Source: Pyrinomonadaceae bacterium (GTDB lineage: Bacteria > Acidobacteriota > Blastocatellia > Pyrinomonadales > Pyrinomonadaceae). Taken from it: 64,000 bases of DNA. The stretch is taken from the NCBI GenBank assembly GCA_049679945.1, contig JBAUGW010000063.1, positions 272 through 64,271 of the forward strand, written 5' to 3'. Numbering within the stretch: position 1 is the first letter of the stretch; each line of letters opens with the position of its first letter. A program made the position numbers and the translations under genes. The notes below the pieces were generated by a model. The model was not told where the DNA came from, made no database searches, and was given only the letters and a program-made list of their open reading frames with translations. Below are positions 1 to 64,000 of this stretch, piece by piece.

Positions 1-75
1 AAGGAAAAGGAAATCCCCATCACTCGCCATTTCGGTTAACAAATTCAGTGCGGAAATCGTGTGGACGACGATCTG

Positions 76-186
76 TTAGTCATCCGTTCGGCCTTCAGAC
101 GCGAATGGAGACATCATCGTCAAGAAGCAGCCAGCAATGACGAGGAGCATTACTGCGATTCCCACCAAAAACACGAAGTTTTTCAT
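76..186 (-). CDS. possible 36-aa small lipoprotein/membrane peptide
   Basis: Hand translation is MKNFVFLVGIAVMLLVIAGCFLTMMSPFASEGRTDD, with a signal-like N-terminus and a lipobox-like IAGC. The ATG overlaps the TAA of the upstream small ORF (TAATG, 184-188). It is below the ORF-track size cutoff. Confidence 0.3.
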   Translation of the reverse strand: MKNFVFLVGIAVMLLVIAGCFLTMMSPFASEGRTDD

Positions 187-374
187 TATTTTCGGGACGC
201 CTCCGCTGTTCTCGTCATGTAAGAGCCTAAACTCAAAATTGAGGGCACCCACAGCCCGACAAAAATACCCGCGTCCTCATTACCGGGACCGAATACACCA
301 AACCAAAGCGCAATCGAAAAAAGAAAAGACAAAAACGCTGCCGCAAAAATTAAATATGTACCTTTACTAAACAT
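186..374 (-). CDS. small two-helix membrane protein, unknown function
   Basis: 62-aa ORF with two hydrophobic segments (LIFAAAFLSFLFSIALWFGVF and IFVGLWVPSILSL). It is translationally coupled to the downstream 36-aa ORF. Confidence 0.4.
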   Translation of the reverse strand: MFSKGTYLIFAAAFLSFLFSIALWFGVFGPGNEDAGIFVGLWVPSILSLGSYMTRTAEASRK

Positions 375-660
375 AAGATGCTCCGAAATTTGTTGAATAG
401 TTGTAATTTGTCGATCTGGCGTTAAACCTTACAAGGCCAGATCATTTCTTACAGCTTTTTTACCAACGAAACCTATTTCGCCAACCTCGCCCCAGTGGAT
501 TCAAGACCTAAAATTCTTTTCACGCACGGTTCACGCTTAAAAGAATCTCCAGTGATTGTGATTGCCGGTTTTCGGATGTCCGCGACCTCGTATATCCTAA
601 AAATTGAACAAAATATTCGTAATATTCTCAGGTAGATTTTTACCAAAGCGGAGAGTTTGA

Positions 661-2205
661 TTGCAGCACGAAATTATAATAATCCTCGATTTTGGCTCGC
701 AGTACACACAACTCATTGCACGGCGCGTACGTGAGCAAGGTGTTTACTGCGAAATCCATCCGTTTCATCTATCGGTTGATGAAATAGTGAAAAGGCGGCC
801 AAAAGGCGTGATCTTGTCGGGCGGTCCGTCGAGCGTGACTGACGAAGACGCGCCACGGGTGACGAGTAATTTTTTCGACAAGGTCGATGTGCCGATACTC
901 GGCATTTGCTACGGCATGCAGCTCGCGGCGCATCATCTTGGCGGAGCAAGCGAACCTGCGGCACGACGCGAATACGGGCACGCAAAGCTCAAGGTGTTGA
1001 GCGGCAAGACGGCATTATTTGACGAGCTTCCGTTTGAACTCGACGTGTGGATGAGCCACGGCGATCACGTGACGCGGCTGCCCGACGGCTTTACGACGAC
1101 GGCGACAACCGGCGATGTCGTGACGGCGATGGAGAACGAGAGCCGCGGCATCTACTGCGTGCAGTTTCACCCTGAGGTATCGCATACGCCGCTCGGCAAA
1201 GAGATACTTCGAAATTTCATATTCAAAATTTGCGGCTGCCAGGGCGACTGGACGCCGGCGAGCTTTATCAAAGAAGAGATCGAGAAGATTCGCTCGATTG
1301 TCGGCGACACGGACAAAGTTGTTTGCGGTCTGTCGGGCGGCGTCGATTCGACCGTCGCGGCGGTGCTTGTGCACGAAGCGATCGGCGACAGGCAGACGTG
1401 CGTTTTCGTCAACAACGGCCTGCTGCGTTATCGCGAATTCGAGGACACGCTTCGTGCTTACAAAGACAACCTGCAGCTGAATGTGCGCGGCGTCGATGCG
1501 ACAGCAGAATTTTACCCGGTGCTCGCCGGCGTCGCGGATCCGGAAGCCAAACGCAAAGCGATCGGTGCAAAATTTGTCGACGTCTTCGACGCCGAGGCGC
1601 ACAAGATCGGGGACGTAAAATGGCTCGTGCAGGGCACGCTTTACCCGGACGTGATCGAATCCGTCAGTTTGCGCGGGAGCTCGGTGACAATAAAAACTCA
1701 CCACAACGTCGGCGGTTTGCCGGAAAAGATGAAGTTGAAGCTAATCGAGCCGCTGCGGGAACTCTTTAAGGACGAAGTGCGATTGATCGGCCGCGACCTC
1801 AACATTCCGGACGAAATTCTGCAACGCCATCCATTTCCCGGCCCCGGCCTCGGCGTGCGCATCCTCGGAGACATAACGCCCGAAAAGGTCGAACTGCTTC
1901 AAAAAGCCGACCGCATTTTTATCGAAGAACTCCAATCGCACGATCTCTACAAAGATGTGTGGCAGGCGTTCGCCGTACTGCTGCCGATACAGAGCGTAGG
2001 CGTGATGGGCGATTTTCGCACGTACGAGAAAACCGTTGCGCTTCGCGCCGTGACCTCGACCGACGGGATGACCGCCGACTGGGCTCGTCTGCCGCATGAT
2101 TTTCTCGCACGAGTTTCGTCGCGCATCACCTCAGAAGTCCGCGGCGTCAACCGCGTCGTTTATGACATTTCGTCCAAACCGCCGAGCACAATCGAATGGG
2201 AATGA
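661..2205 (+). CDS. guaA: GMP synthase (glutamine-hydrolysing)
   Basis: 514 aa. N-terminal glutamine amidotransferase (GICYGMQ, HPE), ATP-pyrophosphatase P-loop SGGVDS, and a conserved C-terminus ending in PPSTIEWE. TTG start. Confidence 0.97.
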   Translation: MQHEIIIILDFGSQYTQLIARRVREQGVYCEIHPFHLSVDEIVKRRPKGVILSGGPSSVTDEDAPRVTSNFFDKVDVPILGICYGMQLAAHHLGGASEPAARREYGHAKLKVLSGKTALFDELPFELDVWMSHGDHVTRLPDGFTTTATTGDVVTAMENESRGIYCVQFHPEVSHTPLGKEILRNFIFKICGCQGDWTPASFIKEEIEKIRSIVGDTDKVVCGLSGGVDSTVAAVLVHEAIGDRQTCVFVNNGLLRYREFEDTLRAYKDNLQLNVRGVDATAEFYPVLAGVADPEAKRKAIGAKFVDVFDAEAHKIGDVKWLVQGTLYPDVIESVSLRGSSVTIKTHHNVGGLPEKMKLKLIEPLRELFKDEVRLIGRDLNIPDEILQRHPFPGPGLGVRILGDITPEKVELLQKADRIFIEELQSHDLYKDVWQAFAVLLPIQSVGVMGDFRTYEKTVALRAVTSTDGMTADWARLPHDFLARVSSRITSEVRGVNRVVYDISSKPPSTIEWE

Positions 2206-2939
2206 TGGCTGGATTAGAATCGATTGTCGAATTTCAAGATGTGTCGTACCAGATCGACGGCGCGCGAATACTCGATGATTTAAATTTTAAGATCGCATCC
2301 GGCGATGTTCTAGTTCTTCTCGGCGAGTCCGGCTGTGGAAAGACGACAACTCTGAAGCTCATTAACCGCCTTATCGAACCGACCGCAGGCGAAGTCATTG
2401 TCGAGGGCAGATCGACAATCAGTTGGGACGCGATCGAACTGCGTCGACGCATCGGTTACGTGCTGCAGGACGGCGGGCTGTTTCCGCATTTGAGCGCAGC
2501 GGCGAATGTCGGCTTGCCGCTCACCCTCACAGATACAAACTCATCGCTGTCAAAAAATCGTTGTGATGAAATGCTCTCGCTCGTCGGTCTCGATCCGGCG
2601 AAGTTTGCGGCGCGTTATCCGCACGAGCTTTCAGGCGGTCAACGCCAGCGTGTCGGCGTGGCACGGGCGCTTTGCGCCGATCCCGACTTGTTATTGCTCG
2701 ACGAACCTTTCGGTGCGCTCGACGCAATTACACGCAATAATCTACAAAAAGAATTCGCCCGGCTCGTGCGCGAGCTCGGCAAAACGGCCGTGTTTGTCAC
2801 GCACGACCTGCACGAAGCGATGATTCTCGCAACGCGCATCGCGCTGATGGATAACGGCAAAATTATTTTGAATGACACGCCCGAGAATTTTCGCGCGTCC
2901 GACTTGCCGCTTGCACGTGAATATCTGGCAACGGTTTAG
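2196..2939 (+). CDS. ABC transporter ATP-binding protein, osmoprotectant (ProV/OpuC-A-like) type
   Basis: Walker A GESGCGKTT, signature LSGGQRQR, Walker B LLLLDEP, and a KLINRLIEPT motif typical of betaine/choline-type importers. Overlaps the guaA stop by 10 nt. Confidence 0.9.
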   Translation: MGMMAGLESIVEFQDVSYQIDGARILDDLNFKIASGDVLVLLGESGCGKTTTLKLINRLIEPTAGEVIVEGRSTISWDAIELRRRIGYVLQDGGLFPHLSAAANVGLPLTLTDTNSSLSKNRCDEMLSLVGLDPAKFAARYPHELSGGQRQRVGVARALCADPDLLLLDEPFGALDAITRNNLQKEFARLVRELGKTAVFVTHDLHEAMILATRIALMDNGKIILNDTPENFRASDLPLAREYLATV

Positions 2940-3703
2940 TATGGAAGGTTTTCAATCATTCGGCGTGTAAACACTTTTTTGATCTCACTCGAAGATGTTT
3001 CGATTAACGATTCCTCTGCGAAAATTCCAACCACGACAGATTCTCCTGCAATATCTAAAGTGATTTTGAGTTCAGTTCTTTTTCCATTGAGGATTTTTAC
3101 ATTTTTGTAAACCGCTTTTTTGAATCCGAGGAAAGTCACTTCAGTTTTGTAAGTTCCTTCAGCGAGATTTCTAAAACTAAATACTCCGTTGTCGTCCGAT
3201 TTAGTTTTAAGGGGCTTTTTGTCATTATTCTTGTAAAGTTTAATAGTCGCACCTGCAATAATCGCACCGTGTGGATCCAAAATCGTTCCGCTGAGTTCAT
3301 TTTCATCACTCTCGAGGTCGGTTAGCTCAATATTCGTTGACGGGACAGGGTTTGTTTTTGAGTCCTTACTTTGGCTGTATGAAATTGATACAAGGCTAAG
3401 TAATGCAGCGAAGACAGCACTGACAAACTTGCTGGCTCGTTTTCGAACTGCTCGGAGACCGACCGGACAGTCTTTCGTCAATACGGTTCCGTCATAGCGT
3501 CGGTAAAGACGAATGCAGAGTCTACCTTCACGATTTCGTATAAGCGTTTCGACTTCCTTTTGTGTCATCTCTGCCGTGTTGTAAATATCTAATCGGCATG
3601 AATGACAATGACGCATACGCTCGTCGCCACTCATGCTTTCCCAACCGACTGAGCAAGGAGAAGCCACACGCATACTATTTACATTAAATTTCTGTTTGTC
3701 CAT
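2936..3703 (-). CDS. membrane-anchored protein: Cys-rich N-terminal domain, one TM helix, CarboxypepD_reg-like beta-sandwich
   Basis: Cys/His cluster (CSVGW...RHCHSCRL...LCIRL...DCPVG), a TM segment FVSAVFAALLSLVSISY, and a C-terminal GTILDPHGAIIAGATIKLY...GVFSFRNLAEGTYK motif typical of carboxypeptidase-regulatory-like domains. ATG at 3703 chosen; the track start at 3769 is TTG. Visibly AT-richer than its neighbours. Confidence 0.6.
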   Translation of the reverse strand: MDKQKFNVNSMRVASPCSVGWESMSGDERMRHCHSCRLDIYNTAEMTQKEVETLIRNREGRLCIRLYRRYDGTVLTKDCPVGLRAVRKRASKFVSAVFAALLSLVSISYSQSKDSKTNPVPSTNIELTDLESDENELSGTILDPHGAIIAGATIKLYKNNDKKPLKTKSDDNGVFSFRNLAEGTYKTEVTFLGFKKAVYKNVKILNGKRTELKITLDIAGESVVVGIFAEESLIETSSSEIKKVFTRRMIENLPY

Positions 3704-3789
3704 TGTGATAAAGATACCGTACCGATTTTTCGGATGCGTCGTGTTTACGTGAAAGTTGCATTGCGCCAAGATGTTCCTTTAAGACGCAG

Positions 3790-5346
3790 ATGTGGAAATT
3801 CATTCATTTCTTACAAAATAATGGACAAGATCTGCTCGTGTTGACCCGCGAGCACATCTTTCTCGTTCTCGTATCGACCAGCGCCGCGATCCTGATCGGC
3901 GTGCCGCTTGGCGTTTTGCTGACACGTATCAAATCATTGCGCACGCCGGTGCTCGGCTTTGCAAATGTAATGCAAACGGTGCCGAGCCTTGCGCTCTTTG
4001 GCCTGCTGATACCGATTCCGTTTATCGGCGGCATCGGCGCCCGAACGGCCATCATCGCGCTCGCGCTTTATGCCCTGCTGCCCGTCATTCGCAACACGGT
4101 CACAGGAATCTTGGGCATTGACCCAAAACTGATCGAGGCGGCGGATGCGCTTGGCATGACCGGTTTGCAGCGTTTGAAGATGGTCGAATTGCCGCTTGCG
4201 ATGCCCGTAATTCTGACAGGCATTAGAGTTGCGGTCGTGATATCGGTCGGCGTTGCCACAGTGGCAGCGGCGGTTGGCGCGGGCGGTCTCGGTACATATA
4301 TCTTTCGCGGGCTTCGGCAAAACGACAACAACTTGCTAATTGCAGGAGCTCTTGCCGCTGCAATTTTGGCGCTGCTGTGCGATTTCGCGCTCGGACAATT
4401 TGAAAAATCTTACAAGATCGGTCAGAAAGCCTTCGCCGGACGTCGAAAAATGCTTGCAGCATTTGTCATAGCAGTATTCGCGGGCGTGATTGGTTTTAGT
4501 TACCTGCCCAGCAACAAAACGCCTGACTCAGATCGAGCAGTTGTAGGACCAAATGCGAAAACGATAATCGTAGGTTCAAAAGATTTCACCGAGTCGGTGA
4601 TTCTCGCTGAGATACTCTCGCAGATGCTCGAAAAGCGAGGCGTGGCGGTAACGCGACAATTCGAGCTTGGCGGCAATCTCGCGCACGAGAGTTTGCTGTC
4701 GCGGGCAGTCGACGTTTACCCTGAATATACGGGCACGGCCTTCACCGCGATTCTCAAACACGCGCCCGTGACCGATCCGAAACAAGTTTATGAACAGACA
4801 AAAGCCGAGTATTCAGACCGATTTAATCTCTCGGTCAGTCCTCCGGTTGGCTTTTCAAACGATTTTGCGATTCTCGTTCGCGGCGATGTGGCCCGCAAAA
4901 ATAATCTAAAGACGATCTCCGAAGCGGTCCAGTTTGCAAAAGACTGGCAAGCCGGATTTGGCCAGGATTTTATGTCGCGGGCCGATGGTTACACAGGGTT
5001 TGTAAGGGCGTACGGCCTTAGTTTTGCCAAAAACCCGCGTGAGATGGACCTCTCGCTGACATACCGTGCCTTGCAATCCGGCGAGCTCGACATCATCGCC
5101 GGCAACTCGACCGATGGTCTTATCAGCGCTCTCGATCTGTTCCAATTAGAGGATGACCGGCGCTACTTTCCGCCGTATCAGGCCGTCTTTATTGCCCGAA
5201 ATGGGATCGCAGCGGATCTTGCAGAGGTCTTTGCAGCTCTCAACAACGCGATCTCAACCGACGAGATGCGACGGCTGAACTACGAGGTTGACGGCAACAA
5301 ACGAACCCCGAAAGAAGTCGCGGCAGACTGGGTTGCGAATAATTAG
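3790..5346 (+). CDS. osmoprotectant ABC transporter, fused permease / substrate-binding protein
   Basis: 518 aa. The N-terminal ~210 aa form a multi-TM permease with a binding-protein-dependent transport signature. The C-terminal ~290 aa form a periplasmic glycine-betaine/choline-binding type domain (VGSKDFTESVILAEI...YPEYTGT). Confidence 0.9.
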   Translation: MWKFIHFLQNNGQDLLVLTREHIFLVLVSTSAAILIGVPLGVLLTRIKSLRTPVLGFANVMQTVPSLALFGLLIPIPFIGGIGARTAIIALALYALLPVIRNTVTGILGIDPKLIEAADALGMTGLQRLKMVELPLAMPVILTGIRVAVVISVGVATVAAAVGAGGLGTYIFRGLRQNDNNLLIAGALAAAILALLCDFALGQFEKSYKIGQKAFAGRRKMLAAFVIAVFAGVIGFSYLPSNKTPDSDRAVVGPNAKTIIVGSKDFTESVILAEILSQMLEKRGVAVTRQFELGGNLAHESLLSRAVDVYPEYTGTAFTAILKHAPVTDPKQVYEQTKAEYSDRFNLSVSPPVGFSNDFAILVRGDVARKNNLKTISEAVQFAKDWQAGFGQDFMSRADGYTGFVRAYGLSFAKNPREMDLSLTYRALQSGELDIIAGNSTDGLISALDLFQLEDDRRYFPPYQAVFIARNGIAADLAEVFAALNNAISTDEMRRLNYEVDGNKRTPKEVAADWVANN

Positions 5347-5663
5347 CTTGCTAATAATCGAAAAACCCTGTAGGGTAAAGGTTTGACAATTCCGTATCTC
5401 TTCGTCGACGGTAAAGGCGCACTCAATGTGAGCGGCGCCCAAGGATAGTTCGAGGCACGGTTCGTTTAATACTGTTAGAAGCGGTTCGCATGTAAATGCG
5501 CTACCCTCGAACGTAGGTCCTTCCTTGCTACCGTTACACTGAAGATCACTCCGCGTTAGTAACTTCTTATTACATCCAGAAGAATTTGTCAGAACTAGAG
5601 TTGCGTTCACGCGCAGCGGTTTTGAAATGAAATCTTCCGTGACACGAGATTGATCTTAGATAA

Positions 5664-6872
5664 ATGAATTTTAAAGACTTAGGCCTTGCGTCCGTACTTA
5701 CGGACAAATGCGCCTCCATGGGTTACACAGAGCCTACACCCATTCAAAAGCAGGCTATTCCGCTTCTCATGAGCGGCCGCGACATGATCGCTTGTGCCGA
5801 GACCGGCACGGGCAAAACTGCAGCATTTTTGCTGCCAATACTAAACAAACTTATCGAAGGGCCAAAAGGTCCCGGCACACGCGTGCTCGTGCTTTCGCCG
5901 ACGCGTGAGCTTGCAAATCAAACCGAGGAGTTTTGTCGCCAGTTTTCGCCGAAGGGAATTACCTGCACGGCGATCATCGGCGGCTCGGGCTACAAGCGAC
6001 AGATGGACAGCCTGCGGCGCGGTGCGAATATTATCATTGCGACGCCCGGCCGGCTGATCGACTTTATGGATCAGGGGCTGATCGACTTTCGAGGCCTGAC
6101 GACACTCGTTTTGGACGAAGCCGACAGAATGCTCGATATGGGCTTTTTGCCGTCGATAAGGCGTATCGCCAGATCGATTCCGGAAAAACGTCAGACGCTC
6201 CTTTTCTCGGCGACAATGTCGGCCCAGATCGAAGGGATAGCACACAAAATGCTGACCAATCCTGAGATGATCGAGGTCAGTCCCCGCGGTAAGGCCGCAC
6301 GGCTCGTTGAGCAAACGGCGTACTCGGTTGCACCGAACTCGAAGATGGTTTTGCTGCTCGATCTGCTCGAAAAAGATGCGCTCAAGCGCGTTCTCGTCTT
6401 CACACGCACAAAACGCGGTGCCGACCGTCTCGCACACGTGCTCGAGAAACGCGAGCACAGCAGCAACCGGATTCACGGCGACCGTTCGCAGGCACAGCGC
6501 GACGCGGCGCTCAATGCGTTTAAGGCCGGCAAGACAAATGTGCTGGTCGCGACCGATGTCGCCGCACGCGGTATCGACATCGATTCGGTCCAGCATGTCA
6601 TCAATTACGACATTCCTGAGGCTCCGGAGGATTACGTTCACCGCATCGGCCGAACGGGTCGCGCCGGCAATAAGGGCAAGGCGATTACAATCTTCACACT
6701 CGCCGAGGAACACTCGATGCGTGCGATCGAACGCCTCACGGGCGAAAAGGTCGAGCGCGTCGTGCATCCTGAATTTGGCGGACAGGCATTTTCTGATAAC
6801 AATTCGTTTAAAAAACAAACGCCCGCGACGAAACGCAACTTTCGCTCGTTCCGCTCGCGGCGTGGACGGTAG
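5664..6872 (+). CDS. DEAD-box ATP-dependent RNA helicase (RhlE-like)
   Basis: Q-motif TPIQ, AETGTGKT, DEAD, SAT, HRIGRTGR, and a basic C-terminal tail. Confidence 0.95.
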   Translation: MNFKDLGLASVLTDKCASMGYTEPTPIQKQAIPLLMSGRDMIACAETGTGKTAAFLLPILNKLIEGPKGPGTRVLVLSPTRELANQTEEFCRQFSPKGITCTAIIGGSGYKRQMDSLRRGANIIIATPGRLIDFMDQGLIDFRGLTTLVLDEADRMLDMGFLPSIRRIARSIPEKRQTLLFSATMSAQIEGIAHKMLTNPEMIEVSPRGKAARLVEQTAYSVAPNSKMVLLLDLLEKDALKRVLVFTRTKRGADRLAHVLEKREHSSNRIHGDRSQAQRDAALNAFKAGKTNVLVATDVAARGIDIDSVQHVINYDIPEAPEDYVHRIGRTGRAGNKGKAITIFTLAEEHSMRAIERLTGEKVERVVHPEFGGQAFSDNNSFKKQTPATKRNFRSFRSRRGR

Positions 6873-6883
6873 AGGTAAAAAAA

Positions 6884-7240
6884 ATGATCAAGAAAAAACC
6901 AGTTTTTGCAGTCGGGGACACCCTCGAAATGATGTGTGCCGCATGCGACACTGAGCAAATGCACCGCATCGACACGGTTACCAAACAAGGCGTTGTAACA
7001 AAAGCCGTTTGCGAGGCGTGCGAGACGGTCAGCACGTTTACACGCGGCGTAAAAACCGCCGTTTCAATGGGCACCGGCAAAAACGCCGCGCCATATGACC
7101 GCATGCGCAAATATAAAAAAGGCCAGGCAATGACCCACGACAAATTTGGCCGTGGCGAGGTCACCGAGGTCATCGAGCCGCGAAAGATCAACGTGCTCTT
7201 CGGCGATCAGGTCAGGCGTCTGATACACGAGCAGGTTTAA
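6884..7240 (+). CDS. zinc-ribbon protein with C-terminal UvrD/PcrA-tail-like (DUF3553-like) domain
   Basis: CAAC...CEAC pairs at the N-terminus. The C-terminal HDKFGRGEVTEVIEPRKINVLFGDQVRRLIH resembles the small beta domain at helicase C-termini. Starts 12 nt after the helicase stop. Confidence 0.55.
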   Translation: MIKKKPVFAVGDTLEMMCAACDTEQMHRIDTVTKQGVVTKAVCEACETVSTFTRGVKTAVSMGTGKNAAPYDRMRKYKKGQAMTHDKFGRGEVTEVIEPRKINVLFGDQVRRLIHEQV

Positions 7241-7265
7241 CTTAACGTAAAATTGGCGCGAGAAA

Positions 7266-7289
7266 GGCGGCCCGTAAGTGCGAGCCGCC
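7266..7289. terminator. weak GC hairpin between convergent genes
   Basis: GGCGGC...GCCGCC stem between the stop at 7240 (+) and the stop at 7327 (-). Confidence 0.35.
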
Positions 7290-7326
7290 CACCCGTAACT
7301 ATTATCTGAAATCTCCGATTGTCGAT

Positions 7327-7683
7327 TTATTTTCGACCGCCGCGGAGGATCAATCCCAGCACCAAGCCGACTGCGGCTGAGATCAGGATCGTTTGACCGG
7401 GCTTTTGACGTGCAAACTCTTTTGCGTCGTCGACGAGCTCTTTCGGGTCCTTATTCGACAGCTCTTTGAATTTATCGCCAGCCTGCGTGAATTTATCATT
7501 TGCAAAATCGCTCGCGCGCTTTGCCGCGTCTTGTACCTTGCCCGCGTATTCCTGTGCTTGCATCTTCAAATTTCCTAAAAACTCATCGTCCGTAACCTTG
7601 TCCGAAAAACCGTCTCCGACCGGCACGAGGCTCTGTTCCAATTCCTTTTCCGCTTTTTTAACTTCTGCTTCAAATTCCGACAT
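7327..7683 (-). CDS. DUF883/ElaB-YqjD family membrane-anchored stress protein
   Basis: 118 aa. Charged helical body with a C-terminal anchor QTILISAAVGLVLGLILRGGRK, which is the typical family layout. Confidence 0.8.
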   Translation of the reverse strand: MSEFEAEVKKAEKELEQSLVPVGDGFSDKVTDDEFLGNLKMQAQEYAGKVQDAAKRASDFANDKFTQAGDKFKELSNKDPKELVDDAKEFARQKPGQTILISAAVGLVLGLILRGGRK

Positions 7684-7818
7684 TATGACACTTCCTCCGA
7701 ATATGTAATTTAATTGCCTAGGCGAATTTTGGCCCGCCCACTTGTGCGACGCTTCTGATGATGACCCGCCGCTGAATGGTTGTAACGAATCAACATTCTT
7801 TTAGTTCATACTTTTTGC

Positions 7819-7939
7819 TAAGTGAACACTTACATTAATAAACCTAATAATATAAGTAAATAGCTCGCTAGTAAAATTGATCTTGACAAATAAAGCTCCA
7901 AACGGCAGAGTCTATTGTTAAAGTTAGTAAGCACTTACT
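7819..7939. promoter_or_regulatory. two related palindromes, candidate TetR operators
   Basis: TAAGTGAACACTTA (7819-7832) and AGTAAGCACTTACT (7926-7939). Both share TAAG..CTTA half-sites. The second ends 3 nt before the ATG at 7943. Confidence 0.35.
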
Positions 7940-7942
7940 TAA

Positions 7943-8608
7943 ATGGTTGGCAAAAAATTGATCAGCGACATTCTAAAATGCGACCCGACAGGCCGTATGA
8001 AGGCGGACGAGCGTCGTGAGCAAATCCTGCACACAGCGATCGAATTGTTTTCTCAGAAAGGTTTTAGCGGGACGACGACAAAAGAGATCGCCCGCGCGGC
8101 GGGCGTGTCCGAGGCGATCATTTTCCGGCATTTCTCAAAGAAGAGTGACATTTATCACGCAATTCTGGACGACAAGGCTCGTCACGACGGGATGAAGTTT
8201 CCATGGGAAGAGGACGCCGAGCTTCTCGACGCGATTCGCCGAAAAGATGATAAAGCCGTTTTTTACAGACTGGCGATCAACGCATTGAACAAACAGCAAT
8301 CTGATGTCGGTTTTCTGCGACTGTTGATGTATTCGGCGCTTGAGGAGCATGAGCTTGCCGAGCGGTTTTTTAGCGAGTTTGTCGCCCGCATCTACGGTTT
8401 TATCGGCGGATATATCGAGGAACGGCAACGCGACGGGGCGATGAGGGTGATGGACCCGCGAATTGCCGTTCGAGCGTTTTTGGGCATGCTGATTCACCAC
8501 TCGCTGAATGTGATCTTGTGGGACAAAAAGCGCTCTCTTCTTAACATTACGAACGAAGAGGCTGCGGAGAATTTTGCCGGAATTTTGCTTCGAGGCATCA
8601 GGGCATAA
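7943..8608 (+). CDS. TetR/AcrR family transcriptional regulator
   Basis: N-terminal HTH (RREQILHTAIELFSQKGFSGTTTKEIARAAGVSEAIIFRHF), located directly upstream of the efflux genes. An alternative start at 7997 is possible. Confidence 0.9.
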   Translation: MVGKKLISDILKCDPTGRMKADERREQILHTAIELFSQKGFSGTTTKEIARAAGVSEAIIFRHFSKKSDIYHAILDDKARHDGMKFPWEEDAELLDAIRRKDDKAVFYRLAINALNKQQSDVGFLRLLMYSALEEHELAERFFSEFVARIYGFIGGYIEERQRDGAMRVMDPRIAVRAFLGMLIHHSLNVILWDKKRSLLNITNEEAAENFAGILLRGIRA

Positions 8609-8610
8609 CG

Positions 8611-9915
8611 ATGACAAAGAGAGACTTAACAAACGCGTTAATTGCAGTTTCGGTTGCGACCGCATCGATCGTTTTGTCGGCCTGCGGTTCAAAGGCCGAG
8701 AGTGCGAATGCGAACGCAAATAATCAGCCGACGATTGTCGATGTCGCGACGACGCAAGCCGTGGTCAGGCAGATACCTACATATTTTGAGGCGACGGGTA
8801 ATCTGGCGAGCGACGCCGCGACCGATGTTGCTCCGGCAATCGGCGGAAAGATCGTTGAGGTAAATTTTGACGTCGGCAGCTATGTGAACAAGGGCAGCGT
8901 GCTTTTGCGACTCGATTCCCGCGACGCACAGATTAGATTAGAGACGGCTCAGGCACAAGTTCAGCAGCAGCAAAAAGCGCTTGGCCAGGCAGTCGCGGCT
9001 TTGCGACAGGCGCAGGCGAGGCTCGGCGTTCGCGACGGCGAGACGTTTGATATCGACAAGTTCTCGCAGGTGAAATCGGTGAGAGCAAATCTCGAACTTG
9101 CGGAGAAGGAGCTTATTCGAACCGAGCGGCTTTACAACACGGGCGATGTTTCAAAATCTGCTCTCGATCAGCGACGTGCGCAGCGGGATGCACTACTCGG
9201 ACAACTGGACGAGGCTCGTTCTAACGCCGCCGTTGCCATAAAAGCAATCAACTCTGCCGAGGCGCAGGTTGCATCTGCGCGAGCCGCAATCACAACTGCT
9301 CAAACGCAAGTCGATCAGGCACGCAAATCATTGAATGACACGGCGGTGCTCGCGCCCATCAGTGGTTATATCTCGGAACGCACGGCAGATCTCGGTGAGT
9401 TCATAAGCCCAAGCGTGCCAAATGCAAAGATCGCGACCATAATTCGCACTTCAAGCCTGCGTTTGAAGATCGATGTTCCAGAAGCTTCGATCGGCAAGGT
9501 CGCGACCGGTCAAAGCATAAGTTTGCAAACGAGCGCATATCCCGACCGCAATTTTACCGGAACCGTCGTCCGCATTTTGCCGAGCCTCAATCAACAGGCA
9601 CGCACATTAACAGTCGAAGCCGAAGTTCCAAACGGCGACGGTTTGCTAAAACCAGGACAATTTGCGACGGTTCGCATTACGCAATCAAAACCTGAGAATG
9701 CAGTGATGATACCGGCGTCGGCCGTAAAAGCCGAGGGCGATGTCAGCAAGGTTTACGTAGTTAAAGACGGCGCTGCGCGCGAGCGACTCGTCCAACTCGG
9801 TTTGCTCGAGGGTGAAAGTATCCAAGTAAAACAAGGGCTAAACGAGGGCGAGCTGATAGCGACGAATAATCTTGCGGAGCTGTACGACGGCGTACTAGTT
9901 CGCGTTGCAAACTAA
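8611..9915 (+). CDS. efflux RND periplasmic adaptor (MFP/HlyD family)
   Basis: Lipoprotein-like signal (LSAC), a long coiled-coil hairpin, and beta-barrel motifs (VLAPISGYISER). Confidence 0.9.
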   Translation: MTKRDLTNALIAVSVATASIVLSACGSKAESANANANNQPTIVDVATTQAVVRQIPTYFEATGNLASDAATDVAPAIGGKIVEVNFDVGSYVNKGSVLLRLDSRDAQIRLETAQAQVQQQQKALGQAVAALRQAQARLGVRDGETFDIDKFSQVKSVRANLELAEKELIRTERLYNTGDVSKSALDQRRAQRDALLGQLDEARSNAAVAIKAINSAEAQVASARAAITTAQTQVDQARKSLNDTAVLAPISGYISERTADLGEFISPSVPNAKIATIIRTSSLRLKIDVPEASIGKVATGQSISLQTSAYPDRNFTGTVVRILPSLNQQARTLTVEAEVPNGDGLLKPGQFATVRITQSKPENAVMIPASAVKAEGDVSKVYVVKDGAARERLVQLGLLEGESIQVKQGLNEGELIATNNLAELYDGVLVRVAN

Positions 9916-10373
9916 GTTCCAAGTTGCAAGTTCCAAGTTCCAAGGCATGGGTTTATGGCGAGATTTGAACGATTTGAAGAGATAGAAGGGTGGAAACTGG
10001 CGCGGCAAGTGACGAACCAAGTGTACGAGCTCAGTTCTGCTCCTGAATTCAGCCGAGATTTTGCGCTCGTAAATCAAATGCGCCGTGCATCAGTTTCAAT
10101 TATGTCGAATATTGCCGAAGGTTTCGAACGAGATGGCAACAAAGAATTTCTTCAATTTCTTTCGATAGCAAAGGGTTCGTGCGGAGAAGTGCGTTCCCAG
10201 CTATACGTTGCACTCGACAGAAAATACTTAGACGATAGACGATTTCATTCGGTCAGCTCGTTATTGATCGAAACATCAAAAGTGCTCTCAGGTCTAATGA
10301 AATATCTGAAACAGTCTGAAGAACGAGGGCGAAAATTCAAATAACTTGAAACATGGAACTTGAAACCTGGAAC
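9916..10373 (+). mobile_element. hairpin-bounded cassette carrying a four-helix-bundle gene
   Basis: Inverted heptamer-repeat arms at 9916-9945 and 10345-10373 (25/29 complementary by hand). They bracket the CDS at 9955-10344 and fill the MFP-RND gap exactly. Confidence 0.55.
9955..10344 (+). CDS. four helix bundle protein (23S rRNA intervening-sequence protein family)
   Basis: 129 aa. WKLARQVTNQVYEL...QMRRASVSIMSNIAEGFERDGNKEFLQFLSIAKGSCGEVRSQLYVA matches the family consensus as I recall it. Confidence 0.9.
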   Translation: MARFERFEEIEGWKLARQVTNQVYELSSAPEFSRDFALVNQMRRASVSIMSNIAEGFERDGNKEFLQFLSIAKGSCGEVRSQLYVALDRKYLDDRRFHSVSSLLIETSKVLSGLMKYLKQSEERGRKFK

Positions 10374-10382
10374 TAGATAGTT

Positions 10383-13300
10383 ATGCAGTGGTTAGCCGAA
10401 GTTTGTGTAAAGCGTCCTGTGTTTGCGACGATGCTGATCTTGTCGCTGGTCGTAGTCGGCGCGTTTTCGTTTCTGAGTCTCGGCGTCGATCTGTTTCCAA
10501 AGATCGACTTTCCGACGATCACAGTCACGGTCGTGAATCCCGGAGCGTCGCCGCAGGAGATCGAGACCGAGATCACCGAAAAGATCGAGGAGGCCGTCAA
10601 CACGATCAGCGGCATCGACGAATTGCGTTCGACATCGATCGAAGGCATCTCGCAAGTGTTTGTGCAGTTCGTGCTTGAGAAGGATGTTAATGTCGCCGCA
10701 CAAGAGGTCGAGAATCGCGTTCAGACCGTAATTCCAACCTTGCCGCAGACCGCTAAACAGCCGACTGTTCAAAAACTCGACACCGATGTCGCGCCGATCT
10801 TGCGTGTTTCGATTTCGGCGCCACGCTCGCTTCGCGAAGTCACTGAGACCGCAAAAAATAAAGTCAAGGAACGCATCGAGTCGGTAAACGGCGTCGGCCA
10901 GATCACGATCATCGGCGGCGTCGACCGGCAGATAAATGTGTGGGTCGATCCCGACAAGATGCGCTCCTATAACGTGACGCCGGCTGAGATCTCGGGCGCG
11001 CTTGCCGTGCAGAACATGGAGTTTCCGAGCGGAAGACTCGATGAAGGCCAAAAAGAAACGAGCGTTCGCACCATCGGGAAAATTCAAAAGGCTGAGGAAT
11101 TTAACGACCTCATCGTCGCAAATCGCGGCGGTTATCAAGTAAAAGTAAAAGATCTCGGCTATGTCGAGGACGGAGCCGAAGAGGCGCGTTCTGAAGCTCG
11201 TTTGAACGGACAGCCGGCCGTGACGCTAATCGTCTCAAAACAATCGGGACAAAATACCGTCGCCGTCGCACGCGAGATAAAAGAGCGACTCAAAGAGATC
11301 GAGCCGACTATGCCAAAAGATTTTCAGATGCGCATTATCGGCGACAACTCGATCTTTATCGAGAACAGTTTGCGCAATATCGAGGAGCACTTGATCGTCG
11401 GCTCAATCCTTGCGGCGATAGTGGTTTTTTTCTTCCTGTGGAATTTCCGGGCAACGTTCATCGCCGCAATAGCGATCCCAACCTCAATTATTTCAACATT
11501 TGCCCTGATGTATGCGATGGGTTACACGCTCAACTCGATCACGATGTTGTCGCTCACGCTGATGGTCGGCATCGTGATCGACGACGCGATCGTCGTACTC
11601 GAGAACATCTACCGCTTTGTCGAAGAGAAGGGCATGAACCCGTTTCAAGCCGCGATCGAAGGCACGCGTGAGATCGGCCTTGCCGTGCTGGCGACAACGC
11701 TTTCGCTGATGGCGGTGTTCGTTCCGATTGGTTTTATGCAGGGCATCGTCGGCAGATTTATGTCGTCGTTCGGGCTGACGGCGTCGTTCGCGGTCGCGGT
11801 TTCGCTGATCGTTTCGTTCACGCTGACGCCGATGCTCGCCGCGAGGCTTATTAAGAAGTCCAAAGTCCAAGGTCCAAAGTCCAAAGCCGTTAACGACGAA
11901 ATCCACGGAGACGGAATGTTATCGGAGGACGAGAAACCCAGGACTTTGGACATTGGCCATGAGACTTCGGACTCGCATTATACCGGCTGGTTTAGACGTG
12001 TCGACGGTGTTTACGCGTGGCTGCTGCGCTTTTCAATGTCGCATCGCTGGGTGATCGTCACGCTTTGTGCTCTTGTCTTTTTGAGCATTGTGCCGCTGTT
12101 TATGTTCGTCGGCAAAAACTTTTTGCCGGTCGATGACCAATCGCAATTCGAGATATCGGTTCGAGCGCCCGAGGGTTCGAGTCTCGGACAAACTTCGCAG
12201 ATCTTTGAGCAGATCGCGTCCGAGATTCGCAAGATTCGCGGCGTAACCGACACGCTCGCAACGGTCGGCGGCGGCCAGCAGCAAGTCGTCAACGCCGGCA
12301 CGATTTACGTCAAATTGTCCGACATAAAGACGCGCCCAAAATCGCAGGAGCTAATGATGGATGATGCGCGTGAGCTGTTAAAACAGTTTCCACCGGAGCT
12401 GCGAACCGGCGTTCAGCAGGTGCAGGCGTTCTCGGGCGGCGGTTTTCGCAACGCGAACGTGCAGTTCCTGATTGCCGGACCTGACATTGCAAAGTTAACG
12501 GAATACTCGGAAAAGATCGCCGCGAAAATGAAGACGGTTCCCGACGCCGTCGATGTCGATTCAACACTCATCGGCGGCAAGCCCGAGGTGCAGCTCGAAG
12601 TCGATCGTGACACGGCGGCCGATCTCGGCGTTCGTGTCGGCGATGTTTCACAGGCGCTCAACACTCTGATCGCGGGCCAGCAAGCTACGACATTCAACCA
12701 GGGAACCGACCAATACGAAGTGCGAGTTCGCGCGATCAATACATATCGCACGAGTATCGAGGGATTGAAACGCGTGATTGTTCCATCGACAAAACTCGGT
12801 TGGGTGACGCTCGACCGTGTCGTAAAAGCAAAGAGCGGCACCGGCCCGAGCGCCATCGACCGCACAAATCGCCAACGCCAAGTCACGCTGCTTGCCAACA
12901 CGCGTCCCGGCGGTTCGGCGGCGAGCATTACGGCCGCGATCGACAGTTACATCAAAGAGCTAAATCTTCCCACAGGTTATCGCACCGGTTACGTCGGCCA
13001 GTCGAAGGAGATGGGCAAGGCTGGATTTTATTTTCTGCTCGCGTTCGCGCTGTCATTCATCTTTATGTACATCGTGCTCGCCGCGCAATTCGAGTCGTTC
13101 ATTCACCCGGTGACGATCTTGCTGACGCTGCCGCTGTCGGTGCCGTTTGGGATTTTGAGCCTTTTGGTTGCGGGACAAACCGTGAACATCTTTTCCGGTC
13201 TCGGCCTGCTGCTGCTCTTCGGCGTCGTTAAGAAAAACGCGATCTTGCAGATCGATCATACGAACACGCTTCGATCACGCGGAATGTCGCGTTACGACGC

Positions 13301-13616
13301 GATCATCCAGGCAAATCGCGACCGTCTGCGCCCCATCCTTATGACTACGATCGCTCTCGTCGCCGGAATGATACCGCTCGTCGTAGGCTCGGGCGCCGGA
13401 GCCGGAACAAACCGTTCGATCGGAACGCTTGTCGTCGGCGGACAAACTTTGTGTTTACTCCTCACACTGCTGGCCGTGCCGGTTTTCTATTCGATATTCG
13501 ACGATCTCGCCGAGCTGCGTTTGTTTAGATACGTCAACCGTTTTGCAACCTCGCTCTTTGGCGGGTTAAAGCGACGCGTGGCAACGGCGACAAACTCAAT
13601 ATTCAGTAAACAATAA
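10383..13616 (+). CDS. efflux RND transporter permease (AcrB/HAE family)
   Basis: 1077 aa. Twelve-TM layout with two large periplasmic loops and a conserved N-terminus ([20 protein letters not shown]). Confidence 0.95.
11858..11972. repeat. heptamer-repeat inverted arms (GTCCAAA units) inside the RND CDS
   Basis: Left arm GTCCAAAGTCCAAGGTCCAAAGTCCAAAG (11858-11886). Right arm GGACTTTGGACATTGGCCATGAGACTTCGGAC (11941-11972). 54-nt spacer. Read in frame as SKVQGPKSK...[11 protein letters not shown]. Confidence 0.65.
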
Positions 13617-13627
13617 TCGCGTTTTAT

Positions 13628-15337
13628 ATGTTTCGCTTTTTTTCTATCATCGCTCTCACTGTGCTCGCTTTGGCGGCAGGCATGCGGGCGCAAACGCCGA
13701 TGCCCTCGCCGGAAAATGTGCCGGGTGTGCCCGATATCGCGCCGAATTATAGATCCGACGAACGCGGTTTGCCTGAATTAATGCGCGTCGGCGTCGATGT
13801 AACGCAGCAAAAAGCCTTGACCCTGAATGACGCGATAACGCTCGCGCTTGAGAACAACCGCGACATCGAAGTCACGCGAAAGACGGCGACGATCGCCGAG
13901 TTCGATCTGCGCGCGGCGCGCGGCTTTTATCAGCCACGGCTTTCGGGACAAACTTACTATGACCGCTCGACGACGCCGAACGTCAGCATCTTCAGCAGCA
14001 ATCAAAAGACGACAGTCGGCACGCTGCTCGGTAACGTCGCGCTTAATGCGCCGCTGACGAACAACGGAACCGTGCTGTCCGGCGGATTTAACAACCAACG
14101 CGTGACGACCGATAATCCAATCTCGATACTTAGTCCGCAACTAAATTCGAGTCTTAGCTTTTCTGTGACGCAGCCGTTGTTTCGGGGTCGACGAATCGAT
14201 CAGCCACGACGCACGATCGAGATCGCGAAGAAAAATATCGAGCTTACCGAAACACAATTTCGTCAGCGAACAATCGAAACTGTTGCGACTGTCGAGAAAG
14301 CTTATTGGGATCTGACATACGCGCTGCGCAATTTACAGGTCCAGCGTGACGCTGTTCGCGACGCGCGGCGGCAGCTCGAACACAATCGGCGATTGGTTAA
14401 CGAAGGCCAACTCGCCCCGATCGACATCGTCGCGGCCGAGACGCAAGTTGCAAACTTCGAGCAGTCGGTTTACGACGCGCTCAACACGGTCAATCTCGCT
14501 GAGAATGTTCTGAAAAATCTGATCTCGCCAAATCGCTCAAACGAAATTTGGAACGTCGCGCTCATGCCGGTCGAACCTGTCGAGGTCGCGATCCCGAATT
14601 CGACATTGGGCGAAGCCGTCGAACTTGCGCTCGACAATCGCCCCGAGCTTGAACTCAACAAAAAGCAAAAAGACATCAACTCAATTGACCGACGTTTCTA
14701 TCGCGATCAACAGCGGCCGCAGATTGATTTTTTTGCGAGCTACTCCTCAGCGGGAATCGGCGGCAGTCTTAATCCGAATTTCAGCAGCCCGTTTTGCGCG
14801 AACAGTCCCACGCCAGCGCTTTGCCAAGCTGGTGTGCAGACTCAACTACAGACATTTCTGTCTCAAATCGGAGGTAGCACTACGGCCGTAGCCGATATTT
14901 TTGTGAGAAAGTATCCCGTATTCCGTTTTGGTGTTAATTTCAATCTGCCGCTGTTTGGCGACAAAACTGCTTCGGCGCAATATGGCAAGTCCCTTGTCGA
15001 GGCCGAGCGGCTCGATGCTCAACGTGAGCAGATCGAGCAAGGGATTCAGGTCGAGGTTCGCAATGCGCTGCAATCGATACGCACCGCCGAAGCGCGGCTT
15101 CGCGCCGCCGCGATCGTTCGCGAAAATTCAATAAAGCAATACGAGTCCGAACAACGCAAACTCGACGAAGGCCAGTCGGACGTTTACCGCGTGCTTGAGC
15201 GCCAAACCGCGCTCACCATCGCGCGCAGCAACGAACTCCGCGCACGAATCGAATTGAACAAAGCCGTCACTGAGCTGACGCGTGCGACCGGCAACACGTT
15301 AAAAGCAAACAACATCGAGCCAAAGGTAAAGAAATGA
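13628..15337 (+). CDS. TolC family outer-membrane efflux protein
   Basis: Signal peptide followed by a duplicated OEP repeat architecture (LTLNDAITLALENNRDIE...). Confidence 0.9.
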   Translation: MFRFFSIIALTVLALAAGMRAQTPMPSPENVPGVPDIAPNYRSDERGLPELMRVGVDVTQQKALTLNDAITLALENNRDIEVTRKTATIAEFDLRAARGFYQPRLSGQTYYDRSTTPNVSIFSSNQKTTVGTLLGNVALNAPLTNNGTVLSGGFNNQRVTTDNPISILSPQLNSSLSFSVTQPLFRGRRIDQPRRTIEIAKKNIELTETQFRQRTIETVATVEKAYWDLTYALRNLQVQRDAVRDARRQLEHNRRLVNEGQLAPIDIVAAETQVANFEQSVYDALNTVNLAENVLKNLISPNRSNEIWNVALMPVEPVEVAIPNSTLGEAVELALDNRPELELNKKQKDINSIDRRFYRDQQRPQIDFFASYSSAGIGGSLNPNFSSPFCANSPTPALCQAGVQTQLQTFLSQIGGSTTAVADIFVRKYPVFRFGVNFNLPLFGDKTASAQYGKSLVEAERLDAQREQIEQGIQVEVRNALQSIRTAEARLRAAAIVRENSIKQYESEQRKLDEGQSDVYRVLERQTALTIARSNELRARIELNKAVTELTRATGNTLKANNIEPKVKK

Positions 15338-16317
15338 AAGCGGTTTACATAACCGAATTTGACGGCACGAGCATAGAGCTGCGCGACGTTCCCGATCTTG
15401 CGAAACCGACGGTTGAGCAAGTACTGGTCCGCGTTCAGGTTGCTGGTTTGAATCGCGCTGATCTGCTGCAAGCTCGTGGGCTCTATCCGCCGCCGGCCGG
15501 TTACTCGCCGAACGTTCCCGGTCTCGAGTTCGCGGGCGAGATCGCGGCTGTTGGCGACGATGTAAAAAATTTACAGGCAGGTGAGCGTGTATTCGGAATA
15601 ACTGCGGGCGAGGCGCAGGCTGAGTATTTGTTGATCGATGCAAGTTTGTGCGCCAAGATTCCCGACAATTTGTCTTTCGCACAAGCTGCTGCAATTCCCG
15701 AGGCGTTCATCACGGCGCACGACGCGATAATTACGCAAGGTGATCTGAAAAGCGGCGAGACATTACTGATACATGCCGTCGGTTCTGGCGTCGGTCTTGC
15801 AGCATTGCAGATAGCAAAATCAAAAGACGTAACCGTCGTCGGCACATCGCGAACCGCGGACAAGTTAGCGCGCTGTGACGAGTTTGGACTTGATGTCGGA
15901 ATTTTAACTGATAAAGAAATTCAGTTTGCAGAACAGATCGCCGACATCACCGACGGCAAAGGTGCAGACGTTATACTCGACCTTGTCGGTGCGGCACACT
16001 TTGAACAAAATGTTGCGAGTCTCGCACAAAAAGGAAGATTGATGTTGGTTGGTCTGACATCGGGTCGCACCGCTGAATTCAACCTCGGCATCGCTCTGCA
16101 AAAACGCGCTCACATCATCGGCACTGTCTTCCGTTCTAGATCGACGGAAGAAAAAGCTACGGCGACGCGCAGATTTGCCGACGAAATCGTTCCGCTGATC
16201 GCAGCCGGCATCATTCGTCCAAACCTCGATCGTGTTTTCGCAGCCGCAACCGTGGTCGATGCTCACAAATATCTTGAGTCTAACGAGAGTTTTGGAAAGG
16301 TCGTGTTGGAGTTTTAG
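15334..16317 (+). CDS. NAD(P)H:quinone oxidoreductase (zinc-type ADH superfamily, PIG3-like)
   Basis: MDR fold with the nucleotide-binding motif LIHAVGSGVGLAALQIAK. Confidence 0.9.
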   Translation: MKAVYITEFDGTSIELRDVPDLAKPTVEQVLVRVQVAGLNRADLLQARGLYPPPAGYSPNVPGLEFAGEIAAVGDDVKNLQAGERVFGITAGEAQAEYLLIDASLCAKIPDNLSFAQAAAIPEAFITAHDAIITQGDLKSGETLLIHAVGSGVGLAALQIAKSKDVTVVGTSRTADKLARCDEFGLDVGILTDKEIQFAEQIADITDGKGADVILDLVGAAHFEQNVASLAQKGRLMLVGLTSGRTAEFNLGIALQKRAHIIGTVFRSRSTEEKATATRRFADEIVPLIAAGIIRPNLDRVFAAATVVDAHKYLESNESFGKVVLEF

Positions 16318-16634
16318 ATTGCAATGTGCGCCGCGGCCGCGTCGGTGACGATGCAAAGTCCGGAGACACCGTTCACATCGAGTTCACCGATTAATTTGGC
16401 GGCTTGCGCATAAGTCAGGCCGCCGGCCTCGAGCTTGTCGAAAGAAACAACAGACCACATAGGTCGTTCGATATCGCAACCGATCACTTCAGGTTCATCC
16501 GACTCGATAAACTTCGACAGCGACTCGATAAAAGCCTCTTTTGCGATTCTATCGCCAAAAACATTATTCTGTCCGGCGACCGCCCGTCTTTTACGAAGAT
16601 GCGGCAGCCCGGACCTCATTTCCTGAATTCTCAT
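16314..16634 (-). CDS. hypothetical protein
   Basis: ORF with ATG at 16634 (the track TTG is at 16655). No motif recognised. Its 3' end overlaps the convergent gene by 4 nt. Confidence 0.45.
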   Translation of the reverse strand: MRIQEMRSGLPHLRKRRAVAGQNNVFGDRIAKEAFIESLSKFIESDEPEVIGCDIERPMWSVVSFDKLEAGGLTYAQAAKLIGELDVNGVSGLCIVTDAAAAHIAI

Positions 16635-16709
16635 ACAAACGTCGAGCGCAGCCAAACTTTATCATAGCCCCAAAAGTGATGTAAATACTTTTTTGTTTCG
16701 ACAGATTTA

Positions 16710-16875
16710 GCCACGAATGCACGAATGAATCGGAGTCAGTTCAAATTTTGTGGTGCTTTGCGTGCTTTGCGGCTTCGCGTGATAACAATGTGGTTTCACG
16801 CAAAGACGCTAAGATCGCAAAGTCTCGAACAGCATTAACGCCACATGCTCTGCTTTTTATTCGTGCATTCGTGGC
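16710..16875. repeat. nested empty double hairpin (CACGAAT arms enclosing GCAAAG arms)
   Basis: Outer arms are GCCACGAATGCACGAATGAA (16710-16729) and TTATTCGTGCATTCGTGGC (16857-16875). Inner arms are 16756-16782 and 16796-16822 (about 21/27 complementary). No ORF inside. Confidence 0.8.
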
Positions 16876-16913
16876 AAATTTCTTTAGCGACTTGGTAAAA
16901 TAAAATTCCGTTT

Positions 16914-17984
16914 ATGCTTTACCGCGAATCGTTTTTTATCACAGGCTTTCCGGGCTTTATCGCAAGCCGGCTTGCCGAGCAGCTAGTCGGGCCAGAGCGG
17001 CAGATGTTTCTGCTCGTCGAGCAGAGGTTCGTCGAGCTAGCGATGGAAGAGGTTGAGCAGATCGCCGAAGCCACCGCAACCCCGCTCGATAATTTTGTGA
17101 TCGTCGAGGGCGACATCACGCTGCCTAAGCTCGGAATCTCGGACGCCGATCTCGAGGTGATTCAAATCGAGACTACCGATATCTTCCATCTTGCTGCAGC
17201 GTACGATCTCGCAGTGGCGAAGGACATCGCGTTTGATGTAAATCTTCTCGGTACGCGGCACGTGAACGATCTTGCTTGTTCGATAAAAAATCTGCGGCGA
17301 TATCATTATGTCTCGACTTGTTACGTCGCCGGAAAACGGACGGGACAGATTCTCGAAACAGAACTGGAACACAGCGCCGGTTTTCGCAACTTTTACGAGG
17401 AAACAAAATATCTCGCCGAGCAAGAAGTTGAAAAATTAAAAAGCCACTTGCCGGTGACGATATATCGTCCGTCGGTCGTCGTCGGGGATTCGCAGACCGG
17501 CGAAACCGCAAAGTACGACGGCATATATCATTTGATCCACTATTTGCGAATGGCGCCTTTCCTGCTGCGCGTCGTAAACGTCGGCAACAACGACGTGCGA
17601 CTCAATCTCGTGCCCGTCGATTTTGTCGTCGATGCGATTGCAACTTTGGCATTCGATGAAGCGGCGCTCGGCAAGACGCTTGCGATCGCCGACGCCGCGC
17701 CGCTGACGACCGCTGAACTTTTTGACGTGCTTGCAAAAGAACTAACTGGCCGCAAATCCGAGTACACGCCGCCGACAAAAATTGTCGAGTGGTTTCTCAA
17801 CTTATCGATCTCGCCCGCGCTCACCGGCCTGCCAAATCACGGCGTGCCGTACTTTTTTCTCTCGCAAAATTACGATACGAGCATCGCCGACGAGCTTCTG
17901 AAAAAACACGACGTAATCTGTCCGCGATTTCAAGACTATGCCGGCAACTTGCTCGATTTTGTCGATGAGTTTCCGAAGCTTTGA
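16914..17984 (+). CDS. SDR-family NAD-dependent reductase (thioester/acyl reductase-like)
   Basis: N-terminal ITGFPGFIASRL Rossmann motif and a YEETK catalytic YxxxK. Confidence 0.8.
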   Translation: MLYRESFFITGFPGFIASRLAEQLVGPERQMFLLVEQRFVELAMEEVEQIAEATATPLDNFVIVEGDITLPKLGISDADLEVIQIETTDIFHLAAAYDLAVAKDIAFDVNLLGTRHVNDLACSIKNLRRYHYVSTCYVAGKRTGQILETELEHSAGFRNFYEETKYLAEQEVEKLKSHLPVTIYRPSVVVGDSQTGETAKYDGIYHLIHYLRMAPFLLRVVNVGNNDVRLNLVPVDFVVDAIATLAFDEAALGKTLAIADAAPLTTAELFDVLAKELTGRKSEYTPPTKIVEWFLNLSISPALTGLPNHGVPYFFLSQNYDTSIADELLKKHDVICPRFQDYAGNLLDFVDEFPKL

Positions 17985-18004
17985 TTTCATTGCGTTAATC
18001 GCAG

Positions 18005-18045
18005 CTTTGCGTGAGATTTCCCGCAAAGACGCAAAGACCGCAAAG
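18005..18045. repeat. GCAAAG-class repeat/hairpin
   Basis: CTTTGCG...CGCAAAG stem followed by ACGCAAAGACCGCAAAG tandem units, just after the stop at 17984. Confidence 0.55.
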
Positions 18046-18080
18046 CAAATGAATTCAAGTTTCGAGCATCATACTGCCGA

Positions 18081-19214
18081 ATGTTATTTAAGTCTGTATC
18101 TATAAAGACATTATTTTGTCTCGGTTTAATGGCCACCTCAGCGATTCTTGCTAGTGCGCAGAGTGGTCGCATTACTGCGACGCCGACCGCGACGCCGCCG
18201 GACGAAACTCTGCGAATCGACACCGAGGAGATCAAATTAAATGTCCTCGCATTTGACGAACGCGGCGAATTTTTTCGCGACGTGACTGCAAACGACCTCG
18301 TCATTTCAGAGAACAATATTCTGCATCCGCCGACGAGTGTGCGTCGCATTGCTGCAAATGTTTTGATAGTGATGGACACGGGCGGCGAACTCCGCAGCGT
18401 AAAAACTCTGGACCAAACACGAAAGGTAGCACGCGGCGTAGTTGAGAGTTTACGTCCGGGCGACTCGTTTTCCCTCATTAGTTACGCCGACAAGGCTGAG
18501 GTCGTCGGCGAGTGGACAAGCGACAAACAGCAAGCGCTCGCCGCGATAAAGCGGACGAATTTTGGCCGCCGCTCGGTCTTTGTCGATGCACTGAAACTCG
18601 CGACCGTTTTTTTGGAACGCTCAGGGCTCGATAACAAACACCTTGTCTTAATAACCGACGGCACCGACAGTCTCGGACGCTCGTCGCAGAAATTCGACGC
18701 GTTGCAGCGGCTGATGGCGACAGACGTCAGCGTTCATGTGATCAGTTACACCTCGATGGAAGCGGTTGCGATTGAGCCGCGAACCAAACGGACTTCGACG
18801 ACTCCGCCGCCTAAAGCTCTTCCGCCGGAGGTCGTCGATCAATTGCCTAACGACGTTAAGATCGCTGCCAAACGCCCAAAGATCGGCCCGACCATCAACA
18901 TGGACCGCACGCTGATCAAACGCATGAAAGCTCGCAAGGCCGAACTCGAAGCCGCACAAGAACAGCTCGAAAAGCTCGCCGAGAACACGAACGGCGAATT
19001 CATCCTGCCCGAAACCGTTGACGAAATGGTCGAGAAAGCCTCGCTTGTCGCACGCATGATCGACTCGTCATACGTCGTCACCTATATGCCAAAAATTTCC
19101 GTCGCCGAAACCCGAGGGCTAGCCGAGCGTAACATCGAGGTCACCTCAAAACGCCCCGGCCTCATCGTGCAGTCTCGACGCAAGCTGCTTATTCAGGCAG
19201 AAAAGAAGAATTAG
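18081..19214 (+). CDS. secreted VWA domain-containing protein
   Basis: Signal peptide, and a vWA core with a MIDAS-like VLIVMDTGGE...LISYADKAEVV...LVLITDGTDS. Confidence 0.85.
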   Translation: MLFKSVSIKTLFCLGLMATSAILASAQSGRITATPTATPPDETLRIDTEEIKLNVLAFDERGEFFRDVTANDLVISENNILHPPTSVRRIAANVLIVMDTGGELRSVKTLDQTRKVARGVVESLRPGDSFSLISYADKAEVVGEWTSDKQQALAAIKRTNFGRRSVFVDALKLATVFLERSGLDNKHLVLITDGTDSLGRSSQKFDALQRLMATDVSVHVISYTSMEAVAIEPRTKRTSTTPPPKALPPEVVDQLPNDVKIAAKRPKIGPTINMDRTLIKRMKARKAELEAAQEQLEKLAENTNGEFILPETVDEMVEKASLVARMIDSSYVVTYMPKISVAETRGLAERNIEVTSKRPGLIVQSRRKLLIQAEKKN

Positions 19215-19286
19215 CCACAGATGAACACGGATAAACTCAGATCAAGTTATTGATCTTATCTGTTTCCATCTGTGTTTATCTGTGGC
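19214..19286. repeat. CACAGAT-class hairpin between convergent genes
   Basis: GCCACAGATGAACACGGATAA ... TTATCTGT..CATCTGTGTTTATCTGTGGC. Likely a bidirectional terminator. Confidence 0.7.
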
Positions 19287-19294
19287 AAATATTC

Positions 19295-19780
19295 TTAGAT
19301 TAGCGGTCGGCTCGTGAAAACCCAATACAAAATAAACCCGCTCGCAATGATCGAACTGATGAGCAGCAAGACCAGCAGCCCGATCAACCCAAATACAAAA
19401 ATGTAATCACTCGTCTTGCCTTTGCCGTGGCCCGCGGCGCGTGTGCGGATGAGGTTCATGTTCTGTTTGTTGGCCTTCCAGACAAAATCGAACGCGTCGC
19501 CGACGAATGGCACCATTCCGACTACGTAATCGAGCCCGATATTAAACGCCATTCGTAGCAGCGTGATCTTTGGCACGCCGTAGCGAACGCCTGCGAACAA
19601 AATATAAAACGACGCGAATGACGTAAGCGTGTCGCCTACATTCGGCACGAGCCCGATCAGCGAATCAAGCCCAAACCGCCATCCCGTGCCCGGAATGCGA
19701 AACAGTCCGTCGAGATAATGCGACAGATCTTCAAGGCCTTCTTCGATCTCGATCTGACGTTTAGTTTGAATTTCCTTCAT
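19295..19780 (-). CDS. DUF4112 domain membrane protein
   Basis: FRIPGTGWRFGLDSLIGLVPNVGD...VPFVGDAFDFVWKANKQN matches the family motif from memory. Confidence 0.8.
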   Translation of the reverse strand: MKEIQTKRQIEIEEGLEDLSHYLDGLFRIPGTGWRFGLDSLIGLVPNVGDTLTSFASFYILFAGVRYGVPKITLLRMAFNIGLDYVVGMVPFVGDAFDFVWKANKQNMNLIRTRAAGHGKGKTSDYIFVFGLIGLLVLLLISSIIASGFILYWVFTSRPLI

Positions 19781-19787
19781 AAGAACT

Positions 19788-20195
19788 CGCCACAGAGAAC
19801 ACAGAGGTCACAGAGAAATGCGCTTAACTCCTTCGCGGAGCATCTTTGCGCCAAAGTTGATTAAGAGCCCACGTTTAAGACCGGTTGCTTTTAGATAAGA
19901 CAGAATCTGGGCGGTTGAGACGTCGGGGAGTTTACTGAGTGATTTGATCTCAACTATCACTTCTTCTTCAACGAGTATATCGATCCGCTGGCCTTTAATA
20001 ACTTTGTCTTTGTAAATGACATCTATCTCAAGCTGTCTCGAATAACGAATACCTCGCAAATCGAATTCATGACAAAGAGCTTCTTCATAAATCGACTCGA
20101 GCAAACCCGGACCGAGTGTTCAGTGAACTTCGATAGCTGCACCAATGATCTTCTGCGTAAGTACATCGTTTTCCTTCTCTGAGTTCTCTGTGGCG
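19788..20195 (-). mobile_element. hairpin-bounded cassette carrying a GxxExxY-family gene remnant
   Basis: Arms are CGCCACAGAGAACACAGAGGTCACAGAG (19788-19815) and CTCTGAGTTCTCTGTGGCG (20177-20195). 18/19 complementary over the shared part. Confidence 0.55.
19808..20173 (-). pseudogene. GxxExxY protein (PD-(D/E)XK-like) with in-frame TGA
   Basis: The track ORF starts at an internal TTG (LESIYEEALCHEF...). Reading upstream in the same frame gives ENDVLTQKIIGAAIEVH-TGA(20120-20122)-TLGPG, which is the family N-terminus. No in-frame ATG was found. Confidence 0.7.
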
Positions 20196-20197
20196 AA

Positions 20198-22468
20198 CTA
20201 TCTTCCGACTATCTTCACGGATAAGATTTTATCGCCGCGCACGATTTTATCTACGATCTTCATATCTTTTTCGCTGACGCGGCCGAATACCGTGTAGCCG
20301 CCGTCGAGGTGCGGCTGAGGGCTATGCGTCACAAACCACTGCGAACCGCCGGTGTCTTTTCCGCTCAGGGCCATGCCGACCGCGCCGCGTTCGTATGGCA
20401 GCATGTTTACTTCACAGCGGATCGACCAACCCGGACCGCCGTTGCCGTCGCCACGCGGATCGCCGTCCTGCATCACAAAGTTCGGCACGACGCGATGGAC
20501 TTCGAGGCCGTTGAAATACTTGCTTCGTGCAAGCTTTACAAAATTATCGACCGTCAGCGGCGCCTGTTCAGGATAAAAATCGATGGTGAACGTGCCTTTC
20601 TCTGTCGTCAGCATCGCCTTAACCGAGCCGTTTTTGCGCGACAACGCACGTCGATAATCCGAGTCAGTATTCAAAACCTGCCCAAGCTTTGTGCGTAGAG
20701 CCGCTACATACGGTAAAACCTGATCCCTGTGCAGTCCGCGGGCATTATTGACCGCCGTTTGGGTACCTACAGGGTTCTCTTGTTTCTGCGTCTCATCGAG
20801 CGATTCGAACGCCTTTTTGCGGACAAGGTAATCGGGGGCGTTCAGGGCGAGAAGAAACATTCGAACGGATCCCATCTTGTCGACCTTGAAAAGTGCGTCA
20901 AGGATCGAAAGCTGCGCGTCGTTTTCGGTCTTATCGGTCAGAAGTGCTTTTGTGAATGCGGCTTTCAATTCGTTCACATTTTCTTTTGATGCCGGGAGAT
21001 CCGCCAGCAGATTCGCGGCCGTTGCGCGTATCTGAACGTCGCTATGTTGTAAGTGTCGCCGCAAAACCTCGCCCAGATCAATTGGCTTGAAGGCAGCATA
21101 GGCGGTCAGCACATCCGGCACCGCCATAGGCGAAAGTCCTTTGTCGGCCATTAACAAACGCAAGATCTGCTGAGCCTCAGTCTTATATCTTTCAAGGTTT
21201 TCCGGATATTTCTCCTTTGGCAAAGTTGCTAGAGTGCCAAGCCCCTGCGCGATGCTCGATGCGCTGCGCCAATCCTTGAATATCGGCGAAGGAGCCGATG
21301 TAAAACGCCCCAGCATGCCGAGCATCAAAAGCTGCGGATCAACTTTTGCCCTAGCTATCGACGTTTCGGGCGCGTTCATTATCAACTGCAACAGACGTGG
21401 AGGAGCAGACTCATAGAGCGTTCCGCCCGCACTGCTTGGCGGAATATTTTTTTTCCCGGCCAAAATATTTCCTAATGCGGTTCCGATCTCAAGCCACTCG
21501 CTCAGTTCCGGGGGCGATGCATAATATTTTGTCGCGGCAAGACTTTTCCCATCACGCCGTATGACCTGCGTGATCGTCGCGGCTTGGTAATCTTCTAAGG
21601 GTCGCACAGCACGTTCATCCCTCAAATTGCCCAATGCCCTGACCGCCGAAACGCGCACGCGCGAGTCACTGTCGCTGGTTGCTGCTTTAATAAGAAGGTC
21701 AACCGCTTCGTTATCTTCGGCGGCGCCGAGGACGCGGGCGGCGTTGGCACGGACGACGGCGTCGCCGTGAGTTTTCAGCAGTTCGCGTGCTTCGACGTTG
21801 GCATTTTTTGCTCGCAGGCGGGCCAGTGTGTTTAGCGCGTCGGCAACGACAGCCGGGTCGGAGTAACGCAAAAACTTACGAGCGACATCTTCACCGCCCT
21901 GTGGTTTCGCTCTGAGGATGGCAGTCATGCCGAGTCGGATGATCTCAGTCGATGGAACAGAGCGTTTTGCGCTGTCAAAATCAACGGCTTTTAGAATCGC
22001 GGCACCGAGCTCTTTTGATCTCTCGTTTTTAGCGTTTACAGCGGCAATCTTGCCGGCTGCCTCGACAAGCCGCGCAACGACACTCGCCGGTTTCATCCCC
22101 GCGTCATTCTCGTTCAGCAACTCCGTTCCCGAACCAGGTCTTAACGCGTCAACGATCACATCGGCGCTTTTCACCGATTCGATCTCGCCCAGAGCGAAGG
22201 CGGCCATGACGCGAACTTTCTCCGATGCGTCGTTTGCTAGCAGGTTGGCGAGTGCTGGAATCGCTTCGTCGCGGCCAATGCGCCCGGCGGCGAGCGCGGC
22301 TCGCTCGCGCACTTCGGCGTTGGGCGATTTCATCAAATCTTCGAGCGTTTTGTCGTAGCGTCGCGCGTCTTCGGCTTTTAGGATTTGGATGCCGATGTTT
22401 AAGGGAATCTGCGCAGGAATCGCAACGGCGAAACAAATTAGAGCGATGAGTGATGCAAAGTACTTCAT
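20198..22468 (-). CDS. HEAT-repeat protein fused to C-terminal cyclophilin-type peptidyl-prolyl isomerase
   Basis: Signal peptide, about 550 aa of HEAT-like repeats (VRERAALAAGRIG, VRVMAAFALGEI, VRVSAVRALGNL), then a cyclophilin core (FYPEQAPLTVDNFVKLA...GGSQWFVTH). Confidence 0.85.
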   Translation of the reverse strand: MKYFASLIALICFAVAIPAQIPLNIGIQILKAEDARRYDKTLEDLMKSPNAEVRERAALAAGRIGRDEAIPALANLLANDASEKVRVMAAFALGEIESVKSADVIVDALRPGSGTELLNENDAGMKPASVVARLVEAAGKIAAVNAKNERSKELGAAILKAVDFDSAKRSVPSTEIIRLGMTAILRAKPQGGEDVARKFLRYSDPAVVADALNTLARLRAKNANVEARELLKTHGDAVVRANAARVLGAAEDNEAVDLLIKAATSDSDSRVRVSAVRALGNLRDERAVRPLEDYQAATITQVIRRDGKSLAATKYYASPPELSEWLEIGTALGNILAGKKNIPPSSAGGTLYESAPPRLLQLIMNAPETSIARAKVDPQLLMLGMLGRFTSAPSPIFKDWRSASSIAQGLGTLATLPKEKYPENLERYKTEAQQILRLLMADKGLSPMAVPDVLTAYAAFKPIDLGEVLRRHLQHSDVQIRATAANLLADLPASKENVNELKAAFTKALLTDKTENDAQLSILDALFKVDKMGSVRMFLLALNAPDYLVRKKAFESLDETQKQENPVGTQTAVNNARGLHRDQVLPYVAALRTKLGQVLNTDSDYRRALSRKNGSVKAMLTTEKGTFTIDFYPEQAPLTVDNFVKLARSKYFNGLEVHRVVPNFVMQDGDPRGDGNGGPGWSIRCEVNMLPYERGAVGMALSGKDTGGSQWFVTHSPQPHLDGGYTVFGRVSEKDMKIVDKIVRGDKILSVKIVGR

Positions 22469-22487
22469 GTTAAGCGTCTGTTCTGTC

Positions 22488-22568
22488 GCCCGCTAAGCGG
22501 GCTCTGGTAAATTATTGCGTTTTCCCCCACGCTTCGCATGGGGCTAAATTCCGTCGCTGCTCCGCAGC
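22488..22568. repeat. cluster of three short GC hairpins
   Basis: GCCCGCTAAGCGGGC (22488-22502), CCCCACGCTTCGCATGGGG (22525-22543) and GCTGCTCCGCAGC (22556-22568), between two same-strand genes. Confidence 0.4.
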
Positions 22569-22993
22569 TAAGAAGTTTCGATAATCTCATAGCTCGTCGT
22601 GATCGTCGCGGTTGGTCTAACGGTGGCGGCGACGGAGCAGTATTTTGTGTCGGAGAGTTCGACGGCGTCCGCGACGGCTTTGTCGGAAACGTTGCGGCCA
22701 TGCACGATATGGTGGACGTGAAAGGTGACGAATTTACGCGGATGATCGTCGGCGCGCGTGCCCGTGATATCGACTCGATAATCAGTCACGTCCTGTCGTT
22801 TTTTGAGCAAGATCGAGATCACATCCGCCGCCGTGCAGCCCGCGACAGAGACGAGCAGCATTTCGACCGGCGTCGGCGCCGAGTGTCTATCTCCTTTTAC
22901 GTCAATAGCTTGCGAATAACCGCTCGATGTCGTGCCGATAAAAAATTCGTCGCCTGCGTAATGGATCGAGGCTTTGTATTCATTTGCCGCCAT
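22568..22993 (-). CDS. OsmC/Ohr family peroxiredoxin-like protein
   Basis: 141 aa. Two conserved Cys contexts (SVAGCTAADV and KYCSV). Confidence 0.9.
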   Translation of the reverse strand: MAANEYKASIHYAGDEFFIGTTSSGYSQAIDVKGDRHSAPTPVEMLLVSVAGCTAADVISILLKKRQDVTDYRVDITGTRADDHPRKFVTFHVHHIVHGRNVSDKAVADAVELSDTKYCSVAATVRPTATITTSYEIIETS

Positions 22994-23064
22994 AATTTTA
23001 TTGTCTGTTATGACGCGATTTTAACATAATCTTGGCTGGGATAGCCGAACCCGCGAACAACCCT

Positions 23065-23080
23065 TGGCACGGAATATGCT
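23065..23080 (+). promoter_or_regulatory. candidate sigma54 (-24/-12) promoter
   Basis: TGGCACGGAATATGCT compared with the consensus TGGCAC-N5-TTGCW has one mismatch. It lies about 50-60 nt upstream of the next start codon. Confidence 0.35.
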
Positions 23081-23138
23081 TCATAACGCGCACGACGGGT
23101 AATTGTGCCCGATTCTCTAAATAATAAGGATGGCCATT

Positions 23139-24731
23139 ATGAAAAAGCTGACCAATACAGTTGTTTATGTTGCTCTCTTCACAGCATTTATTTTAGGTTT
23201 TGCAGACACGGCTGACGCGCAAAAGCGGAATGAGCGCGACATTCGCGACGCAGTTCGCAGTCTCAATTCGAAGCTTGACGATTTTGAATATAACCTTCGT
23301 AATCAGATGCAGAATAATTCTGATTCGAAGGATGAGCTCGCGACGGTCGACGATGAGATTCGCGCGCTGCGTAACGCGATCTTCGACTTTCAAGAAAATT
23401 ACGACCGCAAACGCGAAAATCGCGACGACGTTAGTAAGATTGTGCAGGCCGCACAGACGATCAACGACGGCGTCGGACGCGCCCAGCTCAATCGCCGCGT
23501 CGAAGACGACTGGAAAGCGGCGCGAGCGCAGATTGACCGCTTGAGCGCGAATTACGGCGTAGTCAATAAGTGGGACGGATCGAGTTCACCGCAGTATTCG
23601 CCACCGGTTTCGACGAGTGGAACTTTTAATGTTGGTTTGTCCGGCACATATGATCTCGACCGAGGCCGCAGCGAAAACATCGACGACGTTGTTTCTGACA
23701 CAAACCTCGGCAACGACCAGCAGCAGGATCTCAAGAGCAAACTCGAGGCGCCCGAGCAGATCGCGATCGACATTCGCGGAAACCAAGTTACGCTCGCGAC
23801 GACGAACGCTTCGCCGGTGACTTTTATCGCAGACGGTCGTGACAAAGTCGAAAAGAGTCCAAACGGCGCGACGATTCGACTGCGTGCGACGCTGAGCGGC
23901 AATGCTCTGACCGTCGCGTCGCTCGGCGGCGAAACAGATTACACAATTACGTTCACATCGGTGAGCAATGGTCGCGGGATGAAGGTCTCGCGACGCATAA
24001 CGACTGACTATCTCAATCAAACCGTTTTCGCCGAGAGCGTTTATAACAAGAGCGACTCGGTCGCGCGGCTTGGCATTCCGGCAGGCGGCAATGCGCCGAC
24101 CGATCCAAACGGCGGTTACTCCGACAACGATCAATCGGGCAACGTCAATAACGGCGGCGCTCCGAGCATCGTGACGACAAAGCCGGGCAATTACGTCGTG
24201 CCGAACGGCGTTGTAATAACCGGTCGTCTCGACAACGAGATCAACACAAAGATCTCGCAGAACAACGACCGCTTTCGAATGACGGTGCAGTCGCCGGATG
24301 AGTTTCGCGGCGCGACAGTCGAGGGTTACATTTCGGGCATCAATCGCTCGGGCAAAGTTACGGGACAGTCAAAACTTACGCTAAATTTTGAGCGAATAAC
24401 TCTGCGTAACGGACAGACGTATGATTTCGCCGGCAATTTGCAAGCAGTTCAGGACACAAACGGCAAAGTCGTAAAGATCGACAACGAAGGCACGGTTAAA
24501 GGCGACAGCCAAACCAAGGAAACCGCAAAACGCGGCGGCATCGGCGCCGGTGCCGGAGCAATTCTCGGTGCGATCATCGGCGGTGCGAAAGGCGCTGCGA
24601 TCGGCGCCGTTATCGGCGGCGGTGCAGGTGCAGGCTCTGTGGTTGTTACCGGCAAAGAAGACATTCGCTTGATGCAGGGCTCGATGATCACAGTGCAATC
24701 TTCGTCACCGGCAAACACCGGGCCAAGATAA
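23139..24731 (+). CDS. secreted hypothetical protein with C-terminal glycine-zipper segment
   Basis: Signal peptide KKLTNTVVYVALFTAFILGFADTADA. C-terminal GIGAGAGAILGAIIGGAKGAAIGAVIGGGAGAG. ATG at 23139 is preferred because AAGGA lies 8 nt upstream; the track start is 23130. Confidence 0.7.
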   Translation: MKKLTNTVVYVALFTAFILGFADTADAQKRNERDIRDAVRSLNSKLDDFEYNLRNQMQNNSDSKDELATVDDEIRALRNAIFDFQENYDRKRENRDDVSKIVQAAQTINDGVGRAQLNRRVEDDWKAARAQIDRLSANYGVVNKWDGSSSPQYSPPVSTSGTFNVGLSGTYDLDRGRSENIDDVVSDTNLGNDQQQDLKSKLEAPEQIAIDIRGNQVTLATTNASPVTFIADGRDKVEKSPNGATIRLRATLSGNALTVASLGGETDYTITFTSVSNGRGMKVSRRITTDYLNQTVFAESVYNKSDSVARLGIPAGGNAPTDPNGGYSDNDQSGNVNNGGAPSIVTTKPGNYVVPNGVVITGRLDNEINTKISQNNDRFRMTVQSPDEFRGATVEGYISGINRSGKVTGQSKLTLNFERITLRNGQTYDFAGNLQAVQDTNGKVVKIDNEGTVKGDSQTKETAKRGGIGAGAGAILGAIIGGAKGAAIGAVIGGGAGAGSVVVTGKEDIRLMQGSMITVQSSSPANTGPR

Positions 24732-24739
24732 ACCAAGCT

Positions 24740-24878
24740 CTCCTCCTTACGAAGGAGGAGTCCGGCTTTAGCCGGGAGGTGGTTCTTTGGTCAGCAAGAT
24801 TCTATGTCTGCTAACAAAAGAACCACCCCGTCATCCCGACAAAGACGTCGGATGCCACCCCTCCTTTGTAAGGAGGGG
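24740..24878. repeat. symmetric multi-hairpin palindromic element
   Basis: Hairpins at 24740-24760, 24762-24775, a long stem 24778-24788/24817-24827, then about 24835-24851 and 24858-24878. The two ends are near reverse complements of each other. Confidence 0.7.
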
Positions 24879-24916
24879 AGCCTTTTTCTAACTTAAATTA
24901 CTTGTCGGACTTCTCT

Positions 24917-24952
24917 GAAAATCTGCCAGATGACGGCAGATTTTCTTCTTGT
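24917..24952 (+). terminator. intrinsic terminator candidate
   Basis: Perfect 11-bp stem GAAAATCTGCC/GGCAGATTTTC with a 7-nt loop and a T-rich tail. Confidence 0.5.
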
Positions 24953-24986
24953 TATCATGCCTTATCTGTTTTTATCTGTGTGATCT

Positions 24987-25793
24987 GTGGCCATTTCTTT
25001 CAAAACACTTCCTGAGAAGTTCGAACAGTACCGCGACCGCAAATGGCGGCGTGATGATTCTTTGAAGATCGATTCCGCCGAAGAAGTCGAGGCCATGGTC
25101 GAGGAATTGGGTTTTTGTCTCGGCTTAACGGATGCGCGCAAAATGATGCCTTCGGTTTACATTGCCGTCTGCGGTCGCCGCGACGCGCACATGCCGCGAA
25201 ATGTGCAGAAAGATTTCGAGGCGAGCCGCGCGTGGGTTTTGAAGGACGAGGTTATTGCACGCGGAAAAGTTTATTACGCAAAACTGGTAAAAGGACATTC
25301 GATGTTCCTCGCCCCGCGAATGATCCCTGTCTTCAATACCATCTGGGGCGTGCCGAAAACCCGCGAGGCAAAAGACCTTTCAGGCAGCGCCAACAAGATA
25401 CTAAAAGTGCTGCGCAAAGAATGGGAAATGGGCTCGGCCGACCTTCGCGCCGCGGCGCAGATCACGACCCGGCCGCGATTCACAAAAGCGATGGACAAAC
25501 TGCAGAAGACGATGAAGGTCCTGCCGCAGGAAGTTCTATACTCGCCCAAGTTCACATACATCTGGACGCTCGCCGAAGCGCGTTTTCCTGAAGAGCTAAA
25601 AATAAAAATGAAACGCGAGACGGCCGTTCGCGAACTCGCACGAACATACTTGCAAATGTGCGGAATGACGCTGCTAGGCGATCTTTCGCGCACATTCGGT
25701 TTCTATCGTTGGGAATCTGGTAAGGCAAATCACGAGCTTGTGGATGAAGGTTTTGCGGAGCGTCTGACAACCGGTGTTTATAAGTTAAGATAA
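24987..25793 (+). CDS. hypothetical protein (possibly winged-helix-like)
   Basis: 268-aa ORF with a GTG start that lies inside the CACAGAT-class repeat. No confident motif. Repeat arms on both sides. Confidence 0.55.
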   Translation: MAISFKTLPEKFEQYRDRKWRRDDSLKIDSAEEVEAMVEELGFCLGLTDARKMMPSVYIAVCGRRDAHMPRNVQKDFEASRAWVLKDEVIARGKVYYAKLVKGHSMFLAPRMIPVFNTIWGVPKTREAKDLSGSANKILKVLRKEWEMGSADLRAAAQITTRPRFTKAMDKLQKTMKVLPQEVLYSPKFTYIWTLAEARFPEELKIKMKRETAVRELARTYLQMCGMTLLGDLSRTFGFYRWESGKANHELVDEGFAERLTTGVYKLR

Positions 25794-25795
25794 CT

Positions 25796-25874
25796 CACCA
25801 CAGAGCCACAGAGAGTGCAGAGACCACTGAAAAAAACAAAGCAATTCTTCGATGTTCTCTGTGGGCTCGGTGGC
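25796..25874. repeat. CACAGAG-class hairpin between convergent genes
   Basis: CACCACAGAGCCACAGAG ... CTCTGTGGGCTCGGTG. The right end overlaps the stop codon of the M20 peptidase gene. Confidence 0.65.
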
Positions 25875-27418
25875 TAATTCTTCATTGTCATTAGACTCGC
25901 AAAAATCTCAATGCCGTCCCAGAGATTCTGCAAACGAATGTTCTCGTTTTCTGCGTGCTGGTTGTTGTCGTAGTTTGCGATGGGAACGGTGATCGTCGGC
26001 TGGTTTAGCACCTCGACGACGATGGACAATGGAAGGCTGCCGCCTAGCGTAGGCATTCGGACGATCGGGTCGGTTGACGTTGCCTGCACTGCGTCGATGA
26101 CGGCCAGCGAGATGGGAAGGTCCATTCTTGTTCGCTGCGCGTTGTAGCCGCCGGATCGCGCGGTGAGTTTTGCAATGAAGGGATGCTTGAGACGCTCGGC
26201 GGCGGTCGGTTCATGGTCAATAATATGAAAACCTTGCGACTCGATGTGCCGTCTTAGTTTCTCGACCTGTCGCACGTGGTCGTTGCCTTTGACGAGCCGC
26301 AGATCGAGCACAGCGCTCGCCGATGACGGGATCACATTTCGTGCCAATTCTCCGACGTCGCCGCTTTTGAATCCGTTGATATTTAGCGACGGTTGGTTGA
26401 TCAGATCGAGAAGACTTTTTCCGCCGCCTTCCGTGTAAGCGATCCCAAGCTGCCGTTTTATCTCTTCGTCATACTGCGGCGCATCCTTGATCGCCTGAAG
26501 CTCCACGGCCCCAAGCGGTTCGACATCGTCCGCCCAACCTTTGACAGTGATATTGCCGCGGTCGTCCTTCATCGACGACAATAGCCGGGCAAGCGTCAGG
26601 GCCGGGTTAGGCGACCAATTGCCGTAATGCCCGCTGTGCAGCGGCCGGTTTGCCCCGTAAACGGTGAGATCGACATTCACGTCACCCCGAACGCCAAAGA
26701 CAACTTGCTTCCGCCACGACTGATGCACCGGCCCGTCGCAGACGATAAATGCATCGGCTTTGAGCAGGTCTTTGTGCTTTGTGAGTATCTCTCTCAGGTT
26801 CGGCGAACCCGCTTCTTCTTCGCCCTCGAAAAAGAATTTGATATTGACCGTTGGCTTGATGCCTTTGGCGATCAGCGCGTCGAACGCGGTGAGGATCGCA
26901 AACACTCCGGCCTTATCGTCCGACGTCGAGCGTCCGTAAAGCCGCCATTCCGGGTCGATCTTTTCACCCGCTGCCGGAAAAGGAATCATCTTCCCGCCAT
27001 TCTCCAGCGACGCGCTACGCAAAACCGGCACCCACGGCTCGCTTCCCGTCCAATCTGCCGCATTTGTCGGCTGGCCATCATAATGAGCGTAAAAGATGAC
27101 CGTCTTCGTTGCACCCGGCGTTATCCATTCACCATAAACCACGGGCGGAACTTTGTTGTCTTGTGCTTCAAGTAGCCGCGGGTTCAAACCGCGCCGTTTC
27201 ATAAATCCGACAAGATAATCGGCATTTCGCTTGATGCTCGGAGTATCGGCGGCAACATTCGGGATGGCGAGGATCTCAACAAACTCGCTTAGGAGTTGGT
27301 GCTCGTTGGCGGTGCGGTATTCGCGAACGAGTTTTGAAACGGTGTTTTGACTAGAACAAACCGGCGAAAGAAGAAGAACCAAAACCAGAATAAGCGAGGA
27401 TCGGCGAAACAGGTGCAT
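25874..27418 (-). CDS. M20 family metallopeptidase (dipeptidase-like), secreted
   Basis: The start at ATG 27418 gives a signal peptide MHLFRRSSLILVLVLLLSPVCS. Also has the YGRSTSDDKAG metal-binding motif. The longer track ORF overlaps the upstream gene. Confidence 0.9.
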   Translation of the reverse strand: MHLFRRSSLILVLVLLLSPVCSSQNTVSKLVREYRTANEHQLLSEFVEILAIPNVAADTPSIKRNADYLVGFMKRRGLNPRLLEAQDNKVPPVVYGEWITPGATKTVIFYAHYDGQPTNAADWTGSEPWVPVLRSASLENGGKMIPFPAAGEKIDPEWRLYGRSTSDDKAGVFAILTAFDALIAKGIKPTVNIKFFFEGEEEAGSPNLREILTKHKDLLKADAFIVCDGPVHQSWRKQVVFGVRGDVNVDLTVYGANRPLHSGHYGNWSPNPALTLARLLSSMKDDRGNITVKGWADDVEPLGAVELQAIKDAPQYDEEIKRQLGIAYTEGGGKSLLDLINQPSLNINGFKSGDVGELARNVIPSSASAVLDLRLVKGNDHVRQVEKLRRHIESQGFHIIDHEPTAAERLKHPFIAKLTARSGGYNAQRTRMDLPISLAVIDAVQATSTDPIVRMPTLGGSLPLSIVVEVLNQPTITVPIANYDNNQHAENENIRLQNLWDGIEIFASLMTMKN

Positions 27419-27422
27419 AAAA

Positions 27423-27662
27423 TTATTCGACAGTCTCACCTTCTTCGTAAAGAGTCTCCGGTGCAATATCGGCGCCGTTTGGCCATGAGATCGTCCACCC
27501 GTCGACAAAAAATGTCTTGAAATATTTTTTGTCCTTGAGCGGTTTATACACACCCCGACCGAGGCCCCACTTAGAAAAGTCGGCGATCCGTTCTTCGCCG
27601 TTATTGAATACAACGTGAATCTTGTAGTCAGAGACATATTTCGCGTCAATGACCACCGGCAT
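27423..27662 (-). CDS. DUF2442 domain protein
   Basis: MPVVIDAKYVSDYKIHVVFNNGEERIADFS...WPNGADIAPETLYE. ATG at 27662. Confidence 0.8.
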   Translation of the reverse strand: MPVVIDAKYVSDYKIHVVFNNGEERIADFSKWGLGRGVYKPLKDKKYFKTFFVDGWTISWPNGADIAPETLYEEGETVE

Positions 27663-27682
27663 ATAATTCTTATTTCTGGCAA

Positions 27683-27943
27683 CTAGTCGAGCGGATCGAT
27701 TTTGCGAACCTCGCTGAGTTTTTGCGCTCGTTGCCAGTTTGCCGTTAGTTCGTTTTTGTGTAATTTGGCCCATTTCTTAATAAGCGACTTGGCCGTTCGC
27801 GATTTCATTCTGCCTTCGACCATATTACCATCAAGGTCAAACTTTGCCTTCTGTCCCTGATATTCCGCATGAAAGTGTGGCGGATTGTGATCATTGTGAA
27901 ACATCCGAATAATAATCCCGAAGAAGAAAGATACATACGGCAT
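27683..27943 (-). CDS. DUF4160 domain protein
   Basis: FFGIIIRMFHNDHNPPHFHAEYQGQKAKF is the family hallmark. Confidence 0.85.
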   Translation of the reverse strand: MPYVSFFFGIIIRMFHNDHNPPHFHAEYQGQKAKFDLDGNMVEGRMKSRTAKSLIKKWAKLHKNELTANWQRAQKLSEVRKIDPLD

Positions 27944-27944
27944 A

Positions 27945-30227
27945 TCAATACTTCATCAATGCCTGCACAGCAACCTCAACATCTTCCGATTGCGGCAGGA
28001 TGAAATCTTCCAATTGCGGGGCGTAGCCGACGAATGTGTCGGTGGCGCCGACGCGGCGGACGGGAGCGTCGAGGTATTCGAAGAGTTCGTCCGAGATGCG
28101 GGCGGCGATCTCGGCGCCGTAGCCGTATGAGATCGGGTCCTCGTGAGCGACGATGACGCGGGAAGTTTTCTTGACGGACTCAGCGACGGCTTCCCAATCG
28201 TAAGGGACGAGCGTGCGAAGATCGATAATCTCGACCGAGATTCCCTGCTGTTCGAGACGTTTGGCGGCCTGATTTGAACGCTCAACAAGCGCGCCGTAGG
28301 TGACGATGGTTACATCTTGCCCAGCGCGAACGGTTTTTGCTTTGCCGAACGGTATCAGAAATTCACTCGACGGATATTGCGACTTGTTGTAGATCTGGCG
28401 ATATAGATGTTTGTGCTCTAAAAATAAAACAGGATCGTCGCAACGAATCGCCGTTCGCAATAAACCGCTTGCATCGAGCGCCGTTGACGGATAAACGATC
28501 ATCAAACCCGGCGTGTGCGAAAAAAGTGTCGTACCAGATTGCGAGTGATAAACGGCGCCGCCTTTCAGATAACCGCCGACCGGAACACGCATGACCATCG
28601 GGCATTTTGTATCGCCGTCGCTTCTCCATCTGGTCAGCGCGACCTCGTTGCGAATCTGCATCATCGCCGGAAAGATGTAATCGAAGAACTGAATCTCGAC
28701 GACCGGTTTTAAATTGCGGATCGCCATGCCGACTGCTCGGCCGACGATATTCGCCTCGGCAAGCGGTGTGTTAAATACGCGCGCGCCGCCAAACTTTCGC
28801 TGTAGATTTGCAGTCACCTTGAACACACCACCTTTGCCTTTGACGGTTTCGAGATACTGCTCACGCGAACAGTCGGCCACGTCCTCGCCAAAGACGACGA
28901 TGCGCGGGTCGCGTTCCATCTCTTCGTGCATGCAGCGGTTGATGAGATCGACCATCGTGCCGGCGTTGCCGCTCAACTCGGCGCCGTCCTCGGTGTCGAA
29001 CAAATTGCGATCGGTCGGATCGACGTCCGGCGAAAAGACGTTGCGCAATGCAGTCTCCGGTGCAGGCTGCGGCGTTTCTATCGCGATGTCGGCGGCTTTG
29101 TTTATCTCCGCATCGACCTCTTTTCGCAAAGCCTCAAGCTGCTCGCTCGACGCGATCCCCTCGTTCATCAAAAACTCGGCGTAAGTCTTTATCGGGTCAA
29201 TCGCCGCGTCGCGTTCACGCTCTTCGTCGGGGCGATAGAGTTTTTCATCGTCCGAGAGCGAGTGCGAATACGGACGAATAACCTTTGCGTGTATGAACGC
29301 CGGGCCTTTACGTTTGCGGCAACGCTCGACAGCTTTTTTGAACGCGGCGTACGACGCAAGCGGGTCGGTGCCGTCAACCTTTTGCACAAATAGATTTGGA
29401 AATCCCGAGATCAGTTTCGAAATGTCGCCGCCGGCCGTACCGACCTCGACCGGAACGCTGATCGCGTAGCCATTGTCCTCGACGCAGAAGATAACCGGCA
29501 GCTTGAGATTACACGCGGTGTTGAGAGCTTCCCACCATTCGCCCTCGCTCGTTGTGCCGTCGCCGACCGACATATAGACGACCTCGTCGCCCTTGAATCC
29601 GGTAACTTTATCGCGCAATTCCTTGACCAGCGAAGCGCGATAGCTCGCCTCGGCGGCGCCCACCGCGTGCAAAGCCTGCGTGCCAGTGCACGACGATTGC
29701 GAAGGAACATTCAGATCTTTGTGACCCCAATGCGACGGCATCTGACGCCCGTGCGAGTTCGGGTCGATCTCGGCCCCGACCGCCGAATACAACATCTCTT
29801 GCGCCGTCATGCCAAGAGCGAGCATCAACGCGCGGTCGCGATAGTAAGGGAAAAACCAGTCGTATGCGGGTTTCATCGCGAGCGCCGCGCCGACCAAAAC
29901 AGCTTCGTGACCGGCGCCCGAGATCTGAAAGTAGATCTTATTCTGCCCCTTGAGCTGAATCTCCTTGTCGTCAACGCGCCGCGACAAATACATCGTGTGG
30001 TAGATACCGATCAGCGTTTTTTCGTCTAATCCGTGTCGATCTTGCGTGACCTTTGAGTCAAATGGTGTCGAAACCTTTGGCGTCTCGGCACCGTCAGCCG
30101 CAGCTTTCGCCGTCGAGTGTACCTTTTCGTCCGCCGAGTAGCCGTCGGCCTCCATGGTTTTCTCACGCTCGGCAACCACCGACCTCGCTTCGCCCTTCGG
30201 CACAAGTTTTCTTACAGTTGTGGACAT
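27945..30227 (-). CDS. 2-oxoacid (branched-chain type) dehydrogenase E1 component, fused alpha/beta subunits
   Basis: 760 aa. N-terminal TPP-binding alpha part ([15 protein letters not shown]) and a C-terminal transketolase-like beta part. Confidence 0.92.
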
Positions 30228-30339
30228 ACCTTAGCCCTTTTCGAATCAGCTAACTTAGTTGAATCGCAAGTTTTAAAGATAGCAAATCGCAGGAAAGGCG
30301 GCAATTTTGAAGAGGTGAGACAACGAACAAGCACGGAAT

Positions 30340-30561
30340 GTCGCCAACGGCGACGGACATTAAAGCCTAGGGTAGAGTGAGCATCGCGAACGGCACCCTA
30401 GGACTGGTTGGAAGATTGATTCCGACGCTGAAGGCGTCGAACAATTTGCGGCGTGGTTGTTCTTCCCCTTCAGGGAAGGCAATTTGGTCGGGCATTTTCC
30501 TAGGGTTCCAATCGCGTCGCTCTTTGCACCCTAGGCTTTAATGTTTGTCGCCGTTGGCGAC
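30340..30561. repeat. MITE-like element with 34-bp terminal inverted repeats
   Basis: GTCGCCAACGGCGACGGACATTAAAGCCTAGGGT (30340-30373) against the reverse complement of 30528-30561 is 32/34 identical. Internal hairpins CGACGCTGAAGGCGTCG and CTTCCCCTTCAGGGAAG. No ORF inside. Confidence 0.8.
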
Positions 30562-30572
30562 TAAACCATCGA

Positions 30573-32255
30573 TCATTGCGCTTTTAAAACCCAGCCGTTT
30601 GGGTCAACGGCCGGTATGGCTCCCGTAAATGTAAGGCCGCCCGTCCCGTTCTTCATCTCGATTCTCTGAGCCTTGCCGTTGACGACGACCTCGATCGGCA
30701 TTGGGAACGGCATATTATCGGGCGTTTCCCATCGGAGAATCATCTGCCGGGGTAATGTAGTCGCACTTCCATCGGCGGGTCCCGAGGCCATCACAGTGAG
30801 TCTTGGTAATTTTGGTTGACGCAGATACATCTCAAAAAACCAATCAAGCTCGCATTTGCATTCGGTCTCCGCGATTGTGAGAAAATCGTCTGTATTCACG
30901 AGGCGTTCCTGGCGGCCGTCGGTGAGGCGTTCCATTTCTTTTGTCGGATAGGCCATGCGGCGCAGCGCGCGAAAGAACGCGTCGTCGCCGATCAAATATC
31001 GCAGCGTGTGCAGGACGACCGCGCCTTTGCCGTAGATATCACCGTCTGATTTTAGGTAATCTGGCTCGGCCATATAGACCTGATACGCGATCTTCGCTTC
31101 GCGCGGTGCGACAGGCTGCATATCGCGAGTAGCCTTAGCGCGGGTTTTCATGGCGGTAAAGTACGCCTCTTTGCCTTTTGTCTCTTCGACATAGAGAGTG
31201 TCCATGAACGACTGAAAACCCTCGTGAATCCAGAAGTCGCGCCAGTCTGAGGCCGTGACGAGATTTGCCCACCATTCGTGGCCGTATTCGTGAAACATCA
31301 GCCAGTCAAAACCGTCCGGGGCAAAGCGATATTTGTTGCCATAGGCAATGTTTGTCGAATGTTCCATCCCCAGATGCGGCGTCTCGACAATGCCGAGCTT
31401 GATCGCACGGAATGGATACGGGCCGAGATATTTTTCAAAGAAAGCGTTGTATTTTTTCGTCTCGGCGATGAGCTTTGCACCTTTATCAAAGTTTTCAGGC
31501 AAGATGTAAAACTTTATCGGGATCATTTCGCCGGTCACACTTTTAACTTTGTCCTCGATCAGTTTGTACGGCGCGGCGTTAAAGACGAGCGAGTAGTTTG
31601 CGATCGGATTTGTCATGTGCCACGAATACGTTGTGTATTCGTTATTCGGCTTTTTTGTACCCGCAAATTTGCCAGGGCCGACGGCTACGAGGCCGTTTGG
31701 CACAGAGATATTCATTGTCGCCGTCGCCGGTTTGTCAGATGGATGATCTTTGCACGGGAAGAGCAGGTCGGCGCCGTCATTTTGCAACGCGACCGAAACC
31801 CAATCCGCCCCGCTTGGTGTTTTCGCCCACATAAAACCGCCGATCCACGGCGGATTCGGCGCAACGCGAGGCGTGCCCGCGTAACGAATCATCGCCTTTA
31901 TTTCGTCGCCGACTTGCTTTGTCATCGGGAACCAAATCCAGATTTTGCCGCCTCGCCGCTCGTATTTAAGGGCGCTTTTACCGTCGCCGACGTACTCGAT
32001 GTTGTACGGCGTGTCGAGATCGAGCACGATCACGTTAGTCGGAATCACGGTGCGGGCGATCATCGTCGTCGCACCCGAGATCGTCTTTGACTGCGGAAAA
32101 ACATTTAGATTTACCTCGTAAGACTGTACGTCGAACGCGGCTTGCTCGAACATCAACGGGCCGCCGGTCTCGGTCGGACGCGCGGGATGTTCACGTTGTG
32201 CGAGTAAATTTAAGCTGCTGAAAACGACAAAAGCAATTGCGATGATCTTGTTCAT
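30573..32255 (-). CDS. M1 family metallopeptidase (aminopeptidase N-like), secreted
   Basis: Signal peptide, and HEYGHEWW...x18...E (HEXXH-E) zinc motif. Confidence 0.9.
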   Translation of the reverse strand: MNKIIAIAFVVFSSLNLLAQREHPARPTETGGPLMFEQAAFDVQSYEVNLNVFPQSKTISGATTMIARTVIPTNVIVLDLDTPYNIEYVGDGKSALKYERRGGKIWIWFPMTKQVGDEIKAMIRYAGTPRVAPNPPWIGGFMWAKTPSGADWVSVALQNDGADLLFPCKDHPSDKPATATMNISVPNGLVAVGPGKFAGTKKPNNEYTTYSWHMTNPIANYSLVFNAAPYKLIEDKVKSVTGEMIPIKFYILPENFDKGAKLIAETKKYNAFFEKYLGPYPFRAIKLGIVETPHLGMEHSTNIAYGNKYRFAPDGFDWLMFHEYGHEWWANLVTASDWRDFWIHEGFQSFMDTLYVEETKGKEAYFTAMKTRAKATRDMQPVAPREAKIAYQVYMAEPDYLKSDGDIYGKGAVVLHTLRYLIGDDAFFRALRRMAYPTKEMERLTDGRQERLVNTDDFLTIAETECKCELDWFFEMYLRQPKLPRLTVMASGPADGSATTLPRQMILRWETPDNMPFPMPIEVVVNGKAQRIEMKNGTGGLTFTGAIPAVDPNGWVLKAQ

Positions 32256-32302
32256 ATTGGTTCTACTTTACACTCGATTCGAGTTAGCCGAAAATATCGT
32301 CA

Positions 32303-32968
32303 ATGCGGTGTAGTGTGACTTATACGGTAATTTGCCTTGCGCTGTTTACGGCGGTGTCGCTCGGACAGGATGTGTCGGCGACGCCGGTAGTGAAAAAAGC
32401 AAACGCACGGCCAGCGGAAGCCCCGGTCGCAAGCGCCGAGCCCTTTGACCGGGCGGATGTCAAAACAATGGCGTCGAAATGCGTTACGCTTGAAACCGAA
32501 GCCGGCATCATCGAGATCGAACTCTTTCCCGAAAGCGCGCCGGAATCTGTGCGCAACTTCCTGAATCTAACGGCTTTAGGACTGTTTGATGCGACTACGT
32601 TTCAGCGCGTCGTTCCCGGCTTTGTGATTCAGGGTGGCAGTCTGTGGACGCGAGACGGCGGTTTAACTCAAGCACAAGCGGCGCGTGCCCGGCGGGCATT
32701 GCAAGACGAGCCGAACAAGATCCTTCACGAACGCGGCATCGTCTCGATGGCCCGCGGTGACGAAGCGAACAGCGCGAAAACCAGCTTTTTCATTCTCGTC
32801 GGCCAAGGCGAGCATCTCGACGGCAAATTCGCTGCGTTTGGCCGCGTAACTCGCGGCATAGAAGTCGCCGATGCGATAAATAAAGCGCCGGTCACGGATG
32901 AAAAACCCGAAAAACCTGTGCGTGTCAAAAAGGCGTCGGTCGTAACCTGCACTACGCAAAATCAGTAG
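32303..32968 (+). CDS. peptidyl-prolyl cis-trans isomerase (cyclophilin type), exported
   Basis: Signal peptide. Core motif FPESAPESVRNFLNL...FQRVVPGFVIQGG...SFFILVG. Confidence 0.92.
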   Translation: MRCSVTYTVICLALFTAVSLGQDVSATPVVKKANARPAEAPVASAEPFDRADVKTMASKCVTLETEAGIIEIELFPESAPESVRNFLNLTALGLFDATTFQRVVPGFVIQGGSLWTRDGGLTQAQAARARRALQDEPNKILHERGIVSMARGDEANSAKTSFFILVGQGEHLDGKFAAFGRVTRGIEVADAINKAPVTDEKPEKPVRVKKASVVTCTTQNQ

Positions 32969-32975
32969 TCGAAGC

Positions 32976-33353
32976 TTACAGTTCCCTCGCAAAAGCAAGC
33001 ACGTGGCCCGAAATATCTATTGAATAGGCTGCTTCATGTCCCCAATCGCGCGTCGAAAGCGGGCTTACTTCTTTTGCTCCGGCTGCGATTGCCCTCGCAT
33101 GATAAGCCGACGGTTCATCAACGATAAGATAAATTTCAGCACATGGGTTTTGCTGAAGATTTGACGTGTCGATTTTGCTTTCGAGTAGCCGCGAGGCGCT
33201 TTGTTCAGGCATTAGACCGAGCACCGCGCCGTCATTTAGCTCAAATTCCGTCATCCCGGGAACATTCAAACGAGGCCCGACGCCGAGCACGGCAGCATAA
33301 AAATCGGTCACAGCCTGTTGGTCGGAAACGTAAAGAATAAAATATGATTTCAT
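32976..33353 (-). CDS. VOC/glyoxalase family protein
   Basis: ATG at 33353 (MKSYFILYVSDQQAVTDFY...). The track's N-terminal extension overlaps the upstream gene. Confidence 0.7.
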   Translation of the reverse strand: MKSYFILYVSDQQAVTDFYAAVLGVGPRLNVPGMTEFELNDGAVLGLMPEQSASRLLESKIDTSNLQQNPCAEIYLIVDEPSAYHARAIAAGAKEVSPLSTRDWGHEAAYSIDISGHVLAFAREL

Positions 33354-33360
33354 CAGTGTT

Positions 33361-33678
33361 TTATTCGCTGAAATCCAGATCGAGCGTAATTTGATATTCA
33401 TTTGCCATCGATGGATGACCGTGCGCTATAGAGACTTCAATGCCGCGTTTGTAGGTCGCGGTAGCTTTTTCGCGATCGCCGTTTTGCGCGTATGCGTTTG
33501 CAAGCACGCCGTATGCGTTGCCCTCATCATCAAATTTTAAAAGATAACTTTCGAGCAAGTCGATGACTTTCGCGTGGTTGCCGGTCTTCTCGTATTCCTT
33601 TGCGAGGCCGAACATCACCATCGTATTGTCGGGCTCGGCAGAGAGCATTTGTTCAAAAACTTCGATGCGATTTTGCAT
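33361..33678 (-). CDS. tetratricopeptide repeat protein
   Basis: 105 aa with TPR-like repeats (FGLAKEYEKTGNHAKVIDLLE, VLANAYAQNGDREKATATYKRGIE). Confidence 0.7.
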   Translation of the reverse strand: MQNRIEVFEQMLSAEPDNTMVMFGLAKEYEKTGNHAKVIDLLESYLLKFDDEGNAYGVLANAYAQNGDREKATATYKRGIEVSIAHGHPSMANEYQITLDLDFSE

Positions 33679-33693
33679 ATTGTTAGGAGTTTA

Positions 33694-33777
33694 AACGCAA
33701 AGTCGCAAAGTCGCCAAGACGCAAAGAAACCTAAATAACAAATCTTTGCGGCTTATGCATCTTTGCGACTTTGCGTT
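33694..33777. repeat. GCAAAG-class hairpin, perfect 17-bp arms
   Basis: AACGCAAAGTCGCAAAG (33694-33710) and CTTTGCGACTTTGCGTT (33761-33777). Further GCAAAG/CTTTGC pairs lie inside. The right arm overlaps the radical SAM gene stop codon by 2 nt. Confidence 0.8.
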
Positions 33778-34825
33778 AAAAAAGTCTTTGCTGAAGTGCA
33801 ACCGGTGCAGTTTCGATCTCGACCGATTTTTCGCGCTGATTAAAACCAAGCCGCTCGGCGTGAAAATTAAAGAGTTTTACTGTCATGTCCCACTGCTCGG
33901 TTTTGCCAAGCCCTCGTTCCTTGTACGTGCGATGACGAAGCGTACCGTTGCGCTCGCGTTTTATCGTGTTGATGATCTTCGCCACGCGTGTCGGCGGCAG
34001 GCGTTCGTGCATTTTTTGGACAAAATACTCCTCGATCGAATCGGTATCGAGATGCAGCATCGACATAAACGCACGCGTCGCCCCGCAATCTTTTGCCCTC
34101 TCTAACAGACCCGGAATGTCTGATTCGTTATATCCGGGAATTACGGGCGCAACACCGATGCCGACGGGAATACCGGCATCGGCAACCGCTTTCATGGCGC
34201 GAAAACGCGCTTCGGGGACAGGTGTGTATGGTTCGAAGGGATTTGATTTTTCCTTTGTGAGAAACGGCAGCGAGAAAAATACGGTGACCTTGTTCAGCTT
34301 TTTTAGAATATCGATGTCGCGCGTCACAAGCGGCGATTTTGTGATGACGGCAACCGGCACGCGAAACTCGGCGCAGACTTCGAGGCATTGGCGCGTGAGT
34401 TTGTATTCGGCTTCGAGCGCGATGTACGGGTCGGTCGCGAAAGAAAAATCGAGATGCGGCATTTTGTCACGGCACTTTTTTAACTCAGCGCGCAACAATT
34501 GCGGAGCGTTTGGTTTTACCACGATCTTTGTCTCAAAATCGGTTCCGGCGCCGTAGCCGAGATATTCGTGATACTGCCGAGCAAAACAATATGTACAGCC
34601 GTGAACGCAGCCGCGATAGCAGTTAACCGTGTAACGCCAGCCACCTTCCCAGTCGGACGAGAATGCTTTAGTAATAATTTTTTTTGTCGCGGTCTCTTCA
34701 AAGATCTCGAGCTTTGTCGGCGGCGGCTCGCCGATGTACTCGGCTGAATATTTGTTGTAGGGATTTGGCGGGTTTTTGATGTGTCGCACAGATGAAACGA
34801 TAGTCCATCGTCGGGCAAAGTGCAA
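33776..34825 (-). CDS. radical SAM protein (PA0069/SplB-like family)
   Basis: CVHGCTYC (CxxxCxxC) cluster. Start uncertain: TTG at 34825, with a GTG 12 codons downstream also possible. Confidence 0.85.
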   Translation of the reverse strand: MHFARRWTIVSSVRHIKNPPNPYNKYSAEYIGEPPPTKLEIFEETATKKIITKAFSSDWEGGWRYTVNCYRGCVHGCTYCFARQYHEYLGYGAGTDFETKIVVKPNAPQLLRAELKKCRDKMPHLDFSFATDPYIALEAEYKLTRQCLEVCAEFRVPVAVITKSPLVTRDIDILKKLNKVTVFFSLPFLTKEKSNPFEPYTPVPEARFRAMKAVADAGIPVGIGVAPVIPGYNESDIPGLLERAKDCGATRAFMSMLHLDTDSIEEYFVQKMHERLPPTRVAKIINTIKRERNGTLRHRTYKERGLGKTEQWDMTVKLFNFHAERLGFNQREKSVEIETAPVALQQRLF

Positions 34826-34830
34826 GATTA

Positions 34831-34897
34831 GCCACTAATGACACGAATAGCACTAATAAATGCACTTCTAATTCGTGACATTCGTGCTATTCGCGGC
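34831..34897. repeat. CACGAAT-class imperfect hairpin
   Basis: GCCACTAATGACACGAATAGCACTAAT and ATTCGTGACATTCGTGCTATTCGCGGC, about 20/27 complementary. Confidence 0.6.
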
Positions 34898-35415
34898 TAA
34901 ATTTCTTTCTGCATGAGCAGATCGGTTTGGGGATCAGAACCGAGTTGAAAAGTGTGCTTGCCGACGACACGGAAGCCATTTTTTTCATAAAACCGGTGTG
35001 CCCGCGGGTTGTATTCCCACACTCCAAGCCACATGACATCGCGATTCTCGACGCGTGCGCGCTCGAAACACGCATCCATCAAATCCTGCCCGACGCCTTT
35101 GCCGATATATTCCTGGTGCGAATAAAGCCGCGCTAACTCGACCGGCCGTTCCGCGGTGATGCCGGGCTCGATGTTGTCGATTACAATTTTTGCGTAGCCC
35201 GCCGCCTTTGCGTCGATCTCACCGATCAGAAAGATGTTCTTCTCATCGGCAAGCTCGGCCTCGATCTGTTCGAGACTAAACGCCTGCCGCATATAGTGAG
35301 CAAGATCGTCGGGCGCATTTTTAGGATGGTGTGCAAAAGCGTCCCAAAACGTCGTGTACGAAAGATCGGTCAGCAGTTTCGCATCGTCAACGGTTGCTTG
35401 GCGGATCGCGTTCAT
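34897..35415 (-). CDS. GNAT family N-acetyltransferase
   Basis: Acetyl-CoA binding motif QEYIGKGVGQDLM. The start overlaps the VapC stop (ATGA). Confidence 0.9.
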   Translation of the reverse strand: MNAIRQATVDDAKLLTDLSYTTFWDAFAHHPKNAPDDLAHYMRQAFSLEQIEAELADEKNIFLIGEIDAKAAGYAKIVIDNIEPGITAERPVELARLYSHQEYIGKGVGQDLMDACFERARVENRDVMWLGVWEYNPRAHRFYEKNGFRVVGKHTFQLGSDPQTDLLMQKEI

Positions 35416-35792
35416 AACAAAGCGACTCCGTAAGCGGCGAAATGTGGATCCGATGTAATAATCGGTATATTCTCAGCCAGCGCTTGTGCAATTATCAGTC
35501 GGTCGAATGGGTCTTTGCGATGAAATTGAAGTTCGGCGACCCGAATCAAATGTCTTGAATCGATTGGCAAGAGCGAGGTTGTTGATTCTTCTATTGCCCC
35601 AACAATATTATCTAAAGATGAGGATAATTTTAATTTATCGAGGCTTTGCTTGATGGCGATTTCCCAGAGACTGGCAAAGCTGACGAGAGGTTCATTATCG
35701 GGGTCGTCAATAAATGCGCTTCGTTCCAAGGTAAGTTGTGCATCGTCCTCAAAATGCCAAATTAGAACGTGCGTATCAATAAGGAATCGCAT
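35412..35792 (-). CDS. vapC: type II toxin-antitoxin system VapC family toxin (PIN domain)
   Basis: MRFLIDTHVLIW..., with conserved acidic residues and a DPFDRLIIAQA motif. Confidence 0.9.
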   Translation of the reverse strand: MRFLIDTHVLIWHFEDDAQLTLERSAFIDDPDNEPLVSFASLWEIAIKQSLDKLKLSSSLDNIVGAIEESTTSLLPIDSRHLIRVAELQFHRKDPFDRLIIAQALAENIPIITSDPHFAAYGVALL

Positions 35793-36001
35793 TACATGTA
35801 TTCATTAAAGTCGTCGAGCGGCGCATCAAAATCATCGGCGATGTAAAGCACCAAACCTTTCATGCAGCCGCGCTGCAGAGGCTGTTTCTTACTGCCGTTA
35901 CTGTTGGCCGGCTTTGAGATCTTGATCAACTTATCATTGGCCATCTCGTCAAGCATCTGCTCGGCTTTTGGTTCTAAAATTTCGACTTCGTACGTCAACA
36001 T
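35792..36001 (-). CDS. putative antitoxin (DUF2281-like)
   Basis: 69 aa. C-terminal DDFDAPLDDFNEYM is typical of this antitoxin type. 1-nt overlap (TAATG) with vapC. Confidence 0.7.
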   Translation of the reverse strand: MLTYEVEILEPKAEQMLDEMANDKLIKISKPANSNGSKKQPLQRGCMKGLVLYIADDFDAPLDDFNEYM

Positions 36002-36038
36002 AGAAGCGATTTTATCACAAGTTATTTAGTCAAATTGA

Positions 36039-37217
36039 CTATTTGCCGCTCGTAATCAGCTTTGCAATAGTTTGCAGCTGCATGTTCGACGTGCCTTCGT
36101 AGATGGAGCCGATCTTCGAATCGCGCCAGTATTTTTCGACCGGATAATCTTTGACGTAGCCGTAACCGCCGTAGAGTTCGATTGCTGTTGACGAAACGCG
36201 TTCGGCGCAGCGAGACGAAAAGAGTTTTGCGATGGCGGCTTCTTTCAAAAACGATTTTCCCGCGTCTTTTAGACGAGCGGCGTTGTATACGAGCAGTCGC
36301 GTCGCCTCGATCTCGACGGCCATCTCGGCGAGTTGGAATTGTACGGCCTGAAAACCGTTGAGCGCCGAGCCAAACTGCTCACGCTCAGCCGTGTATTTCA
36401 GAGCGGCTTCGTACGCGCCTTGCGCGATGCCGAGCATTTGTGCCGCGATACCGATACGGCCTTCGTTGAGAGTTTCGATCGAGACCTTGTAGCCTTTACC
36501 GATGTCACCGAGGACGTTTTCTTTCGGGACTTTGCAGTTATCGAGAATGAGTTCAGTTGTTGAAGAAGCTCGTATTCCGAGCTTGTCTTCTTTTTTGCCG
36601 ACGCTAAATCCTTCGAAACTTTTTTCCACGATGAACGCTGTGATGCCTTTGTAACCGGCTTCGGGATCGATGGTCGCAAAGACCAAAAAGATCTCGGCCT
36701 CGTTCCCGTTTGTGATCCAGAGCTTTTGACCGGTGAGTTCCCAAGTGTCGCCCTTATCGACCGCGCGTGTTTTTAACGCAAAAGCATCCGAGCCCGAACC
36801 GGCTTCGCTCAGCGCATACGCACCGACCTTACCGCTCGCCATTTGTGTCAGATACTTTTTCTTCTGATCGTCGTTTGCCCAACGCATAAACGCGTTTGTC
36901 ACGAGTGTGTTGTGAACATCGACAAAGACGGAAACTGAGGCATCGACGCGGGCCAGCTCTTCGATTGCGAGAATAGCGTTGAAGATCGTCGAGCCTGCGC
37001 CGCCATATTCCTCAGGCGACTCGATCGCCATCAAACCCAGATCAAAGCACTGTTTGATAAGGTCAGGGTCGAGTTTCGAGGCGTGCTCCATCTGCTCGAC
37101 CTTTGGGCGAACCTCGCCCTCGGCAAACTCGCGCACGGACGCGCGAAACATTTCTTCATCTTCGGATAAAACGGTCAGACCGGCGTTTGTCATAACGGTT
37201 CCTGTTGCTGTTGTCAT
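36039..37217 (-). CDS. acyl-CoA dehydrogenase (short/branched-chain type)
   Basis: 392 aa with ACAD N/M/C domains. The conserved C-terminus reads YEGTSNMQLQTIAK. Confidence 0.95.
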   Translation of the reverse strand: MTTATGTVMTNAGLTVLSEDEEMFRASVREFAEGEVRPKVEQMEHASKLDPDLIKQCFDLGLMAIESPEEYGGAGSTIFNAILAIEELARVDASVSVFVDVHNTLVTNAFMRWANDDQKKKYLTQMASGKVGAYALSEAGSGSDAFALKTRAVDKGDTWELTGQKLWITNGNEAEIFLVFATIDPEAGYKGITAFIVEKSFEGFSVGKKEDKLGIRASSTTELILDNCKVPKENVLGDIGKGYKVSIETLNEGRIGIAAQMLGIAQGAYEAALKYTAEREQFGSALNGFQAVQFQLAEMAVEIEATRLLVYNAARLKDAGKSFLKEAAIAKLFSSRCAERVSSTAIELYGGYGYVKDYPVEKYWRDSKIGSIYEGTSNMQLQTIAKLITSGK

Positions 37218-37243
37218 AAAGTAAACTGAGTGTCAGTAGTATC

Positions 37244-37319
37244 GTGTCCGTAGCCCCCACGTAAGTAAGGGCTATCGTGGCTCCACAGGAGCCCTTACTT
37301 ACGTGCGGGCTACAGACAC
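37244..37319. repeat. 30-bp-stem hairpin in a divergent promoter region
   Basis: GTGTCCGTAGCCCCCACGTAAGTAAGGGCT (37244-37273) against the reverse complement of 37290-37319 is 28/30. 16-nt loop. Confidence 0.8.
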
Positions 37320-37357
37320 TACATTTTAGACAGCATATCGGCATAAGGCAACGTAAA

Positions 37358-38410
37358 GTGAATCCACCAATCGACCCCGCAGACACGCATTCTCGAAAAT
37401 ACAGCAGGCTGAAGTTGCTGGCCGTTTTGCTGACGCTTTTGGGGATTGGGTTGTTCGGGTATTTTATCTACGCCGTCGGTTTTAGTGAGATCGTCGATGG
37501 CGTTGTGCGATTTGGTGTCGCGGGTTTTGCAGTAATTCTTGTGCTTTACTTTCTGCGACTCATCACGCGAGCGCAGACGTGGAAGATGTGCGTTCACGAG
37601 CCCGACGAATTGCGATTGCGAGATACTGTTCCCGCCGTCATCATCGGCGAGGCATTGAGCAGCACAATACCGCTCGGCATCCTTGTAAGCGGCACGTCGA
37701 AGGCGATCGCTGTGAGAAAAAAAATTTCGCTCGTCGCGGGCCTTTCGTCCGTCGCCACCGAAAATCTTTTTTACAGCTTAATCACGAGTTTGTTTTTGAT
37801 CGCAGGTGCGGCGGTGATGCTGCGAACTTACGCGGTTGACGAGAGTTTGATCGTGACGGTAAATATTCTCATCGTCTCCGTCGCGCTCCTGCTGCTGCTG
37901 GGAATTTTCATGGTCGTGCGTCAGTGGCATTTTGCGAGCGTGACCTGCAACTGGCTTTTCGAAAAAGGTTTTCTGACGCGGCTGCTCGAAAACGGGCGTG
38001 GCGAAGTGCGTCGATTCGAGGATTTTATTTACGGCTTTTATCGAAAGTATCCGCGACGCTTTTTGCCGATTTGTTTTTTCGAGTTTATTTATCACGTGCT
38101 CGGCATCGCCGAAGTTTGGTACATCCTCAGCCGCATCACTGACGGCTCGCCCAGTTTGCTCACCGCATTTTTACTCGAATCAGTCAGCCGGCTCGTAACA
38201 ATAATTTTCAAACTCGTGCCTTTTGTGATCGGCGTTGACGAGGCGGGCGCGCAGTTCGTTGGCGAAACGGTCGCACTTGGTGCCGGTGTCGCCGTCACGC
38301 TCGCGATCATCCGCAAAGGGCGGATCCTGTTCTGGACCGCGATCGGTGTCGTGCTAATTATCAAGCGTGGTTTCTCAATAAAAGAAATTTCCGCCGCGCT
38401 CGATGAATAA
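37358..38410 (+). CDS. lysylphosphatidylglycerol-synthase-TM-region (UPF0104/flippase-like) family membrane protein
   Basis: About 350 aa and multi-TM. GTG at 37358 is preferred because the track's ATG at 37277 lies inside the hairpin. The family call comes from overall topology and the C-terminal motif, so it is moderate. Confidence 0.6.
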   Translation: MNPPIDPADTHSRKYSRLKLLAVLLTLLGIGLFGYFIYAVGFSEIVDGVVRFGVAGFAVILVLYFLRLITRAQTWKMCVHEPDELRLRDTVPAVIIGEALSSTIPLGILVSGTSKAIAVRKKISLVAGLSSVATENLFYSLITSLFLIAGAAVMLRTYAVDESLIVTVNILIVSVALLLLLGIFMVVRQWHFASVTCNWLFEKGFLTRLLENGRGEVRRFEDFIYGFYRKYPRRFLPICFFEFIYHVLGIAEVWYILSRITDGSPSLLTAFLLESVSRLVTIIFKLVPFVIGVDEAGAQFVGETVALGAGVAVTLAIIRKGRILFWTAIGVVLIIKRGFSIKEISAALDE

Positions 38411-38415
38411 AAAAA

Positions 38416-38438
38416 GGCGGCTCAAAATCCGAGCCGCC
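38416..38438. terminator. bidirectional hairpin terminator
   Basis: GGCGGCTC-AAAATCC-GAGCCGCC flanked by an A-run and then AAAGG, between convergent genes. Confidence 0.6.
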
Positions 38439-38475
38439 AAAGGGGACGTTACCGTCGAAAACATCTAATCAAATG

Positions 38476-39714
38476 TTACGGAACATCGGGACTCCCGATT
38501 GGAATATCGCCGTTGGCGCCCCAAGGGAACGAGAAGAAAGAGTTATTGCTGCTTCGCAGCACAAAGTAATTGCCGTTGGCAGGCCGCCAGAACGCGATGT
38601 CGGTCTTGCCGTCTTTGTCGAAGTCCCCGGGTTGCGGTTTGTCACCTGTTTGTCCAAACTGTGAAGCACTAATTGAGCCGTTGGAACTCTTTTGTATCCA
38701 CCACTCACCTACACTCGGTCGGAAAATAGCTACATCCGCTCGTTTGTCGCCATCAAAATCACCTTCGACAGGAACATCTCCGGCGATTCCGAAGGGAACG
38801 CTATCTACGGTATTGCTGCCCGTGTTCAAAACAAAGAAAACTCCGGCGGAGGGACGAAAAACTGCGGGGTCTTTGAACCCATCACCATCGAAATCACCTT
38901 CGTGAAATTGTGCGGCACGCGGCTCGCCGTAGATAAAGTCATCCATTGCGACGACATCAACGCCGCTCACACCGTCATTATTAGTTGATGAAAGCGCGGC
39001 ATTGCCGCTTTCGATCACGACCCGTGCAATGCGTTCGCCCGCGTTAAAGGAAATGCCGACAAACGACAATCCGTTGTCAAGAACCGGCGCGGAGGCGGCG
39101 GAAAGCTGCCTGCCGTCAACGCCATAAACGCGAATTAGTGAGCGACCGCCGCCTGTAGAGGAATCAACATCGCAAAAGACGACGCCGAAACCGCTGACGG
39201 TTGCCGGAATATTCGTGCCGGGAACGAGGAAATTTACTTCCAAAATGTGTGCGTTTCGCACCGTAAACAGACGTTGTGCGCTGAAGGTTGTAAAAATCGT
39301 CGAATAACTCGCATTGATACTACCGAAACGCACCGGCACACCCGAAGCCGTAGTTGAACTGACGGCAAAATCGTTCAAAGCCGCACCCGTTTCGTCTTCG
39401 ATAGCATTAAAGATAACTCCGCGCGGACTATTGACATTAAAAAAGTCCTCGGGCAAATTGTTCGGTTCGGAAAAGCCGTCCGGCACGCCGTCCCAGTTGA
39501 TTTCGCGTCTGCCCGAGATGAACGAACCGCCGACACCGTTATTTGCGCCGCCCAAATCTGCGCGGAACTGGTCAACGATTGCCTGAAGTGCCGCCGCGTT
39601 TGCGCCTGACCCTTGTCTGACAACTGGCGCGGCCGGTGCGATGTTCGTGATAAACAAAATCGCCACTAACGTGGAGGCAACGTTTCTGATAGTTCTAACA
39701 TTAAAGTTCTTCAT
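38476..39714 (-). CDS. secreted FG-GAP/VCBS repeat protein
   Basis: Signal peptide. Repeated GDFDGDGxxDxAxFRP motif in four copies at the C-terminus. Confidence 0.8.
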   Translation of the reverse strand: MKNFNVRTIRNVASTLVAILFITNIAPAAPVVRQGSGANAAALQAIVDQFRADLGGANNGVGGSFISGRREINWDGVPDGFSEPNNLPEDFFNVNSPRGVIFNAIEDETGAALNDFAVSSTTASGVPVRFGSINASYSTIFTTFSAQRLFTVRNAHILEVNFLVPGTNIPATVSGFGVVFCDVDSSTGGGRSLIRVYGVDGRQLSAASAPVLDNGLSFVGISFNAGERIARVVIESGNAALSSTNNDGVSGVDVVAMDDFIYGEPRAAQFHEGDFDGDGFKDPAVFRPSAGVFFVLNTGSNTVDSVPFGIAGDVPVEGDFDGDKRADVAIFRPSVGEWWIQKSSNGSISASQFGQTGDKPQPGDFDKDGKTDIAFWRPANGNYFVLRSSNNSFFSFPWGANGDIPIGSPDVP

Positions 39715-39894
39715 AGTTTTATTCTCGATTCTTTTTTGTTTTTATACTTCTTTAGTAGTTGTGACGCTCCCAAACGCGGCTAAGAGTTTATGGCGCAATG
39801 AAGAACCAGCGCCTACGTGATAGTTTAACGCAGCCTATCAACTATACAGAGTCGCAGATGCCCATCTTCAACCGCCCACTGCAGTTGGCGTATC

Positions 39895-40062
39895 ATCACA
39901 ATTCTCTTCAAACTCGTGCCGTTCGTCATCGGCGCCGGTGTCGCCGTCACGCTCGCGATAATACGCAAAGGGCGAATTCTGTTCTGGACCGCGATCGGCG
40001 TGATCCTAATTATCAAGCGCGGCCTTTCGATAAAAGAAATTTCCGCCGCCTTCGATGCATAG
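39895..40062 (+). pseudogene. orphan 3'-end fragment homologous to 38201-38410
   Basis: Hand alignment: the last 128 nt are 111/128 identical to 38283-38410. It lacks 48 nt (16 codons) relative to the intact gene, stays in frame and ends in TAG. No upstream body of the gene is present. Confidence 0.8.
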
Positions 40063-40143
40063 ATAGCAACTCAATTAGAAACTCACAAATCATGCCTCGA
40101 TAGCAGCTATTTTGCGTGATAGACTAAAAATAAATAAAACAAT

Positions 40144-41682
40144 ATGAACAGGCTTCGAAAACTAGTATTTTTTCTATTAATTGTTCCTACTTTTCTTCAA
40201 GCGCAGACGTTCGACGAAAAGCTCAAAGAGATCGACGATTACGGAAACACGGTCATGCAGACGTGGAAAGGCCCGGGCATGGCAATCGCGGTCATCAAAG
40301 ACGACAAGGTCGTGTTTCAGAAAGGCTATGGCACACGCGAGCTTGGCAAAGAGGCGCCGGTCGACAAAGACACACTTTTCGCTATTGCATCGAACTCAAA
40401 AGCGTTCACAACCGCGAGCCTCGCGATTCTCGTCGACGAAAAAAAGCTGGCGTGGGACGACAAAGTGTCGAAGTATCTGCCCGATTTTCAGATGTACGAT
40501 CCGTGGGTGACGAGCGAGTTGACGGTTCGCGATCTCGTGACGCATCGAGTTGGGCTCGATACGTTCAGCGGCGACCTGCTGTGGTATGAGACGACGTATT
40601 CCGCGGATGAGATTTTGCGACGCACGCGGCATCTCAAGCCGGTTTCGAGTTTTCGCACTCGGTACGGTTATCAAAATCTGATGTTCATTGCAGCCGGCAA
40701 GGTCGTTGAGAAGATTTCAGGTAAGTCGTGGTGCGAATTTGTGACGGCGCGAATCCTAACACCGCTCGCAATGACGCGAACAACCTGCAGCGTAAACAAT
40801 CTGCCCGACGGCAACGCCGCGTGGCCGCATAACGAGTCGGGCGGCGCGCTGCGGCGTCTTCATCGCGGCAACGTCGATGGTTCGTCGTCCGCCGCGGCCC
40901 TCAATTCATCCGTCGCCGATCTTTCAAAGTGGGTGAGAACGCAATTGGGACGCGGTAAATTTGAGGGCAAACAGATTTTTAGCGAGGCGCAAAGCTGGCA
41001 AATGCACCAGCAATGGCTAGCGCAACAAGTTGGCCCGTCAAACACGCCGGGCATACAACCGCGGCATTTTAGCGGCGTCGGTATGGGCTGGTTTGTTTAC
41101 GATTATATGGGGCGCAAGATTATAAATCACAGCGGCGGCCTCGACGGTATGTTGTCCTACACGGTGCTGATTCCTGAGGAGAACGCGGGTTTTGTTGTGC
41201 TCACGAATAACGAGTCGCCGTCGTTTGCGGTTATGACGAGCAAGATTCGCGATGTGCTCGTCGGCGCGCCCAAACGCGACTACAACGACGAAGCAGTCAA
41301 ACGCATCGCCGATAATAAAAAATCGGACGCCGACGCGGCAAAAAAGGTCGACGACGCGCGCGTTGTGAACACGAAGCCGTCACTCGTTCTGAGCAGCTAC
41401 GCGGGAACGTACTCGGACAAAATGTACGGCGACGTTACCGTCGCAGAAGAAAACGGCAAGCCCGTGATGCGCTTTTCTCCCTCGCCAAATTTCGTCGCCG
41501 ATCTCGAACACTGGCATTACGACACGTTCGTCATCAAATGGCGACCGTCGGTCGCGTACAACTTTCCCCGAGGTTTTGTTACGTTCACCATCGACAAAGA
41601 CGGTAAGACCGACGTGCTAAAAGTTGATCAGCCAAACAACGACTTTTGGTTCTACGAGCTTGATCTGCATCGAGTGAAATAG
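40144..41682 (+). CDS. serine hydrolase, beta-lactamase (class C/PBP4-like) family
   Basis: Signal peptide. SxxK motif IASNSKAF. A C-terminal extra beta domain, as in many such hydrolases. Confidence 0.9.
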   Translation: MNRLRKLVFFLLIVPTFLQAQTFDEKLKEIDDYGNTVMQTWKGPGMAIAVIKDDKVVFQKGYGTRELGKEAPVDKDTLFAIASNSKAFTTASLAILVDEKKLAWDDKVSKYLPDFQMYDPWVTSELTVRDLVTHRVGLDTFSGDLLWYETTYSADEILRRTRHLKPVSSFRTRYGYQNLMFIAAGKVVEKISGKSWCEFVTARILTPLAMTRTTCSVNNLPDGNAAWPHNESGGALRRLHRGNVDGSSSAAALNSSVADLSKWVRTQLGRGKFEGKQIFSEAQSWQMHQQWLAQQVGPSNTPGIQPRHFSGVGMGWFVYDYMGRKIINHSGGLDGMLSYTVLIPEENAGFVVLTNNESPSFAVMTSKIRDVLVGAPKRDYNDEAVKRIADNKKSDADAAKKVDDARVVNTKPSLVLSSYAGTYSDKMYGDVTVAEENGKPVMRFSPSPNFVADLEHWHYDTFVIKWRPSVAYNFPRGFVTFTIDKDGKTDVLKVDQPNNDFWFYELDLHRVK

Positions 41683-41748
41683 ACAAAATGTGAGTTGTTG
41701 TGTCAGAATTTCGTTTCTGCAATTTTGTTTAGGAGATTATTGTTTTAG

Positions 41749-41949
41749 ATGTCAGAAGAAACAGCACCGGCCGCTGAGGCCACGCCCGAGCAGAGCGCGA
41801 GCAATGAGGACATGCATTATCAGGCGGTCGAAAAAGAAGGCGTCGTAACGGCGATCTGGGAAATGCAGGGCCAAAAGCACATTCGCACCATCGACCCGCG
41901 TTCGGCCGAGGGCAAACAGATACTCGCTCTTTTCGAAACCGCGGGTTAA
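41749..41949 (+). CDS. small acidic hypothetical protein
   Basis: 66-aa ORF followed by a strong terminator. No motif recognised. Confidence 0.5.
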   Translation: MSEETAPAAEATPEQSASNEDMHYQAVEKEGVVTAIWEMQGQKHIRTIDPRSAEGKQILALFETAG

Positions 41950-41960
41950 GAAAAGATTTA

Positions 41961-42015
41961 GCCACGAATCGACACGAATGTTCACGAATGAAGTTCGTGA
42001 GTGTTCGTGTTTTTT
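41961..42015 (+). terminator. CACGAAT-class hairpin with T-run (intrinsic terminator)
   Basis: ACACGAATGTTCACGAA-TGAAG-TTCGTGAGTGTTCGTGT forms a 17-bp stem that includes three G-U pairs, followed by TTTTTT. Confidence 0.7.
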
Positions 42016-42760
42016 AGTTTCGCAAGTATTTCAATATCTCATGCGATGATTCGAGGAGATCGCGACCGTCAAAACGTGACGCTTCGACGATCCCGATACC
42101 AGCAGACGTTAGGAATATCGCAGCGGCGCTGTCGAGCTCATTGATCGCAACTTCGACCTCTTCGCAGTCGATGTTTTCCAAAACAAACTCACGTGTCGTT
42201 CCCGCGAGACAGCCAGTCGATAAAGCCGGCGTGATAAGTTTATCGCCTTTAAGCCAGAAAATATTTGCCATCGACGCGCTTGTGATGTGACTTCGCTCGT
42301 TTAAACGAACGGCCTCGTGAAAGCCGCGACTCTTGGCTTCGTCGAGCGCCAAGATGTTTTCGAGATAGTTGCACGACTTCACGCCGGCGAGCGGCGAGCT
42401 TGAATTTACCTGATAAGGCGAGACGGTTAGCCTGAACGGCTGCGGCACAACGCGGCGTTCGGCGACGATGATCGACAATTCTGTTTTACTCTCAACATCG
42501 CCCGGCCACATTTTGCTTGGGCTATCATCGAGAAAAGTTATTCGAGCGCGTCCGTCTGCGATGCCGCTCGTCGCAATCGATCTTTCGAGAGCGTCACGTG
42601 TTGATCGTTCGGTATGCCCGGCGAGATCTACGCCGACCCTCGTGGCATTGTCTGTCAGCCGCCGCCAATGTTTTTCCCACAGAAACGCTTTGCCGCTGCT
42701 AAAAGCAATCGTGGAAAAGATACCTTTACCGTATAACGAGGCGTTCGATGTTTGCATCAT
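42014..42760 (-). CDS. class IV aminotransferase family protein (aminodeoxychorismate lyase-like)
   Basis: 248 aa, fold-type IV PLP enzyme layout. Confidence 0.8.
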   Translation of the reverse strand: MMQTSNASLYGKGIFSTIAFSSGKAFLWEKHWRRLTDNATRVGVDLAGHTERSTRDALERSIATSGIADGRARITFLDDSPSKMWPGDVESKTELSIIVAERRVVPQPFRLTVSPYQVNSSSPLAGVKSCNYLENILALDEAKSRGFHEAVRLNERSHITSASMANIFWLKGDKLITPALSTGCLAGTTREFVLENIDCEEVEVAINELDSAAAIFLTSAGIGIVEASRFDGRDLLESSHEILKYLRN

Positions 42761-43758
42761 GCCTCGATTTTTGCGAAATCGGCGTCGCGTTTGCTCAATT
42801 TGCTTTTCTTATCGTGACAAAACTCGCTGACGATCTCGCAAAACAATTTGCTGCACTCTTCATGCGGAACATGGCCGCAATTTTTTAGAACGACGAGACG
42901 AGCGTGCAAGATCGCGTCGTGAAGCTTGTGACCGTCCGATGCGGGAATTACGGCATCGTCTTCGCCCCAGATGACTAGAGTTGGATGATTGATGAGATGC
43001 GCGTCGTGCTCGATGCGATTTGCGTTCCAGTTGCGCGACGTGGCGAGCAGACTGTGATGACCGTCGGCCGCGTGTAGAGGACGGCGGATCGAATCGATAC
43101 GTTCCTCGGTTACCATGTGACGATTTGCCCGAGCAAATGTGCCGTTCATGCGGTAACGCATGAATGTTTTTGAGTCTGAGAGAAATGGCGTGATGACTTC
43201 GCCGACGCCGGGGATCGAAGCGAGTTTGAGTATTGGATGCGATTGCAGATCGTCATTAATAACTGCATCGACGAGAACGAGCTTCTCGACTCGTTCGGGA
43301 TAATCGAGCGTGAGCGTTGCCGCAATCGCGCCGCCATACGAACTGCCGACAACGATGGCGCGCCCCAAACCGAGGCGATCCATAAATCGCTCGATCATGC
43401 GCGTCTGAGCAGTTATCGAATATTCAAACCAACGCGGTTTATCCGTATAACCAAAACCGACGAGATCGACCGCGAGCACGCGAAACCCCGCCTTTGCGAG
43501 CAGCGGCGCCGCCGTTTTCCAAACATAAACGGACGCCGTGTAGCCGTGGATCAGGATCATCGGCGGATCCGCGGCATTGCCAAACTCCTGATAATGAACG
43601 CGAATGCCGTCGACGCTGATAAATCGCGAGCGATTGGCGTGAATGACACGATCGGCGACGTCGTCGAAATTCACCGTCGCGGCGCGCGTTAGCATCTTGA
43701 CGGCTACCGCCGCACCGGCTGCACCGACAAATGCGATGGCGAGGTTGCGCTTTTTCAT
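42757..43758 (-). CDS. alpha/beta hydrolase
   Basis: HG oxyanion motif LIHGYTAS, nucleophile elbow GSSYGG, and a membrane-anchor-like N-terminus from ATG 43758. Confidence 0.9.
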   Translation of the reverse strand: MKKRNLAIAFVGAAGAAVAVKMLTRAATVNFDDVADRVIHANRSRFISVDGIRVHYQEFGNAADPPMILIHGYTASVYVWKTAAPLLAKAGFRVLAVDLVGFGYTDKPRWFEYSITAQTRMIERFMDRLGLGRAIVVGSSYGGAIAATLTLDYPERVEKLVLVDAVINDDLQSHPILKLASIPGVGEVITPFLSDSKTFMRYRMNGTFARANRHMVTEERIDSIRRPLHAADGHHSLLATSRNWNANRIEHDAHLINHPTLVIWGEDDAVIPASDGHKLHDAILHARLVVLKNCGHVPHEECSKLFCEIVSEFCHDKKSKLSKRDADFAKIEA

Positions 43759-43811
43759 AAACGGTCCGGGCTTCGCCCTCATTGCGGACAAGAGTGCCCG
43801 CGTTCCTGATT

Positions 43812-44711
43812 TTATACCAAAACGATCTTCGGACGAATAGATTTTTCCTCCGCGTCGTAGAATCCGACGGCGATCAGATTTTGCTTTTCGTCCACCATAC
43901 TCACCGCTTCATTGTCAGCAAACTGCGCTTCGTGCACCCGCGTAGAAAGCCCGCTCTTTGTTTTCTCAACTCGCGTCGCGTCTAAAATTATCGACGGCAG
44001 ATGCCCGACGGCGATTTCTTTTGGTAAAAGAGCGGTTGACGGATCGGCGTGCTGCTCTAATTCGTCGAGCGTCGCGCTTTGTGATAAATCGAAACATCCC
44101 GCTCGCGTGCGACGCAGTTCTGCGAGATGGGCGCCGACACCGATAGCTCGGCCAATATTTTCAGCGAGCGTGCGGATGTATGTTCCCGCAGAACACGCCA
44201 CTCGAAGCCCCATGTCCAAAGTCCCGAGTTCCAAGGTTTCAGTTAATTCACTTGTGATCTCAAGTTTAGAAATCGTGACTGTCACAGCTTTACGTTCGAT
44301 CTCGATACCTTTGCGGGCATGTTCATACAGCTTTTTCCCCGCGACCTTTTTCGCCGAAAACATCGGCGGAACCTGCTCGATCACTCCGAGAAACTGCGGC
44401 AAAACGCCAACTACATCATCCTCCGTTATCTGACTTTGCCTTTTTACTTTTTCCTTTTGGCTTCCGGTGCGATCACCGGTATCTGTCTCAAAACCAAACC
44501 GCACAACAGCTTCATACTCTTTTTCGTCTTTGTCGAGAAACTGCGCGAGTCGAGTTGCCTTACCAACAACCACGACCATCACGCCGGTCGCAAACGGATC
44601 GAGCGTTCCGGTGTGGCCGACACGGCGGGTTTGCAAGATTCGCCGTACGCGATTTACAACATCGTGCGATGTTATTCCCGCGGGCTTATCGATTATGAGT
44701 ATGCCGTCCAT
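43812..44711 (-). CDS. truB: tRNA pseudouridine(55) synthase
   Basis: GILIIDKPAGITSHDVV...GHTGTLDPFATG catalytic Asp motif. Confidence 0.95.
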   Translation of the reverse strand: MDGILIIDKPAGITSHDVVNRVRRILQTRRVGHTGTLDPFATGVMVVVVGKATRLAQFLDKDEKEYEAVVRFGFETDTGDRTGSQKEKVKRQSQITEDDVVGVLPQFLGVIEQVPPMFSAKKVAGKKLYEHARKGIEIERKAVTVTISKLEITSELTETLELGTLDMGLRVACSAGTYIRTLAENIGRAIGVGAHLAELRRTRAGCFDLSQSATLDELEQHADPSTALLPKEIAVGHLPSIILDATRVEKTKSGLSTRVHEAQFADNEAVSMVDEKQNLIAVGFYDAEEKSIRPKIVLV

Positions 44712-44755
44712 CGACTAATTTTAGAATGGGCTGGTGCATAATGCACAATTGAAAC

Positions 44756-45301
44756 GTGGCGTGGCAAAAACGAGTCAGAAAGATCGAAGAAAGTGATCGG
44801 GTTGTGAACGACGAAGTTCGTTCACGCGAGCGCACCATGAACCGCGCAGTTAAGTTGCTCGCCGCAAAGCCGCGTTCGGTCACAGAGCTGCGCGAACGCC
44901 TTCTTGAAAAGCTATGGACAAACGAGCAAATTGTTGACGCTGTCATCGAAAAGCTAAAAGAATACAAATACCTCGACGACGAGCAGTTTGCACGCGATCT
45001 TGCGCTCTCAAAACTGCGTCAAAAGCCGCAAGGGAAACGAAAGTTGCAGCAAACGATGTCGCAGAAAAAGCTTGATAAATCAGTCGTTGACGACGCGATC
45101 ACAGAAGCTTTTGAAAAGATGCCCGAGGCCGATTTGATAAATAGCGCTATCGAAAAACGCCTACGTCTCAAGGGCGAGCCAACAACACGCGAAGACACAA
45201 AAAAATTCTACGACCATCTTCTACGGCAGGGATTCTCTTACGACTTGATACGCGAAAAGCTGTCTGCAATAGCGAGCGGTCGATTCGAACATGATGAATA
45301 G
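44756..45301 (+). CDS. recX: recombination regulator RecX
   Basis: A three-repeat helical protein. AVKLLAAKPRSVTELRERLLEK is typical. GTG start. Confidence 0.85.
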   Translation: MAWQKRVRKIEESDRVVNDEVRSRERTMNRAVKLLAAKPRSVTELRERLLEKLWTNEQIVDAVIEKLKEYKYLDDEQFARDLALSKLRQKPQGKRKLQQTMSQKKLDKSVVDDAITEAFEKMPEADLINSAIEKRLRLKGEPTTREDTKKFYDHLLRQGFSYDLIREKLSAIASGRFEHDE

Positions 45302-45388
45302 ACGGCAAATCCGGGCTTGAAGAATTTCAGAAACTGATATAGATTCGTCTCGTATATTTTTTTATGTGGGTGACGCAAATTTGGGCCG

Positions 45389-45934
45389 TTGGCGGCTGAT
45401 TTGCGATCCGTAAAGATGCTTCTGCTAATTGCAGTTTTGGCTTTTCTGTCGGCTGCGTTTCTGCTGTTTCGCTTCACGAGACGGCACGATCCCGGATTTT
45501 CCGCTCAAAATACGATCCCGCTCGAACCGCCGTTAAATGCTCGGCCGTTGTTTGCTCCATCGGAAGATGAACTTCGCCGCGAGGAAACTAGAACGCTGGC
45601 ACGTAAGATTGCTCGGCGAGAGTATCGTGCAAAAGCGGCGGCTCGTGCAACCATTGATGAGGCTTTGTCCAATTGGCGCAGTGTTAGCGACCTAAAAAAT
45701 ACGTCGGAATTGCTGCGAGTATCGGCCGAAGCCGGACAGATTGGCGATTTTTCGCGAGCCGCGAACGAGATCATCGAAGTGTTTCGGAAATCCGGTATCG
45801 ATGGTCTGACGCGCGGCGATTTAGCTGCATTGTTGGACAGCCATTACAGGCTGCTTCCATCGGGAGAGCAAGCTTCGGGCGAGCTTTTTTGGCTGAGGGA
45901 AGAAATAGCCAAACTCGCGCAAGTAAACGTTTGA
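45389..45934 (+). CDS. hypothetical membrane-anchored protein
   Basis: N-terminal TM LLLIAVLAFLSAAFLLF. No motif recognised. Confidence 0.5.
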   Translation: MAADLRSVKMLLLIAVLAFLSAAFLLFRFTRRHDPGFSAQNTIPLEPPLNARPLFAPSEDELRREETRTLARKIARREYRAKAAARATIDEALSNWRSVSDLKNTSELLRVSAEAGQIGDFSRAANEIIEVFRKSGIDGLTRGDLAALLDSHYRLLPSGEQASGELFWLREEIAKLAQVNV

Positions 45935-45973
45935 ATTATGGGATAAACTATTGTTTACCCCGAGGAAATTGAT

Positions 45974-48172
45974 ATGGAAACTTCTGTGCCGTTGATCATA
46001 GTTGGCGTTATCGCAGTCGTCGGTTTGTTTTTGCTTTGGTATATCGTGACCCGATTTCTGGTCAATATCGGTGCTAAAGAAGTCGGTATTAAGGAGCGTC
46101 GCTACTTAGGACGTAGAATGCCGCAGGGCCGCGTCGTCGCAACTGACGGCGAGGTCGGTTTGCAGGCCGATGTTCTAAAGCCGGGACTTCATTTCGTCAT
46201 GTATCCGGTCGAGCGTGTCGTGCAAAAGGTGCCGCTGGTTGAGATCGGAGCAGATGAACTCGGCGTGATAGAGGCCATCGACGGCGAACCGATGCCTATG
46301 GGCAGTATATTTGCCCCTGACCGCGCGCAAAATGCTCACAATAACTTTCAAGACCCGATCGCGTTTATAAAACAGGGCGGGGTAAAGGGCATACAGCTTC
46401 GCACGCTGCCGCCGGGAAAATGGGCGATTCACCCATATCTTTTTCGTGTTTCGATAGCTCAGACAACGGTAATTCCGCCTGGAAAAGTAGGCATTATTAC
46501 TGCCGCTGACGGCGAACCGCTCGACGCCGGACGTTTGCACGGTAAGGCGATTGCCGATCATAAGAATTTTCAGGATGCCGAGGCGTTTATCTGCAACGAC
46601 GGGCAAAAAGGCCCGCAGGTTGAGATACTCACGCCCGGAACATACCGGATTCATACAGAATCAATCTCGGCCGAAGATAGTTCTGCGCAAGCTGGTCTGT
46701 TCAATGTCCGCATGTTCGACGCGACGATGATAACTGAAAATCAGATCGGCCTTGTCGAAGCTCTCGACGGCGCGCCGCTCGACCCAAAAGATTACGTGGC
46801 GTCACCGGTCACGGGACACGACAATTTTCAGGACTCAAACACCTTTATCACCGCCGGCGGTCAGCGTGGGCCGCAGAAAGATATACTTCTCCCCGGAACT
46901 TATTACATCAATCCGCTGCTGTTTAAGGTCATCCTCGAATCAGCGAAAGAGGTCAAACCGGGCGAGGTCGCGGTCATAGTTTCGAATACAGGCAAAGATC
47001 CGTCCGAAGAAATCCGTCAGGCGATGGCCCGCAAGATTCGTGAGCGGCTTGAGCAGGAAGAGAACGAACAGATGGAGATTGCGGCCGAAAAGCTCGATCA
47101 GGTCGATGGCGAAAAAGCTACGCTTGAGGATATCAAGGCCGAACTTTTGTCGGGCGATCCGGCTGATAAACGCCTCGACAGCGGTGCTCACGAGGCATAT
47201 GTCGTGCCCGAAGGCTATCGCGGTATTCAGGAAACTGTCGTCGGTCCCGGTCGCTATTACGTCAACACCTTGGCCGTGTCCCCGATCGTTATCCCGACGA
47301 CAAATCAGACGGTCGAGTGGACGGCGGGCGAAGTTGCTAACACGTTCGACCCGTTTGAGGTCATTTCGAAAGACGGTTTTACGATGCAACTCGAAGTGCG
47401 TGTCGTCTTTCGCGTTAAGCCGGAAGATGCGCCGTTTATGGTCGCGAAGATCGGCGACGTAACCCGCTTGATCCAGAACGTAATGCACCCGCTGATCGAC
47501 TCAATCTTTAGAAATCAGGCATCGGAAAGCTCGGCGATGGCATATTTACAGAACCGCCACGAAGAACAGGAACGCGCCGAAGCACGCGTACGCATGCACC
47601 TTTTGAAGTATCACGTTGATGTCGTGAACGTGCTGATCTGTCACATTCATTTACCCGAAGAACTAATGAAAACCCAGACCGAGAAAATTCTTGCCGAGCA
47701 GCGGCAGAATATGTACAACGCGCAACGCGAAGCCGAGGTCAAACGCATCGAACTCGAACGGACAAGCTCGCAGGCGGACAATCAGAAGAGCCTGATGGAA
47801 GCAACCGTCGGCGTGGACATCGCCGGCAAGCGTTCGGAACAACGCAAGAAGGAAGCTGAGGGCGAAGCTTACTATATAAGCGAAACCGGCAAGGCTGAGG
47901 CCGAAAAGATGCGGCTTATCGGTGAAGCTCAGGGCGTCGCTTACAACGAGCAGGTCAAGGCTCTCGGCGGCAGCAATATCGCAATGATCGAGACGCTAAA
48001 GGTAATCGGCGAAAAGGGCGTGCGTATCACGCCGGACATTCTGGCATCCGGCGGCAACGGCTCGGGTGATGGCGGCGGCATCGGCACGCTGTTGCTGCTA
48101 AACCTTTTCAAGGACCAGCTGAAAAACGGTAAGCCGCCGGCCGGTGATCCGATACACGGCGATAAAAGCTAA
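45974..48172 (+). CDS. SPFH/band-7 (flotillin-like) protein with triplicated N-terminal module
   Basis: N-terminal TM, three ~60-65-aa repeats (DG.PL...NFQD...F...GG.KG.Q...L.PG.Y.I.P), an SPFH core, and a long EA-rich coiled coil. Confidence 0.85.
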   Translation: METSVPLIIVGVIAVVGLFLLWYIVTRFLVNIGAKEVGIKERRYLGRRMPQGRVVATDGEVGLQADVLKPGLHFVMYPVERVVQKVPLVEIGADELGVIEAIDGEPMPMGSIFAPDRAQNAHNNFQDPIAFIKQGGVKGIQLRTLPPGKWAIHPYLFRVSIAQTTVIPPGKVGIITAADGEPLDAGRLHGKAIADHKNFQDAEAFICNDGQKGPQVEILTPGTYRIHTESISAEDSSAQAGLFNVRMFDATMITENQIGLVEALDGAPLDPKDYVASPVTGHDNFQDSNTFITAGGQRGPQKDILLPGTYYINPLLFKVILESAKEVKPGEVAVIVSNTGKDPSEEIRQAMARKIRERLEQEENEQMEIAAEKLDQVDGEKATLEDIKAELLSGDPADKRLDSGAHEAYVVPEGYRGIQETVVGPGRYYVNTLAVSPIVIPTTNQTVEWTAGEVANTFDPFEVISKDGFTMQLEVRVVFRVKPEDAPFMVAKIGDVTRLIQNVMHPLIDSIFRNQASESSAMAYLQNRHEEQERAEARVRMHLLKYHVDVVNVLICHIHLPEELMKTQTEKILAEQRQNMYNAQREAEVKRIELERTSSQADNQKSLMEATVGVDIAGKRSEQRKKEAEGEAYYISETGKAEAEKMRLIGEAQGVAYNEQVKALGGSNIAMIETLKVIGEKGVRITPDILASGGNGSGDGGGIGTLLLLNLFKDQLKNGKPPAGDPIHGDKS

Positions 48173-48197
48173 AAAATATACCGACCCCACTGGCTCT

Positions 48198-48231
48198 ATC
48201 GTGGTGGCATATTGCCGCCACGATTTTTTTT
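48198..48231 (+). terminator. intrinsic terminator
   Basis: ATCGTGGTGGC-ATATT-GCCGCCACGAT stem followed by a T8 run. Confidence 0.75.
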
Positions 48232-48315
48232 GAATCCATTTTCACACCACCCTCGAAAACTACTCCAAAGGCAAAGAAAACCTTTTCTTAGATAAAACAA
48301 GGGGAGAAATTTGAA

Positions 48316-48882
48316 ATGAAATCATTAGTTACTTTATTTGCGTTGACGCTTGGTTTGGCGGTCGGAGTTACGGCTCAGGACATGGGCATGAAGTCGGACG
48401 TCAATCCTATGGTCGGCGGAGCGGCGATGTACAAGACAAAGAACATCGTCGAGAACGCTGTTAATTCAAAAGATCACACGACGCTCGTTGCTGCGGTTAA
48501 GGCTGCTGGCTTGGTCGAAACGCTGCAGAGCGCAGGGCCGTTCACCGTGTTTGCACCGGTCAATAGTGCGTTCGACAAACTGCCCGCGGGCACGGTCGAG
48601 ACTCTTCTCAAGCCGGAGAACAAGGCGGTGCTCACAAAGGTCTTGACTTATCACGTCATCGCCGGCAACTACGATTCAAAATCGATTGCAAAGGCGATCA
48701 AGATGGGCGGCGGCAAAGCTGAATTCACGACAGTCGCGGGCGGCAAGCTCACGGGCTCGATGGACGGTAAGAACCTGATCCTGACCGACGAAAAAGGCGG
48801 CAAATCGATGGTCACGATCGCGGATGTTCGCCAGTCGAACGGCGTGATCCACGTCATCGACACGGTCGTGTTGCCCAACTAA
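48316..48882 (+). CDS. fasciclin (FAS1) domain protein, exported
   Basis: Signal peptide, and FTVFAPVNSAFDKLP...LTYHVI...NGVIHVIDTVVLP. Confidence 0.92.
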   Translation: MKSLVTLFALTLGLAVGVTAQDMGMKSDVNPMVGGAAMYKTKNIVENAVNSKDHTTLVAAVKAAGLVETLQSAGPFTVFAPVNSAFDKLPAGTVETLLKPENKAVLTKVLTYHVIAGNYDSKSIAKAIKMGGGKAEFTTVAGGKLTGSMDGKNLILTDEKGGKSMVTIADVRQSNGVIHVIDTVVLPN

Positions 48883-48899
48883 CACGTTGTTTTAACTTT

Positions 48900-49004
48900 C
48901 GCCCGACGATCGAGGGCAATCTATCAAGGTTTTGGTTGACGCAGCATTTTCTGGAGGGGGGATGCCGCAGCAACCAAAAGGGTAAGACCTTCGATCATCG
49001 GGCG
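48900..49004. repeat. multi-hairpin palindromic element
   Basis: Outer arms CGCCCGACGATCGAGGG (48900-48916) and CCTTCGATCATCGGGCG (48988-49004) are 15/17 complementary. Inner arms are TTTTGGTTG/CAACCAAAA. Confidence 0.65.
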
Positions 49005-49027
49005 AATTTATGTTTAAACTTAAAGTT

Positions 49028-49612
49028 ATGAATTACAAAATCATTTTTACGTCGATTGCATTCGTTTTATATGCGGGTTTTGCTTTCATCGTCAGCCCGA
49101 TCGGTTTTGCCTCGGCCGCGACCGAGACATCGATCGCAGCGACCGCGACGCCAAAGCCAAAACAGAAAAGCGTAAAGACCGTTCGCGAGATCACTTTTAT
49201 CGACAGCGAATTCGACGGGGTGAGTTTAACCACAACCGACGCCGAATGGAAGAAGATACTTACGCCAACCGAGTTTTACATCATGCGGCAGGAAGGCACC
49301 GAGCAGCCTTACACCGGCGCGTTGACCGACAATAAAAGGGCGGGCACTTATCATTGCGCGGCGTGCGGTCTGATACTTTTCAAGTCAGACGCGAAGTACG
49401 ATTCTCAAACCGGCTGGCCGAGCTTTTACGACGTGGCATTCAAAAAGAACGTCGCTGAAAAAGAGGATCGCGCTCTCGACGAAGTTCGCACCGAGGTCGA
49501 ATGCGCACGCTGCGGCGCACACATCGGCCACGTATTCGACGACGGCCCGCAGCCGACCGGCTTGCGATATTGTATTAACTCTCCCGCTCTGAGATTCAAA
49601 GAATCAAAGTAG
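49028..49612 (+). CDS. msrB: peptide-methionine (R)-S-oxide reductase MsrB, exported/membrane-anchored
   Basis: Two CxxC pairs (CAAC, CARC), GWPSF, and RYCINS active site. Hydrophobic N-terminus. Start at 49028 or 49010. Confidence 0.9.
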   Translation: MNYKIIFTSIAFVLYAGFAFIVSPIGFASAATETSIAATATPKPKQKSVKTVREITFIDSEFDGVSLTTTDAEWKKILTPTEFYIMRQEGTEQPYTGALTDNKRAGTYHCAACGLILFKSDAKYDSQTGWPSFYDVAFKKNVAEKEDRALDEVRTEVECARCGAHIGHVFDDGPQPTGLRYCINSPALRFKESK

Positions 49613-49623
49613 TTACCCTTTCA

Positions 49624-49776
49624 GGCTTGCCGTCTATTTGCGGAAAAGCTCTGCTTTTCCGCCAAATTCAAATCATTTATTGAGGCTGTGCCTCCGCTGA
49701 TAGGCGGCGCAGCCGCATTTGTTTTTAGTCAATCTTTCGGTGAAGCACAGCTTCACCGCAAATAGAGCGGCAAGCC
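49624..49776. repeat. multi-hairpin palindromic element
   Basis: Outer arms are GGCTTGCCGTCTATTTGCGG and CCGCAAATAGAGCGGCAAGCC. Inner hairpins are GCGGAAAAG..CTTTTCCGC and GGTGAAG..CTTCACC. Confidence 0.75.
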
Positions 49777-49809
49777 GCATGAATGCAGTTCAACTGTACG
49801 TTATGTTAG

Positions 49810-50860
<1,051 letters not shown>

Positions 50861-50864
<4 letters not shown>

Positions 50865-51496
50865 ACGAACTACAAACTGCGATGACCGACTATGCAGAGG
50901 CGCTTACATCCGGTGAGAGCGAGGTACTTCGCGAGCTTCGCGAACATTGCAATGCTCACTACGACGACAGGGCGATGTTGTCCGGTTTTTATCAAGGCCG
51001 AGTTTTGTCCATGCTCTCGCACATGATCAAACCCAAAGTCGTACTTGAGATCGGCACATATCTCGGCTATTCGGCACTCTGCCTTGCCGAAGGTTTAGCA
51101 GACGGCGGCAAGGTGATAACGCTCGATGTAAACGAGGCGACGAACCGAGTCGCGAGTCTCTTTGTCGAGCGAACCGATTACAAAGACAAGATCGATTTTC
51201 ACCTCGGAAGCGCGATCGACATCATCCCAACGCTGCCCGAGACTTTCGATCTCGTGTTCATCGACGCCGATAAACCTAATTATTCCAACTATTACAACCT
51301 TGTCTTCGACCGCGTCCGCCAAAGTGGTTTTATCGTCGCCGACAATGTGCTGTGGAGCGGCAAAGTACTCTTAGCCGCAAAAGATGAAGAGACACAGGCG
51401 CTCTACGATTACAGCAAGATGGTTATGGCGGATGAGAGAGTTGAGAATGTCCTGCTGCCCATCCGCGACGGATTAATGATCGCGAGAAAGAAATAA
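50861..51496 (+). CDS. class I SAM-dependent O-methyltransferase (caffeoyl-CoA OMT-like)
   Basis: VLEIGTYLGYSALCLA...DLVFIDADK...GFIVADNVLW motifs. The ATG overlaps the upstream stop (ATGA). Confidence 0.9.
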
Positions 51497-51531
51497 CCTC
51501 GCTTCGCAAAAACTGCTAAGATATTTTCATA

Positions 51532-53802
51532 ATGCTAACGCGTGAGTTGGAAGAAACTTTGAGCTATGCGGTTGATGAGGCCGTAAAGCACAAACACGAG
51601 TACGTGACGCTCGAACACCTGCTATTTGCGCTGCTCGAGGACGCAGCGGCGCGCGAGATATTGTTCAACTGCGGCGCCGAGATTGACGAACTCGCCCGCG
51701 CGCTCACCGAGTATTTTGACAATGTGCTCGAGAAAATTCCTTCGGATGTTAAGACGATGCCCGAACTCACTTCCACGTTCCAGTCGACTATTAGTTACGC
51801 CGTCCTTCAGGCCGAGGGCAGTGGTCAGCCAGCTGTTGACGGCGGTAATATACTCGCTGCGTTGTATCAGGCCGAGCAGTCTTACGCAGTTTATCTGCTC
51901 AATCAACAAGGTGTTACGCGGCTGGATATTTTGAATTACATCGCGCACGGCATCTCAAAGGTCGATCGCGGTGGGCCATTACCAGACGGAATCGATGACG
52001 AGGACCTCGATCCGGAAGGAACTCCGCAACGCAAAAAACCACTCGAGAGTTTTACGACAGAACTCGTCGCGCTCGCACGCGAAGGCGGCATTGACCCGAT
52101 TGTCGGCCGCTTGGCTGAGATCGAGCGCACGATACAGGTTCTGTGCCGCCGTAAGAAAAATAATCCGCTTTATGTAGGCGAGCCGGGCGTCGGAAAAACT
52201 GCCCTGGCCGAAGGCCTCGCATTAAAAATCAGCGAAGGCAATGTGCCCGAAGTTTTGAAGGACGCGAAAGTTTTTGCACTCGACATGGGCGCGGTGCTTG
52301 CGGGAACGCGTTATCGCGGCGATTTTGAACAGCGGTTCAAGGCGATCATCACCGAACTTAAAAGCCAAGAGAACGCCATACTTTTTATCGACGAGATTCA
52401 TACGATAGTTGGCGCCGGTGCGGTTTCCGGCGGCTCGATGGATGCGTCAAATATTCTAAAACCGGCGTTAGCGGCGGGAGATCTGCGTTGTATCGGCTCG
52501 ACAACGCACGCCGAGTACAAAGCCGCGTTCGACCGTGACCGCGCGCTTGCACGACGCTTTCAGCGAATCGAGATCAACGAACCGACCGTTGACGAGACGT
52601 ATGAGATTCTCAAGGGCCTGCGTAAATTTTACGAGCAGCATCACGGCGTAAAATACTCTGATGAGAGTTTGAGAACGGCGTCGGAACTCGCGGGTAAATA
52701 CATTAACGACCGCTTTTTGCCGGACAAGGCGATCGACGTCATCGACGAGGTCGGCGCGTCGGTCAAGCTGCTGCCCGCAAGCCGACGCCCGAAAAAAGTA
52801 TCGGTGCAGATGGTGGAGAATACGATCGCTCGCATGGCTAAGATTCCGCCAAAGACCGTCGTTGCCGATGAAAGGACGCGGCTCAAGACTCTTCGCGAGG
52901 ACATAAAGAAATTTATTTTCGGCCAGGACGAAGCCATCGATGCCATCGTCGATGCGATACAGATCTCGCGTGCGGGACTAGGTCACGAAACAAAACCTGT
53001 CGGTTCGTTTTTGTTCTCAGGCCCGACCGGTGTCGGTAAAACTGAAGTGTCAAAACAGCTCGCCGAACAACTTGGCATCGAGTTCATACGCTTTGACATG
53101 AGCGAGTATGCCGAGCCGCACACGGTTTCGCGCCTCATCGGCGCTCCGCCGGGTTATGTCGGTTTCGATCAGGGCGGTTTGCTAACCGAGGCGATCATGC
53201 GAACGCCGCACGCGGTGCTCGTGCTCGACGAGATCGAGAAGGCTCATCCAAATCTTTTTAACCTGCTGCTGCAAGTGATGGACTCAGCGACGCTGACCGA
53301 CAACAACGGCAAGAAGGCAGATTTTCGAAATGTAATTCTAATCATGACGACAAACGCCGGCGCTCGTGAATTGTCGTCGGGCGGAATGGGATTTCGCAAC
53401 TCGTCCGATACAAAGGGCAACGCAAAAGGCGTGATCGAGCGGACGTTTATGCCGGAGTTTCGTAATAGGCTCGACGCGTGGGTGCCGTTCAAGGCGCTCG
53501 ACATCGACGTTATCAAATTGATCGTCGATAAATTTATCAACGAACTTAACGGCCAGCTTGCCGAGAAGCGTGTGCTTGTAAAACTCACTGACGATGCGCG
53601 CGAGTGGCTCGCGAAAAACGGCTTCGATGCACGTTACGGCGCCCGTCCGATGTCGCGACTGATTCACGTGCAAGTCAAACAACCGCTCGCTAACGAAATT
53701 CTTTTCGGCAAACTCACCGATGGCGGCAGCGTTAGCATCGAGGTCAAAAACGACAGCCTCAGTCTCGACATCGGCAAACAAAAGATCCTCGCAGACGCGT
53801 AA
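51532..53802 (+). CDS. clpA: ATP-dependent Clp protease ATP-binding subunit ClpA
   Basis: 756 aa. Clp N-domain, two AAA+ modules (GEPGVGKT, GPTGVGKT), and no ClpB-like middle domain. Confidence 0.95.
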   Translation: MLTRELEETLSYAVDEAVKHKHEYVTLEHLLFALLEDAAAREILFNCGAEIDELARALTEYFDNVLEKIPSDVKTMPELTSTFQSTISYAVLQAEGSGQPAVDGGNILAALYQAEQSYAVYLLNQQGVTRLDILNYIAHGISKVDRGGPLPDGIDDEDLDPEGTPQRKKPLESFTTELVALAREGGIDPIVGRLAEIERTIQVLCRRKKNNPLYVGEPGVGKTALAEGLALKISEGNVPEVLKDAKVFALDMGAVLAGTRYRGDFEQRFKAIITELKSQENAILFIDEIHTIVGAGAVSGGSMDASNILKPALAAGDLRCIGSTTHAEYKAAFDRDRALARRFQRIEINEPTVDETYEILKGLRKFYEQHHGVKYSDESLRTASELAGKYINDRFLPDKAIDVIDEVGASVKLLPASRRPKKVSVQMVENTIARMAKIPPKTVVADERTRLKTLREDIKKFIFGQDEAIDAIVDAIQISRAGLGHETKPVGSFLFSGPTGVGKTEVSKQLAEQLGIEFIRFDMSEYAEPHTVSRLIGAPPGYVGFDQGGLLTEAIMRTPHAVLVLDEIEKAHPNLFNLLLQVMDSATLTDNNGKKADFRNVILIMTTNAGARELSSGGMGFRNSSDTKGNAKGVIERTFMPEFRNRLDAWVPFKALDIDVIKLIVDKFINELNGQLAEKRVLVKLTDDAREWLAKNGFDARYGARPMSRLIHVQVKQPLANEILFGKLTDGGSVSIEVKNDSLSLDIGKQKILADA

Positions 53803-53816
53803 GACAAGACCCGTTG

Positions 53817-53879
53817 GCCACGAATGAACACGAATAGCACGAATAAGATCAAATCGTGTTATTCGTGTCCATCCGTGGC
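53817..53879. repeat. CACGAAT-class hairpin between convergent genes
   Basis: GCCACGAATGAACACGAATAGCA against the reverse complement of TGTTATTCGTGTCCATCCGTGGC is about 20/23. Likely a bidirectional terminator. Confidence 0.75.
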
Positions 53880-55075
53880 TAATTCCTCTTCTTTCTTAAT
53901 GTAACCAGTATCGCATCGCCCACCTTTCTCTCGCCTTCTTTGTCTGACGGACGATTGACCACTTTGCCGTCGAGAAACATCGTCGTCGAGCCGCCGCCGT
54001 CGAGATTCATCGCGTCCATCGCACCAAGCTCGAGCATGTATTTTGCGAGATCGTAAAGATCAAGCCCCGCACTCTGCTCCGTACGTCCATCGACCGTTAT
54101 CATCAGAAATTTGCCGTCTTTCAACTTCGCCACCGCCGTGCGCGGATGCCGCGTCTCGACAAACGACTTCGACGCCTTTTCCTGCTCCCAGGTAATATCG
54201 ATCTTGCCGTTTTTGATAAGCTGCGGAACGCCAGCAACAATATCTTCTGCTTCAGGAAAGAAACTGTTCTTTGGGGCCGGAAGCGGTCCGATACCGATAA
54301 CAACTCTTAGATCGACCCTCTCCTTCACGTGGTAAAGGATATTATTGGACTTTTCTAGAGCGTTCTTCCCAATCGAGATAACATAGCCACCTGTCGGAAT
54401 TACCGAATTTCCTTTGCCATTGGAAATCTCAGCCTTAAAGCACCTTTTCTGCATTCCGTTATTCGCGCAATCTCTGAGAATCAATTCCGTTCCGCTATCG
54501 TCGGTCAGTGTAGTGCGGTTGAAATCGGGCGTGTATAGAATAATCTCATCAATTTTCCGCTCACGATTCACACCCGCAAACCAGAATTCAGTATCGACGC
54601 CAAACCCGACGACGCTAATGGAATGGAGGTGTCCAAACTTTGCTTCTGTCTTGTCCTTTTCGTTTGCGATAGCGAGTGCGACTCGATTGTTGGTGCTTTC
54701 GCTCAATAACTTGTGATCAATCATCAAGACACCTGCCGCATCGCCTGCCCAGATACTGTTGTCGAGTCTGAAAAACCCCGCATTTATCGCCGCGAATGCA
54801 CTGTGGCGCGTGGCGATGGACGAGGTTTTTTCCGTGCCGATGGCCATGTCCATTGCGTGGTGGACGTCGAGACGGACTTTTTTTAGATCGAGGCGGAGAA
54901 GGTTGATATTGACGGGCTTACCGCTGAATTCACGCGCTACTCGCGCATACTCAACGCCGTCGGCGACGGCTTTCCACTCCTGAGCGAAGATATTCACCAC
55001 AGAGGCACAGAGAACACAGAGGGTAAAAATCAGGCGGGTTGGTCGAACTGACGGTTTATTTAAATAGAATTTCAT
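53879..55075 (-). CDS. phosphodiester glycosidase (NAGPA/DUF2233) family protein, secreted
   Basis: The start at ATG 55075 gives a signal peptide MKFYLNKPSVRPTRLIFTLCVLCASVVNIFA. C-terminal NLDGGGSTTM motif. Confidence 0.8.
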   Translation of the reverse strand: MKFYLNKPSVRPTRLIFTLCVLCASVVNIFAQEWKAVADGVEYARVAREFSGKPVNINLLRLDLKKVRLDVHHAMDMAIGTEKTSSIATRHSAFAAINAGFFRLDNSIWAGDAAGVLMIDHKLLSESTNNRVALAIANEKDKTEAKFGHLHSISVVGFGVDTEFWFAGVNRERKIDEIILYTPDFNRTTLTDDSGTELILRDCANNGMQKRCFKAEISNGKGNSVIPTGGYVISIGKNALEKSNNILYHVKERVDLRVVIGIGPLPAPKNSFFPEAEDIVAGVPQLIKNGKIDITWEQEKASKSFVETRHPRTAVAKLKDGKFLMITVDGRTEQSAGLDLYDLAKYMLELGAMDAMNLDGGGSTTMFLDGKVVNRPSDKEGERKVGDAILVTLRKKRN

Positions 55076-55120
55076 GTTTCTTTTGGCTTTCTCCGTGATC
55101 TCTGTGCCTCTGTGGTGAAT
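54992..55120. repeat. CACAGAG-class hairpin enclosing the start codon of the glycosidase gene
   Basis: Perfect 21-bp arms ATTCACCACAGAGGCACAGAG (54992-55012) and CTCTGTGCCTCTGTGGTGAAT (55100-55120), with partial extension. The loop contains the ATG at 55073-55075. Confidence 0.85.
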
Positions 55121-55142
55121 TCCTTTTATAATAACTAAGAAA

Positions 55143-56522
55143 ATGCGGATCAACGAAAGAGTCGTCGCTCTCAATGACAAGCCGGTGAATCAACGTGCGC
55201 GCTACGTGCTCTATTGGATGCAGATGTTCAAGCGCGTCGACAACAACCACGCGCTCGTTTGGGCGATACGCAAGGCGAATGAACTCAAGCTGCCGCTCGT
55301 CGTTTACGAAGGTTTGAAATATTACTACCCGTGGGCTAGCGATCGCATTCACACATTCATACTCGAAGGCGTCGAAGAAAAACAGCGTGAGTTCGCTTCG
55401 CGAGGCATCCGATATCTCTTTTATTTACAGAAAGATAAGTCGTCACCCCAAAATACCGTTGCAACGCTCGCACGCGACGCGGCGTTGATCGTCACCGATG
55501 ACTTTCCGTGCTTTATCATTCCCGAACACAATCGCCGCATCGCCGAGAGAGCAGAGATCGCGGTTTACGCAGTCGATTCGAACGGCGTGATTCCGATGTC
55601 GAAATTCGACAAAGAAAATTACGCCGCATACGCGATCCGTCCGAAGATCAATAAGCTGCTCGATCATTATCTGGTGCCGGTCGACAACGAAACACTGGAA
55701 TGTTCCAGCATCGGCATCGATCTCGATTGCGACTTCGAAACTATCGTGACTTCCGAAACTATCACGAAACTTGTCGCCGAGTGCGACATCGATCACACGG
55801 TTGTGCCGTCACAGATCTATCACGGCGGCACAACGAACGGACGTGCGCGTTTGAAAAAATTCGTCGATGAAGTTTTGGGGGATTACGACAAGGCGCGCAG
55901 CAAGCCGGACCGCGACGGCTCGTCACGGCTATCCTCTTACTTACATTTTGGTTTTTTGTCGCCGCTTGAGATCGCGCTTGCCGTGCGCAACGCGGATGCT
56001 CCGCAAGAGTCAAAGGCCGCCTATCTCGAAGAGTTGATCGTCCGCCGCGAGCTGTCGTACAACATGACGCACTTCAATGCGAATTACGATTCGCTTACGG
56101 CTTTGCCTGATTGGGTGCACAAAACCATGCGCGAGCACGCCGGCGACGAACGCCAGTATCTCTATTCATTGGAACAATTAGAGGCTGCCGAAACGCACGA
56201 CGAGCTTTGGAACGCCGCGCAACGTGAGATGGTTCAAACCGGCGAGATGCACAATTATGTTCGGATGCTGTGGGGCAAAAACGTGATCGCGTGGTCGCCG
56301 AGTTACGAGGTTGCTTTTGAGACCTTAGTGCATCTCAACAATAAATACTGTCTCGACGGCCGCAATCCGAATAGCTACGCCGGCATCTTGTGGTGCTTTG
56401 GCAAACACGATCGTCCGTGGTTCGAGCGGCCCGTTTTCGGCAAGATCCGCTATATGGCGAGCCATAGCACGGGTAAAAAGTTCAATTCGAAAAAATATAT
56501 TGCGTGGACAAAGTCGCTTTAA
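55143..56522 (+). CDS. deoxyribodipyrimidine photolyase, class II
   Basis: 459 aa. The N-terminal YVLYWMQ...NHAL and C-terminal FAD-binding region (RMLWGK...W...KHDRPW) are typical of class II CPD photolyases. Confidence 0.9.
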   Translation: MRINERVVALNDKPVNQRARYVLYWMQMFKRVDNNHALVWAIRKANELKLPLVVYEGLKYYYPWASDRIHTFILEGVEEKQREFASRGIRYLFYLQKDKSSPQNTVATLARDAALIVTDDFPCFIIPEHNRRIAERAEIAVYAVDSNGVIPMSKFDKENYAAYAIRPKINKLLDHYLVPVDNETLECSSIGIDLDCDFETIVTSETITKLVAECDIDHTVVPSQIYHGGTTNGRARLKKFVDEVLGDYDKARSKPDRDGSSRLSSYLHFGFLSPLEIALAVRNADAPQESKAAYLEELIVRRELSYNMTHFNANYDSLTALPDWVHKTMREHAGDERQYLYSLEQLEAAETHDELWNAAQREMVQTGEMHNYVRMLWGKNVIAWSPSYEVAFETLVHLNNKYCLDGRNPNSYAGILWCFGKHDRPWFERPVFGKIRYMASHSTGKKFNSKKYIAWTKSL

Positions 56523-56529
56523 CAGCAAG

Positions 56530-57204
56530 TTACTGACCGCCGTACGGCTGCCATTCACCGCGCCAGTCGTAACACTCGAGTGCCGCAAATCGCTTTTTGT
56601 AATCGTAAAACGACGGTCCGACATAAGCGTAGCCGGGATAGTAGTAGAGCATGCCATGCGAGGTCGCCCACTCGATAACTTTTAACATCGTGAAAACACC
56701 GAGGCTGCGTTTTTCCTCGTTCGGGTCAAAACAGGCGTAGATCGCTGAGACACTGTCAACACCGCGATCAAAAAAGCTAACCGCTATGATCTTGCCGTCA
56801 AGCTTGGCAGTCAGTTGATAAAGATCCGTCGGAATTTTTGAGTGCCGCGAAATGAACGTGTAGATCGTCTCAGGCACGTGATCTGTAAATCGCCCTTTGT
56901 GACGCTCAAACAGATTGACAACTTTTTTCGTTATTGCCGGTGCGGTGATCGCGACATCGATATCGAGATTTTTATTCAGAACACGAGTCTGGCTCTTCGA
57001 CAGGCGAAAATCTCGCAGCCGCACTCTCAGCGGAAGCACCTGACGAACTTCATCTCTGTGAATACCAAGATTGTAGCGTGTGAAGTACGTGCCAAAATGT
57101 CGCCAGCCGTCAGCGAGCAGGTGGTCGAAAACACGGGGAAGAATCGGCGCGTCGGCGTCGAAATATTCGTTAATAAAATTTAGCTCAGACTCTCTCTGCT
57201 CCAT
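56530..57204 (-). CDS. arginyl/leucyl-tRNA--protein transferase (ATE/Bpt) family protein
   Basis: GWRHFG...PLRVRLRDFRLSKSQTRVLNKN and a C-terminal acyltransferase-like domain. It lacks the N-terminal Cys motif of classic members. Confidence 0.7.
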   Translation of the reverse strand: MEQRESELNFINEYFDADAPILPRVFDHLLADGWRHFGTYFTRYNLGIHRDEVRQVLPLRVRLRDFRLSKSQTRVLNKNLDIDVAITAPAITKKVVNLFERHKGRFTDHVPETIYTFISRHSKIPTDLYQLTAKLDGKIIAVSFFDRGVDSVSAIYACFDPNEEKRSLGVFTMLKVIEWATSHGMLYYYPGYAYVGPSFYDYKKRFAALECYDWRGEWQPYGGQ

Positions 57205-57223
57205 TTTTTGAAAGGCTCGTCAA

Positions 57224-58084
57224 CTAGAGGCCCGCATACCAGTCGTAACCGCTCTCGGCCCAATAATCACGCGGCCTGACGGCGGTGAATTCTATTCTGC
57301 CAATGCGCTTGATCTGTTTTATGCCGTATTTGGTCGGTGATGCAAGTCTGAGCGGCGCGCCGTGCTCGGGCCTGAGCGGTTCGCCGTTCATCTCAAACGC
57401 GAGCAGCGTCTGCGGGTGCATGATCGACTCGATGTCCCAACCGACGAAATAGTTTTTGTCAGGCGTTGTCATCGAGACGTATGCCGGCAACTTATCAAGC
57501 GAGATGTCGGGCATGACCTTTGCGACAAGGTCAGAAAACCTGATGCCAGCCCAATTGACGATCGTACTCCAGCCCTCAATGCACTTAAATTCGGTCGTCA
57601 TCTCGGTTCGCGGCAGTTGTTTGATGTCATCGAGCGTGAGAATGAGGTCGTCCGAGCGGTTTGCGAGACCGCTGACGGTGAGCCGCCAGCTTGTCGCGTC
57701 GAATTCGCCAGTCATTCCAAGATCGCCGTTGACGCGGTTAGGTTTTGTGACCTGCGATTGTGCAAATTCGGGTGCGAGACGCGACGGTTTGTAGAATATC
57801 TGACTGACGCGTTCGTTAAACCCGAACGTGCTGCGCAGCAGTTTGTACTTTGTTTCATCCGGCATCCAGCGCCAGCCGAACACCCCGATCAGAGCAGCCG
57901 CGCCGCCCACAATAAACCCGCGGCGTGACGACGCTGACATCCGACGACGAGCTTCGTCAGCACTCAAAGGTTCGGACAAGTGTCGCTTTTCGCCCAGGAT
58001 TTGTGCTGTGTTTTCGTCGTCAATCGTTTTATTGTCGAGTTCTCGTACGCGTTCGACGAGGATTTCGTCTTTGTTATCGCTCAT
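57224..58084 (-). CDS. molybdopterin-dependent oxidoreductase (sulfite-oxidase/YedY-MsrP-like), Tat-exported
   Basis: Twin-arginine signal SSRRGFIVGGAAAL. FKCIEGWS motif of the Mo-binding domain. Confidence 0.88.
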   Translation of the reverse strand: MSDNKDEILVERVRELDNKTIDDENTAQILGEKRHLSEPLSADEARRRMSASSRRGFIVGGAAALIGVFGWRWMPDETKYKLLRSTFGFNERVSQIFYKPSRLAPEFAQSQVTKPNRVNGDLGMTGEFDATSWRLTVSGLANRSDDLILTLDDIKQLPRTEMTTEFKCIEGWSTIVNWAGIRFSDLVAKVMPDISLDKLPAYVSMTTPDKNYFVGWDIESIMHPQTLLAFEMNGEPLRPEHGAPLRLASPTKYGIKQIKRIGRIEFTAVRPRDYWAESGYDWYAGL

Positions 58085-58800
58085 GCTTTTACCTCCGTTT
58101 CAGTCGCAATCGGCTGTTCGGCGTCGACGATCTCGTGGCCTGTAATCATCGAGCGAAAATTGCTCCACCCGGCGAGAATTACCTGAACAATATGCACGAC
58201 AAAAAATGTAACAAACACTATCGTCAGCCAAAAATGCAGCCATCTCGCCCACTGATAGCCGCCGAACATCGCGGTTAGCCATGCGAGCTGCAGCGGTTTG
58301 TAGATCGCGAGACCGGTCAGCAACGACAGCGCGCCCATCGCGATCACACTTGTATATGCGATTCGCTGAGCGTCGTTGTATTTACCTTGTGGCGGTTTGG
58401 TTTTGAGAATATGCGCGTCGTAAAGAGCCACGCGAGCGGCCCGTTTTAGCGACGATGGAATTGGTAATATAGAGCGCCATTCGCCGGAGAAAATCGTGTA
58501 AAAAACATACGCGACGCCGTTCGCCGCGAACAGCCACATAAAAAAGAAGTGAAACTGCAGGCCCTCGGCAAGGCGAAACGGCAACCCAAGCGCCTCGTTA
58601 AACCAAGCTGGAAAAAAGTGAAACAACTCATAGCTCCCGATCCAAATACCGTAAACCGGACTTGCCCAGTAGATGAGCAGCCCGCTCCAGATCATAACGA
58701 CCAGCAGAGGAAAGTTGATCCAGTGCATCCATCTGGTCGCGAGCGAATGTTTTCTCTCAAGCTGTTTTGCCATTACAAGCAGTAATTCCTTGTCAGTCAT
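58081..58800 (-). CDS. cytochrome b (b561/Ni-hydrogenase b-type family) membrane subunit
   Basis: Four to five TM helices with conserved His (RWMHWINF, WLHFWL). 4-nt overlap with the Mo enzyme gene. Confidence 0.85.
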   Translation of the reverse strand: MTDKELLLVMAKQLERKHSLATRWMHWINFPLLVVMIWSGLLIYWASPVYGIWIGSYELFHFFPAWFNEALGLPFRLAEGLQFHFFFMWLFAANGVAYVFYTIFSGEWRSILPIPSSLKRAARVALYDAHILKTKPPQGKYNDAQRIAYTSVIAMGALSLLTGLAIYKPLQLAWLTAMFGGYQWARWLHFWLTIVFVTFFVVHIVQVILAGWSNFRSMITGHEIVDAEQPIATETEVKA

Positions 58801-58916
58801 TTCGTATTCCCTGATTATTTAGTTTCAGAACGATAAAAGCAACGAAACCGGAATAAAGCGACAGACGAACTGGATATATGCACGGAGTATTGATTTTGTT
58901 TGATAAGGTAATAATT

Positions 58917-59975
58917 ATGAAGTACGTAAGTTTGGTTGCGGTTTTTACAGTCTTTCACGTTGTTTTTGCGACCAGTTGTTCGCGGCTCGCATCGTCTGAG
59001 TCTGTTGCGACGTCGCCGGTCGTCTCGACCGATGAAACATCCTTCGCCGGGCTCGCGGTTGATGAAACGGTCGCTGCCGACGCCGAAGATGCGTTTATCT
59101 CAGCGGCGAAAGCAAAAACGGCGCCCTCGCTCATCGAAGGCAAGTGGTTAAACTCCGACGCAATGACGCTTGAGGGTTTGCGAGGCCGCGTCGTGTTCGT
59201 CGAGTTTTGGACGTTCGGCTGTTACAACTGCATTAACACGCTGCCCGCGGTTAAAGGTTTTGACGCTAGGTATCGCGACAAAGGATTGACGGTCATCGGC
59301 ATTCAGTCACCCGAATTCGAGCGCGAAAAAATATTTGAGAACATCGTCGCCGCCGTCAATAAACACGAGATCAAATATCCGATCCTGATCGACAACGACA
59401 TGAAAAACTGGAACGCCTTCGGCGTCAACGCGTGGCCGACGATCTTCATAGTCGATAAACAAGGGCGAATCCGCTACAAGCAACTCGGCGAAGGCAATTA
59501 CGACATGCAAGAGAAGATTATCAAAACATTGCTTGCCGAAGGCGAGGCGAAGACAGTCAGCTCGAAAGACGAAGTGTTCGACGGTGCAAAGGTTGTGAAA
59601 ACCGAGGCAGAGTGGAAATCGCTACTCACGCCCGAGCAGTTCCACATCCTGCGCGAAAAAGGCACCGAGATTGCCGGCACGGGCGAGTACGCGGACGACC
59701 ACGACGACGGCGATTATTACTGCCGAGCTTGTCACCTAAAACTCTTCAGCTCAAAAACAAAGTTTGAATCGGGAACCGGTTGGCCGAGTTTCTACGCACC
59801 AGTGAACAAAACGAACGTCACGGAAATTACCGATCGAGCTTACGGAATGGTGCGAACGGAGGTCGTCTGCAGCCGCTGCGGCGGGCATCTCGGCCACGTC
59901 TTTGACGACGGGCCGGAGCCGACGGGACTGCGATACTGTATGAACTCGGCGTCGCTGAAGTTTGAGAAGAAATGA
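58917..59975 (+). CDS. exported thioredoxin-like (TlpA/redoxin) - MsrB fusion protein
   Basis: Lipobox-like ATSC, redoxin motif FWTFGCYNC, then an MsrB domain (CRAC, CSRC, GWPSF, RYCMNS). Confidence 0.9.
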
Positions 59976-59976
59976 C

Positions 59977-60029
59977 GGAACTCAGGCTGCCAGCCTGCAA
60001 GTCACACGCTGGCAAGCTACCTGCGTTCC
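59977..60029. repeat. short palindromic element between convergent genes
   Basis: GGAACTCAGG...CCTGCGTTCC outer arms with an inner CAGGCTG/CAGCCTG. Probable terminator. Confidence 0.45.
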
Positions 60030-60032
60030 GAC

Positions 60033-60326
60033 TTACCAGTTAACCTTTCCTTCTTGCGAGGTGTCGATCTGCGTTAGCTCGACGCCTTCGTTAAAGAGAA
60101 AGATCTTCATGTTGTCGAAAAGAAAGTCGTGCGAGTCGGGATTCGATACATCGAGACCGAAGTGATTGATGAGCTGCATCTGTTTTGTCTGCCACTCTTT
60201 CCAACATCCCTGACAGATCTCGTCAAATACACGCTGGCCGAGCTCTGTCGGTATAGGCGCAAACGCGAGTTTGTCGCCTTTGCCGCTGCAGCGTGTGCAT
60301 TCAAATTTGTCACCAAAAATAGCCAT
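60033..60326 (-). CDS. YggX-like Fe(2+)-trafficking / oxidative-damage protection protein
   Basis: From ATG 60326: ...ELGQRVFDEICQGCWKEWQTKQMQLINHFGL...FLFNEG parallels the YggX consensus. Confidence 0.8.
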   Translation of the reverse strand: MAIFGDKFECTRCSGKGDKLAFAPIPTELGQRVFDEICQGCWKEWQTKQMQLINHFGLDVSNPDSHDFLFDNMKIFLFNEGVELTQIDTSQEGKVNW

Positions 60327-60379
60327 AACTAGATTCAAGCCAGATTCTGGCAAAAAAATACTTGCCAGTGCTAAAGCCT

Positions 60380-60441
60380 AACACAGATGAATACAGATAT
60401 TAATTCAACCAAAATCTGAGTTTATCTGTGTCCATCTGTGG
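60380..60441. repeat. CACAGAT-class hairpin
   Basis: AACACAGATGAATACAGATA and TTTATCTGTGTCCATCTGTGG, about 16/18 complementary, between two same-strand genes. Confidence 0.65.
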
Positions 60442-60447
60442 TTAGTC

Positions 60448-61038
60448 TCACTCTTTGGATTTTATCTTTGCAGGCTTCATACCTTTGCTTTTGCCTTTGG
60501 GCGAATATTTGCTTGCGACTTCTTTTGGCGCGACCTCGCGTGCGAGCTGCCACGTGAAATCCATTTCGGTGTTGACGGTCGCGGTCGCCATGCGCGTCTC
60601 GAGCAGCATCAACATGCTTCCCCAAAACAAAAACATAATGCCGACAATGCCGATCGGTATCGGCACCCAGCGATACGTGCTAAAGAACGCGGCAATCGCG
60701 ATCGTCACGCTTGTGAGCACAAAAAAACCGAGACCGTAATAAAATGCCTGCATCGCCCGCTGCAAAATGCGCGAGCGGCTCGTAACTTTGTCGAGCAGAT
60801 CGACTATCACTTCGACACGTTTGTCGTAGAGTGGCACGTCATTTTTGTCTTCGAGATAAATGAGTTCGCTGAGGCGGTCTTCTAGCTGTCGCACACGGTC
60901 AACAACGCGCCCCAGTCGTGTCGATGTAGAGAGCACCAGCGAACCCGTCGCCGAGATCAACAACGCCGGCGTGACCATCGCCGTCAGAAACTCAATCGTC
61001 GACCCAAGCGCGTCAGGATTTACGAGATCGTTCGCCAT
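60448..61038 (-). CDS. DUF2721 domain membrane protein
   Basis: From ATG 61038: TPALLISATGSLVLSTSTRLGRVVDRVRQLE plus C-terminal TM helices. Confidence 0.75.
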   Translation of the reverse strand: MANDLVNPDALGSTIEFLTAMVTPALLISATGSLVLSTSTRLGRVVDRVRQLEDRLSELIYLEDKNDVPLYDKRVEVIVDLLDKVTSRSRILQRAMQAFYYGLGFFVLTSVTIAIAAFFSTYRWVPIPIGIVGIMFLFWGSMLMLLETRMATATVNTEMDFTWQLAREVAPKEVASKYSPKGKSKGMKPAKIKSKE

Positions 61039-61075
61039 GTTCCCTATCTTACCGCGAAAGGACGAAAAACTCAGA

Positions 61076-61444
61076 TCATTTGATGAGCTTAAATTTTGTG
61101 AGGCAAACGTGCTTACGCAGTTTGGACGCGGGAATGAGAACCGCATCTGTCTTGCCGTATGGCTCGCCGGTCTCGATATCGAGGTCCTCTTTGAAGCTGC
61201 CTTTTTTGTAGGTCTTTTCGCAGTCGCCAAACTTATTGCAAACCTCGAGCTTTGTGCAAATGACCTTGCCGTCGCGTTCGTAAATGTAATATGTCGCCCC
61301 CGAATACGGCGGCCGAGGATAATTCTCGGTCCTCACAAAAGTCTGTTTCTTGTGCCCGAGTTTGTCCGCTTGGACGATGTCGCCAAAAGTTAAAGTTGCC
61401 GCCGCAGCGATTATTGTTGCCAGAACCAAGGTTTGCGTTTTCAT
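61076..61444 (-). CDS. secreted hypothetical protein
   Basis: Signal peptide MKTQTLVLATIIAAAATLTFG. Four Cys. No motif recognised. Confidence 0.55.
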   Translation of the reverse strand: MKTQTLVLATIIAAAATLTFGDIVQADKLGHKKQTFVRTENYPRPPYSGATYYIYERDGKVICTKLEVCNKFGDCEKTYKKGSFKEDLDIETGEPYGKTDAVLIPASKLRKHVCLTKFKLIK

Positions 61445-61779
61445 ATTCTTGCCTCTTGTTGATTGCCATTGACACGTTCGACCTCACGCGTCATGCGGCC
61501 CGTGATCATATACCACATCATTTTGTAGTCGGAGATAAACGACCAAAGCGGATGTTTGAAGGTCGCCGGCTTGTTTTTTTCGATCGCAAAATGCGATACC
61601 CACGCGAAAAAGTAACCGACGACAAAACACAAAGGGAAGTAATACCACGTGCCGCGCACGATAAACCATGCAAGTAGGATCAAAGCCGCAGACGTTCCTA
61701 CAAAATGCAGGATGCGCGTCAGTGGCTTCGAGTGCTCTCGCACGTAAAAGTCCCAAAATTCTGAGTAATTGTCGATCAC
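61441..61779 (-). CDS. DUF962 (Mpo1-like) membrane protein
   Basis: YVREHSKPLTRILHFVGT...FAWVSHFAIEKNKPATFKHPLWS is the family signature. Confidence 0.85.
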   Translation of the reverse strand: MIDNYSEFWDFYVREHSKPLTRILHFVGTSAALILLAWFIVRGTWYYFPLCFVVGYFFAWVSHFAIEKNKPATFKHPLWSFISDYKMMWYMITGRMTREVERVNGNQQEARI

Positions 61780-61782
61780 AAG

Positions 61783-62115
61783 CTATAAGTTTACCCGTAC
61801 AATCTCCGCGATCCCAATGCCGATGAAAACGCACACGACCTTGAGTATGGCACCAACAACAAAAAACACCGGCACGGCGATCAAGGCGGCGGCCGCACTG
61901 CTGAATTCCCGTTTGATCAAATAACCCGTTAGCAAAAAAGCACCAAGACTCATCGATATCGTGACGACGACGGCGAGCACGATATACGTGATCAGCGCGG
62001 CTTGTCCGGGTCTCGCGCTAAAGCCGTTCAACGAGATCACAAGGATCGACAAGACGACAACGCTAATCGCGAGATTTAGCACGCACGTGATGATAGCTGC
62101 AACGATCCTCGCCAT
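61783..62115 (-). CDS. small three-TM membrane protein
   Basis: 110 aa, strongly hydrophobic. Abuts the upstream gene stop. Confidence 0.55.
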   Translation of the reverse strand: MARIVAAIITCVLNLAISVVVLSILVISLNGFSARPGQAALITYIVLAVVVTISMSLGAFLLTGYLIKREFSSAAAALIAVPVFFVVGAILKVVCVFIGIGIAEIVRVNL

Positions 62116-62925
62116 CTATTTGCCGATTTGTACCCAACTGCCGTCCGTCGGCTTGATGCGATAGAGGTTGCCGTCGAATTCGATTGAGTAGAGTGACGTT
62201 CCCGCCCCGAAAAGAAAATCAATCCTAGCGAATTCTTTCTTCCCAAGCTGTTTCCAGACACCCGTCAGCGGATCTGTTTCGTAGAGTGCGCCACCCTCGG
62301 TCGAGTACAGCTTGCCGTTGTGCATAGTGCTGCGATTTGTATTGAGCCAGTCGTTCGACGTGCCGATCCTCTGCCACGAGCCTGTGATCGGGCTGATCGA
62401 ATAAAAACTGCCGTCGTGCTCGATCGAGTAAAGGCGATCGCCGCCGGCGTAAAAAAATTTTGTCCGAATGAAGTCCGCTTTGCCGATCTGTCGCCACCTG
62501 CCGCTCAAAGTGCTCGTCTCATACAACGCGCCTTCCGACTCGACAGTGTAGAGTTTGTCGCCGATCATCGCGCCGAGCATCGTGTTCTTCCAATCGCCCG
62601 CTTTCCCAGCGCGGCCCCACGAACCGTCAGCCGCGCTCACGCGATAGAGACTGCCATCCGATTCGATCGTGACCAGATTCTCGGCGCCGGCAAATAAAAA
62701 CTTCGTGTTGCCGAACTCCACCTTGCCAATCTGCAGCCATTTGCCGCTCGGAAGCTCCGTGACGTAAAGCGCCCCGCTCTTCTCAATCGTGTAGAGCTTG
62801 CCGTTGTAGACGACCGCATGCTTCGTGTCAGCCCAGTCACCGGCGCGAACTTGCGAAACCGCACCGATCATCACGCCGACCAATGCCGCCCAAACAAACT
62901 TGCGCACTTTCTTCTTGAACAACAC
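62116..62925 (-). CDS. secreted repeat (beta-propeller-like) protein
   Basis: Signal peptide, then five to six ~47-aa repeats of the form G.LY.IE.DG.LY......G.W.QIGK..F. GTG start. Confidence 0.7.
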   Translation of the reverse strand: MLFKKKVRKFVWAALVGVMIGAVSQVRAGDWADTKHAVVYNGKLYTIEKSGALYVTELPSGKWLQIGKVEFGNTKFLFAGAENLVTIESDGSLYRVSAADGSWGRAGKAGDWKNTMLGAMIGDKLYTVESEGALYETSTLSGRWRQIGKADFIRTKFFYAGGDRLYSIEHDGSFYSISPITGSWQRIGTSNDWLNTNRSTMHNGKLYSTEGGALYETDPLTGVWKQLGKKEFARIDFLFGAGTSLYSIEFDGNLYRIKPTDGSWVQIGK

Positions 62926-63097
62926 TGATTTCCTCCGTTGGTCTAAAAATTAATCCGCAAACACAACGCTGAGCTGTTTTAGTTTCATCGAGTCGCTTTT
63001 GTCGATGTCGTCGACTCCGTCGCGGTTGATGTAATTGTAGAGAATGTCGCGTTGCTGTGGTATAAAGCCGGTTTTGCGAATATTGCCGCAAAGGTCG

Positions 63098-64000
63098 TCA
63101 CCTAATCGGCCTCAGGTACTTCGCCGCCGCGAGCTCGCCGATCTGTTTGCCCATGGCAGTGCCGACTTCGGTGGAGTTTCGGTAATGAACGCCATCGTAA
63201 ATGCGGCCGTTTGCCACCTCCTGCATAAAATCTTCAATGTTTGACCACGTTCGCGTCGCGCCGTCGGCCGTGGGGCTTGTAGTGGTCAATTTCGGCATTC
63301 GACCACCGCCGACCTCAGCTTGCAGCACAGTGCCGACAGCACCCGATACGATGCAGTGCGCACAAGGGTACTCGGGGTGCATAGGGGTTTCGATAAACGG
63401 CCGCCATGCCGGATCGCGCGTCGTGGCGTCGTTGCCGTCGATATCGGCGTTGCGGATCGCGGTTATAGGGCGCCAAAAATTGTAATGATATTTTGCATCA
63501 AAGACAGCGATCATTGCGTCATCGATGGCTTGCGTGACTGCCATCAACAAACGCGCGTTTTGCGTTATTTCACGACCGGGAACATCGGCGACCGAGCGGA
63601 CGACGCCGTGATATATCGCGGGGCCGGTAACTTCCCAAAACCGGGCGATCGAGGTTTGCTCCTGAGTGCGGCGAGAGCCTTCCTTGCTCCCGAGCATCTT
63701 GACTTCATCGTAGTCGCGGGCCCAAAGATCACTGGTCAGTTTGGGTGGCGGCCCGGGGCGAAACTGTGCGGGGCCTGTCATCAACCAGGGCTTGCGTTGC
63801 GGCCACTGCGGAACAGCAGGTACGACCGTCGGTACGTAGACACCTGCGATCGCGTGCGGCCGGTACGTCTCGACGAGGCCGGCTCCATCATCAAAACGCA
63901 ATGATAGGATCGCCTCCGCCGCCTTTTCGCCAACGGCAATGCCGTCCGTCTTTGGCCGGCCGTCAGCGATCTTAGCCAGGGCCGCCCGGTAGGCGGATTC
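63098..64000 (-). CDS. PAP2 / vanadium-haloperoxidase-like phosphatase superfamily protein (5' partial)
   Basis: HPEYPCAHC...GRIYDGVHYRNS active-site motifs. The frame stays open upstream of the track TTG to the window edge. Confidence 0.85.
   Translation of the reverse strand, partial: ESAYRAALAKIADGRPKTDGIAVGEKAAEAILSLRFDDGAGLVETYRPHAIAGVYVPTVVPAVPQWPQRKPWLMTGPAQFRPGPPPKLTSDLWARDYDEVKMLGSKEGSRRTQEQTSIARFWEVTGPAIYHGVVRSVADVPGREITQNARLLMAVTQAIDDAMIAVFDAKYHYNFWRPITAIRNADIDGNDATTRDPAWRPFIETPMHPEYPCAHCIVSGAVGTVLQAEVGGGRMPKLTTTSPTADGATRTWSNIEDFMQEVANGRIYDGVHYRNSTEVGTAMGKQIGELAAAKYLRPIR

Follow-up and report, generated by a model that had tools for sequence, protein, structure and literature searches.

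A four-helix-bundle gene enclosed by tandem-heptamer arms in an efflux operon appears to belong to a cross-phylum class of intervening-sequence-type elements

The DNA analysed here is a 64-kb stretch of a Pyrinomonadaceae genome (64,000 nucleotides, referred to below as the window). It contains an efflux operon in which a domain search identified, in order, a TetR regulator, a HlyD-type adaptor of the membrane-fusion protein (MFP) type, an AcrB-type pump (RND) and an outer-membrane factor. Almost the whole of the gap between the adaptor and pump genes is taken up by a small gene for a four-helix-bundle protein, bracketed by two arms of tandem heptamers (Table 1). We refer to the gene and its arms together as the cassette, and to the enclosed gene as its cargo. 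The eight genes scanned around the locus (5664-16317) gave a DEAD-box helicase, a weak DUF883 match, the TetR regulator, the adaptor, the pump, the outer-membrane protein and a dehydrogenase; the position of the TetR gene upstream of the adaptor gene is conserved in orthologous loci. The initial annotation of this DNA had placed the adaptor stop at 9915, the small ORF at 9955-10344 and the pump ATG at 10383, and all of these coordinates were confirmed. It had also described the insert as richer in AT than the operon, and this proved correct, with 43.4% G+C in the insert against 53.9% in the MFP gene, 54.5% in the RND gene and 52.3% in the window.

Table 1 Features of the adaptor-pump locus, in window coordinates.
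Feature	Position	Strand	Evidence or remark
TetR-family regulator	7943..8608	+	PF00440 E = 2.5e-17; opens host operon
Membrane-fusion (MFP, adaptor) gene	8611..9915	+	HlyD_D23 E = 6e-30; TAA 9913-9915 at stem base
Left (5') arm	9914..9944	+	4.4 heptamers: AAGTTCC AAGTTGC AAGTTCC AAGTTCC AAG
Spacer, 10 nt, left arm to four-helix-bundle start codon	9945..9954	+	Read from sequence
Four-helix-bundle gene, 129 aa, PF05635/TIGR02436, cargo in loop	9955..10344	+	Profile matches
Right (3') arm	10345..10374	+	CTTGAAAC ATGGAAC TTGAAAC CTGGAAC T
Gap remainder, 8 nt, right arm to pump ATG	10375..10382	+	Read from sequence
RND pump gene	10383..13616	+	ACR_tran E = 8e-284

The cassette is tightly fitted into its gap. 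The first base of the right arm directly follows the cargo stop codon. The left arm had been thought to begin right after the adaptor stop, but the array delimited by Tandem Repeats Finder (9914-9944, 4.4 copies of AAGTTCC) already takes in the AA of that stop codon. Inspection of the 9945-9954 spacer revealed no clear Shine-Dalgarno sequence. No promoter-like or terminator-like sites were found on the coding strand of the cassette, and the sole such site within it is a weak promoter-like match (9/12) on the opposite strand, at 10127-10099. The arms themselves gave no terminator-like site indicative of an intrinsic terminator, the right arm being followed by TAGATAGTTATG. Rfam families, rRNA included, had no match in the cassette or anywhere in the 64-kb window. 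A read-through fusion of the cargo with the adaptor was considered and rejected, as it is in frame in the window but the frame varies among orthologues.

The cargo protein aligns with the entire PF05635 model (positions 1-106 of 106; E = 1e-34, 119.4 bits against a cut-off of 33.8) and with TIGR02436 at E = 5.6e-34 (116.6 bits against a cut-off of 24). Its AlphaFold model (pLDDT 95) comprises four long helices, and the predicted structure has the four-helix-bundle fold typified by XCC0516 (2gsc) and BT_0352 (2rld), which are its best Foldseek matches (rmsd 1.3-2.3). Both of these proteins are pentameric and of unassigned function, and they are homologues in sequence as well as fold, with a profile E-value to 2gsc of 2.7e-26 and TM-scores, computed from the predicted model, of 0.77-0.83 (query-normalised) and 0.89-0.94 (target-normalised). 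The titles of their database entries describe conserved hypothetical proteins or proteins of unknown function, and the entries make no mention of genomic architecture. The retroelement protein Avd (4dwl) was also matched. Avd (4dwl, 8ub7) shares the four-helix-bundle fold, with a TM-score of about 0.7, but is only about 11-15% identical to the cargo protein. Avd has been deposited in complex with a retroelement ribonucleoprotein reverse transcriptase, and therefore handles nucleic acid. It belongs to diversity-generating retroelements, whereas the scan of eight neighbouring genes here (5664-16317) detected none for a reverse transcriptase.

Comparison with an 87%-identical orthologue (in locus L178; loci are given L numbers throughout) yielded a dN/dS of 0.15. 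Judged by this ratio the cargo protein is under purifying selection, and it is therefore functional at the adaptor-pump junction. A defence-system library gave no match to the protein. PF05635 is a large family, with 17,447 clusters at 50% identity, for which we know of no function outside retroelements.

A repeat finder identified the arms as an inverted-repeat pair at 9915-9944 / 10345-10374, 30 nt long and 87% complementary; our own hand count over the span used in the initial annotation returned the same 25 of 29 complementary positions. The right arm was resolved by Tandem Repeats Finder (10343-10374) into 2.3 copies of a 14-mer, equivalent to two heptamers per unit. Defining tandem heptamers as at least three head-to-tail 7-nt units in intergenic DNA between co-directional genes, we see such arrays in both arms (4.4 copies on the left, 2 x 2.3 on the right). 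The duplex formed by the arms has a predicted energy of -33.5 kcal/mol, whereas 2000 shuffled versions gave -10.6 +/- 3.3 (z = -7). An inverted-repeat score as high as the 20 observed was attained by 0/2000 shuffles and by 0/~3000 random window pairs of the same spacing, the highest value being 11.5. A minimum-free-energy fold of 9900-10390, a check that had been proposed at the outset, pairs both arms. A long stem formed from terminal inverted repeats is one of the hallmarks of the intervening sequences (IVSs) of 23S rRNA, and here it is provided by the 30-nt arms (87%, -33.5 kcal/mol). Another hallmark, insertion into 23S rRNA, is absent, as the cassette sits between protein-coding genes. 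Alternative local hairpins that might act as a translational switch were sought between the left arm and the start of the gene, and between the end of the gene and the right arm. This idea was rejected, as complementarity at the 5' end barely exceeded that with the ORF interior (5.36 against 4.95), and the 3' end gave none.

Within the 64-kb window, GTTCCAA occurs in tandem only at the adaptor-pump locus. The window does contain other hairpins, built from different units. Six of these have arms of tandem 7-10-mers and fill their intergenic gaps almost exactly (16707-16878, itself enclosing another hairpin, 18005-18047, 19210-19290, 33690-33781, 53814-53882 and 54987-55125), and a further one lies in frame inside the pump gene (11855-11973). 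The initial annotation had drawn attention to the cassette exactly filling its gap. This is true of the present locus, but since so many window hairpins do almost the same, exact filling is a property of the hairpin class and not a distinctive trait of this one. Across 1.04 Mb of relatives' loci, roughly 45 heptamer hairpins lack a gene by our own count and 10 carry the four-helix-bundle gene, and in locus L027 heptamer arms enclose a different small gene. The arms are not exclusive to the four-helix-bundle gene.

To follow the junction through related genomes, we used a scan with the pump protein to collect 80 orthologous TetR-adaptor-pump-OMP loci, all from Acidobacteriota and mostly from Pyrinomonadaceae, with pumps 60-86% identical to that of the window. 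The cassette is present or absent at exactly the adaptor-pump junction, as the initial annotation had suggested might be seen. A full cassette occurs in eight loci (L001, L005, L007, L011, L014, L020, L025 and L080), with the cargo gene decaying in two of them through an in-frame stop at codon 3 (L001) or a frameshift (L007). Many of the 80 loci have a heptamer hairpin without the gene, including one (L037) that uses GTTTCAA/GTTCCAA units as in the window. Only the right arm is found in L008 and L023, and its unit type is that of the cassette in the sister taxon (L007 and L080). A bare gap of 12-13 nt is seen in L003, L004, L031 and L066, and L015 and L024 have other cargo at the junction, in both cases without arms. 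On a neighbour-joining tree of the pumps, the gene is patchy within the clade of the window and is absent from the junction throughout a sister clade of ~40 genomes, nearly all of which have a gene-less hairpin there. Because these genomes have the junction hairpin and none has the gene, the hairpin may predate the gene at this site.

The nearest relative of each junction copy is another junction copy. Six close database homologues were looked up (69-87% identical), and five of these lie between adaptor and pump genes; the sixth has a pump fragment downstream, and its contig is interrupted by an assembly gap at the place expected for the adaptor gene. Pairwise identities of the gene and of the pump are moderately correlated (r = 0.48). 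The junction copies are one orthologous group that extends to relatives sharing only 70% identity in the pump, and the cassette at this junction is not a recent insertion. The relationships among the copies, together with the persistence of arm remnants, favour a single early acquisition in a Pyrinomonadaceae clade followed by vertical inheritance with repeated erosion and loss. The losses number roughly a dozen, a count that is approximate and rests on neighbour-joining trees only. Low G+C content was considered as a mark of recent transfer and rejected, as values of 36-50% are also seen in the orthologous cassettes of relatives that diverged deeply. Given the age of the cassette, low G+C is an intrinsic property of it and no sign of recent transfer.

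Within this junction lineage the repeat unit itself has changed, and GTTCCAA, GTTCAAG, GGTTTCT, GTCTCAA and AGTCCAA are all represented. The arrays differ in copy number, so column-by-column covariation was set aside and co-evolution of the arms was tested by comparing complementarity between a cassette's own arms with that across cassettes. Own arms had a mean complementarity of 20.8, against 13.6 for arms swapped among cassettes (permutation p = 1e-4). The predicted fold pairs the arms in 14/15 orthologous cassettes, with 18-47 long-range pairs. The outermost arm pair falls within the adaptor stop codon or directly behind it (segment positions 1-5) in 13/14 cases, the other being at position 32 in L011, and its 3' partner lies a few nt before the pump ATG. 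These data show that arm sequence turns over through the repeat unit while mutual complementarity is kept. On a tree of the protein, arm type follows clade, with groups characterised by the 9-mer GTTCAAACC, by GTGATGA, by AGTCCAA, by GTTTCAA and by G-rich cyanobacterial units, and the flanking genes are mostly unrelated within each of these arm-type clades. As the arms stay complementary and their type tracks the phylogeny of the gene, gene and arms behave as one unit, and we take this to show that they evolve as such. The 5' arm is also polarised, having more G than C in 44/55 cassettes (p = 9e-6).

The same layout recurs well beyond the efflux operons. A profile scan of the 1.04 Mb of relatives' loci found 10 family members, and 10/10 were bracketed by tandem-heptamer arms, one of them being an unrelated paralogue elsewhere in L012. 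Among metagenomic homologues with usable flanks (47-65% identical), inverted arms were detected at 43/70, compared to 4/180 other genes on the same contigs (Fisher p = 4e-25); for ~39% of the metagenomic homologues no arms were detected. The arm period in the 43 armed homologues is 7 in 30 cases, 8 in 6 and 9 in 6. Only 2/80 metagenomic loci are at an adaptor-pump junction. Where both neighbours run in the same direction, the gene is co-oriented with them in 36/39 cases, and in 36 independent cassettes the left arm lies a median of 1 nt behind the upstream stop and the right arm a median of 11 nt ahead of the next start.

Plasmid-borne copies, from Riemerella and from 11 cyanobacterial plasmids, have arms in 10/12 cases; of the other two copies, one has direct instead of inverted arrays (L092) and the other has a right array only, beside a transposase gene (L097). 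The settings of these plasmid copies include sites between cas10 and cmr3, between cas6 and cas4, and antisense between ribonucleotide reductase subunit genes. XCC0516 is a family member whose crystal structure has been solved, and its orthologues in Xanthomonas have the same cassette layout in another host operon, sitting between accB and accC within GGGAATC-type heptamer arms that end at the accC ATG. The gene-in-heptamer-stem layout is found in four bacterial phyla, which suggests a widespread and largely unrecognised insertion module. The initial annotation had described the locus as a self-contained insertion module, and this description is well supported by the presence and absence of the cassette at the junction, the co-evolution of the arms, the tracking of the gene by arm type and the occurrence in four phyla.

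A link to the intervening sequences of 23S rRNA had also been put forward, and it is real and closer than was first noted. In Coxiella, the 23S IVS contains an ORF of the S23p/PF05635 family. Its 5' end bears GACAGAT heptamers in tandem, 3-4 of them depending on the strain, and the first of these is the site of RNase III cleavage (PMC4990558). Ralph and McClelland, as cited in that paper, viewed the IVS as a mobile element whose ORF provides mobility (PMC4990558). The Coxiella and Leptospira elements resemble the present cassette in having an S23p/PF05635 ORF in the loop of a long terminal stem, and the Coxiella IVS is also alike in size (428-444 nt, against 458 nt here) and in its 5' arm of tandem heptamers (GACAGAT x3-4). 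In both settings the gene lies on the sense strand of the host transcript, has a patchy distribution and is prone to decay (PMC4990558). There are also differences. The host transcript is rRNA in the one case and a protein-coding operon in the other. The Coxiella ORF is reported to be decaying and probably untranslated, whereas purifying selection is indicated here (dN/dS 0.15). RNase III cleavage has been demonstrated for the 23S IVS and is inferred for our cassette. Finally, the halves of a cut rRNA are held together by the ribosome, but the halves of a cut mRNA would not be.

Tandem heptamers in intergenic DNA have been described in their own right. Rehm et al. reported GGGAATC heptamers in Xanthomonas, mostly as four units, on the sense strand between aligned ORFs and after stop codons (PMC4692102). 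X. campestris has 70 inverted pairs of GGGAATC, and most of the repeats are transcribed (PMC4692102). Other intergenic heptamers include GGGGA(C/T)T and STRR in Nostoc/Calothrix and TAACTGA in Beggiatoaceae (PMC4692102, PMC4679880). The GGGAATC, STRR and TAACTGA repeats are like the arms described here in being tandem heptamers of mostly ~four units, often in inverted pairs, with most transcribed (PMC4692102, PMC4679880). In these papers, however, the repeats are treated as G-quadruplex or regulatory motifs, and a text search of PMC4692102 and PMC4679880 returned no mention of S23 or four-helix-bundle genes. The present arms differ in forming an inverted pair around a gene and in being built from a unit that is not G-rich.

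Comparison can also be made with REP/REPIN elements, which exist as near-identical copies recognised by a dedicated transposase (RAYT) and are thought to affect mRNA stability. Like REP, REPIN and MITE sequences, the cassettes are short hairpin-forming elements that fill intergenic gaps, also inside operons. Unlike REP/REPIN, their arms are made of tandem short units and vary by locus, and they are not known to be associated with such a transposase. Searches of open-access text turned up no publication, other than the account of the Coxiella IVS, that connects PF05635 genes with heptamer arms at their flanks; an earlier description may exist elsewhere. The locus appears to be an ordinary-looking member of a large, cross-phylum and largely undescribed class, that of IVS-type elements in mRNA operons.

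Taking these observations together, we consider that the locus is probably a resident copy of a widespread IVS-type cassette, with a PF05635 gene in the loop of a ~30-bp stem whose arms are complementary tandem heptamers, and that it is this stem that makes insertion into an operon tolerable. Between them the arms reach from the stop codon of the preceding gene to a point ~10 nt short of the next start codon. Apparently lacking a promoter of its own, the cassette would be transcribed as part of the operon mRNA, in which the arms would pair and loop out the 390-nt gene. Such pairing would bring the adaptor stop and the pump start to ~10 nt from one another, as in cassette-free operons. By analogy with the Coxiella 23S IVS, the long duplex is a plausible substrate for RNase III, and cleavage would free the cargo mRNA and split the operon halves. 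If the duplex were left uncut, a ribosome terminating at the adaptor stop would be expected to melt the stem base and expose the pump start region, keeping translational coupling. Cut or uncut, the stem would let the operon tolerate the insertion. Tandem repeats would also allow the stem to pair in several registers and to lengthen by slippage until coding sequence is met, which would explain the exact filling of the gap.

The level at which arm pairing is maintained was approached through the mismatches in the arms. On the sense strand, G:U-type mismatches do not significantly outnumber those of the A:C type (69 vs 56, p = 0.28), and mismatch asymmetry was dropped as proof of RNA-level selection. 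Arm pairing could equally be kept at the level of DNA, or through inter-arm conversion. The cassette encodes no mobility enzyme, and no target-site duplication was seen.

The abundance of empty hairpins invites a different reading, namely that the stem is a generic REP-like hairpin of Pyrinomonadaceae genomes with a role in stabilising or processing mRNA, and that the gene landed in a pre-existing loop or targets such loops. The many gap-filling hairpins of the window fit this well, as do the ~45 gene-less to 10 gene-carrying hairpins in 1.04 Mb, the sister clade that has junction hairpins but never the gene, and the different gene enclosed by arms in L027. It sits poorly, however, with related genes having related arm types in unrelated contexts, with an association that extends to Cyanobacteria, Bacteroidota and Gammaproteobacteria, and with bracketing that is ~28x commoner at the PF05635 gene than at its same-contig neighbours. 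In addition, the right arms retained in L008 and L023 match the unit type of the sister cassettes (L007, L080), and point to deletion from a full cassette. On balance we regard a generic hairpin as unlikely. It is also conceivable that the element is mobile at the DNA level, with the arms serving as terminal inverted repeats or as hairpins or cruciforms for excision and insertion, the putative pentamer acting as its own mobility or maintenance factor, and gene-less hairpins being MITE-like derivatives. The cassette does occur in many unrelated contexts, its arms move with the gene and lack a sense-strand G:U bias, Ralph and McClelland made their proposal of a mobile IVS with an ORF giving mobility (as cited in PMC4990558), and the fold relative Avd is found in a nucleic-acid-handling complex with reverse transcriptase (PDB 8ub7). 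Against this, arm sequence is hypervariable, whereas ends recognised by a transposase are normally conserved; no domain of a nuclease or recombinase is present, nor was a target-site duplication observed; and the junction copy has stayed fixed at one site across deep divergence. The co-orientation in 36/39 cases and the G > C polarity fit a transcript-level role better, and we find a DNA-level element quite improbable.

The long residence at the junction of a protein under purifying selection, with co-transcription with the pump genes being likely, could instead mean that the protein is an accessory subunit or regulator of the efflux system, conserved for working with the pump. This is very hard to reconcile with ~12 losses of the gene from operons that remain intact, with only 2/80 homologues of 47-65% identity adjoining pump genes, and with other copies lying at accB-accC, cas10-cmr3 and cas6-cas4 and antisense between ribonucleotide reductase genes; the defence-system library also gave no match. 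The IVS-type cassette is our preferred reading. A bolder version of it would hold that PF05635 cassettes are pan-bacterial hairpin-enclosed genes that colonise transcribed spacers, be these operon gaps or rRNA helices, in which they go by the name of intervening sequences. The pentameric protein would act on its own heptamer arrays, with roughly one subunit per repeat given that there are typically four to five repeats, and the gene-less hairpins (cyanobacterial STRRs, Xanthomonas GGGAATC inverted pairs and Pyrinomonadaceae hairpins) would be non-autonomous relics or products. We put this forward tentatively, as it must be considered rather doubtful at present.

Since about 1990, intervening sequences in rRNA have stood as a curiosity that lacks an explanation. 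Bacterial genomes also have an excess of heptamer repeats, which has been noted but not accounted for (PMC4692102). The locus described here, with the comparisons made from it, ties together the PF05635 family, the rRNA intervening sequences and the heptamer excess, in that a unit consisting of a gene in a heptamer stem lies within rRNA in Coxiella and, elsewhere, between operon genes, namely those of the efflux operons described here, of accBC from Xanthomonas and of cyanobacterial cas operons. The Xanthomonas case places a cassette inside an essential operon of a genetically tractable host. If the stem truly insulates the host transcript, it would represent a general way for a gene to inhabit an operon without breaking it, and a natural design for insulated insertion. 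Should the pan-bacterial reading prove true, it would account together for where rRNA intervening sequences come from, for what a family of >17,000 clusters (at 50% identity) does and for the heptamer excess.

The RND pump gene itself carries, at 11855-11973 of the window, an in-frame hairpin of tandem heptamers, its arms consisting of four copies of AGTCCAA and the complement of this array, separated by 57 nt. The arms are translated as stretches of 12 and 13 residues, and lie in the cytoplasmic loop that follows TM6. The length of this loop is highly variable across orthologues, and heptamer arrays are also found at the equivalent site in two other orthologous operons, L021 and L051.

In the window the pump and OMP genes lie 11 nt apart; in relatives the gap between them accommodates one to three additional small genes. 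Their products are a membrane protein of ~140 aa, another of 155 aa, and a protein of 143 aa. In the orthologous locus L027, the gene for the 155-aa membrane protein is enclosed by heptamer arms (9423-9459 and 9927-9958), so the arms are able to enclose other cargo. Different cargo, without heptamer arms, was also seen at the adaptor–pump junction of two orthologous operons.

Features of the window, of orthologous operons (L001 to L027) and of a cyanobacterial plasmid (L092)
Feature	Locus	Coordinates	Detail
Enlarged pump–OMP gap	L001	8816-9238	
Enlarged pump–OMP gap	L016	9428-10311	
Enlarged pump–OMP gap	L025	4310-5644	
Enlarged pump–OMP gap	L027	9407-10884	
Adaptor–pump junction cargo	L015	5494-6000	163-aa ORF
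Adaptor–pump junction cargo	L024	5327-6000	ORF pair, 149-aa and 75-aa
Intergenic hairpin, 8-10-mer arms	window	16707-16878	one hairpin nested within another
Intergenic hairpin, 8-10-mer arms	window	18005-18047	
Intergenic hairpin, 8-10-mer arms	window	19210-19290	
Intergenic hairpin, 8-10-mer arms	window	19791-19817	
Intergenic hairpin, 8-10-mer arms	window	33690-33781	
Intergenic hairpin, 8-10-mer arms	window	53814-53882	
Intergenic hairpin, 8-10-mer arms	window	54987-55125	
Four-helix-bundle gene with flanking arrays	L092	1384-1970	cas6–cas4 gap of a Pseudanabaena galeata plasmid

A second class of intergenic hairpin in the window has arms of tandem 8-10-mers with the recurrent cores CACAGAG/CACAGAT, CACGAAT and CGCAAAG, which were found again in other genomes (L013, L016, L026, L038 and L057). 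The period of ~9-10, together with the conserved core, suggests that these arms may be protein-binding arrays.

Two further inverted repeats were observed in the window. The long repeat at 30340-30561 (64-nt arms, 83% complementary, 94 nt between) contains no tandem units, and sits in a 345-nt gap separating co-directional minus-strand genes. A search of this repeat against Rfam gave no match, and it may therefore be a different small element. The near-palindrome at 37231-37332 (50-nt arms, 78% complementary, 2 nt between) is located at the boundary of the divergent genes 36039-37217 (minus strand) and 37277-38410 (plus strand).

Finally, four-helix-bundle cassettes were seen within CRISPR-cas operons on cyanobacterial plasmids (L089, L092 and L093), where they occupy cas10–cmr3 and cas6–cas4 gaps. 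The L092 gene departs from the stem layout: the heptamer arrays on either side of it are direct rather than inverted, AAAAGCT being repeated more than 14 times on the upstream side and AAAAGCC ~10 times on the downstream side. Placement in CRISPR-cas operons may account for the listing of the four-helix-bundle family as cas-associated in earlier metagenomic surveys.

Follow-up and report, generated by a model that had tools for sequence, protein, structure and literature searches.

The inverted tandem arrays found in the window (the whole 64,000-nucleotide stretch of Pyrinomonadaceae DNA analysed here) are probably, with a likelihood that we put at about 60%, the terminal inverted repeats of gene cassettes of the intervening-sequence (IVS) type residing outside rRNA, together with ORF-less relics of such cassettes. 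The relics would account for 13 of the 15 elements in the window. Small, selfish cassettes of this kind are known from the IVSs of 23S rRNA, and here they are scattered between the ordinary genes of a soil acidobacterium. Neither the window nor the approximately 190 loci searched, including 80 loci of the intervening-sequence protein (IVP), contain rRNA.

Architecture of the arms

Arrays were detected as at least three units of a 6-mer (at most one mismatch, spacing 7-11 nt) with an inverted partner no more than 600 nt away that scored 13 or higher. The window contains 14 such arrays, far above the chance expectation given by ten dinucleotide-preserving shuffles (0, 0, 1, 0, 0, 0, 0, 0, 0 and 0; mean about 0.1). 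All 18 stretches listed by an earlier, sequence-only reading contain what it described. The arms are 19-35 nt long and consist of 2-5 tandem units of 7-10 nt each. The spacing of the units varies from 7 to 10 nt, single units are not palindromes themselves, and the complementarity of an arm to its partner (77-95%) runs through the spacers between the units. That the arms of a pair always belong to one class is true, yet trivially so for any inverted repeat. The loops measure 11-70 nt, or 360-400 nt when a gene sits between the arms. The predicted RNA folding energies lie between -18 and -78 kcal/mol, and their z-scores relative to shuffles between -2.3 and -10.7.

Two statements of the sequence-only reading have to be revised. 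Most intergenic gaps were said to be occupied; arms are found in 14 of the 41 gaps of at least 25 nt, and an additional element (54992-55120) straddles a start codon. The four families are an artefact of the single window: about 850 kb of related Acidobacteriota contain an open-ended set of further unit types, including GGTGAAT, GGGATGA, ATTTGCG, CGTAAAT, TTCCAAA and CGCAGAT.

Two cassettes and their decay

The first cassette occupies the junction of the MFP and AcrB genes, and a further element of its arm class lies inside AcrB:

9916-9945, plus strand: left arm of the IVP cassette, four GTTCCAA-type heptamers beginning right behind the TAA stop codon of the MFP gene
9955-10344, plus strand: cargo ORF of 129 aa, four-helix-bundle / 23S rRNA intervening-sequence protein (PF05635, TIGR02436)
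10345-10373, plus strand: right arm, beginning right behind the ORF stop codon and ending 9 nt ahead of the AcrB start
11858-11972, plus strand: ORF-less element of the IVP-arm class, four GTCCAAA units and their complement, in frame within the TM6-TM7 linker of AcrB

The ORF matches PF05635 with E=1e-34 and TIGR02436 with E=6e-34. Its closest solved relative is PDB 2GSC (E=9e-13), an entry with five chains of identical sequence. The full cassette is present at this junction in the window, in L008 and in about 12 other loci. L030 carries a 5'-truncated IVP gene, L001 and L004 have kept the right arm alone, and in L010, L014, L018, L021, L024, L033 and L082 the junction is an empty gap of 7-27 nt. 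The number of units is itself polymorphic, the near-identical strains L001 and L002 differing by 21 nt, or three units. The earlier reading rightly placed a copy inside a coding sequence, although the loop of this copy consists of AcrB's native coding sequence and includes the conserved GDGM core.

The second cassette lies between the HEAT and DUF4112 genes:

19788-19815, minus strand: arm of the GxxExxY cassette on the 3' side of the gene, overlapping the last codons and stop of the ORF (..ISL-stop)
19808-20176, minus strand: GxxExxY PD-(D/E)XK cargo, a pseudogene by frame analysis (PF13366, E=3e-31; TIGR04256)
20177-20195, minus strand: arm on the 5' side of the gene, lying 2 nt from the HEAT/cyclophilin stop codon

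The profile matches to PF13366 and TIGR04256 come from ORF 19808-20104; according to the frame analysis, the gene has lost its ATG and has an in-frame TGA near codon 19. The junction presents a decay series: the gene is intact in L190 and a pseudogene in the window, and L001 and L004 have ORF-less hairpins that can still be aligned with the ends of the cassette, the Shine-Dalgarno-like GAGAAGGA among the aligned parts. Arms of the GCCAC-CACAGAG type accompany the gene at every GxxExxY locus examined (the YggS-YggT, PilR-pilin, DUF937/CLIPPER-MetH and HEAT-DUF4112 junctions and a Kiritimatiellae locus), and the 3' arm overlaps the conserved ..RISL-stop codons, which are the coding end of the gene. 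The PD-(D/E)XK motif of this cargo is intact, with D66, E76 and K78 invariant. Both bracketed ORFs belong to the two families annotated from 23S rRNA IVSs, and the earlier description of an IVS-like family with occasional cargo is well supported.

Association of the arms with the cargo genes

The IVP survey covered 82 loci from more than 15 phyla, none in rRNA, picked by similarity to the window protein (50-71% identity) and hence representing one PF05635 subfamily. In 78 of them, inverted repeats that exceed the null's 99th percentile flank the gene; 68 score at least 14, and 61 have at least three tandem units in both arms. The units are mostly GTTCAAA-like heptamers, commonly 4-5 per arm, and 55 of the 68 loci scoring at least 14 have a period of 7. 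IVP genes are sense-oriented members of operons, sharing their strand with the gene upstream in 76 of 77 loci and with the gene downstream in 73 of 78. The arms travel with the IVP ORF, as the unit class is shared with the nearest protein neighbour in 35 of 68 loci, where 8.8 would be expected and none of 1000 permutations exceeded 22.

The remaining elements of the window, to which no strand is assigned, are as follows:

16710-16875: outer hairpin of the CACGAAT class in a divergent region, with arms at 16710-16729 and 16857-16875 and a second hairpin nested inside
16756-16822: nested GCAAAG-type hairpin, CTTTGCG first
17985-18045: GCAAAG-type hairpin between the SDR and VWA genes
19214-19286: CACAGAT hairpin in a convergent gap, starting on the G of the TAG stop that ends the VWA gene
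24961-24992: lone CACAGAT-type arm (ATCTGTG units) at the start of an AlkZ-related gene
25796-25874: CACAGAG hairpin between convergent genes; its last base lies within the M20 peptidase stop codon
33694-33777: GCAAAG-type hairpin, CGCAAAG first, separating two genes that both run on the minus strand, with the radical-SAM stop codon in the stem base
34831-34897: CACGAAT hairpin with ends TTAGCC...GGCTAA; its last base is overlapped by the GNAT stop codon
41961-42010: CACGAAT hairpin between convergent genes
53817-53879: CACGAAT hairpin between convergent ClpB-like and NAGPA genes; its last base is overlapped by the NAGPA stop codon
54992-55120: CACAGAG hairpin lying across the probable start codon (ATG at 55075) of NAGPA, a minus-strand gene; the signal-peptide core is encoded by arm 54992-55021, and arm 55091-55120 is in the 5' leader
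60380-60441: CACAGAT hairpin between co-directional minus-strand genes

Two of these differ from their first description: the hairpin given as 18005-18045 is real, with a left arm that extends in degenerate form to 17985, and the arm at 24961-24992 is real but has no inverted partner. The nested hairpin is missing from the orthologous outer hairpin of L001.

The ORF-less hairpins show the handedness of the cassettes in a ratio of 43:6, made up of 25:5 among hairpins of the CAC/CGC type and 18:1 among those of the GTTCAAA type. Loops fall into two length groups, one below 60 nt and one of 400-500 nt. Of the 58 short-loop hairpins in the related 850 kb or so, 14 are spread over 80 convergent gaps, 31 over 288 co-directional ones and 4 over 103 divergent ones. 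Neither the CACGAAT nor the GCAAAG class yielded any cargo, and GCAAAG-type hairpins have no handedness bias (5:5); these two observations speak against the cassette reading.

The arrays are dynamic. Both arms change in concert between orthologues (CACAGAG to CGCAGAG; GTCCAAA to GTCGCGA), the SDR-VWA hairpins of L001 and L004 have compensatory unit variants, and changes on both sides keep the pair in 9 of 33 and 4 of 18 predicted pairs. The mismatches in the stems number 91 G·T and 83 A·C on the sense strand; because there is no G·U excess, selection at the RNA level is not visible.

Alternative explanations

It is possible, if rather unlikely, that the stems are terminators or mRNA stabilisers made by the host. 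They would have grown in place from short palindromes by slippage of the 7-10 nt units and by template switching that copies arm onto arm, and the small ORFs would be later lodgers in loops where they are harmless. The following observations agree with such growth: 1) the arms in AcrB surround native sequence; 2) a short GCAAAGnTTTGC palindrome is present in the SDR-VWA gap of distant relatives where the lineage of the window has expanded arrays, which hints at growth in place; 3) near-identical strains differ by the three-unit indel; 4) the lack of G·U bias is consistent with DNA-level templating; 5) hairpins are enriched behind genes relative to divergent gaps; 6) CAC-type hairpins are preceded by a weak A-rich tract and followed by a T/C-rich one, AGAAGAATTA / GCCAC...GTGGC / TAATTCTTC, resembling an A-tract and a U-tract; 7) the unit types are open-ended. 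However, one unit class goes with one ORF family across phyla and tracks the protein tree, the GxxExxY 3' arm belongs to the coding end of its gene, and the ORF-less hairpins share the cassette handedness. Those that relatives carry where the window has its cassette still match the ends of that cassette, Shine-Dalgarno-like motif included. The classic-terminator reading is not supported: true GC-stem/T-run terminators are present elsewhere in the window, and a canonical terminator scan called none of the hairpins at 9-28 kb. The sequence-only reading was right that the elements are not purely terminators, since copies are also found within a coding sequence, over a start codon and between divergent genes.

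The same link between unit class and protein tree could mean that the units are repeated DNA or RNA sites for the encoded protein (the four-helix-bundle or the GxxExxY protein) or for a host factor, the inverted layout serving symmetric binding, such as autoregulation or partition-like pairing, instead of a stem. Arms with 4-5 units beside a 2GSC entry of five chains, the lack of G·U bias and the shift of the unit consensus at more than one site between related genomes fit this idea. It is nevertheless quite improbable: most copies in the window have no ORF and the sole GxxExxY gene is dead, yet the arms stay paired and change in concert. The variable unit spacing, and complementarity extending into spacers where binding sites alone do not need it, also argue against it.

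Non-autonomous transposons of the REP/BIME or MITE type, mobilised in trans by a RAYT or an IS transposase encoded elsewhere, are highly improbable and not supported. In their favour, the elements are scattered and for the most part lie outside genes, copies of one class share the termini TTAGCCAC...GTGGCTAA often with TA at the borders, and the consensus differs between related genomes, but the units are not palindromic 35-mers, copies within a class vary widely in sequence and length, no consistent target-site duplication was found at the borders, elements persist at orthologous sites in relatives with 75-90% identical proteins instead of turning over, and the 60 window proteins scanned include no RAYT, transposase or integrase, contrary to the earlier REP/BIME-like picture.

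A possible history of the cassettes

Under the IVS-type cassette reading, a full cassette is one small ORF in the loop of a long stem, and that ORF encodes a four-helix-bundle protein of TIGR02436 or a GxxExxY PD-(D/E)XK protein of TIGR04256. The strands of the stem are inverted tandem arrays of GTTCAAA-like heptamers in the former and of GCCAC and CACAGAG-like 9-mers in the latter. Such cassettes are placed in sense within operons, close against the adjoining stop and start codons. Anatomy, link to the cargo, orientation bias, decay series and array dynamics are all observed, while RNase III cleavage and the mode of spread are inferred. The arms may then pair in the transcript to form a duplex of at least 25 bp, a known substrate of RNase III. 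Cleavage would let the host tolerate the insertion and would generate a site of processing or a 3' end, as has been demonstrated for rRNA IVSs. Decay and deletion of the ORF leave short-loop hairpins or single arms. The arrays would be kept tandem and complementary by processes at the DNA level, not by RNA-level selection; unit slippage and copying between arms or between copies are likely candidates. Neither target-site duplications, nor identical copies at different sites of one genome, nor a gain event among near-identical strains were seen. Mobility is deduced solely from the diversity of contexts, and spread might occur by nuclease-driven homing into vacant palindromes. The arms around the native GDGM core of AcrB and around the NAGPA start codon indicate that arms can arise around resident sequence, for which a simple history of insertion and deletion fails to account.

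Comparison with known systems

Like intrinsic (Rho-independent) terminators, the window elements are stable stems right behind stop codons, enriched between convergent genes and, in the CAC type, flanked by a weak A-rich and a T/C-rich tract. They differ in having stems of 20-35 bp, loops of up to 70 nt, no true T-run, and copies upstream of genes as well as within a CDS and over a start codon.

Free-standing homing endonuclease genes are likewise small, promoter-less sense ORFs between host genes, patchy at the same junction, and the GxxExxY cargo has an intact PD-(D/E)XK motif. The four-helix-bundle cargo, in contrast, has no nuclease fold. We know of no flanking inverted tandem arrays in homing genes and of no cleavage activity or target for GxxExxY proteins.

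The elements resemble REP/BIME sequences with RAYTs in being dispersed, mostly extragenic, hairpin-forming, often behind genes and genome-dependent in consensus. Their 7-10 nt units are non-palindromic and form tandem arrays, and their cargo genes are not HUH transposases. The Correia elements of Neisseria are co-transcribed MITEs whose inverted repeats fold in the mRNA and are cut by RNase III; their copies hardly differ from one another and have terminal repeats fixed at 26 bp and a duplicated TA. Both kinds are short inverted-repeat elements within transcription units that can provide stop codons and alter mRNA processing. Unlike Correia elements, those of the window have variable tandem arrays as arms and no consistent duplication, and their full-length relatives encode non-transposase proteins.

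The heptamer repeats of cyanobacteria and Beggiatoaceae (STRR, TAACTGA) are also tandem 7-nt units, mainly intergenic and patchy across phyla (PMC4679880). These are arranged as direct arrays, the Beggiatoa genome having 169 direct sets and a single inverted one, whereas the arrays of the window are inverted pairs tied to two gene families.

The 23S rRNA IVSs of Coxiella, Leptospira, Salmonella and others share with the window elements a long stem of terminal inverted repeats, an optional S23p / four-helix-bundle ORF in the loop, in sense with the host transcript, and decay of that ORF. The IVS of Coxiella has the same build: a 28-bp stem with 3-4 tandem GACAGAT heptamers after an AGAAGA tract, cut by RNase III, with an S23p ORF in the loop and a unit number that differs between strains (PMC4990558). 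A similar AGAAGA-like flank accompanies the CACAGAT hairpins of the window, for which cutting by RNase III is presumed. In contrast to rRNA IVSs, the window elements lie at operon junctions, at gene 3' ends, in a CDS linker and across a start codon; most are ORF-less, and a second cargo family, GxxExxY, has its own type of arm.

Tandem-unit arms of the window

The window is ordinary chromosomal DNA of about 52% GC, carrying some 60 housekeeping-type genes. Its source is an acidobacterium near the Pyrinomonadaceae, the name given to the best named homologues of an SDR protein encoded in the window and to the closest genome records. Tandem arrays of the kind described by the sequence-only reading were present in every stretch that it had listed. 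The arms consist of two to five tandem units of 7-10 nt each and measure 19-35 nt in all. They are 77-95% complementary to an inverted partner at a distance of 11-70 nt, which rises to 360-400 nt if a gene lies in between. An array detector written for the purpose finds 14 partnered arrays in the window, compared to none or one in each of ten dinucleotide-preserving shuffles of it. The only array of the window without an inverted partner is that at 24961-24992. Folded as single strands, the hairpins have minimum free energies between -18 and -78 kcal/mol and z-scores as low as -10.7.

The extent of the arms had been overstated. They were thought to occupy most intergenic gaps, and they are found in 14 of the 41 gaps that measure 25 nt or more, or about one third. 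The four unit classes (GTTCCAA/GTCCAAA, CACAGAG/CACAGAT, CACGAAT and GCAAAG) are all present, but they sample an open series of units: about 100 further partnered arrays, built from many other units, were found in approximately 790 kb of 80 related metagenome loci, where their distribution across lineages is very patchy. Searches of the window with Rfam families at their gathering thresholds and a tRNA scan returned nothing. A REP-associated tyrosine transposase (RAYT) or another mobilizing enzyme had been considered a candidate driver; within the scope of the window, no transposase, RAYT or integrase was found among the 60 proteins.

An uncalled small open reading frame (ORF), at about 41749-41947 within 41683-41960, is located just ahead of the CACGAAT hairpin at 41961-42010.

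The four-helix-bundle (IVP) cassette

Two of the arm pairs enclose genes:

9916-10373, co-directional with the MFP-AcrB operon: IVP cassette, a four-helix-bundle gene (ORF 9955-10344) between GTTCCAA-type arms at the MFP-AcrB junction
19788-20195, minus strand: GxxExxY cassette, a PD-(D/E)XK pseudogene (ORF 19808-20104, gene span 19808-20176) between CACAGAG-type arms at the HEAT-DUF4112 junction

The protein families concerned, TIGR02436/PF05635 and TIGR04256/PF13366, respectively, are the two that have been annotated from rRNA intervening sequences (IVSs). The product of ORF 9955-10344 matches both TIGR02436 (E=6e-34; 116.6 bits, cut-off 24) and PF05635 (E=1e-34; 119.4 bits, cut-off 33.8) over the full length. 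Its closest relative of solved structure is the homologous protein of PDB entry 2GSC, which contains five chains of one sequence. The Avd proteins, accessory to diversity-generating retroelements, belong to PF05635 as well.

Species-representative genomes were scanned with the IVP protein of the window, which yielded 80 loci from more than 15 phyla; the window and the comparison locus L008 were added, giving 82 loci. For each of them, 150 nt of sequence upstream of the gene were aligned to 150 nt of downstream sequence in reverse complement, and the score was compared with a shuffled null. The alignment exceeds the 99th percentile of the null in 78 of the 82 loci, and 68 loci score at least 14. 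In these 68 strong loci, three or more tandem units are present in both arms at 61, and the unit period is 7 at 55. The unit can be written as GTT-Y-N-R-R (for example GTTCAAA, GTCCAAA, GTTTCGA or GGTTTCT). The GTTCCAA class of the window is thus the standard flank of the IVP gene family. The class of the arm unit tracks the protein tree, as the nearest protein neighbor has the same class in 35 of the 68 loci, where 8.8 would be expected.

The IVP genes lie in the sense orientation within operons: the upstream neighbor is co-directional in 76 of 77 cases and the downstream neighbor in 73 of 78. The junction between a membrane-fusion protein and an RND pump houses the cassette in 16 of the 82 loci, including loci of Bacteroidota and Planctomycetota:

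Membrane-fusion/RND-junction cassettes: L008, L088-L092, L095, L098, L100, L102, L107, L114, L118, L155, L163 and window 9916-10373

This junction is a recurrent home of the gene even in paralogous pumps, the membrane-fusion proteins of which are 34-42% identical.

The GxxExxY cassette

The GxxExxY ORF scores 107.7 bits against TIGR04256 (cut-off 35) and also matches PF13366. In the window copy, a loss of 2 nt removes the ATG, and an in-frame TGA interrupts the protein between ..IEVH and TLGPG..; the copy is therefore a pseudogene. An intact gene for a protein of 122 aa occupies the same junction in the relatives L190-L192, and 25 homologues show no variation in the GxxExxY motif and the D...ExK nuclease motif. 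A sequence search of the PDB gave no match to the protein, and its AlphaFold model, computed from a shallow alignment of 25 sequences, has a mean pLDDT of 48.6.

Intact genes were sampled at four further Acidobacteriota junctions, one of which is orthologous to that of the window, and at one Kiritimatiellae locus. The layout is the same in all of them: GCCAC and about three CACAGAG-like 9-mers are followed by the ATG and the ORF, which runs to TCTCTGTGA, and then by the inverted units and GTGGC. The 3' arm and the protein's near-invariant RISL-stop end overlap. This shared layout identifies the CACAGAG/CACAGAT class of the window as the flank of the GxxExxY cassette. The CACGAAT class has the ends TTAGCCAC...GTGGCTAA in common with it.

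The Thermodesulfovibrio locus L165 deviates from this layout in having one CACAGAT-type hairpin on each side of the gene. There, at 19400-20130, the gene lies between direct repeats of about 130 nt, each containing a TTAAGCCACAGAT...GCGGCTAATTA hairpin, so that the same terminal motif recurs, differently arranged, in a distant phylum. In some database gene calls (P0293 and P0317), the GxxExxY protein carries the additional N-terminal sequence '..TENTENTE'. This extension is an annotation artefact, as it results from reading the left arm (ACAGAGAAC repeats) in frame.

Cassettes and ORF-less hairpins

Two junctions display what can be read as successive stages of decay. At the HEAT-DUF4112 junction, the gene is intact in L190, a pseudogene in the window, and replaced by short-loop hairpins in the related loci L001 and L004. 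These hairpins align to the ends of the GxxExxY cassette, including GAGAAGGA ahead of the former start. At the MFP-AcrB junction, the cassette is intact in the window, L008 and about a dozen other loci, the gene is truncated at its 5' end in L030, the right arm alone is left in L001 and L004, and seven relatives have a bare gap of 7-27 nt. Loop lengths over 227 hairpins are bimodal, falling below 60 nt or between 400 and 500 nt. The ORF-less hairpins retain the handedness of the cassettes in the CAC/CGC type (25:5) and in the GTTCAAA type (18:1); the ratio is 5:5 for hairpins of the GCAAAG type.

The best description of the elements is that of IVS-type cassettes located outside rRNA, together with their ORF-less relics. 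The sequence-only reading was right in calling them IVS-like with cargo.

Array dynamics and possible growth in place

For the classes without cargo, a live rival explanation is that the hairpins belong to the host and have grown in place. Orthologous hairpins keep their place while the unit is altered on both arms together: CACAGAT/CACAGAG in the window corresponds to CGCAGAT/CGCAGAG in L001, and GTCCAAA to GTCGCGA within AcrB. Covariation of the arms, proposed as a check from the sequence alone, was compared across three orthologues only: of 33 and 18 predicted pairs, 9 and 4, respectively, have changed on both sides with the pair kept. The AcrB linker of L001 (5027-5160) differs from that of L002 by 21 nt in frame, which is exactly three heptamers of the right arm; the two assemblies encode an identical SDR protein. 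On the sense strand of 68 IVP stems, G·U mismatches number 91 and A·C mismatches 83. There is no excess of G·U, and this asymmetry test of the 68 stems reveals no selection at the RNA level. The paired unit changes, the three-unit difference and the lack of a G·U excess suggest that complementarity is kept up in the DNA, through slippage and copying from one arm to the other, and not by selection on the RNA.

Two sites complicate a history of pure insertion:

AcrB linker: 129-132 nt in the window, L004 and L001, with arrays on either side of the native GDGM core
54992-55120: hairpin at the start of the NAGPA gene (53879-55075, minus strand), with the probable start ATG 55075 in its loop

In most relatives, the AcrB linker is 87-96 nt long and has a conserved GDGM core. 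At the NAGPA gene, the arm 54992-55021 encodes the hydrophobic core of the signal peptide, TLCVLCASVVN; a repeat arm has thus turned coding, and the stem encloses the start region.

The gap between the SDR and VWA genes contains, in eight distant relatives (L015, L016, L022, L025, L062, L078, L079 and L084), a short palindrome, GCAAAGnTTTGC, which is conserved and precedes GGCATCA-ACC, and in the lineage of the window the same gap contains expanded GCAAAG arrays. The palindrome may have been a seed for growth in place, or it may be a regulatory site.

Other classes of element

A role as intrinsic terminators might be supposed for hairpins between convergent genes. Counted over the window together with related loci, hairpins with short loops are present in 14 of 80 convergent, 31 of 288 co-directional and 4 of 103 divergent gaps, and five lie within coding sequence. 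Copies of the CAC type start at the G of a TAG stop codon or finish in one, and lie between AGAAGAATTA and TAATTCTTC. An intrinsic terminator has a short GC-rich stem, a loop of 3-8 nt and a T-run, and the tails of these hairpins are TAATTCTTC in place of a T-run. A scan of 9001-28000 with the canonical terminator consensus gave 43 sites, none of them at a tandem-unit hairpin; true terminators with GC stems and T-runs are present elsewhere in the window.

The likeness to REP/BIME elements, which are built on an imperfectly palindromic unit of about 35 nt, present singly or in alternating orientation, was not supported. The units are 7-10 nt long and non-palindromic, and a palindrome arises only from two arrays together. 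MITEs, with their fixed terminal inverted repeats, target-site duplication and many near-identical copies, are a poor match as well, because the borders lack a consistent direct repeat and copies of one class vary in unit number, spacers and loops. Integron attC sites are disfavored, as no integrase is found among the window proteins and the repeats lie on both sides of the ORF.

Two further candidates were rejected. In other phyla, the ORFs enclosed by array pairs that lie farther apart, such as those for sugar epimerases, RelE-like proteins and a NusG-like protein, proved to be ordinary neighbors between adjacent hairpins rather than cargo. The database proteins P0254 and P0275, found on 88 and 74 contigs, are not multi-copy elements, the same locus having been recovered from many samples.

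The window also contains non-tandem palindromic repeats, including 64-nt arms of 83% complementarity:

30340-30403/30498-30561
24737-24761/24857-24881
37231-37332
49633-49668/49731-49766
22469-22537

One hairpin of this kind, of the GCCCCCACGTAAGTAAGGGC type, resembles a hairpin at L001 18197-18303. These palindromes may form a separate, REP-like family. In another part of the window, ORF 49819-50643 matches the catalytic domain of alanyl-tRNA synthetase over only the first 259 of its 552 positions, and the apparent gap that follows it (50644-50860) reads as a LuxR/GerE helix-turn-helix fragment; 49819-50860 may be a truncated or rearranged gene.

Implications

Processing of the hairpins by RNase III and the mode in which the cassettes spread are both matters that we infer. 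A broader and tentative proposal, to which we give a probability of roughly one in four, is that the two 'IVS protein' families represent an undescribed class of mobile cassettes that spread through operons in many phyla, with rRNA IVSs being their best-known landing site. The functional ends of such a cassette would then be its inverted arms of tandem units. An enzyme could make or renew these arms, as exactly this geometry results when one and the same repeat is added to both 3' ends of a linear copy. Alternatively, the arms might be recognized by the encoded protein. The GxxExxY PD-(D/E)XK protein might be a homing nuclease directed to palindromes or cruciforms, and the four-helix-bundle protein, with five identical chains in the 2GSC entry of its relative, might be a reader of four to five heptamers. 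Possibly, arms could also be installed around resident DNA, such as the AcrB linker or the NAGPA start codon.

PF05635 and PF13366 are very large families annotated without a function, and both now have a concrete genomic signature: a promoter-less sense ORF in an operon, positioned between inverted arrays of family-specific tandem units. rRNA IVSs can be recast as a special case of a general operon-invading element, and their origin and spread thereby become testable. In a soil lineage that has received little study, the hairpins account for roughly one in three intergenic gaps of 25 nt or more. They matter for annotation too, as the arms supply stop codons, cause false N-terminal extensions such as 'TENTEN', and can encode part of a pump linker or signal peptide. 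Should cleavage by RNase III be borne out, the hairpins would be natural operon-processing modules.

Comparison with known systems

Heptamer direct repeats of Beggiatoaceae and cyanobacteria are an analogue without inverted partners (PMC4679880); unlike the cyanobacterial-type STRR/TAACTGA direct arrays, 14 arrays of the window have an inverted partner. The closer comparison is with the IVSs of 23S rRNA, the protein domain of which was still functionally uncharacterized in a 2024 survey (PMC11270868). Unlike those IVSs, the window elements lie outside rRNA, in a window without an Rfam match, and none of the approximately 190 loci searched, the 80 IVP loci included, matches 16S or 23S rRNA. In literature searches, the arm rule was not found outside rRNA, and the arms were described for the Coxiella IVS only. 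In the 23S rRNA of Coxiella, the IVS has a 28-bp stem with three to four tandem GACAGAT heptamers after an AGAAGA tract; the number of units depends on the strain, the stem is cut by RNase III, and the loop contains a decaying S23p ORF (PMC4990558). Cleavage of the stem by RNase III is a feature of rRNA IVSs (PMC4990558), and we infer the same for the window elements. As in the 23S rRNA IVSs, a long stem of terminal inverted repeats encloses the window elements, the loop of the IVP cassette carries an ORF of the S23p/23S_rRNA_IVP family in sense with the host transcript, and, as in the Coxiella-type IVS, tandem heptamers lie inside the stem of the IVP loci.

Follow-up and report, generated by a model that had tools for sequence, protein, structure and literature searches.

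In-frame inverted heptamer arrays flank an ancestral loop core in an RND efflux pump gene of a Pyrinomonadaceae bacterium

Results

Organization of the pump locus

The window, which is the whole 64,000-nt stretch of Pyrinomonadaceae DNA analysed here, contains an RND efflux permease gene downstream of an MFP gene, with a cassette encoding an intervening-sequence protein (IVP) between them. Inside the permease gene there are two in-frame heptamer arrays in inverted orientation. The features of this region, and the related elements located elsewhere in the window, are the following:

9914..9944, + strand: left arm of the IVP cassette, (AAGTTCC)x4.4, which begins at the MFP gene stop codon
9955..10344, + strand: cassette cargo, a 129-aa four-helix-bundle / 23S rRNA intervening-sequence protein, Avd-like (PF05635 E = 1e-34; TIGR02436 E = 6e-34)
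10345..10374, + strand: right arm of the IVP cassette, an inverted heptamer array 87% complementary to 9915-9944 (cassette fold), which ends 8 nt before the pump ATG
10383..13616, + strand: host RND (HAE1/AcrB-family) efflux permease, 1077 aa (PF00873 E = 8e-284)
11857..11886, + strand: left arm of the pump hairpin, 4.4 tandem (A)GTCCAA(A/G) heptamers, in frame, 10 residues (TRF, inverted-repeat search, sequence)
11887..11940, + strand: ancestral loop core ("spacer"), 54 nt, 18 residues, homologous to E-I-x-GDGM-I/L-E of all orthologues
11941..11973, + strand: right arm of the pump hairpin, degenerate inverted heptamers GGACTTT GGACATT GGCCATG AGACTTC GGACT (sequence, inverted repeat, fold, Ser-codon table)
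19787..20196, - strand: GxxExxY-protein gene cassette, a related family member with inverted tandem CACAGAG-NN arms at 19787-19817 and 20177-20196
44214..44238, - strand: truB right arm, in-frame TTGGAAC TCGGGAC TTTGGAC (E-T-L-E-L-G-T-L-D), whose long-range pair is conserved across the family
44430..44465, - strand: truB left arm, decayed (S-Q-K-E-K-V-K-R-Q-S-Q), ~276 nt upstream in the coding sense

A search of the window for a second IVP gene gave none, and the sole IVP gene is that at 9955-10344. The pump protein has an identical counterpart among the annotated proteins of a public Pyrinomonadaceae MAG, and independent assemblies contain close variants of it.

In the pump gene, the left heptamer segment, GTCCAAAGTCCAAGGTCCAAAGTCCAAAG (11858-11886, +), is separated by 54 nt from the right inverted segment, GGACTTTGGACATTGGCCATGAGACTTCGGAC (11941-11972, +). 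TRF shows a period of 7 in 11856-11886 (4.4 copies, 91% matches), and the inverted-repeat search pairs 11857-11886 with 11944-11973 (30 nt, 80% complementary) or, alternatively, 11855-11882 with 11941-11968 (28 nt, 82% complementary). The sequence, TRF and the inverted-repeat search therefore confirm the preliminary description of this stretch, which was made from the sequence alone and reported a GTCCAAA-type arm, a 54-nt gap and a degenerate inverted arm inside the pump ORF. The reading frame is also kept, as it had stated: the segment belongs to ORF 10383..13616 and its translation is exactly the one given there, the right arm 11941..11973 being translated as (R) plus 11 residues. Since three heptamers equal seven codons and GTCCAAA is stop-free in all three frames, the ribosome reads through the hairpin; a perfect T-rich right arm would encode F, L and W. 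When the pump is aligned to MdtB, AcrB and others, the hairpin falls within the cytoplasmic linker that joins TM6 to the amphipathic helix preceding TM7. With the hairpin, this loop is a 46-residue low-complexity linker in the window pump, and the TM6-TM7 linker of solved RND pumps is ~14-25 aa shorter, in agreement with the earlier statement that it is short in characterised pumps.

The heptamer dimer pattern occurs five times in the window, where 0.43 occurrences are expected, and none of the 100 shuffles reaches five. Folding of the mRNA region, which had been proposed as a check, gives -44 kcal/mol for 11850-11980 versus -29.3 +/- 3.8 kcal/mol for dinucleotide shuffles (z = -3.90), with none of the 200 shuffles folding as well. 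Both shuffle controls rule out an artefact of chance or composition, including the case, considered beforehand, of a complementarity no better than that of shuffled sequence. An assembly artefact is ruled out by the presence of the same or similar hairpins in independent NCBI, ENA, JGI and Logan assemblies. The arms (28-30 nt, 80-82% complementary, z = -3.9) show the long stem of an S23p/IVP intervening sequence (IVS) and, with 4.4 GTCCAAA copies, the tandem-heptamer stem of IVS elements, but no PF05635 ORF is located between them, the 54-nt segment being the pump's own loop core.

Loops of the orthologous pumps

The loop was compared in alignments of 120 proteins and of about 90 loci, and in a nucleotide alignment of the window with the hairpin-less relative L083. 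The base loop has 30-33 aa and contains the conserved motifs E-I-x-GDGM and S-D-S-H-Y-T-G-W-F. Most orthologues show no arms; extra segments on both sides of the core are limited to the window and a few lineages, and against L083 they appear as two separate additions. Because the 54-nt segment encodes the core common to all orthologues, the arms flank pre-existing host sequence. The contiguous "empty" element of 39 aa that had been proposed, and that was sought in these alignments as an indel of that size, is ruled out: the core E-I-x-GDGM is present in all orthologues, the loop is only 13 aa longer than in the nearest hairpin-less orthologues, and this net gain is distributed as additions on either side of an ancestral middle. 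Nor is the loop shared without the inverted repeats, as the hairpin-less orthologues lack the arms. The hairpin adds 13 residues of hydrophilic linker to a permissive loop.

The same two loop edges are occupied by arms of other units, GTCGCGA/TCGCGAC, GAGTCGG/CGACTCA and GTTCCGA/TCGAAAC, in lineages scattered over the pump tree, and translation of the 7-nt period passes through all three frames. Matched arms pair with -33.2 kcal/mol versus -26.8 kcal/mol for mismatched ones (permutation p = 1e-4, for lineages that are not fully independent). In-frame arm pairs have arisen repeatedly, with units that differ between lineages but match within a pair. Other loops show only the left arm (L085), only the right arm (L024, L034 and L054) or two non-complementary arms (L016, L078 and L057), which represent precursor-like and decayed states. 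L086 shows a compact hairpin with a 22-nt gap, and the GDGM core is absent from it. No cargo was found within the loop among about 90 orthologous loci, and no pump split by cargo inside the loop among the 80 genome loci, all of which (80/80) are continuous ORFs.

The D-S codons of the loop are GAY-AGY in 31 of the 32 array-less loops versus GAC-TCN in all 15 loops with a right array. In the window they are GAC-TCG and are contained in the right arm, which overwrites the ancestral D-S codons. The outermost stem is AGTCC...GGACT in the window and AGTCG...CGACT in L001, a paired synonymous change, and the CGACT version of L001 requires a TCG-to-AGC serine switch. Neither the number of units nor their reading register is constant among the window, L001, L081, L084 and L085; with at least three copies, varying among relatives, the arrays classify as slippage-prone heptanucleotide SSRs. 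The hairpin module has been exchanged between lineages by recombination: L081 is 95.6% identical to the window overall, with about 100% in the flanks and 64-82% in the loop, and its loop is 89-95% identical to that of L084, elsewhere only 80% identical.

Heptamer arms of IVP cassettes and truB

The cassette 1.5 kb upstream and the pump hairpin are both formed by inverted tandem heptamers of ~4.4 copies of the GT(C/T)C(C/A)AA family, which upholds the kinship suggested in the preliminary description. Intact IVP cassettes at the MFP-RND junction show inverted tandem-heptamer arms in 15 of the 15 scored (the window and 14 relatives; two other tblastn hits, being fragments, were left out), with 3-6 tandem GTCCAAA, GTTCAAA or GTTCCAA units and inverted copies of them. 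Complementary flanks (dG <= -25) are present in 68 of 72 metagenomic IVP genes, and among the 47 clear cases the period is 7 in 44, the commonest unit being GTCCAAN. In relatives and metagenomes alike, the arm unit most often found in IVP cassettes is GTCCAAA, and L001, whose pump is 93% identical, shows this unit in both its cassette and its loop hairpin. In the census of arrays, made by TRF and inverted-repeat search, the copy number is 4.x in 152 of 356, 3.x in 54 and 5.x in 22, with a peak at ~4.3 units (~30 nt) common to cassette arms and in-CDS arms. By unit, length and arrangement, the arms of the pump loop are of the same kind as the ~30-nt terminal stems of the IVP cassettes abundant in Pyrinomonadaceae. 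The coincidence of a loop hairpin and a junction IVP cassette in one operon (~8/18 versus 11/~50, hand count) is suggestive, not significant. Even operons that are 96-97% identical can differ in whether they have the cassette, and the cassettes themselves are unlike each other (68% identity for IVP versus 93% for the pump). Cargo-less hairpins of 50-117 nt with tandem-unit arms occupy the MFP-RND spacer in about 20 species, and solo-arm remnants are also found.

The 64 kb analysed from this genome include a single further GTCC-type array, that of truB (44214-44238). The truB arm duplex has -28 kcal/mol in the window versus -44 to -68 kcal/mol in orthologues. In relatives, according to the displayed alignment and four DNA sequences, the truB arms are 280 nt apart around the catalytic core and show GTCCCAA or GCGGAAT units, and mixed arm pairs are also found. 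Template switching over the 280 nt of truB exceeds the usual range, and counts against the explanation favoured below.

Discussion

Origin of the in-frame arm pair

The feature is best explained, with a probability of about 0.5, as a cargo-less in-frame inverted heptamer pair, that is, a tolerated DNA-level repeat originated by slippage and template switching and eroded by protein-level selection. Replication slippage, starting from local seed codons, would first produce a heptamer array at one edge of the loop, and a replication template switch would copy it as its reverse complement onto the other edge, where the copy would overwrite ancestral codons and leave the ancestral core between the arms. 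Later slippage, inter-arm template switching and homologous recombination would maintain, reshape and spread the module, and protein-level selection would wear down the T-rich right arm. Among the long SSRs of bacteria, heptanucleotide repeats form the commonest class and have been ascribed to polymerase slippage (summarised in PMC4679880), and template switching can make perfect stems in one event and fix base pairing (PMC8794818; PMC8604942). The co-variation of the units, the change from AGTCC/GGACT to AGTCG/CGACT and the overwritten D-S codons would agree with a quasi-palindrome made by template switching. No template-switch event could be reconstructed between a sampled ancestor-descendant pair. 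We infer the slippage and template-switch steps, and likewise the lack of function: the arm pair is most likely tolerated rather than used. The preliminary description had left the choice between domesticated and tolerated; tolerance is the reading favoured here, and domestication shows no sign, the right arms of L078 and L057 being rewritten as hydrophilic and non-complementary segments.

Unconstrained slippage does not predict the ~4.3-copy peak, which may mean that the arm has to be of a certain length, such as a protein or RNase III footprint, or that it is installed as a unit. The repeated acquisition of complementary arms at the same two sites could instead stem from selection for pairing or from an active mechanism linked to the element. 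In Pyrinomonadaceae, and perhaps in other IVP-rich phyla, an active IVP-linked mechanism may place a tandem-heptamer array of ~30 nt on one side of an arbitrary pre-existing segment (a selfish gene, a spacer or part of a CDS) and the reverse complement of the array on the other. We consider this proposal rather doubtful; it explains the 4.3-copy optimum, the repeated differing units at the same sites and the universal association of IVP with arms better than neutral mutation does. If it were true, such a mechanism, and not random slippage, would have made the in-frame arms of the pump loop and truB, and the installation would yield IVS-like mRNA modules, potentially excisable by RNase III or bound by IVP.

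A functional RNA element inside the coding sequence, also raised in the preliminary description, is unlikely. The mRNA stem would act as an RNase III site or a ribosome pause, tuning pump expression or separating the synthesis of its halves, as would be consistent with the stability of the sense RNA, the uniform ~30-nt arm length, the retention of the truB arms across the family and the weak sense-strand preference of the IVP cassette arms (-44.7 kcal/mol for sense versus -41.7 kcal/mol for antisense, p = 0.02); moreover, Coxiella IVS stems with a homologous S23p ORF and tandem heptamers are cut by RNase III (PMC4990558). However, the stem mismatches on the mRNA strand of the pump loop are 33 A·C versus 7 G·U (p = 4e-5, for lineages not fully independent), and in all 13 lineages compared the antisense strand folds more stably, with the same partial dependence. 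This A·C bias means that pairing within the mRNA is not maintained; it could stem purely from amino-acid selection, and it excludes strong selection for mRNA pairing, not every RNA-level effect. Furthermore, most orthologues are armless and several are one-armed or non-complementary, cleavage within the CDS would ruin the message, and the Rfam 15 covariance models give no match at the gathering threshold anywhere in the window.

Quite unlikely is a landing pad or recombination module, in which arrays of the same unit permit homologous or site-specific exchange with IVP cassettes or alleles. The swap of the hairpin module seen in L081, the polymorphic and differing IVP cassettes of otherwise similar operons and the mixed arm pairs of truB would fit a landing pad, but a second mosaic tract without arms, 450 nt downstream, means that ordinary recombination suffices, the boundaries of the exchanged tract need not coincide with the arms, and neither loop cargo nor a split pump is present among about 90 loci.

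A MITE-like non-autonomous derivative of the IVP cassette, transposed whole into the loop as Rickettsia palindromic elements are, is very unlikely, and is refuted for this copy by the ancestral loop core that the window, like most relatives with a hairpin, has between the arms. The IVP-cassette type and canonical length of the arms, the cargo-less spacer hairpins with their solo-arm remnants and the core-less compact hairpin of L086 point towards it, and in-frame palindromic elements are known (PMC10969869). Against it, the alignment with L083 shows two additions instead of one contiguous insertion into an empty site, the outer ends (AAG-AAGTCC ... GGACTC-GCAT) show no target-site duplication, although the junctions there are unclean because the arms overwrite ancestral codons, the truB arms have 280 nt of catalytic core between them, and the units differ by lineage at the same site. 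Finally, a selected protein feature, that is, a flexible charged linker with incidental nucleotide symmetry, would agree with the kept frame, the hydrophilic residues and a loop that is long and variable throughout the orthologue group, but is highly improbable, because the peptides are wholly different among lineages, yet nucleotide periodicity and complementarity recur, the 7-nt period in all three frames is a nucleotide-level signature, and the segments are absent from most orthologues.

Comparison with known systems

The inverted heptamer pair belongs to a set of arms that form the general terminal structure of IVP cassettes between ordinary operon genes, beyond rRNA, and that is also found cargo-less and in frame within genes, even housekeeping ones, bracketing conserved coding sequence. 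To our knowledge, the mechanism that mobilises IVS/S23p elements has been unknown since the 1990s. The pump loci offer a densely sampled system for this matter and for the origin of long perfect stems by template switching or by selection. The arrays create fast-evolving, recombination-exchanged low-complexity protein segments, which can mislead orthologue alignment and indel inference, and they may make the affected mRNAs sensitive to double-strand RNases. In a literature search for heptamer-armed IVP/GxxExxY cassettes or in-frame paired arrays, the only descriptions found were those of the heptamers in the Coxiella IVS and of the four-heptamer elements in Geobacter.

The 23S rRNA IVS with an S23p / PF05635 ORF (Leptospira, Coxiella and Xanthomonas type) shows a similar long terminal inverted repeat with a ~28-30-bp stem, which in Coxiella contains 3-4 tandem heptamers in strain-variable copy number (PMC4990558), and the cassette adjoining the pump carries the homologous ORF. 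The pump hairpin differs in being located in protein-coding sequence rather than in rRNA helix 25 or 45, and in having host coding sequence instead of an ORF between its arms; RNase III excision would be harmful in the pump mRNA, and the mismatch asymmetry argues against selection on an mRNA stem. Rickettsia palindromic elements and in-frame MITEs are alike in that hairpin DNA is read through and adds a peptide to a permissive region (PMC10969869), but the Rickettsia elements are contiguous, ~100-150 bp long and conserved in sequence, whereas the pump arms are short lineage-specific heptamers flanking ancestral sequence. Mrazek-type LSSR, including the "four tandem heptanucleotide repeat" elements of Geobacter metallireducens, share the period of 7, the about four copies, the location between and within genes and the copy number variable among relatives (PMC2700814; PMC4679880); they are single direct arrays, in contrast to the complementary, inverted and co-varying pairs that bracket genes or coding segments here. 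Quasi-palindrome or template-switch mutagenesis also makes or homogenises arms by block reverse-complement copying, coding sequences included (PMC8794818; PMC8604942), although ~30-nt tandem-repeat arms and a separation of 54-280 nt are atypical of it. IVS S23p ORFs with inverted stems, heptanucleotide arrays and in-frame palindromes of Rickettsia were previously known apart, and this locus and its relatives join all three.

Heptamer arms in the RND pump gene

The window belongs to a Pyrinomonadaceae MAG (Acidobacteriota), and public records already include an identical pump protein. The operon shows the gene order TetR, MFP, a small gene, RND and OMF (MFP and OMF being the operon partners of the RND pump), and the pump gene contains, as the preliminary description reported, a heptamer arm and an inverted arm 54 nt apart, which are confirmed by TRF, the inverted-repeat match and a heptamer-dimer pattern count (five matches in the window vs 0.43 expected).

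10383..13616: AcrB-family RND permease (PF00873, E = 8e-284), both arms in frame
11857-11886: left arm, 4.4 tandem GTCCAAA-type heptamers (TRF period 7, 91% matches)
11941-11973: right arm, degenerate inverted copy of 28-30 nt, 80-82% complementary to the left arm

The mRNA-fold and shuffled-control checks proposed in that description were run; for 11850-11980 they gave -44 kcal/mol (z = -3.9), a fold equalled by 0 of 200 shuffles. Alignment with solved pumps places the hairpin after TM6, in the linker that leads to the amphipathic helix preceding TM7. In characterised RND pumps this loop is short, as the description stated: query residues 115-157 match a stretch of about 14 residues in MdtB, and over the aligned region AcrB is shorter by 21 residues. 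The reading frame is kept through the hairpin.

Arms around an ancestral core

Loop comparison covered 120 orthologues, 82-100% identical, together with 80 genome loci at species level. In its basic form the loop is 30-33 aa long; its core, E-I-x-G-D-G-M-(I/L)-E, and its end, S-D-S-H-Y-T-G-W-F, are both conserved. The core is encoded by the 54 nt between the arms of the window, where GAAATCCACGGAGACGGAATG aligns with GAAATCCGCGGTGACGGCATG of the hairpin-less locus L083; therefore, the arms are two additions flanking ancestral sequence, which together lengthen the loop by a net 13 aa. The segment had been described as one empty element of about 39 aa, and the orthologue alignment suggested as a check rejects an insertion of that size. 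The D-S pair preceding H-Y-T-G-W-F is encoded by GAY-AGY in 31 of 32 array-less loops vs GAC-TCN in 15 of 15 right-array loops, a codon switch in which the right arm overwrites ancestral codons.

Recurrence and exchange of the loop arms

Many lineages carry heptamer arrays at the same two edges of the pump loop, with different units. The complementary pairs found in the window and in numbered loci (L) of relatives or metagenomes are:

GTCC(C/A)AA / TTTGGAC: window, L001, L081, L084 and L086
GTCGCGA / TCGCGAC: L082
GAGTCGG / CGACTCA: L087 and L088
GTTCCGA / TCGAAAC: L089
GAGTCNG / AAGACTC: L070 and L071

Complementary pairs fold down to -60 kcal/mol. Single arrays are present in L085 (left only) and in L024, L034 and L054 (right only), and non-complementary pairs in L016, L078 and L057; the right arm of the last two is AAAGGAC, with the GGAC core alone retained. 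These states are dispersed among hairpin-less relatives on the pump neighbour-joining tree. Across 13 lineages, matched left and right arms form the stronger duplex, -33.2 vs -26.8 kcal/mol for mismatched arms (permutation p = 1e-4). The outermost stem is AGTCC...GGACT in the window vs AGTCG...CGACT in L001; both differences are synonymous, and the GGACT to CGACT side needs a TCG-to-AGC serine switch.

Across the gene, L081 and the window share 95.6% identity, with about 100% in the flanks and 64-82% in the loop; the L081 loop is 89-95% identical to that of L084, which is otherwise 80% identical. Since the L081 loop is L084-like and its flanks are window-like, the hairpin module passes between lineages via homologous recombination, and the number of 'independent gains' has to be read in this light. 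The same comparison shows a second mosaic tract without arms, 450 nt downstream of the loop, so that exchange requires no special mechanism.

L073:4325-4531 shows a 69-aa loop with a non-heptamer hairpin (-89 kcal/mol, z = -5.7) and a right-hand AAATCGC heptamer array; a palindrome of another kind has entered the same pump loop.

IVP cassettes in the operon

The MFP-RND spacer of the window contains a cassette in which inverted heptamer arms bracket the gene of an intervening-sequence protein (IVP), whose family shares homology with Avd, the accessory protein of DGRs (PMC10053308).

9914-9944: left arm, (AAGTTCC)x4.4
9955-10344: IVP gene, 129 aa, four-helix-bundle / 23S rRNA intervening-sequence protein (PF05635, E = 1e-34; TIGR02436)
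10345-10374: right arm, inverted array, 87% complementary to the left arm

In 72 orthologous operons this spacer shows three states: empty (1-30 nt), cargo-less hairpins (50-117 nt) with arms of about 7-nt tandem units of many different sequences, and IVP-bearing cassettes (448-505 nt; about 15, including that of the window). The 5' end of every junction cassette is the MFP stop codon followed by 3-6 tandem GTCCAAA, GTTCAAA or GTTCCAA units, and the 3' end is the inverted array, about 10 nt upstream of the pump ATG. Metagenomes supplied 72 further IVP genes (51-65% identity), of which 68 are flanked by complementary sequences (duplex <= -25 kcal/mol). Of the 47 cases with a clear arm period, 44 show period 7, and the unit seen most often is GTCCAAN. 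Since GTCCAAA-type arms are the commonest in IVP cassettes, the arms in the pump gene are of the commonest cassette type, which supports the proposed kinship with the upstream hairpin.

L081, with a pump protein 97% identical to that of the window, has a 15-nt spacer in place of the cassette. The next relative, L001 (pump 93% identical), has an IVP 68% identical and GTCCAAA arms, unlike those of the window cassette, and a solo right arm is the sole remnant in L082 and L086. The cassette is present, absent or replaced across operons with pump proteins 93-97% identical; judged from these comparisons, it moves on short time scales. The IVP copies L013:2435-2821 and L071:2421-2807 show internal stop codons and intact arms, so the arms can outlast their cargo.

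In relatives, the MFP-RND junction holds a PIN-domain gene and a 72-aa gene, and the RND-OMF junction unannotated genes of 121-155 aa (loci L087:780-1435, L084:4690-5112, L088:4800-5165 and L089:4748-5215). The MFP-RND spacers of L037 and L062 hold inserts of 468 and 682 nt. Junctions between genes of the RND operon are general insertion hot spots.

mRNA stem or DNA repeat

Left arms were aligned to the reverse complement of right arms and mismatches were classed on the coding strand. The 13 pump hairpins show 7 G·U vs 33 A·C mismatches (p = 4e-5), and the antisense fold is stronger in all 13 (mean -51.7 vs -45.0 kcal/mol for sense). IVP cassette arms lean weakly in the opposite direction (29 G·U vs 21 A·C; sense -44.7 vs antisense -41.7 kcal/mol, p = 0.02), and cargo-less spacer hairpins show no strand asymmetry. 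A perfect right arm, (TTTGGAC)n, would be translated as F-G-L-W-T-L-D, and a T-to-C change in it both loses a hydrophobic residue and makes an A·C mismatch. This pattern fits a DNA-level repeat eroded at the protein level and does not fit selection for mRNA structure. With no Rfam family match across the whole window either, the RNA-level element that the preliminary description offered as an alternative is disfavoured; its arm family and in-frame tolerance stand, and its single empty element does not. We give a probability of about 0.5 to the pump hairpin being a tolerated repeat, and the window locus, taken alone, probably lacks a function for the pump.

Heptamer arrays elsewhere

Period-7 arrays are by far the commonest tandem repeats across about 0.96 Mb of DNA from Pyrinomonadaceae and metagenomes. 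Copy number is 4.x in 152 of 356 arrays, 3.x in 54 and 5.x in 22 (median length 30 nt), and the 4.x peak (~30 nt) is common to IVP flanks, empty hairpins and coding-sequence arrays. Hairpins with tandem 7-9-nt arm units (CACGAAT-N, CACAGAG-N, CGCAAAG-N) occupy spacers of the window nearly from gene to gene, and two sharing the GCAAAG unit flank an SDR-family gene (16914-17984).

16707-16878, 17990-18047, 19210-19290, 25798-25870, 33690-33781, 53814-53882, 54987-55125: spacer hairpins, several between convergent genes
19787-20196: GxxExxY cassette, 98-aa TIGR04256, PD-(D/E)XK-like gene with inverted tandem CACAGAG-NN arms
43812..44711, minus strand: truB, in-frame arrays at 44214-44238 and 44430-44465

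The GxxExxY ORF matches the TIGR04256 model from position 21 on and may be truncated N-terminally. Other long, non-tandem inverted repeats of the window (30340-30561, 37231-37332, 49633-49766, 24737-24881) include 64-nt arms 94 nt apart and 83% complementary, and a nearly perfect 50-nt palindrome that separates divergent genes.

Family-wide alignment of truB orthologues shows two segments on either side of the catalytic core, S-P-K-S-Q-V-Q-S-P-K-S on the left and D-L-G-L-G-T-W-D-L-G-L on the right, with a separation of about 85 codons. In the DNA the arms lie about 280 nt apart. They are GTCCCAA / TTGGGAC in L092 (-67.8 kcal/mol), complementary in L090 (-43.6 kcal/mol) and a wholly different matched pair, GCGGAAT / ATTCCGC, in L091 (-53.5 kcal/mol); duplexes with one arm from each unit type reach merely -14 to -23 kcal/mol. 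Across Pyrinomonadaceae, the matched pairs of truB orthologues belong to two or more unit types unrelated to each other, and some mixed-unit pairs occur; in the window the left arm is decayed (-28 kcal/mol). Both truB and the pump have arms around conserved coding sequence, which is thus a recurring outcome and not a peculiarity of the pump.

Proposed origin

The best-supported model has two steps: replication slippage would form a heptamer array at one loop edge, and a replication template switch would copy it as reverse complement over the opposite edge, single-array alleles being the putative precursors. Among the long SSRs of bacteria, heptanucleotide repeats form the most abundant class and have been ascribed to polymerase slippage (summarised in PMC4679880). 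Template switching is documented to produce a perfect stem in a single event and to fix base pairing in stems already present, and it operates in coding sequences as well (PMC8794818; PMC8604942). The model accounts for the preserved ancestral core and the overwriting of the D-S codons, and also for the match of units between arms and for paired changes of several bases at once. It gives no obvious account of the tight ~30-nt arm length common to IVP cassettes and in-CDS arms, and none of the repeated use of the same sites or of 280-nt switching in truB. These gaps make selection for ~30-bp stems, or active installation of the arms by a mechanism linked to IVP cassettes, possible; the latter we consider unlikely. 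Simple transposition of the hairpin fits poorly, because the DNA between the arms is host sequence.

Comparison with known systems

Our literature search returned no account of heptamer arms that co-vary in pairs on either side of coding sequence, and none in which IVP cassettes of operons generally end in such arms; the pump locus reveals a repeat system that is widespread, little described and linked to IVS-protein cassettes. The pump locus behaves like an in-frame palindromic element of the Rickettsia RPE type (PMC10969869), but it is not a contiguous insertion. The pump hairpin shares its stem architecture with S23p-type IVS, but has neither an ORF nor an rRNA context. The Coxiella 23S IVS contains a homologous S23p ORF and a 28-bp terminal stem of three or four tandem heptamers, strain-variable in number, inside which RNase III cuts (PMC4990558). 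The 'four tandem heptanucleotide repeat' elements of Geobacter metallireducens, located within and between genes, are similar, but are described as single arrays (PMC2700814). Both these elements and the Coxiella stem equal the ~30-nt arms in size.
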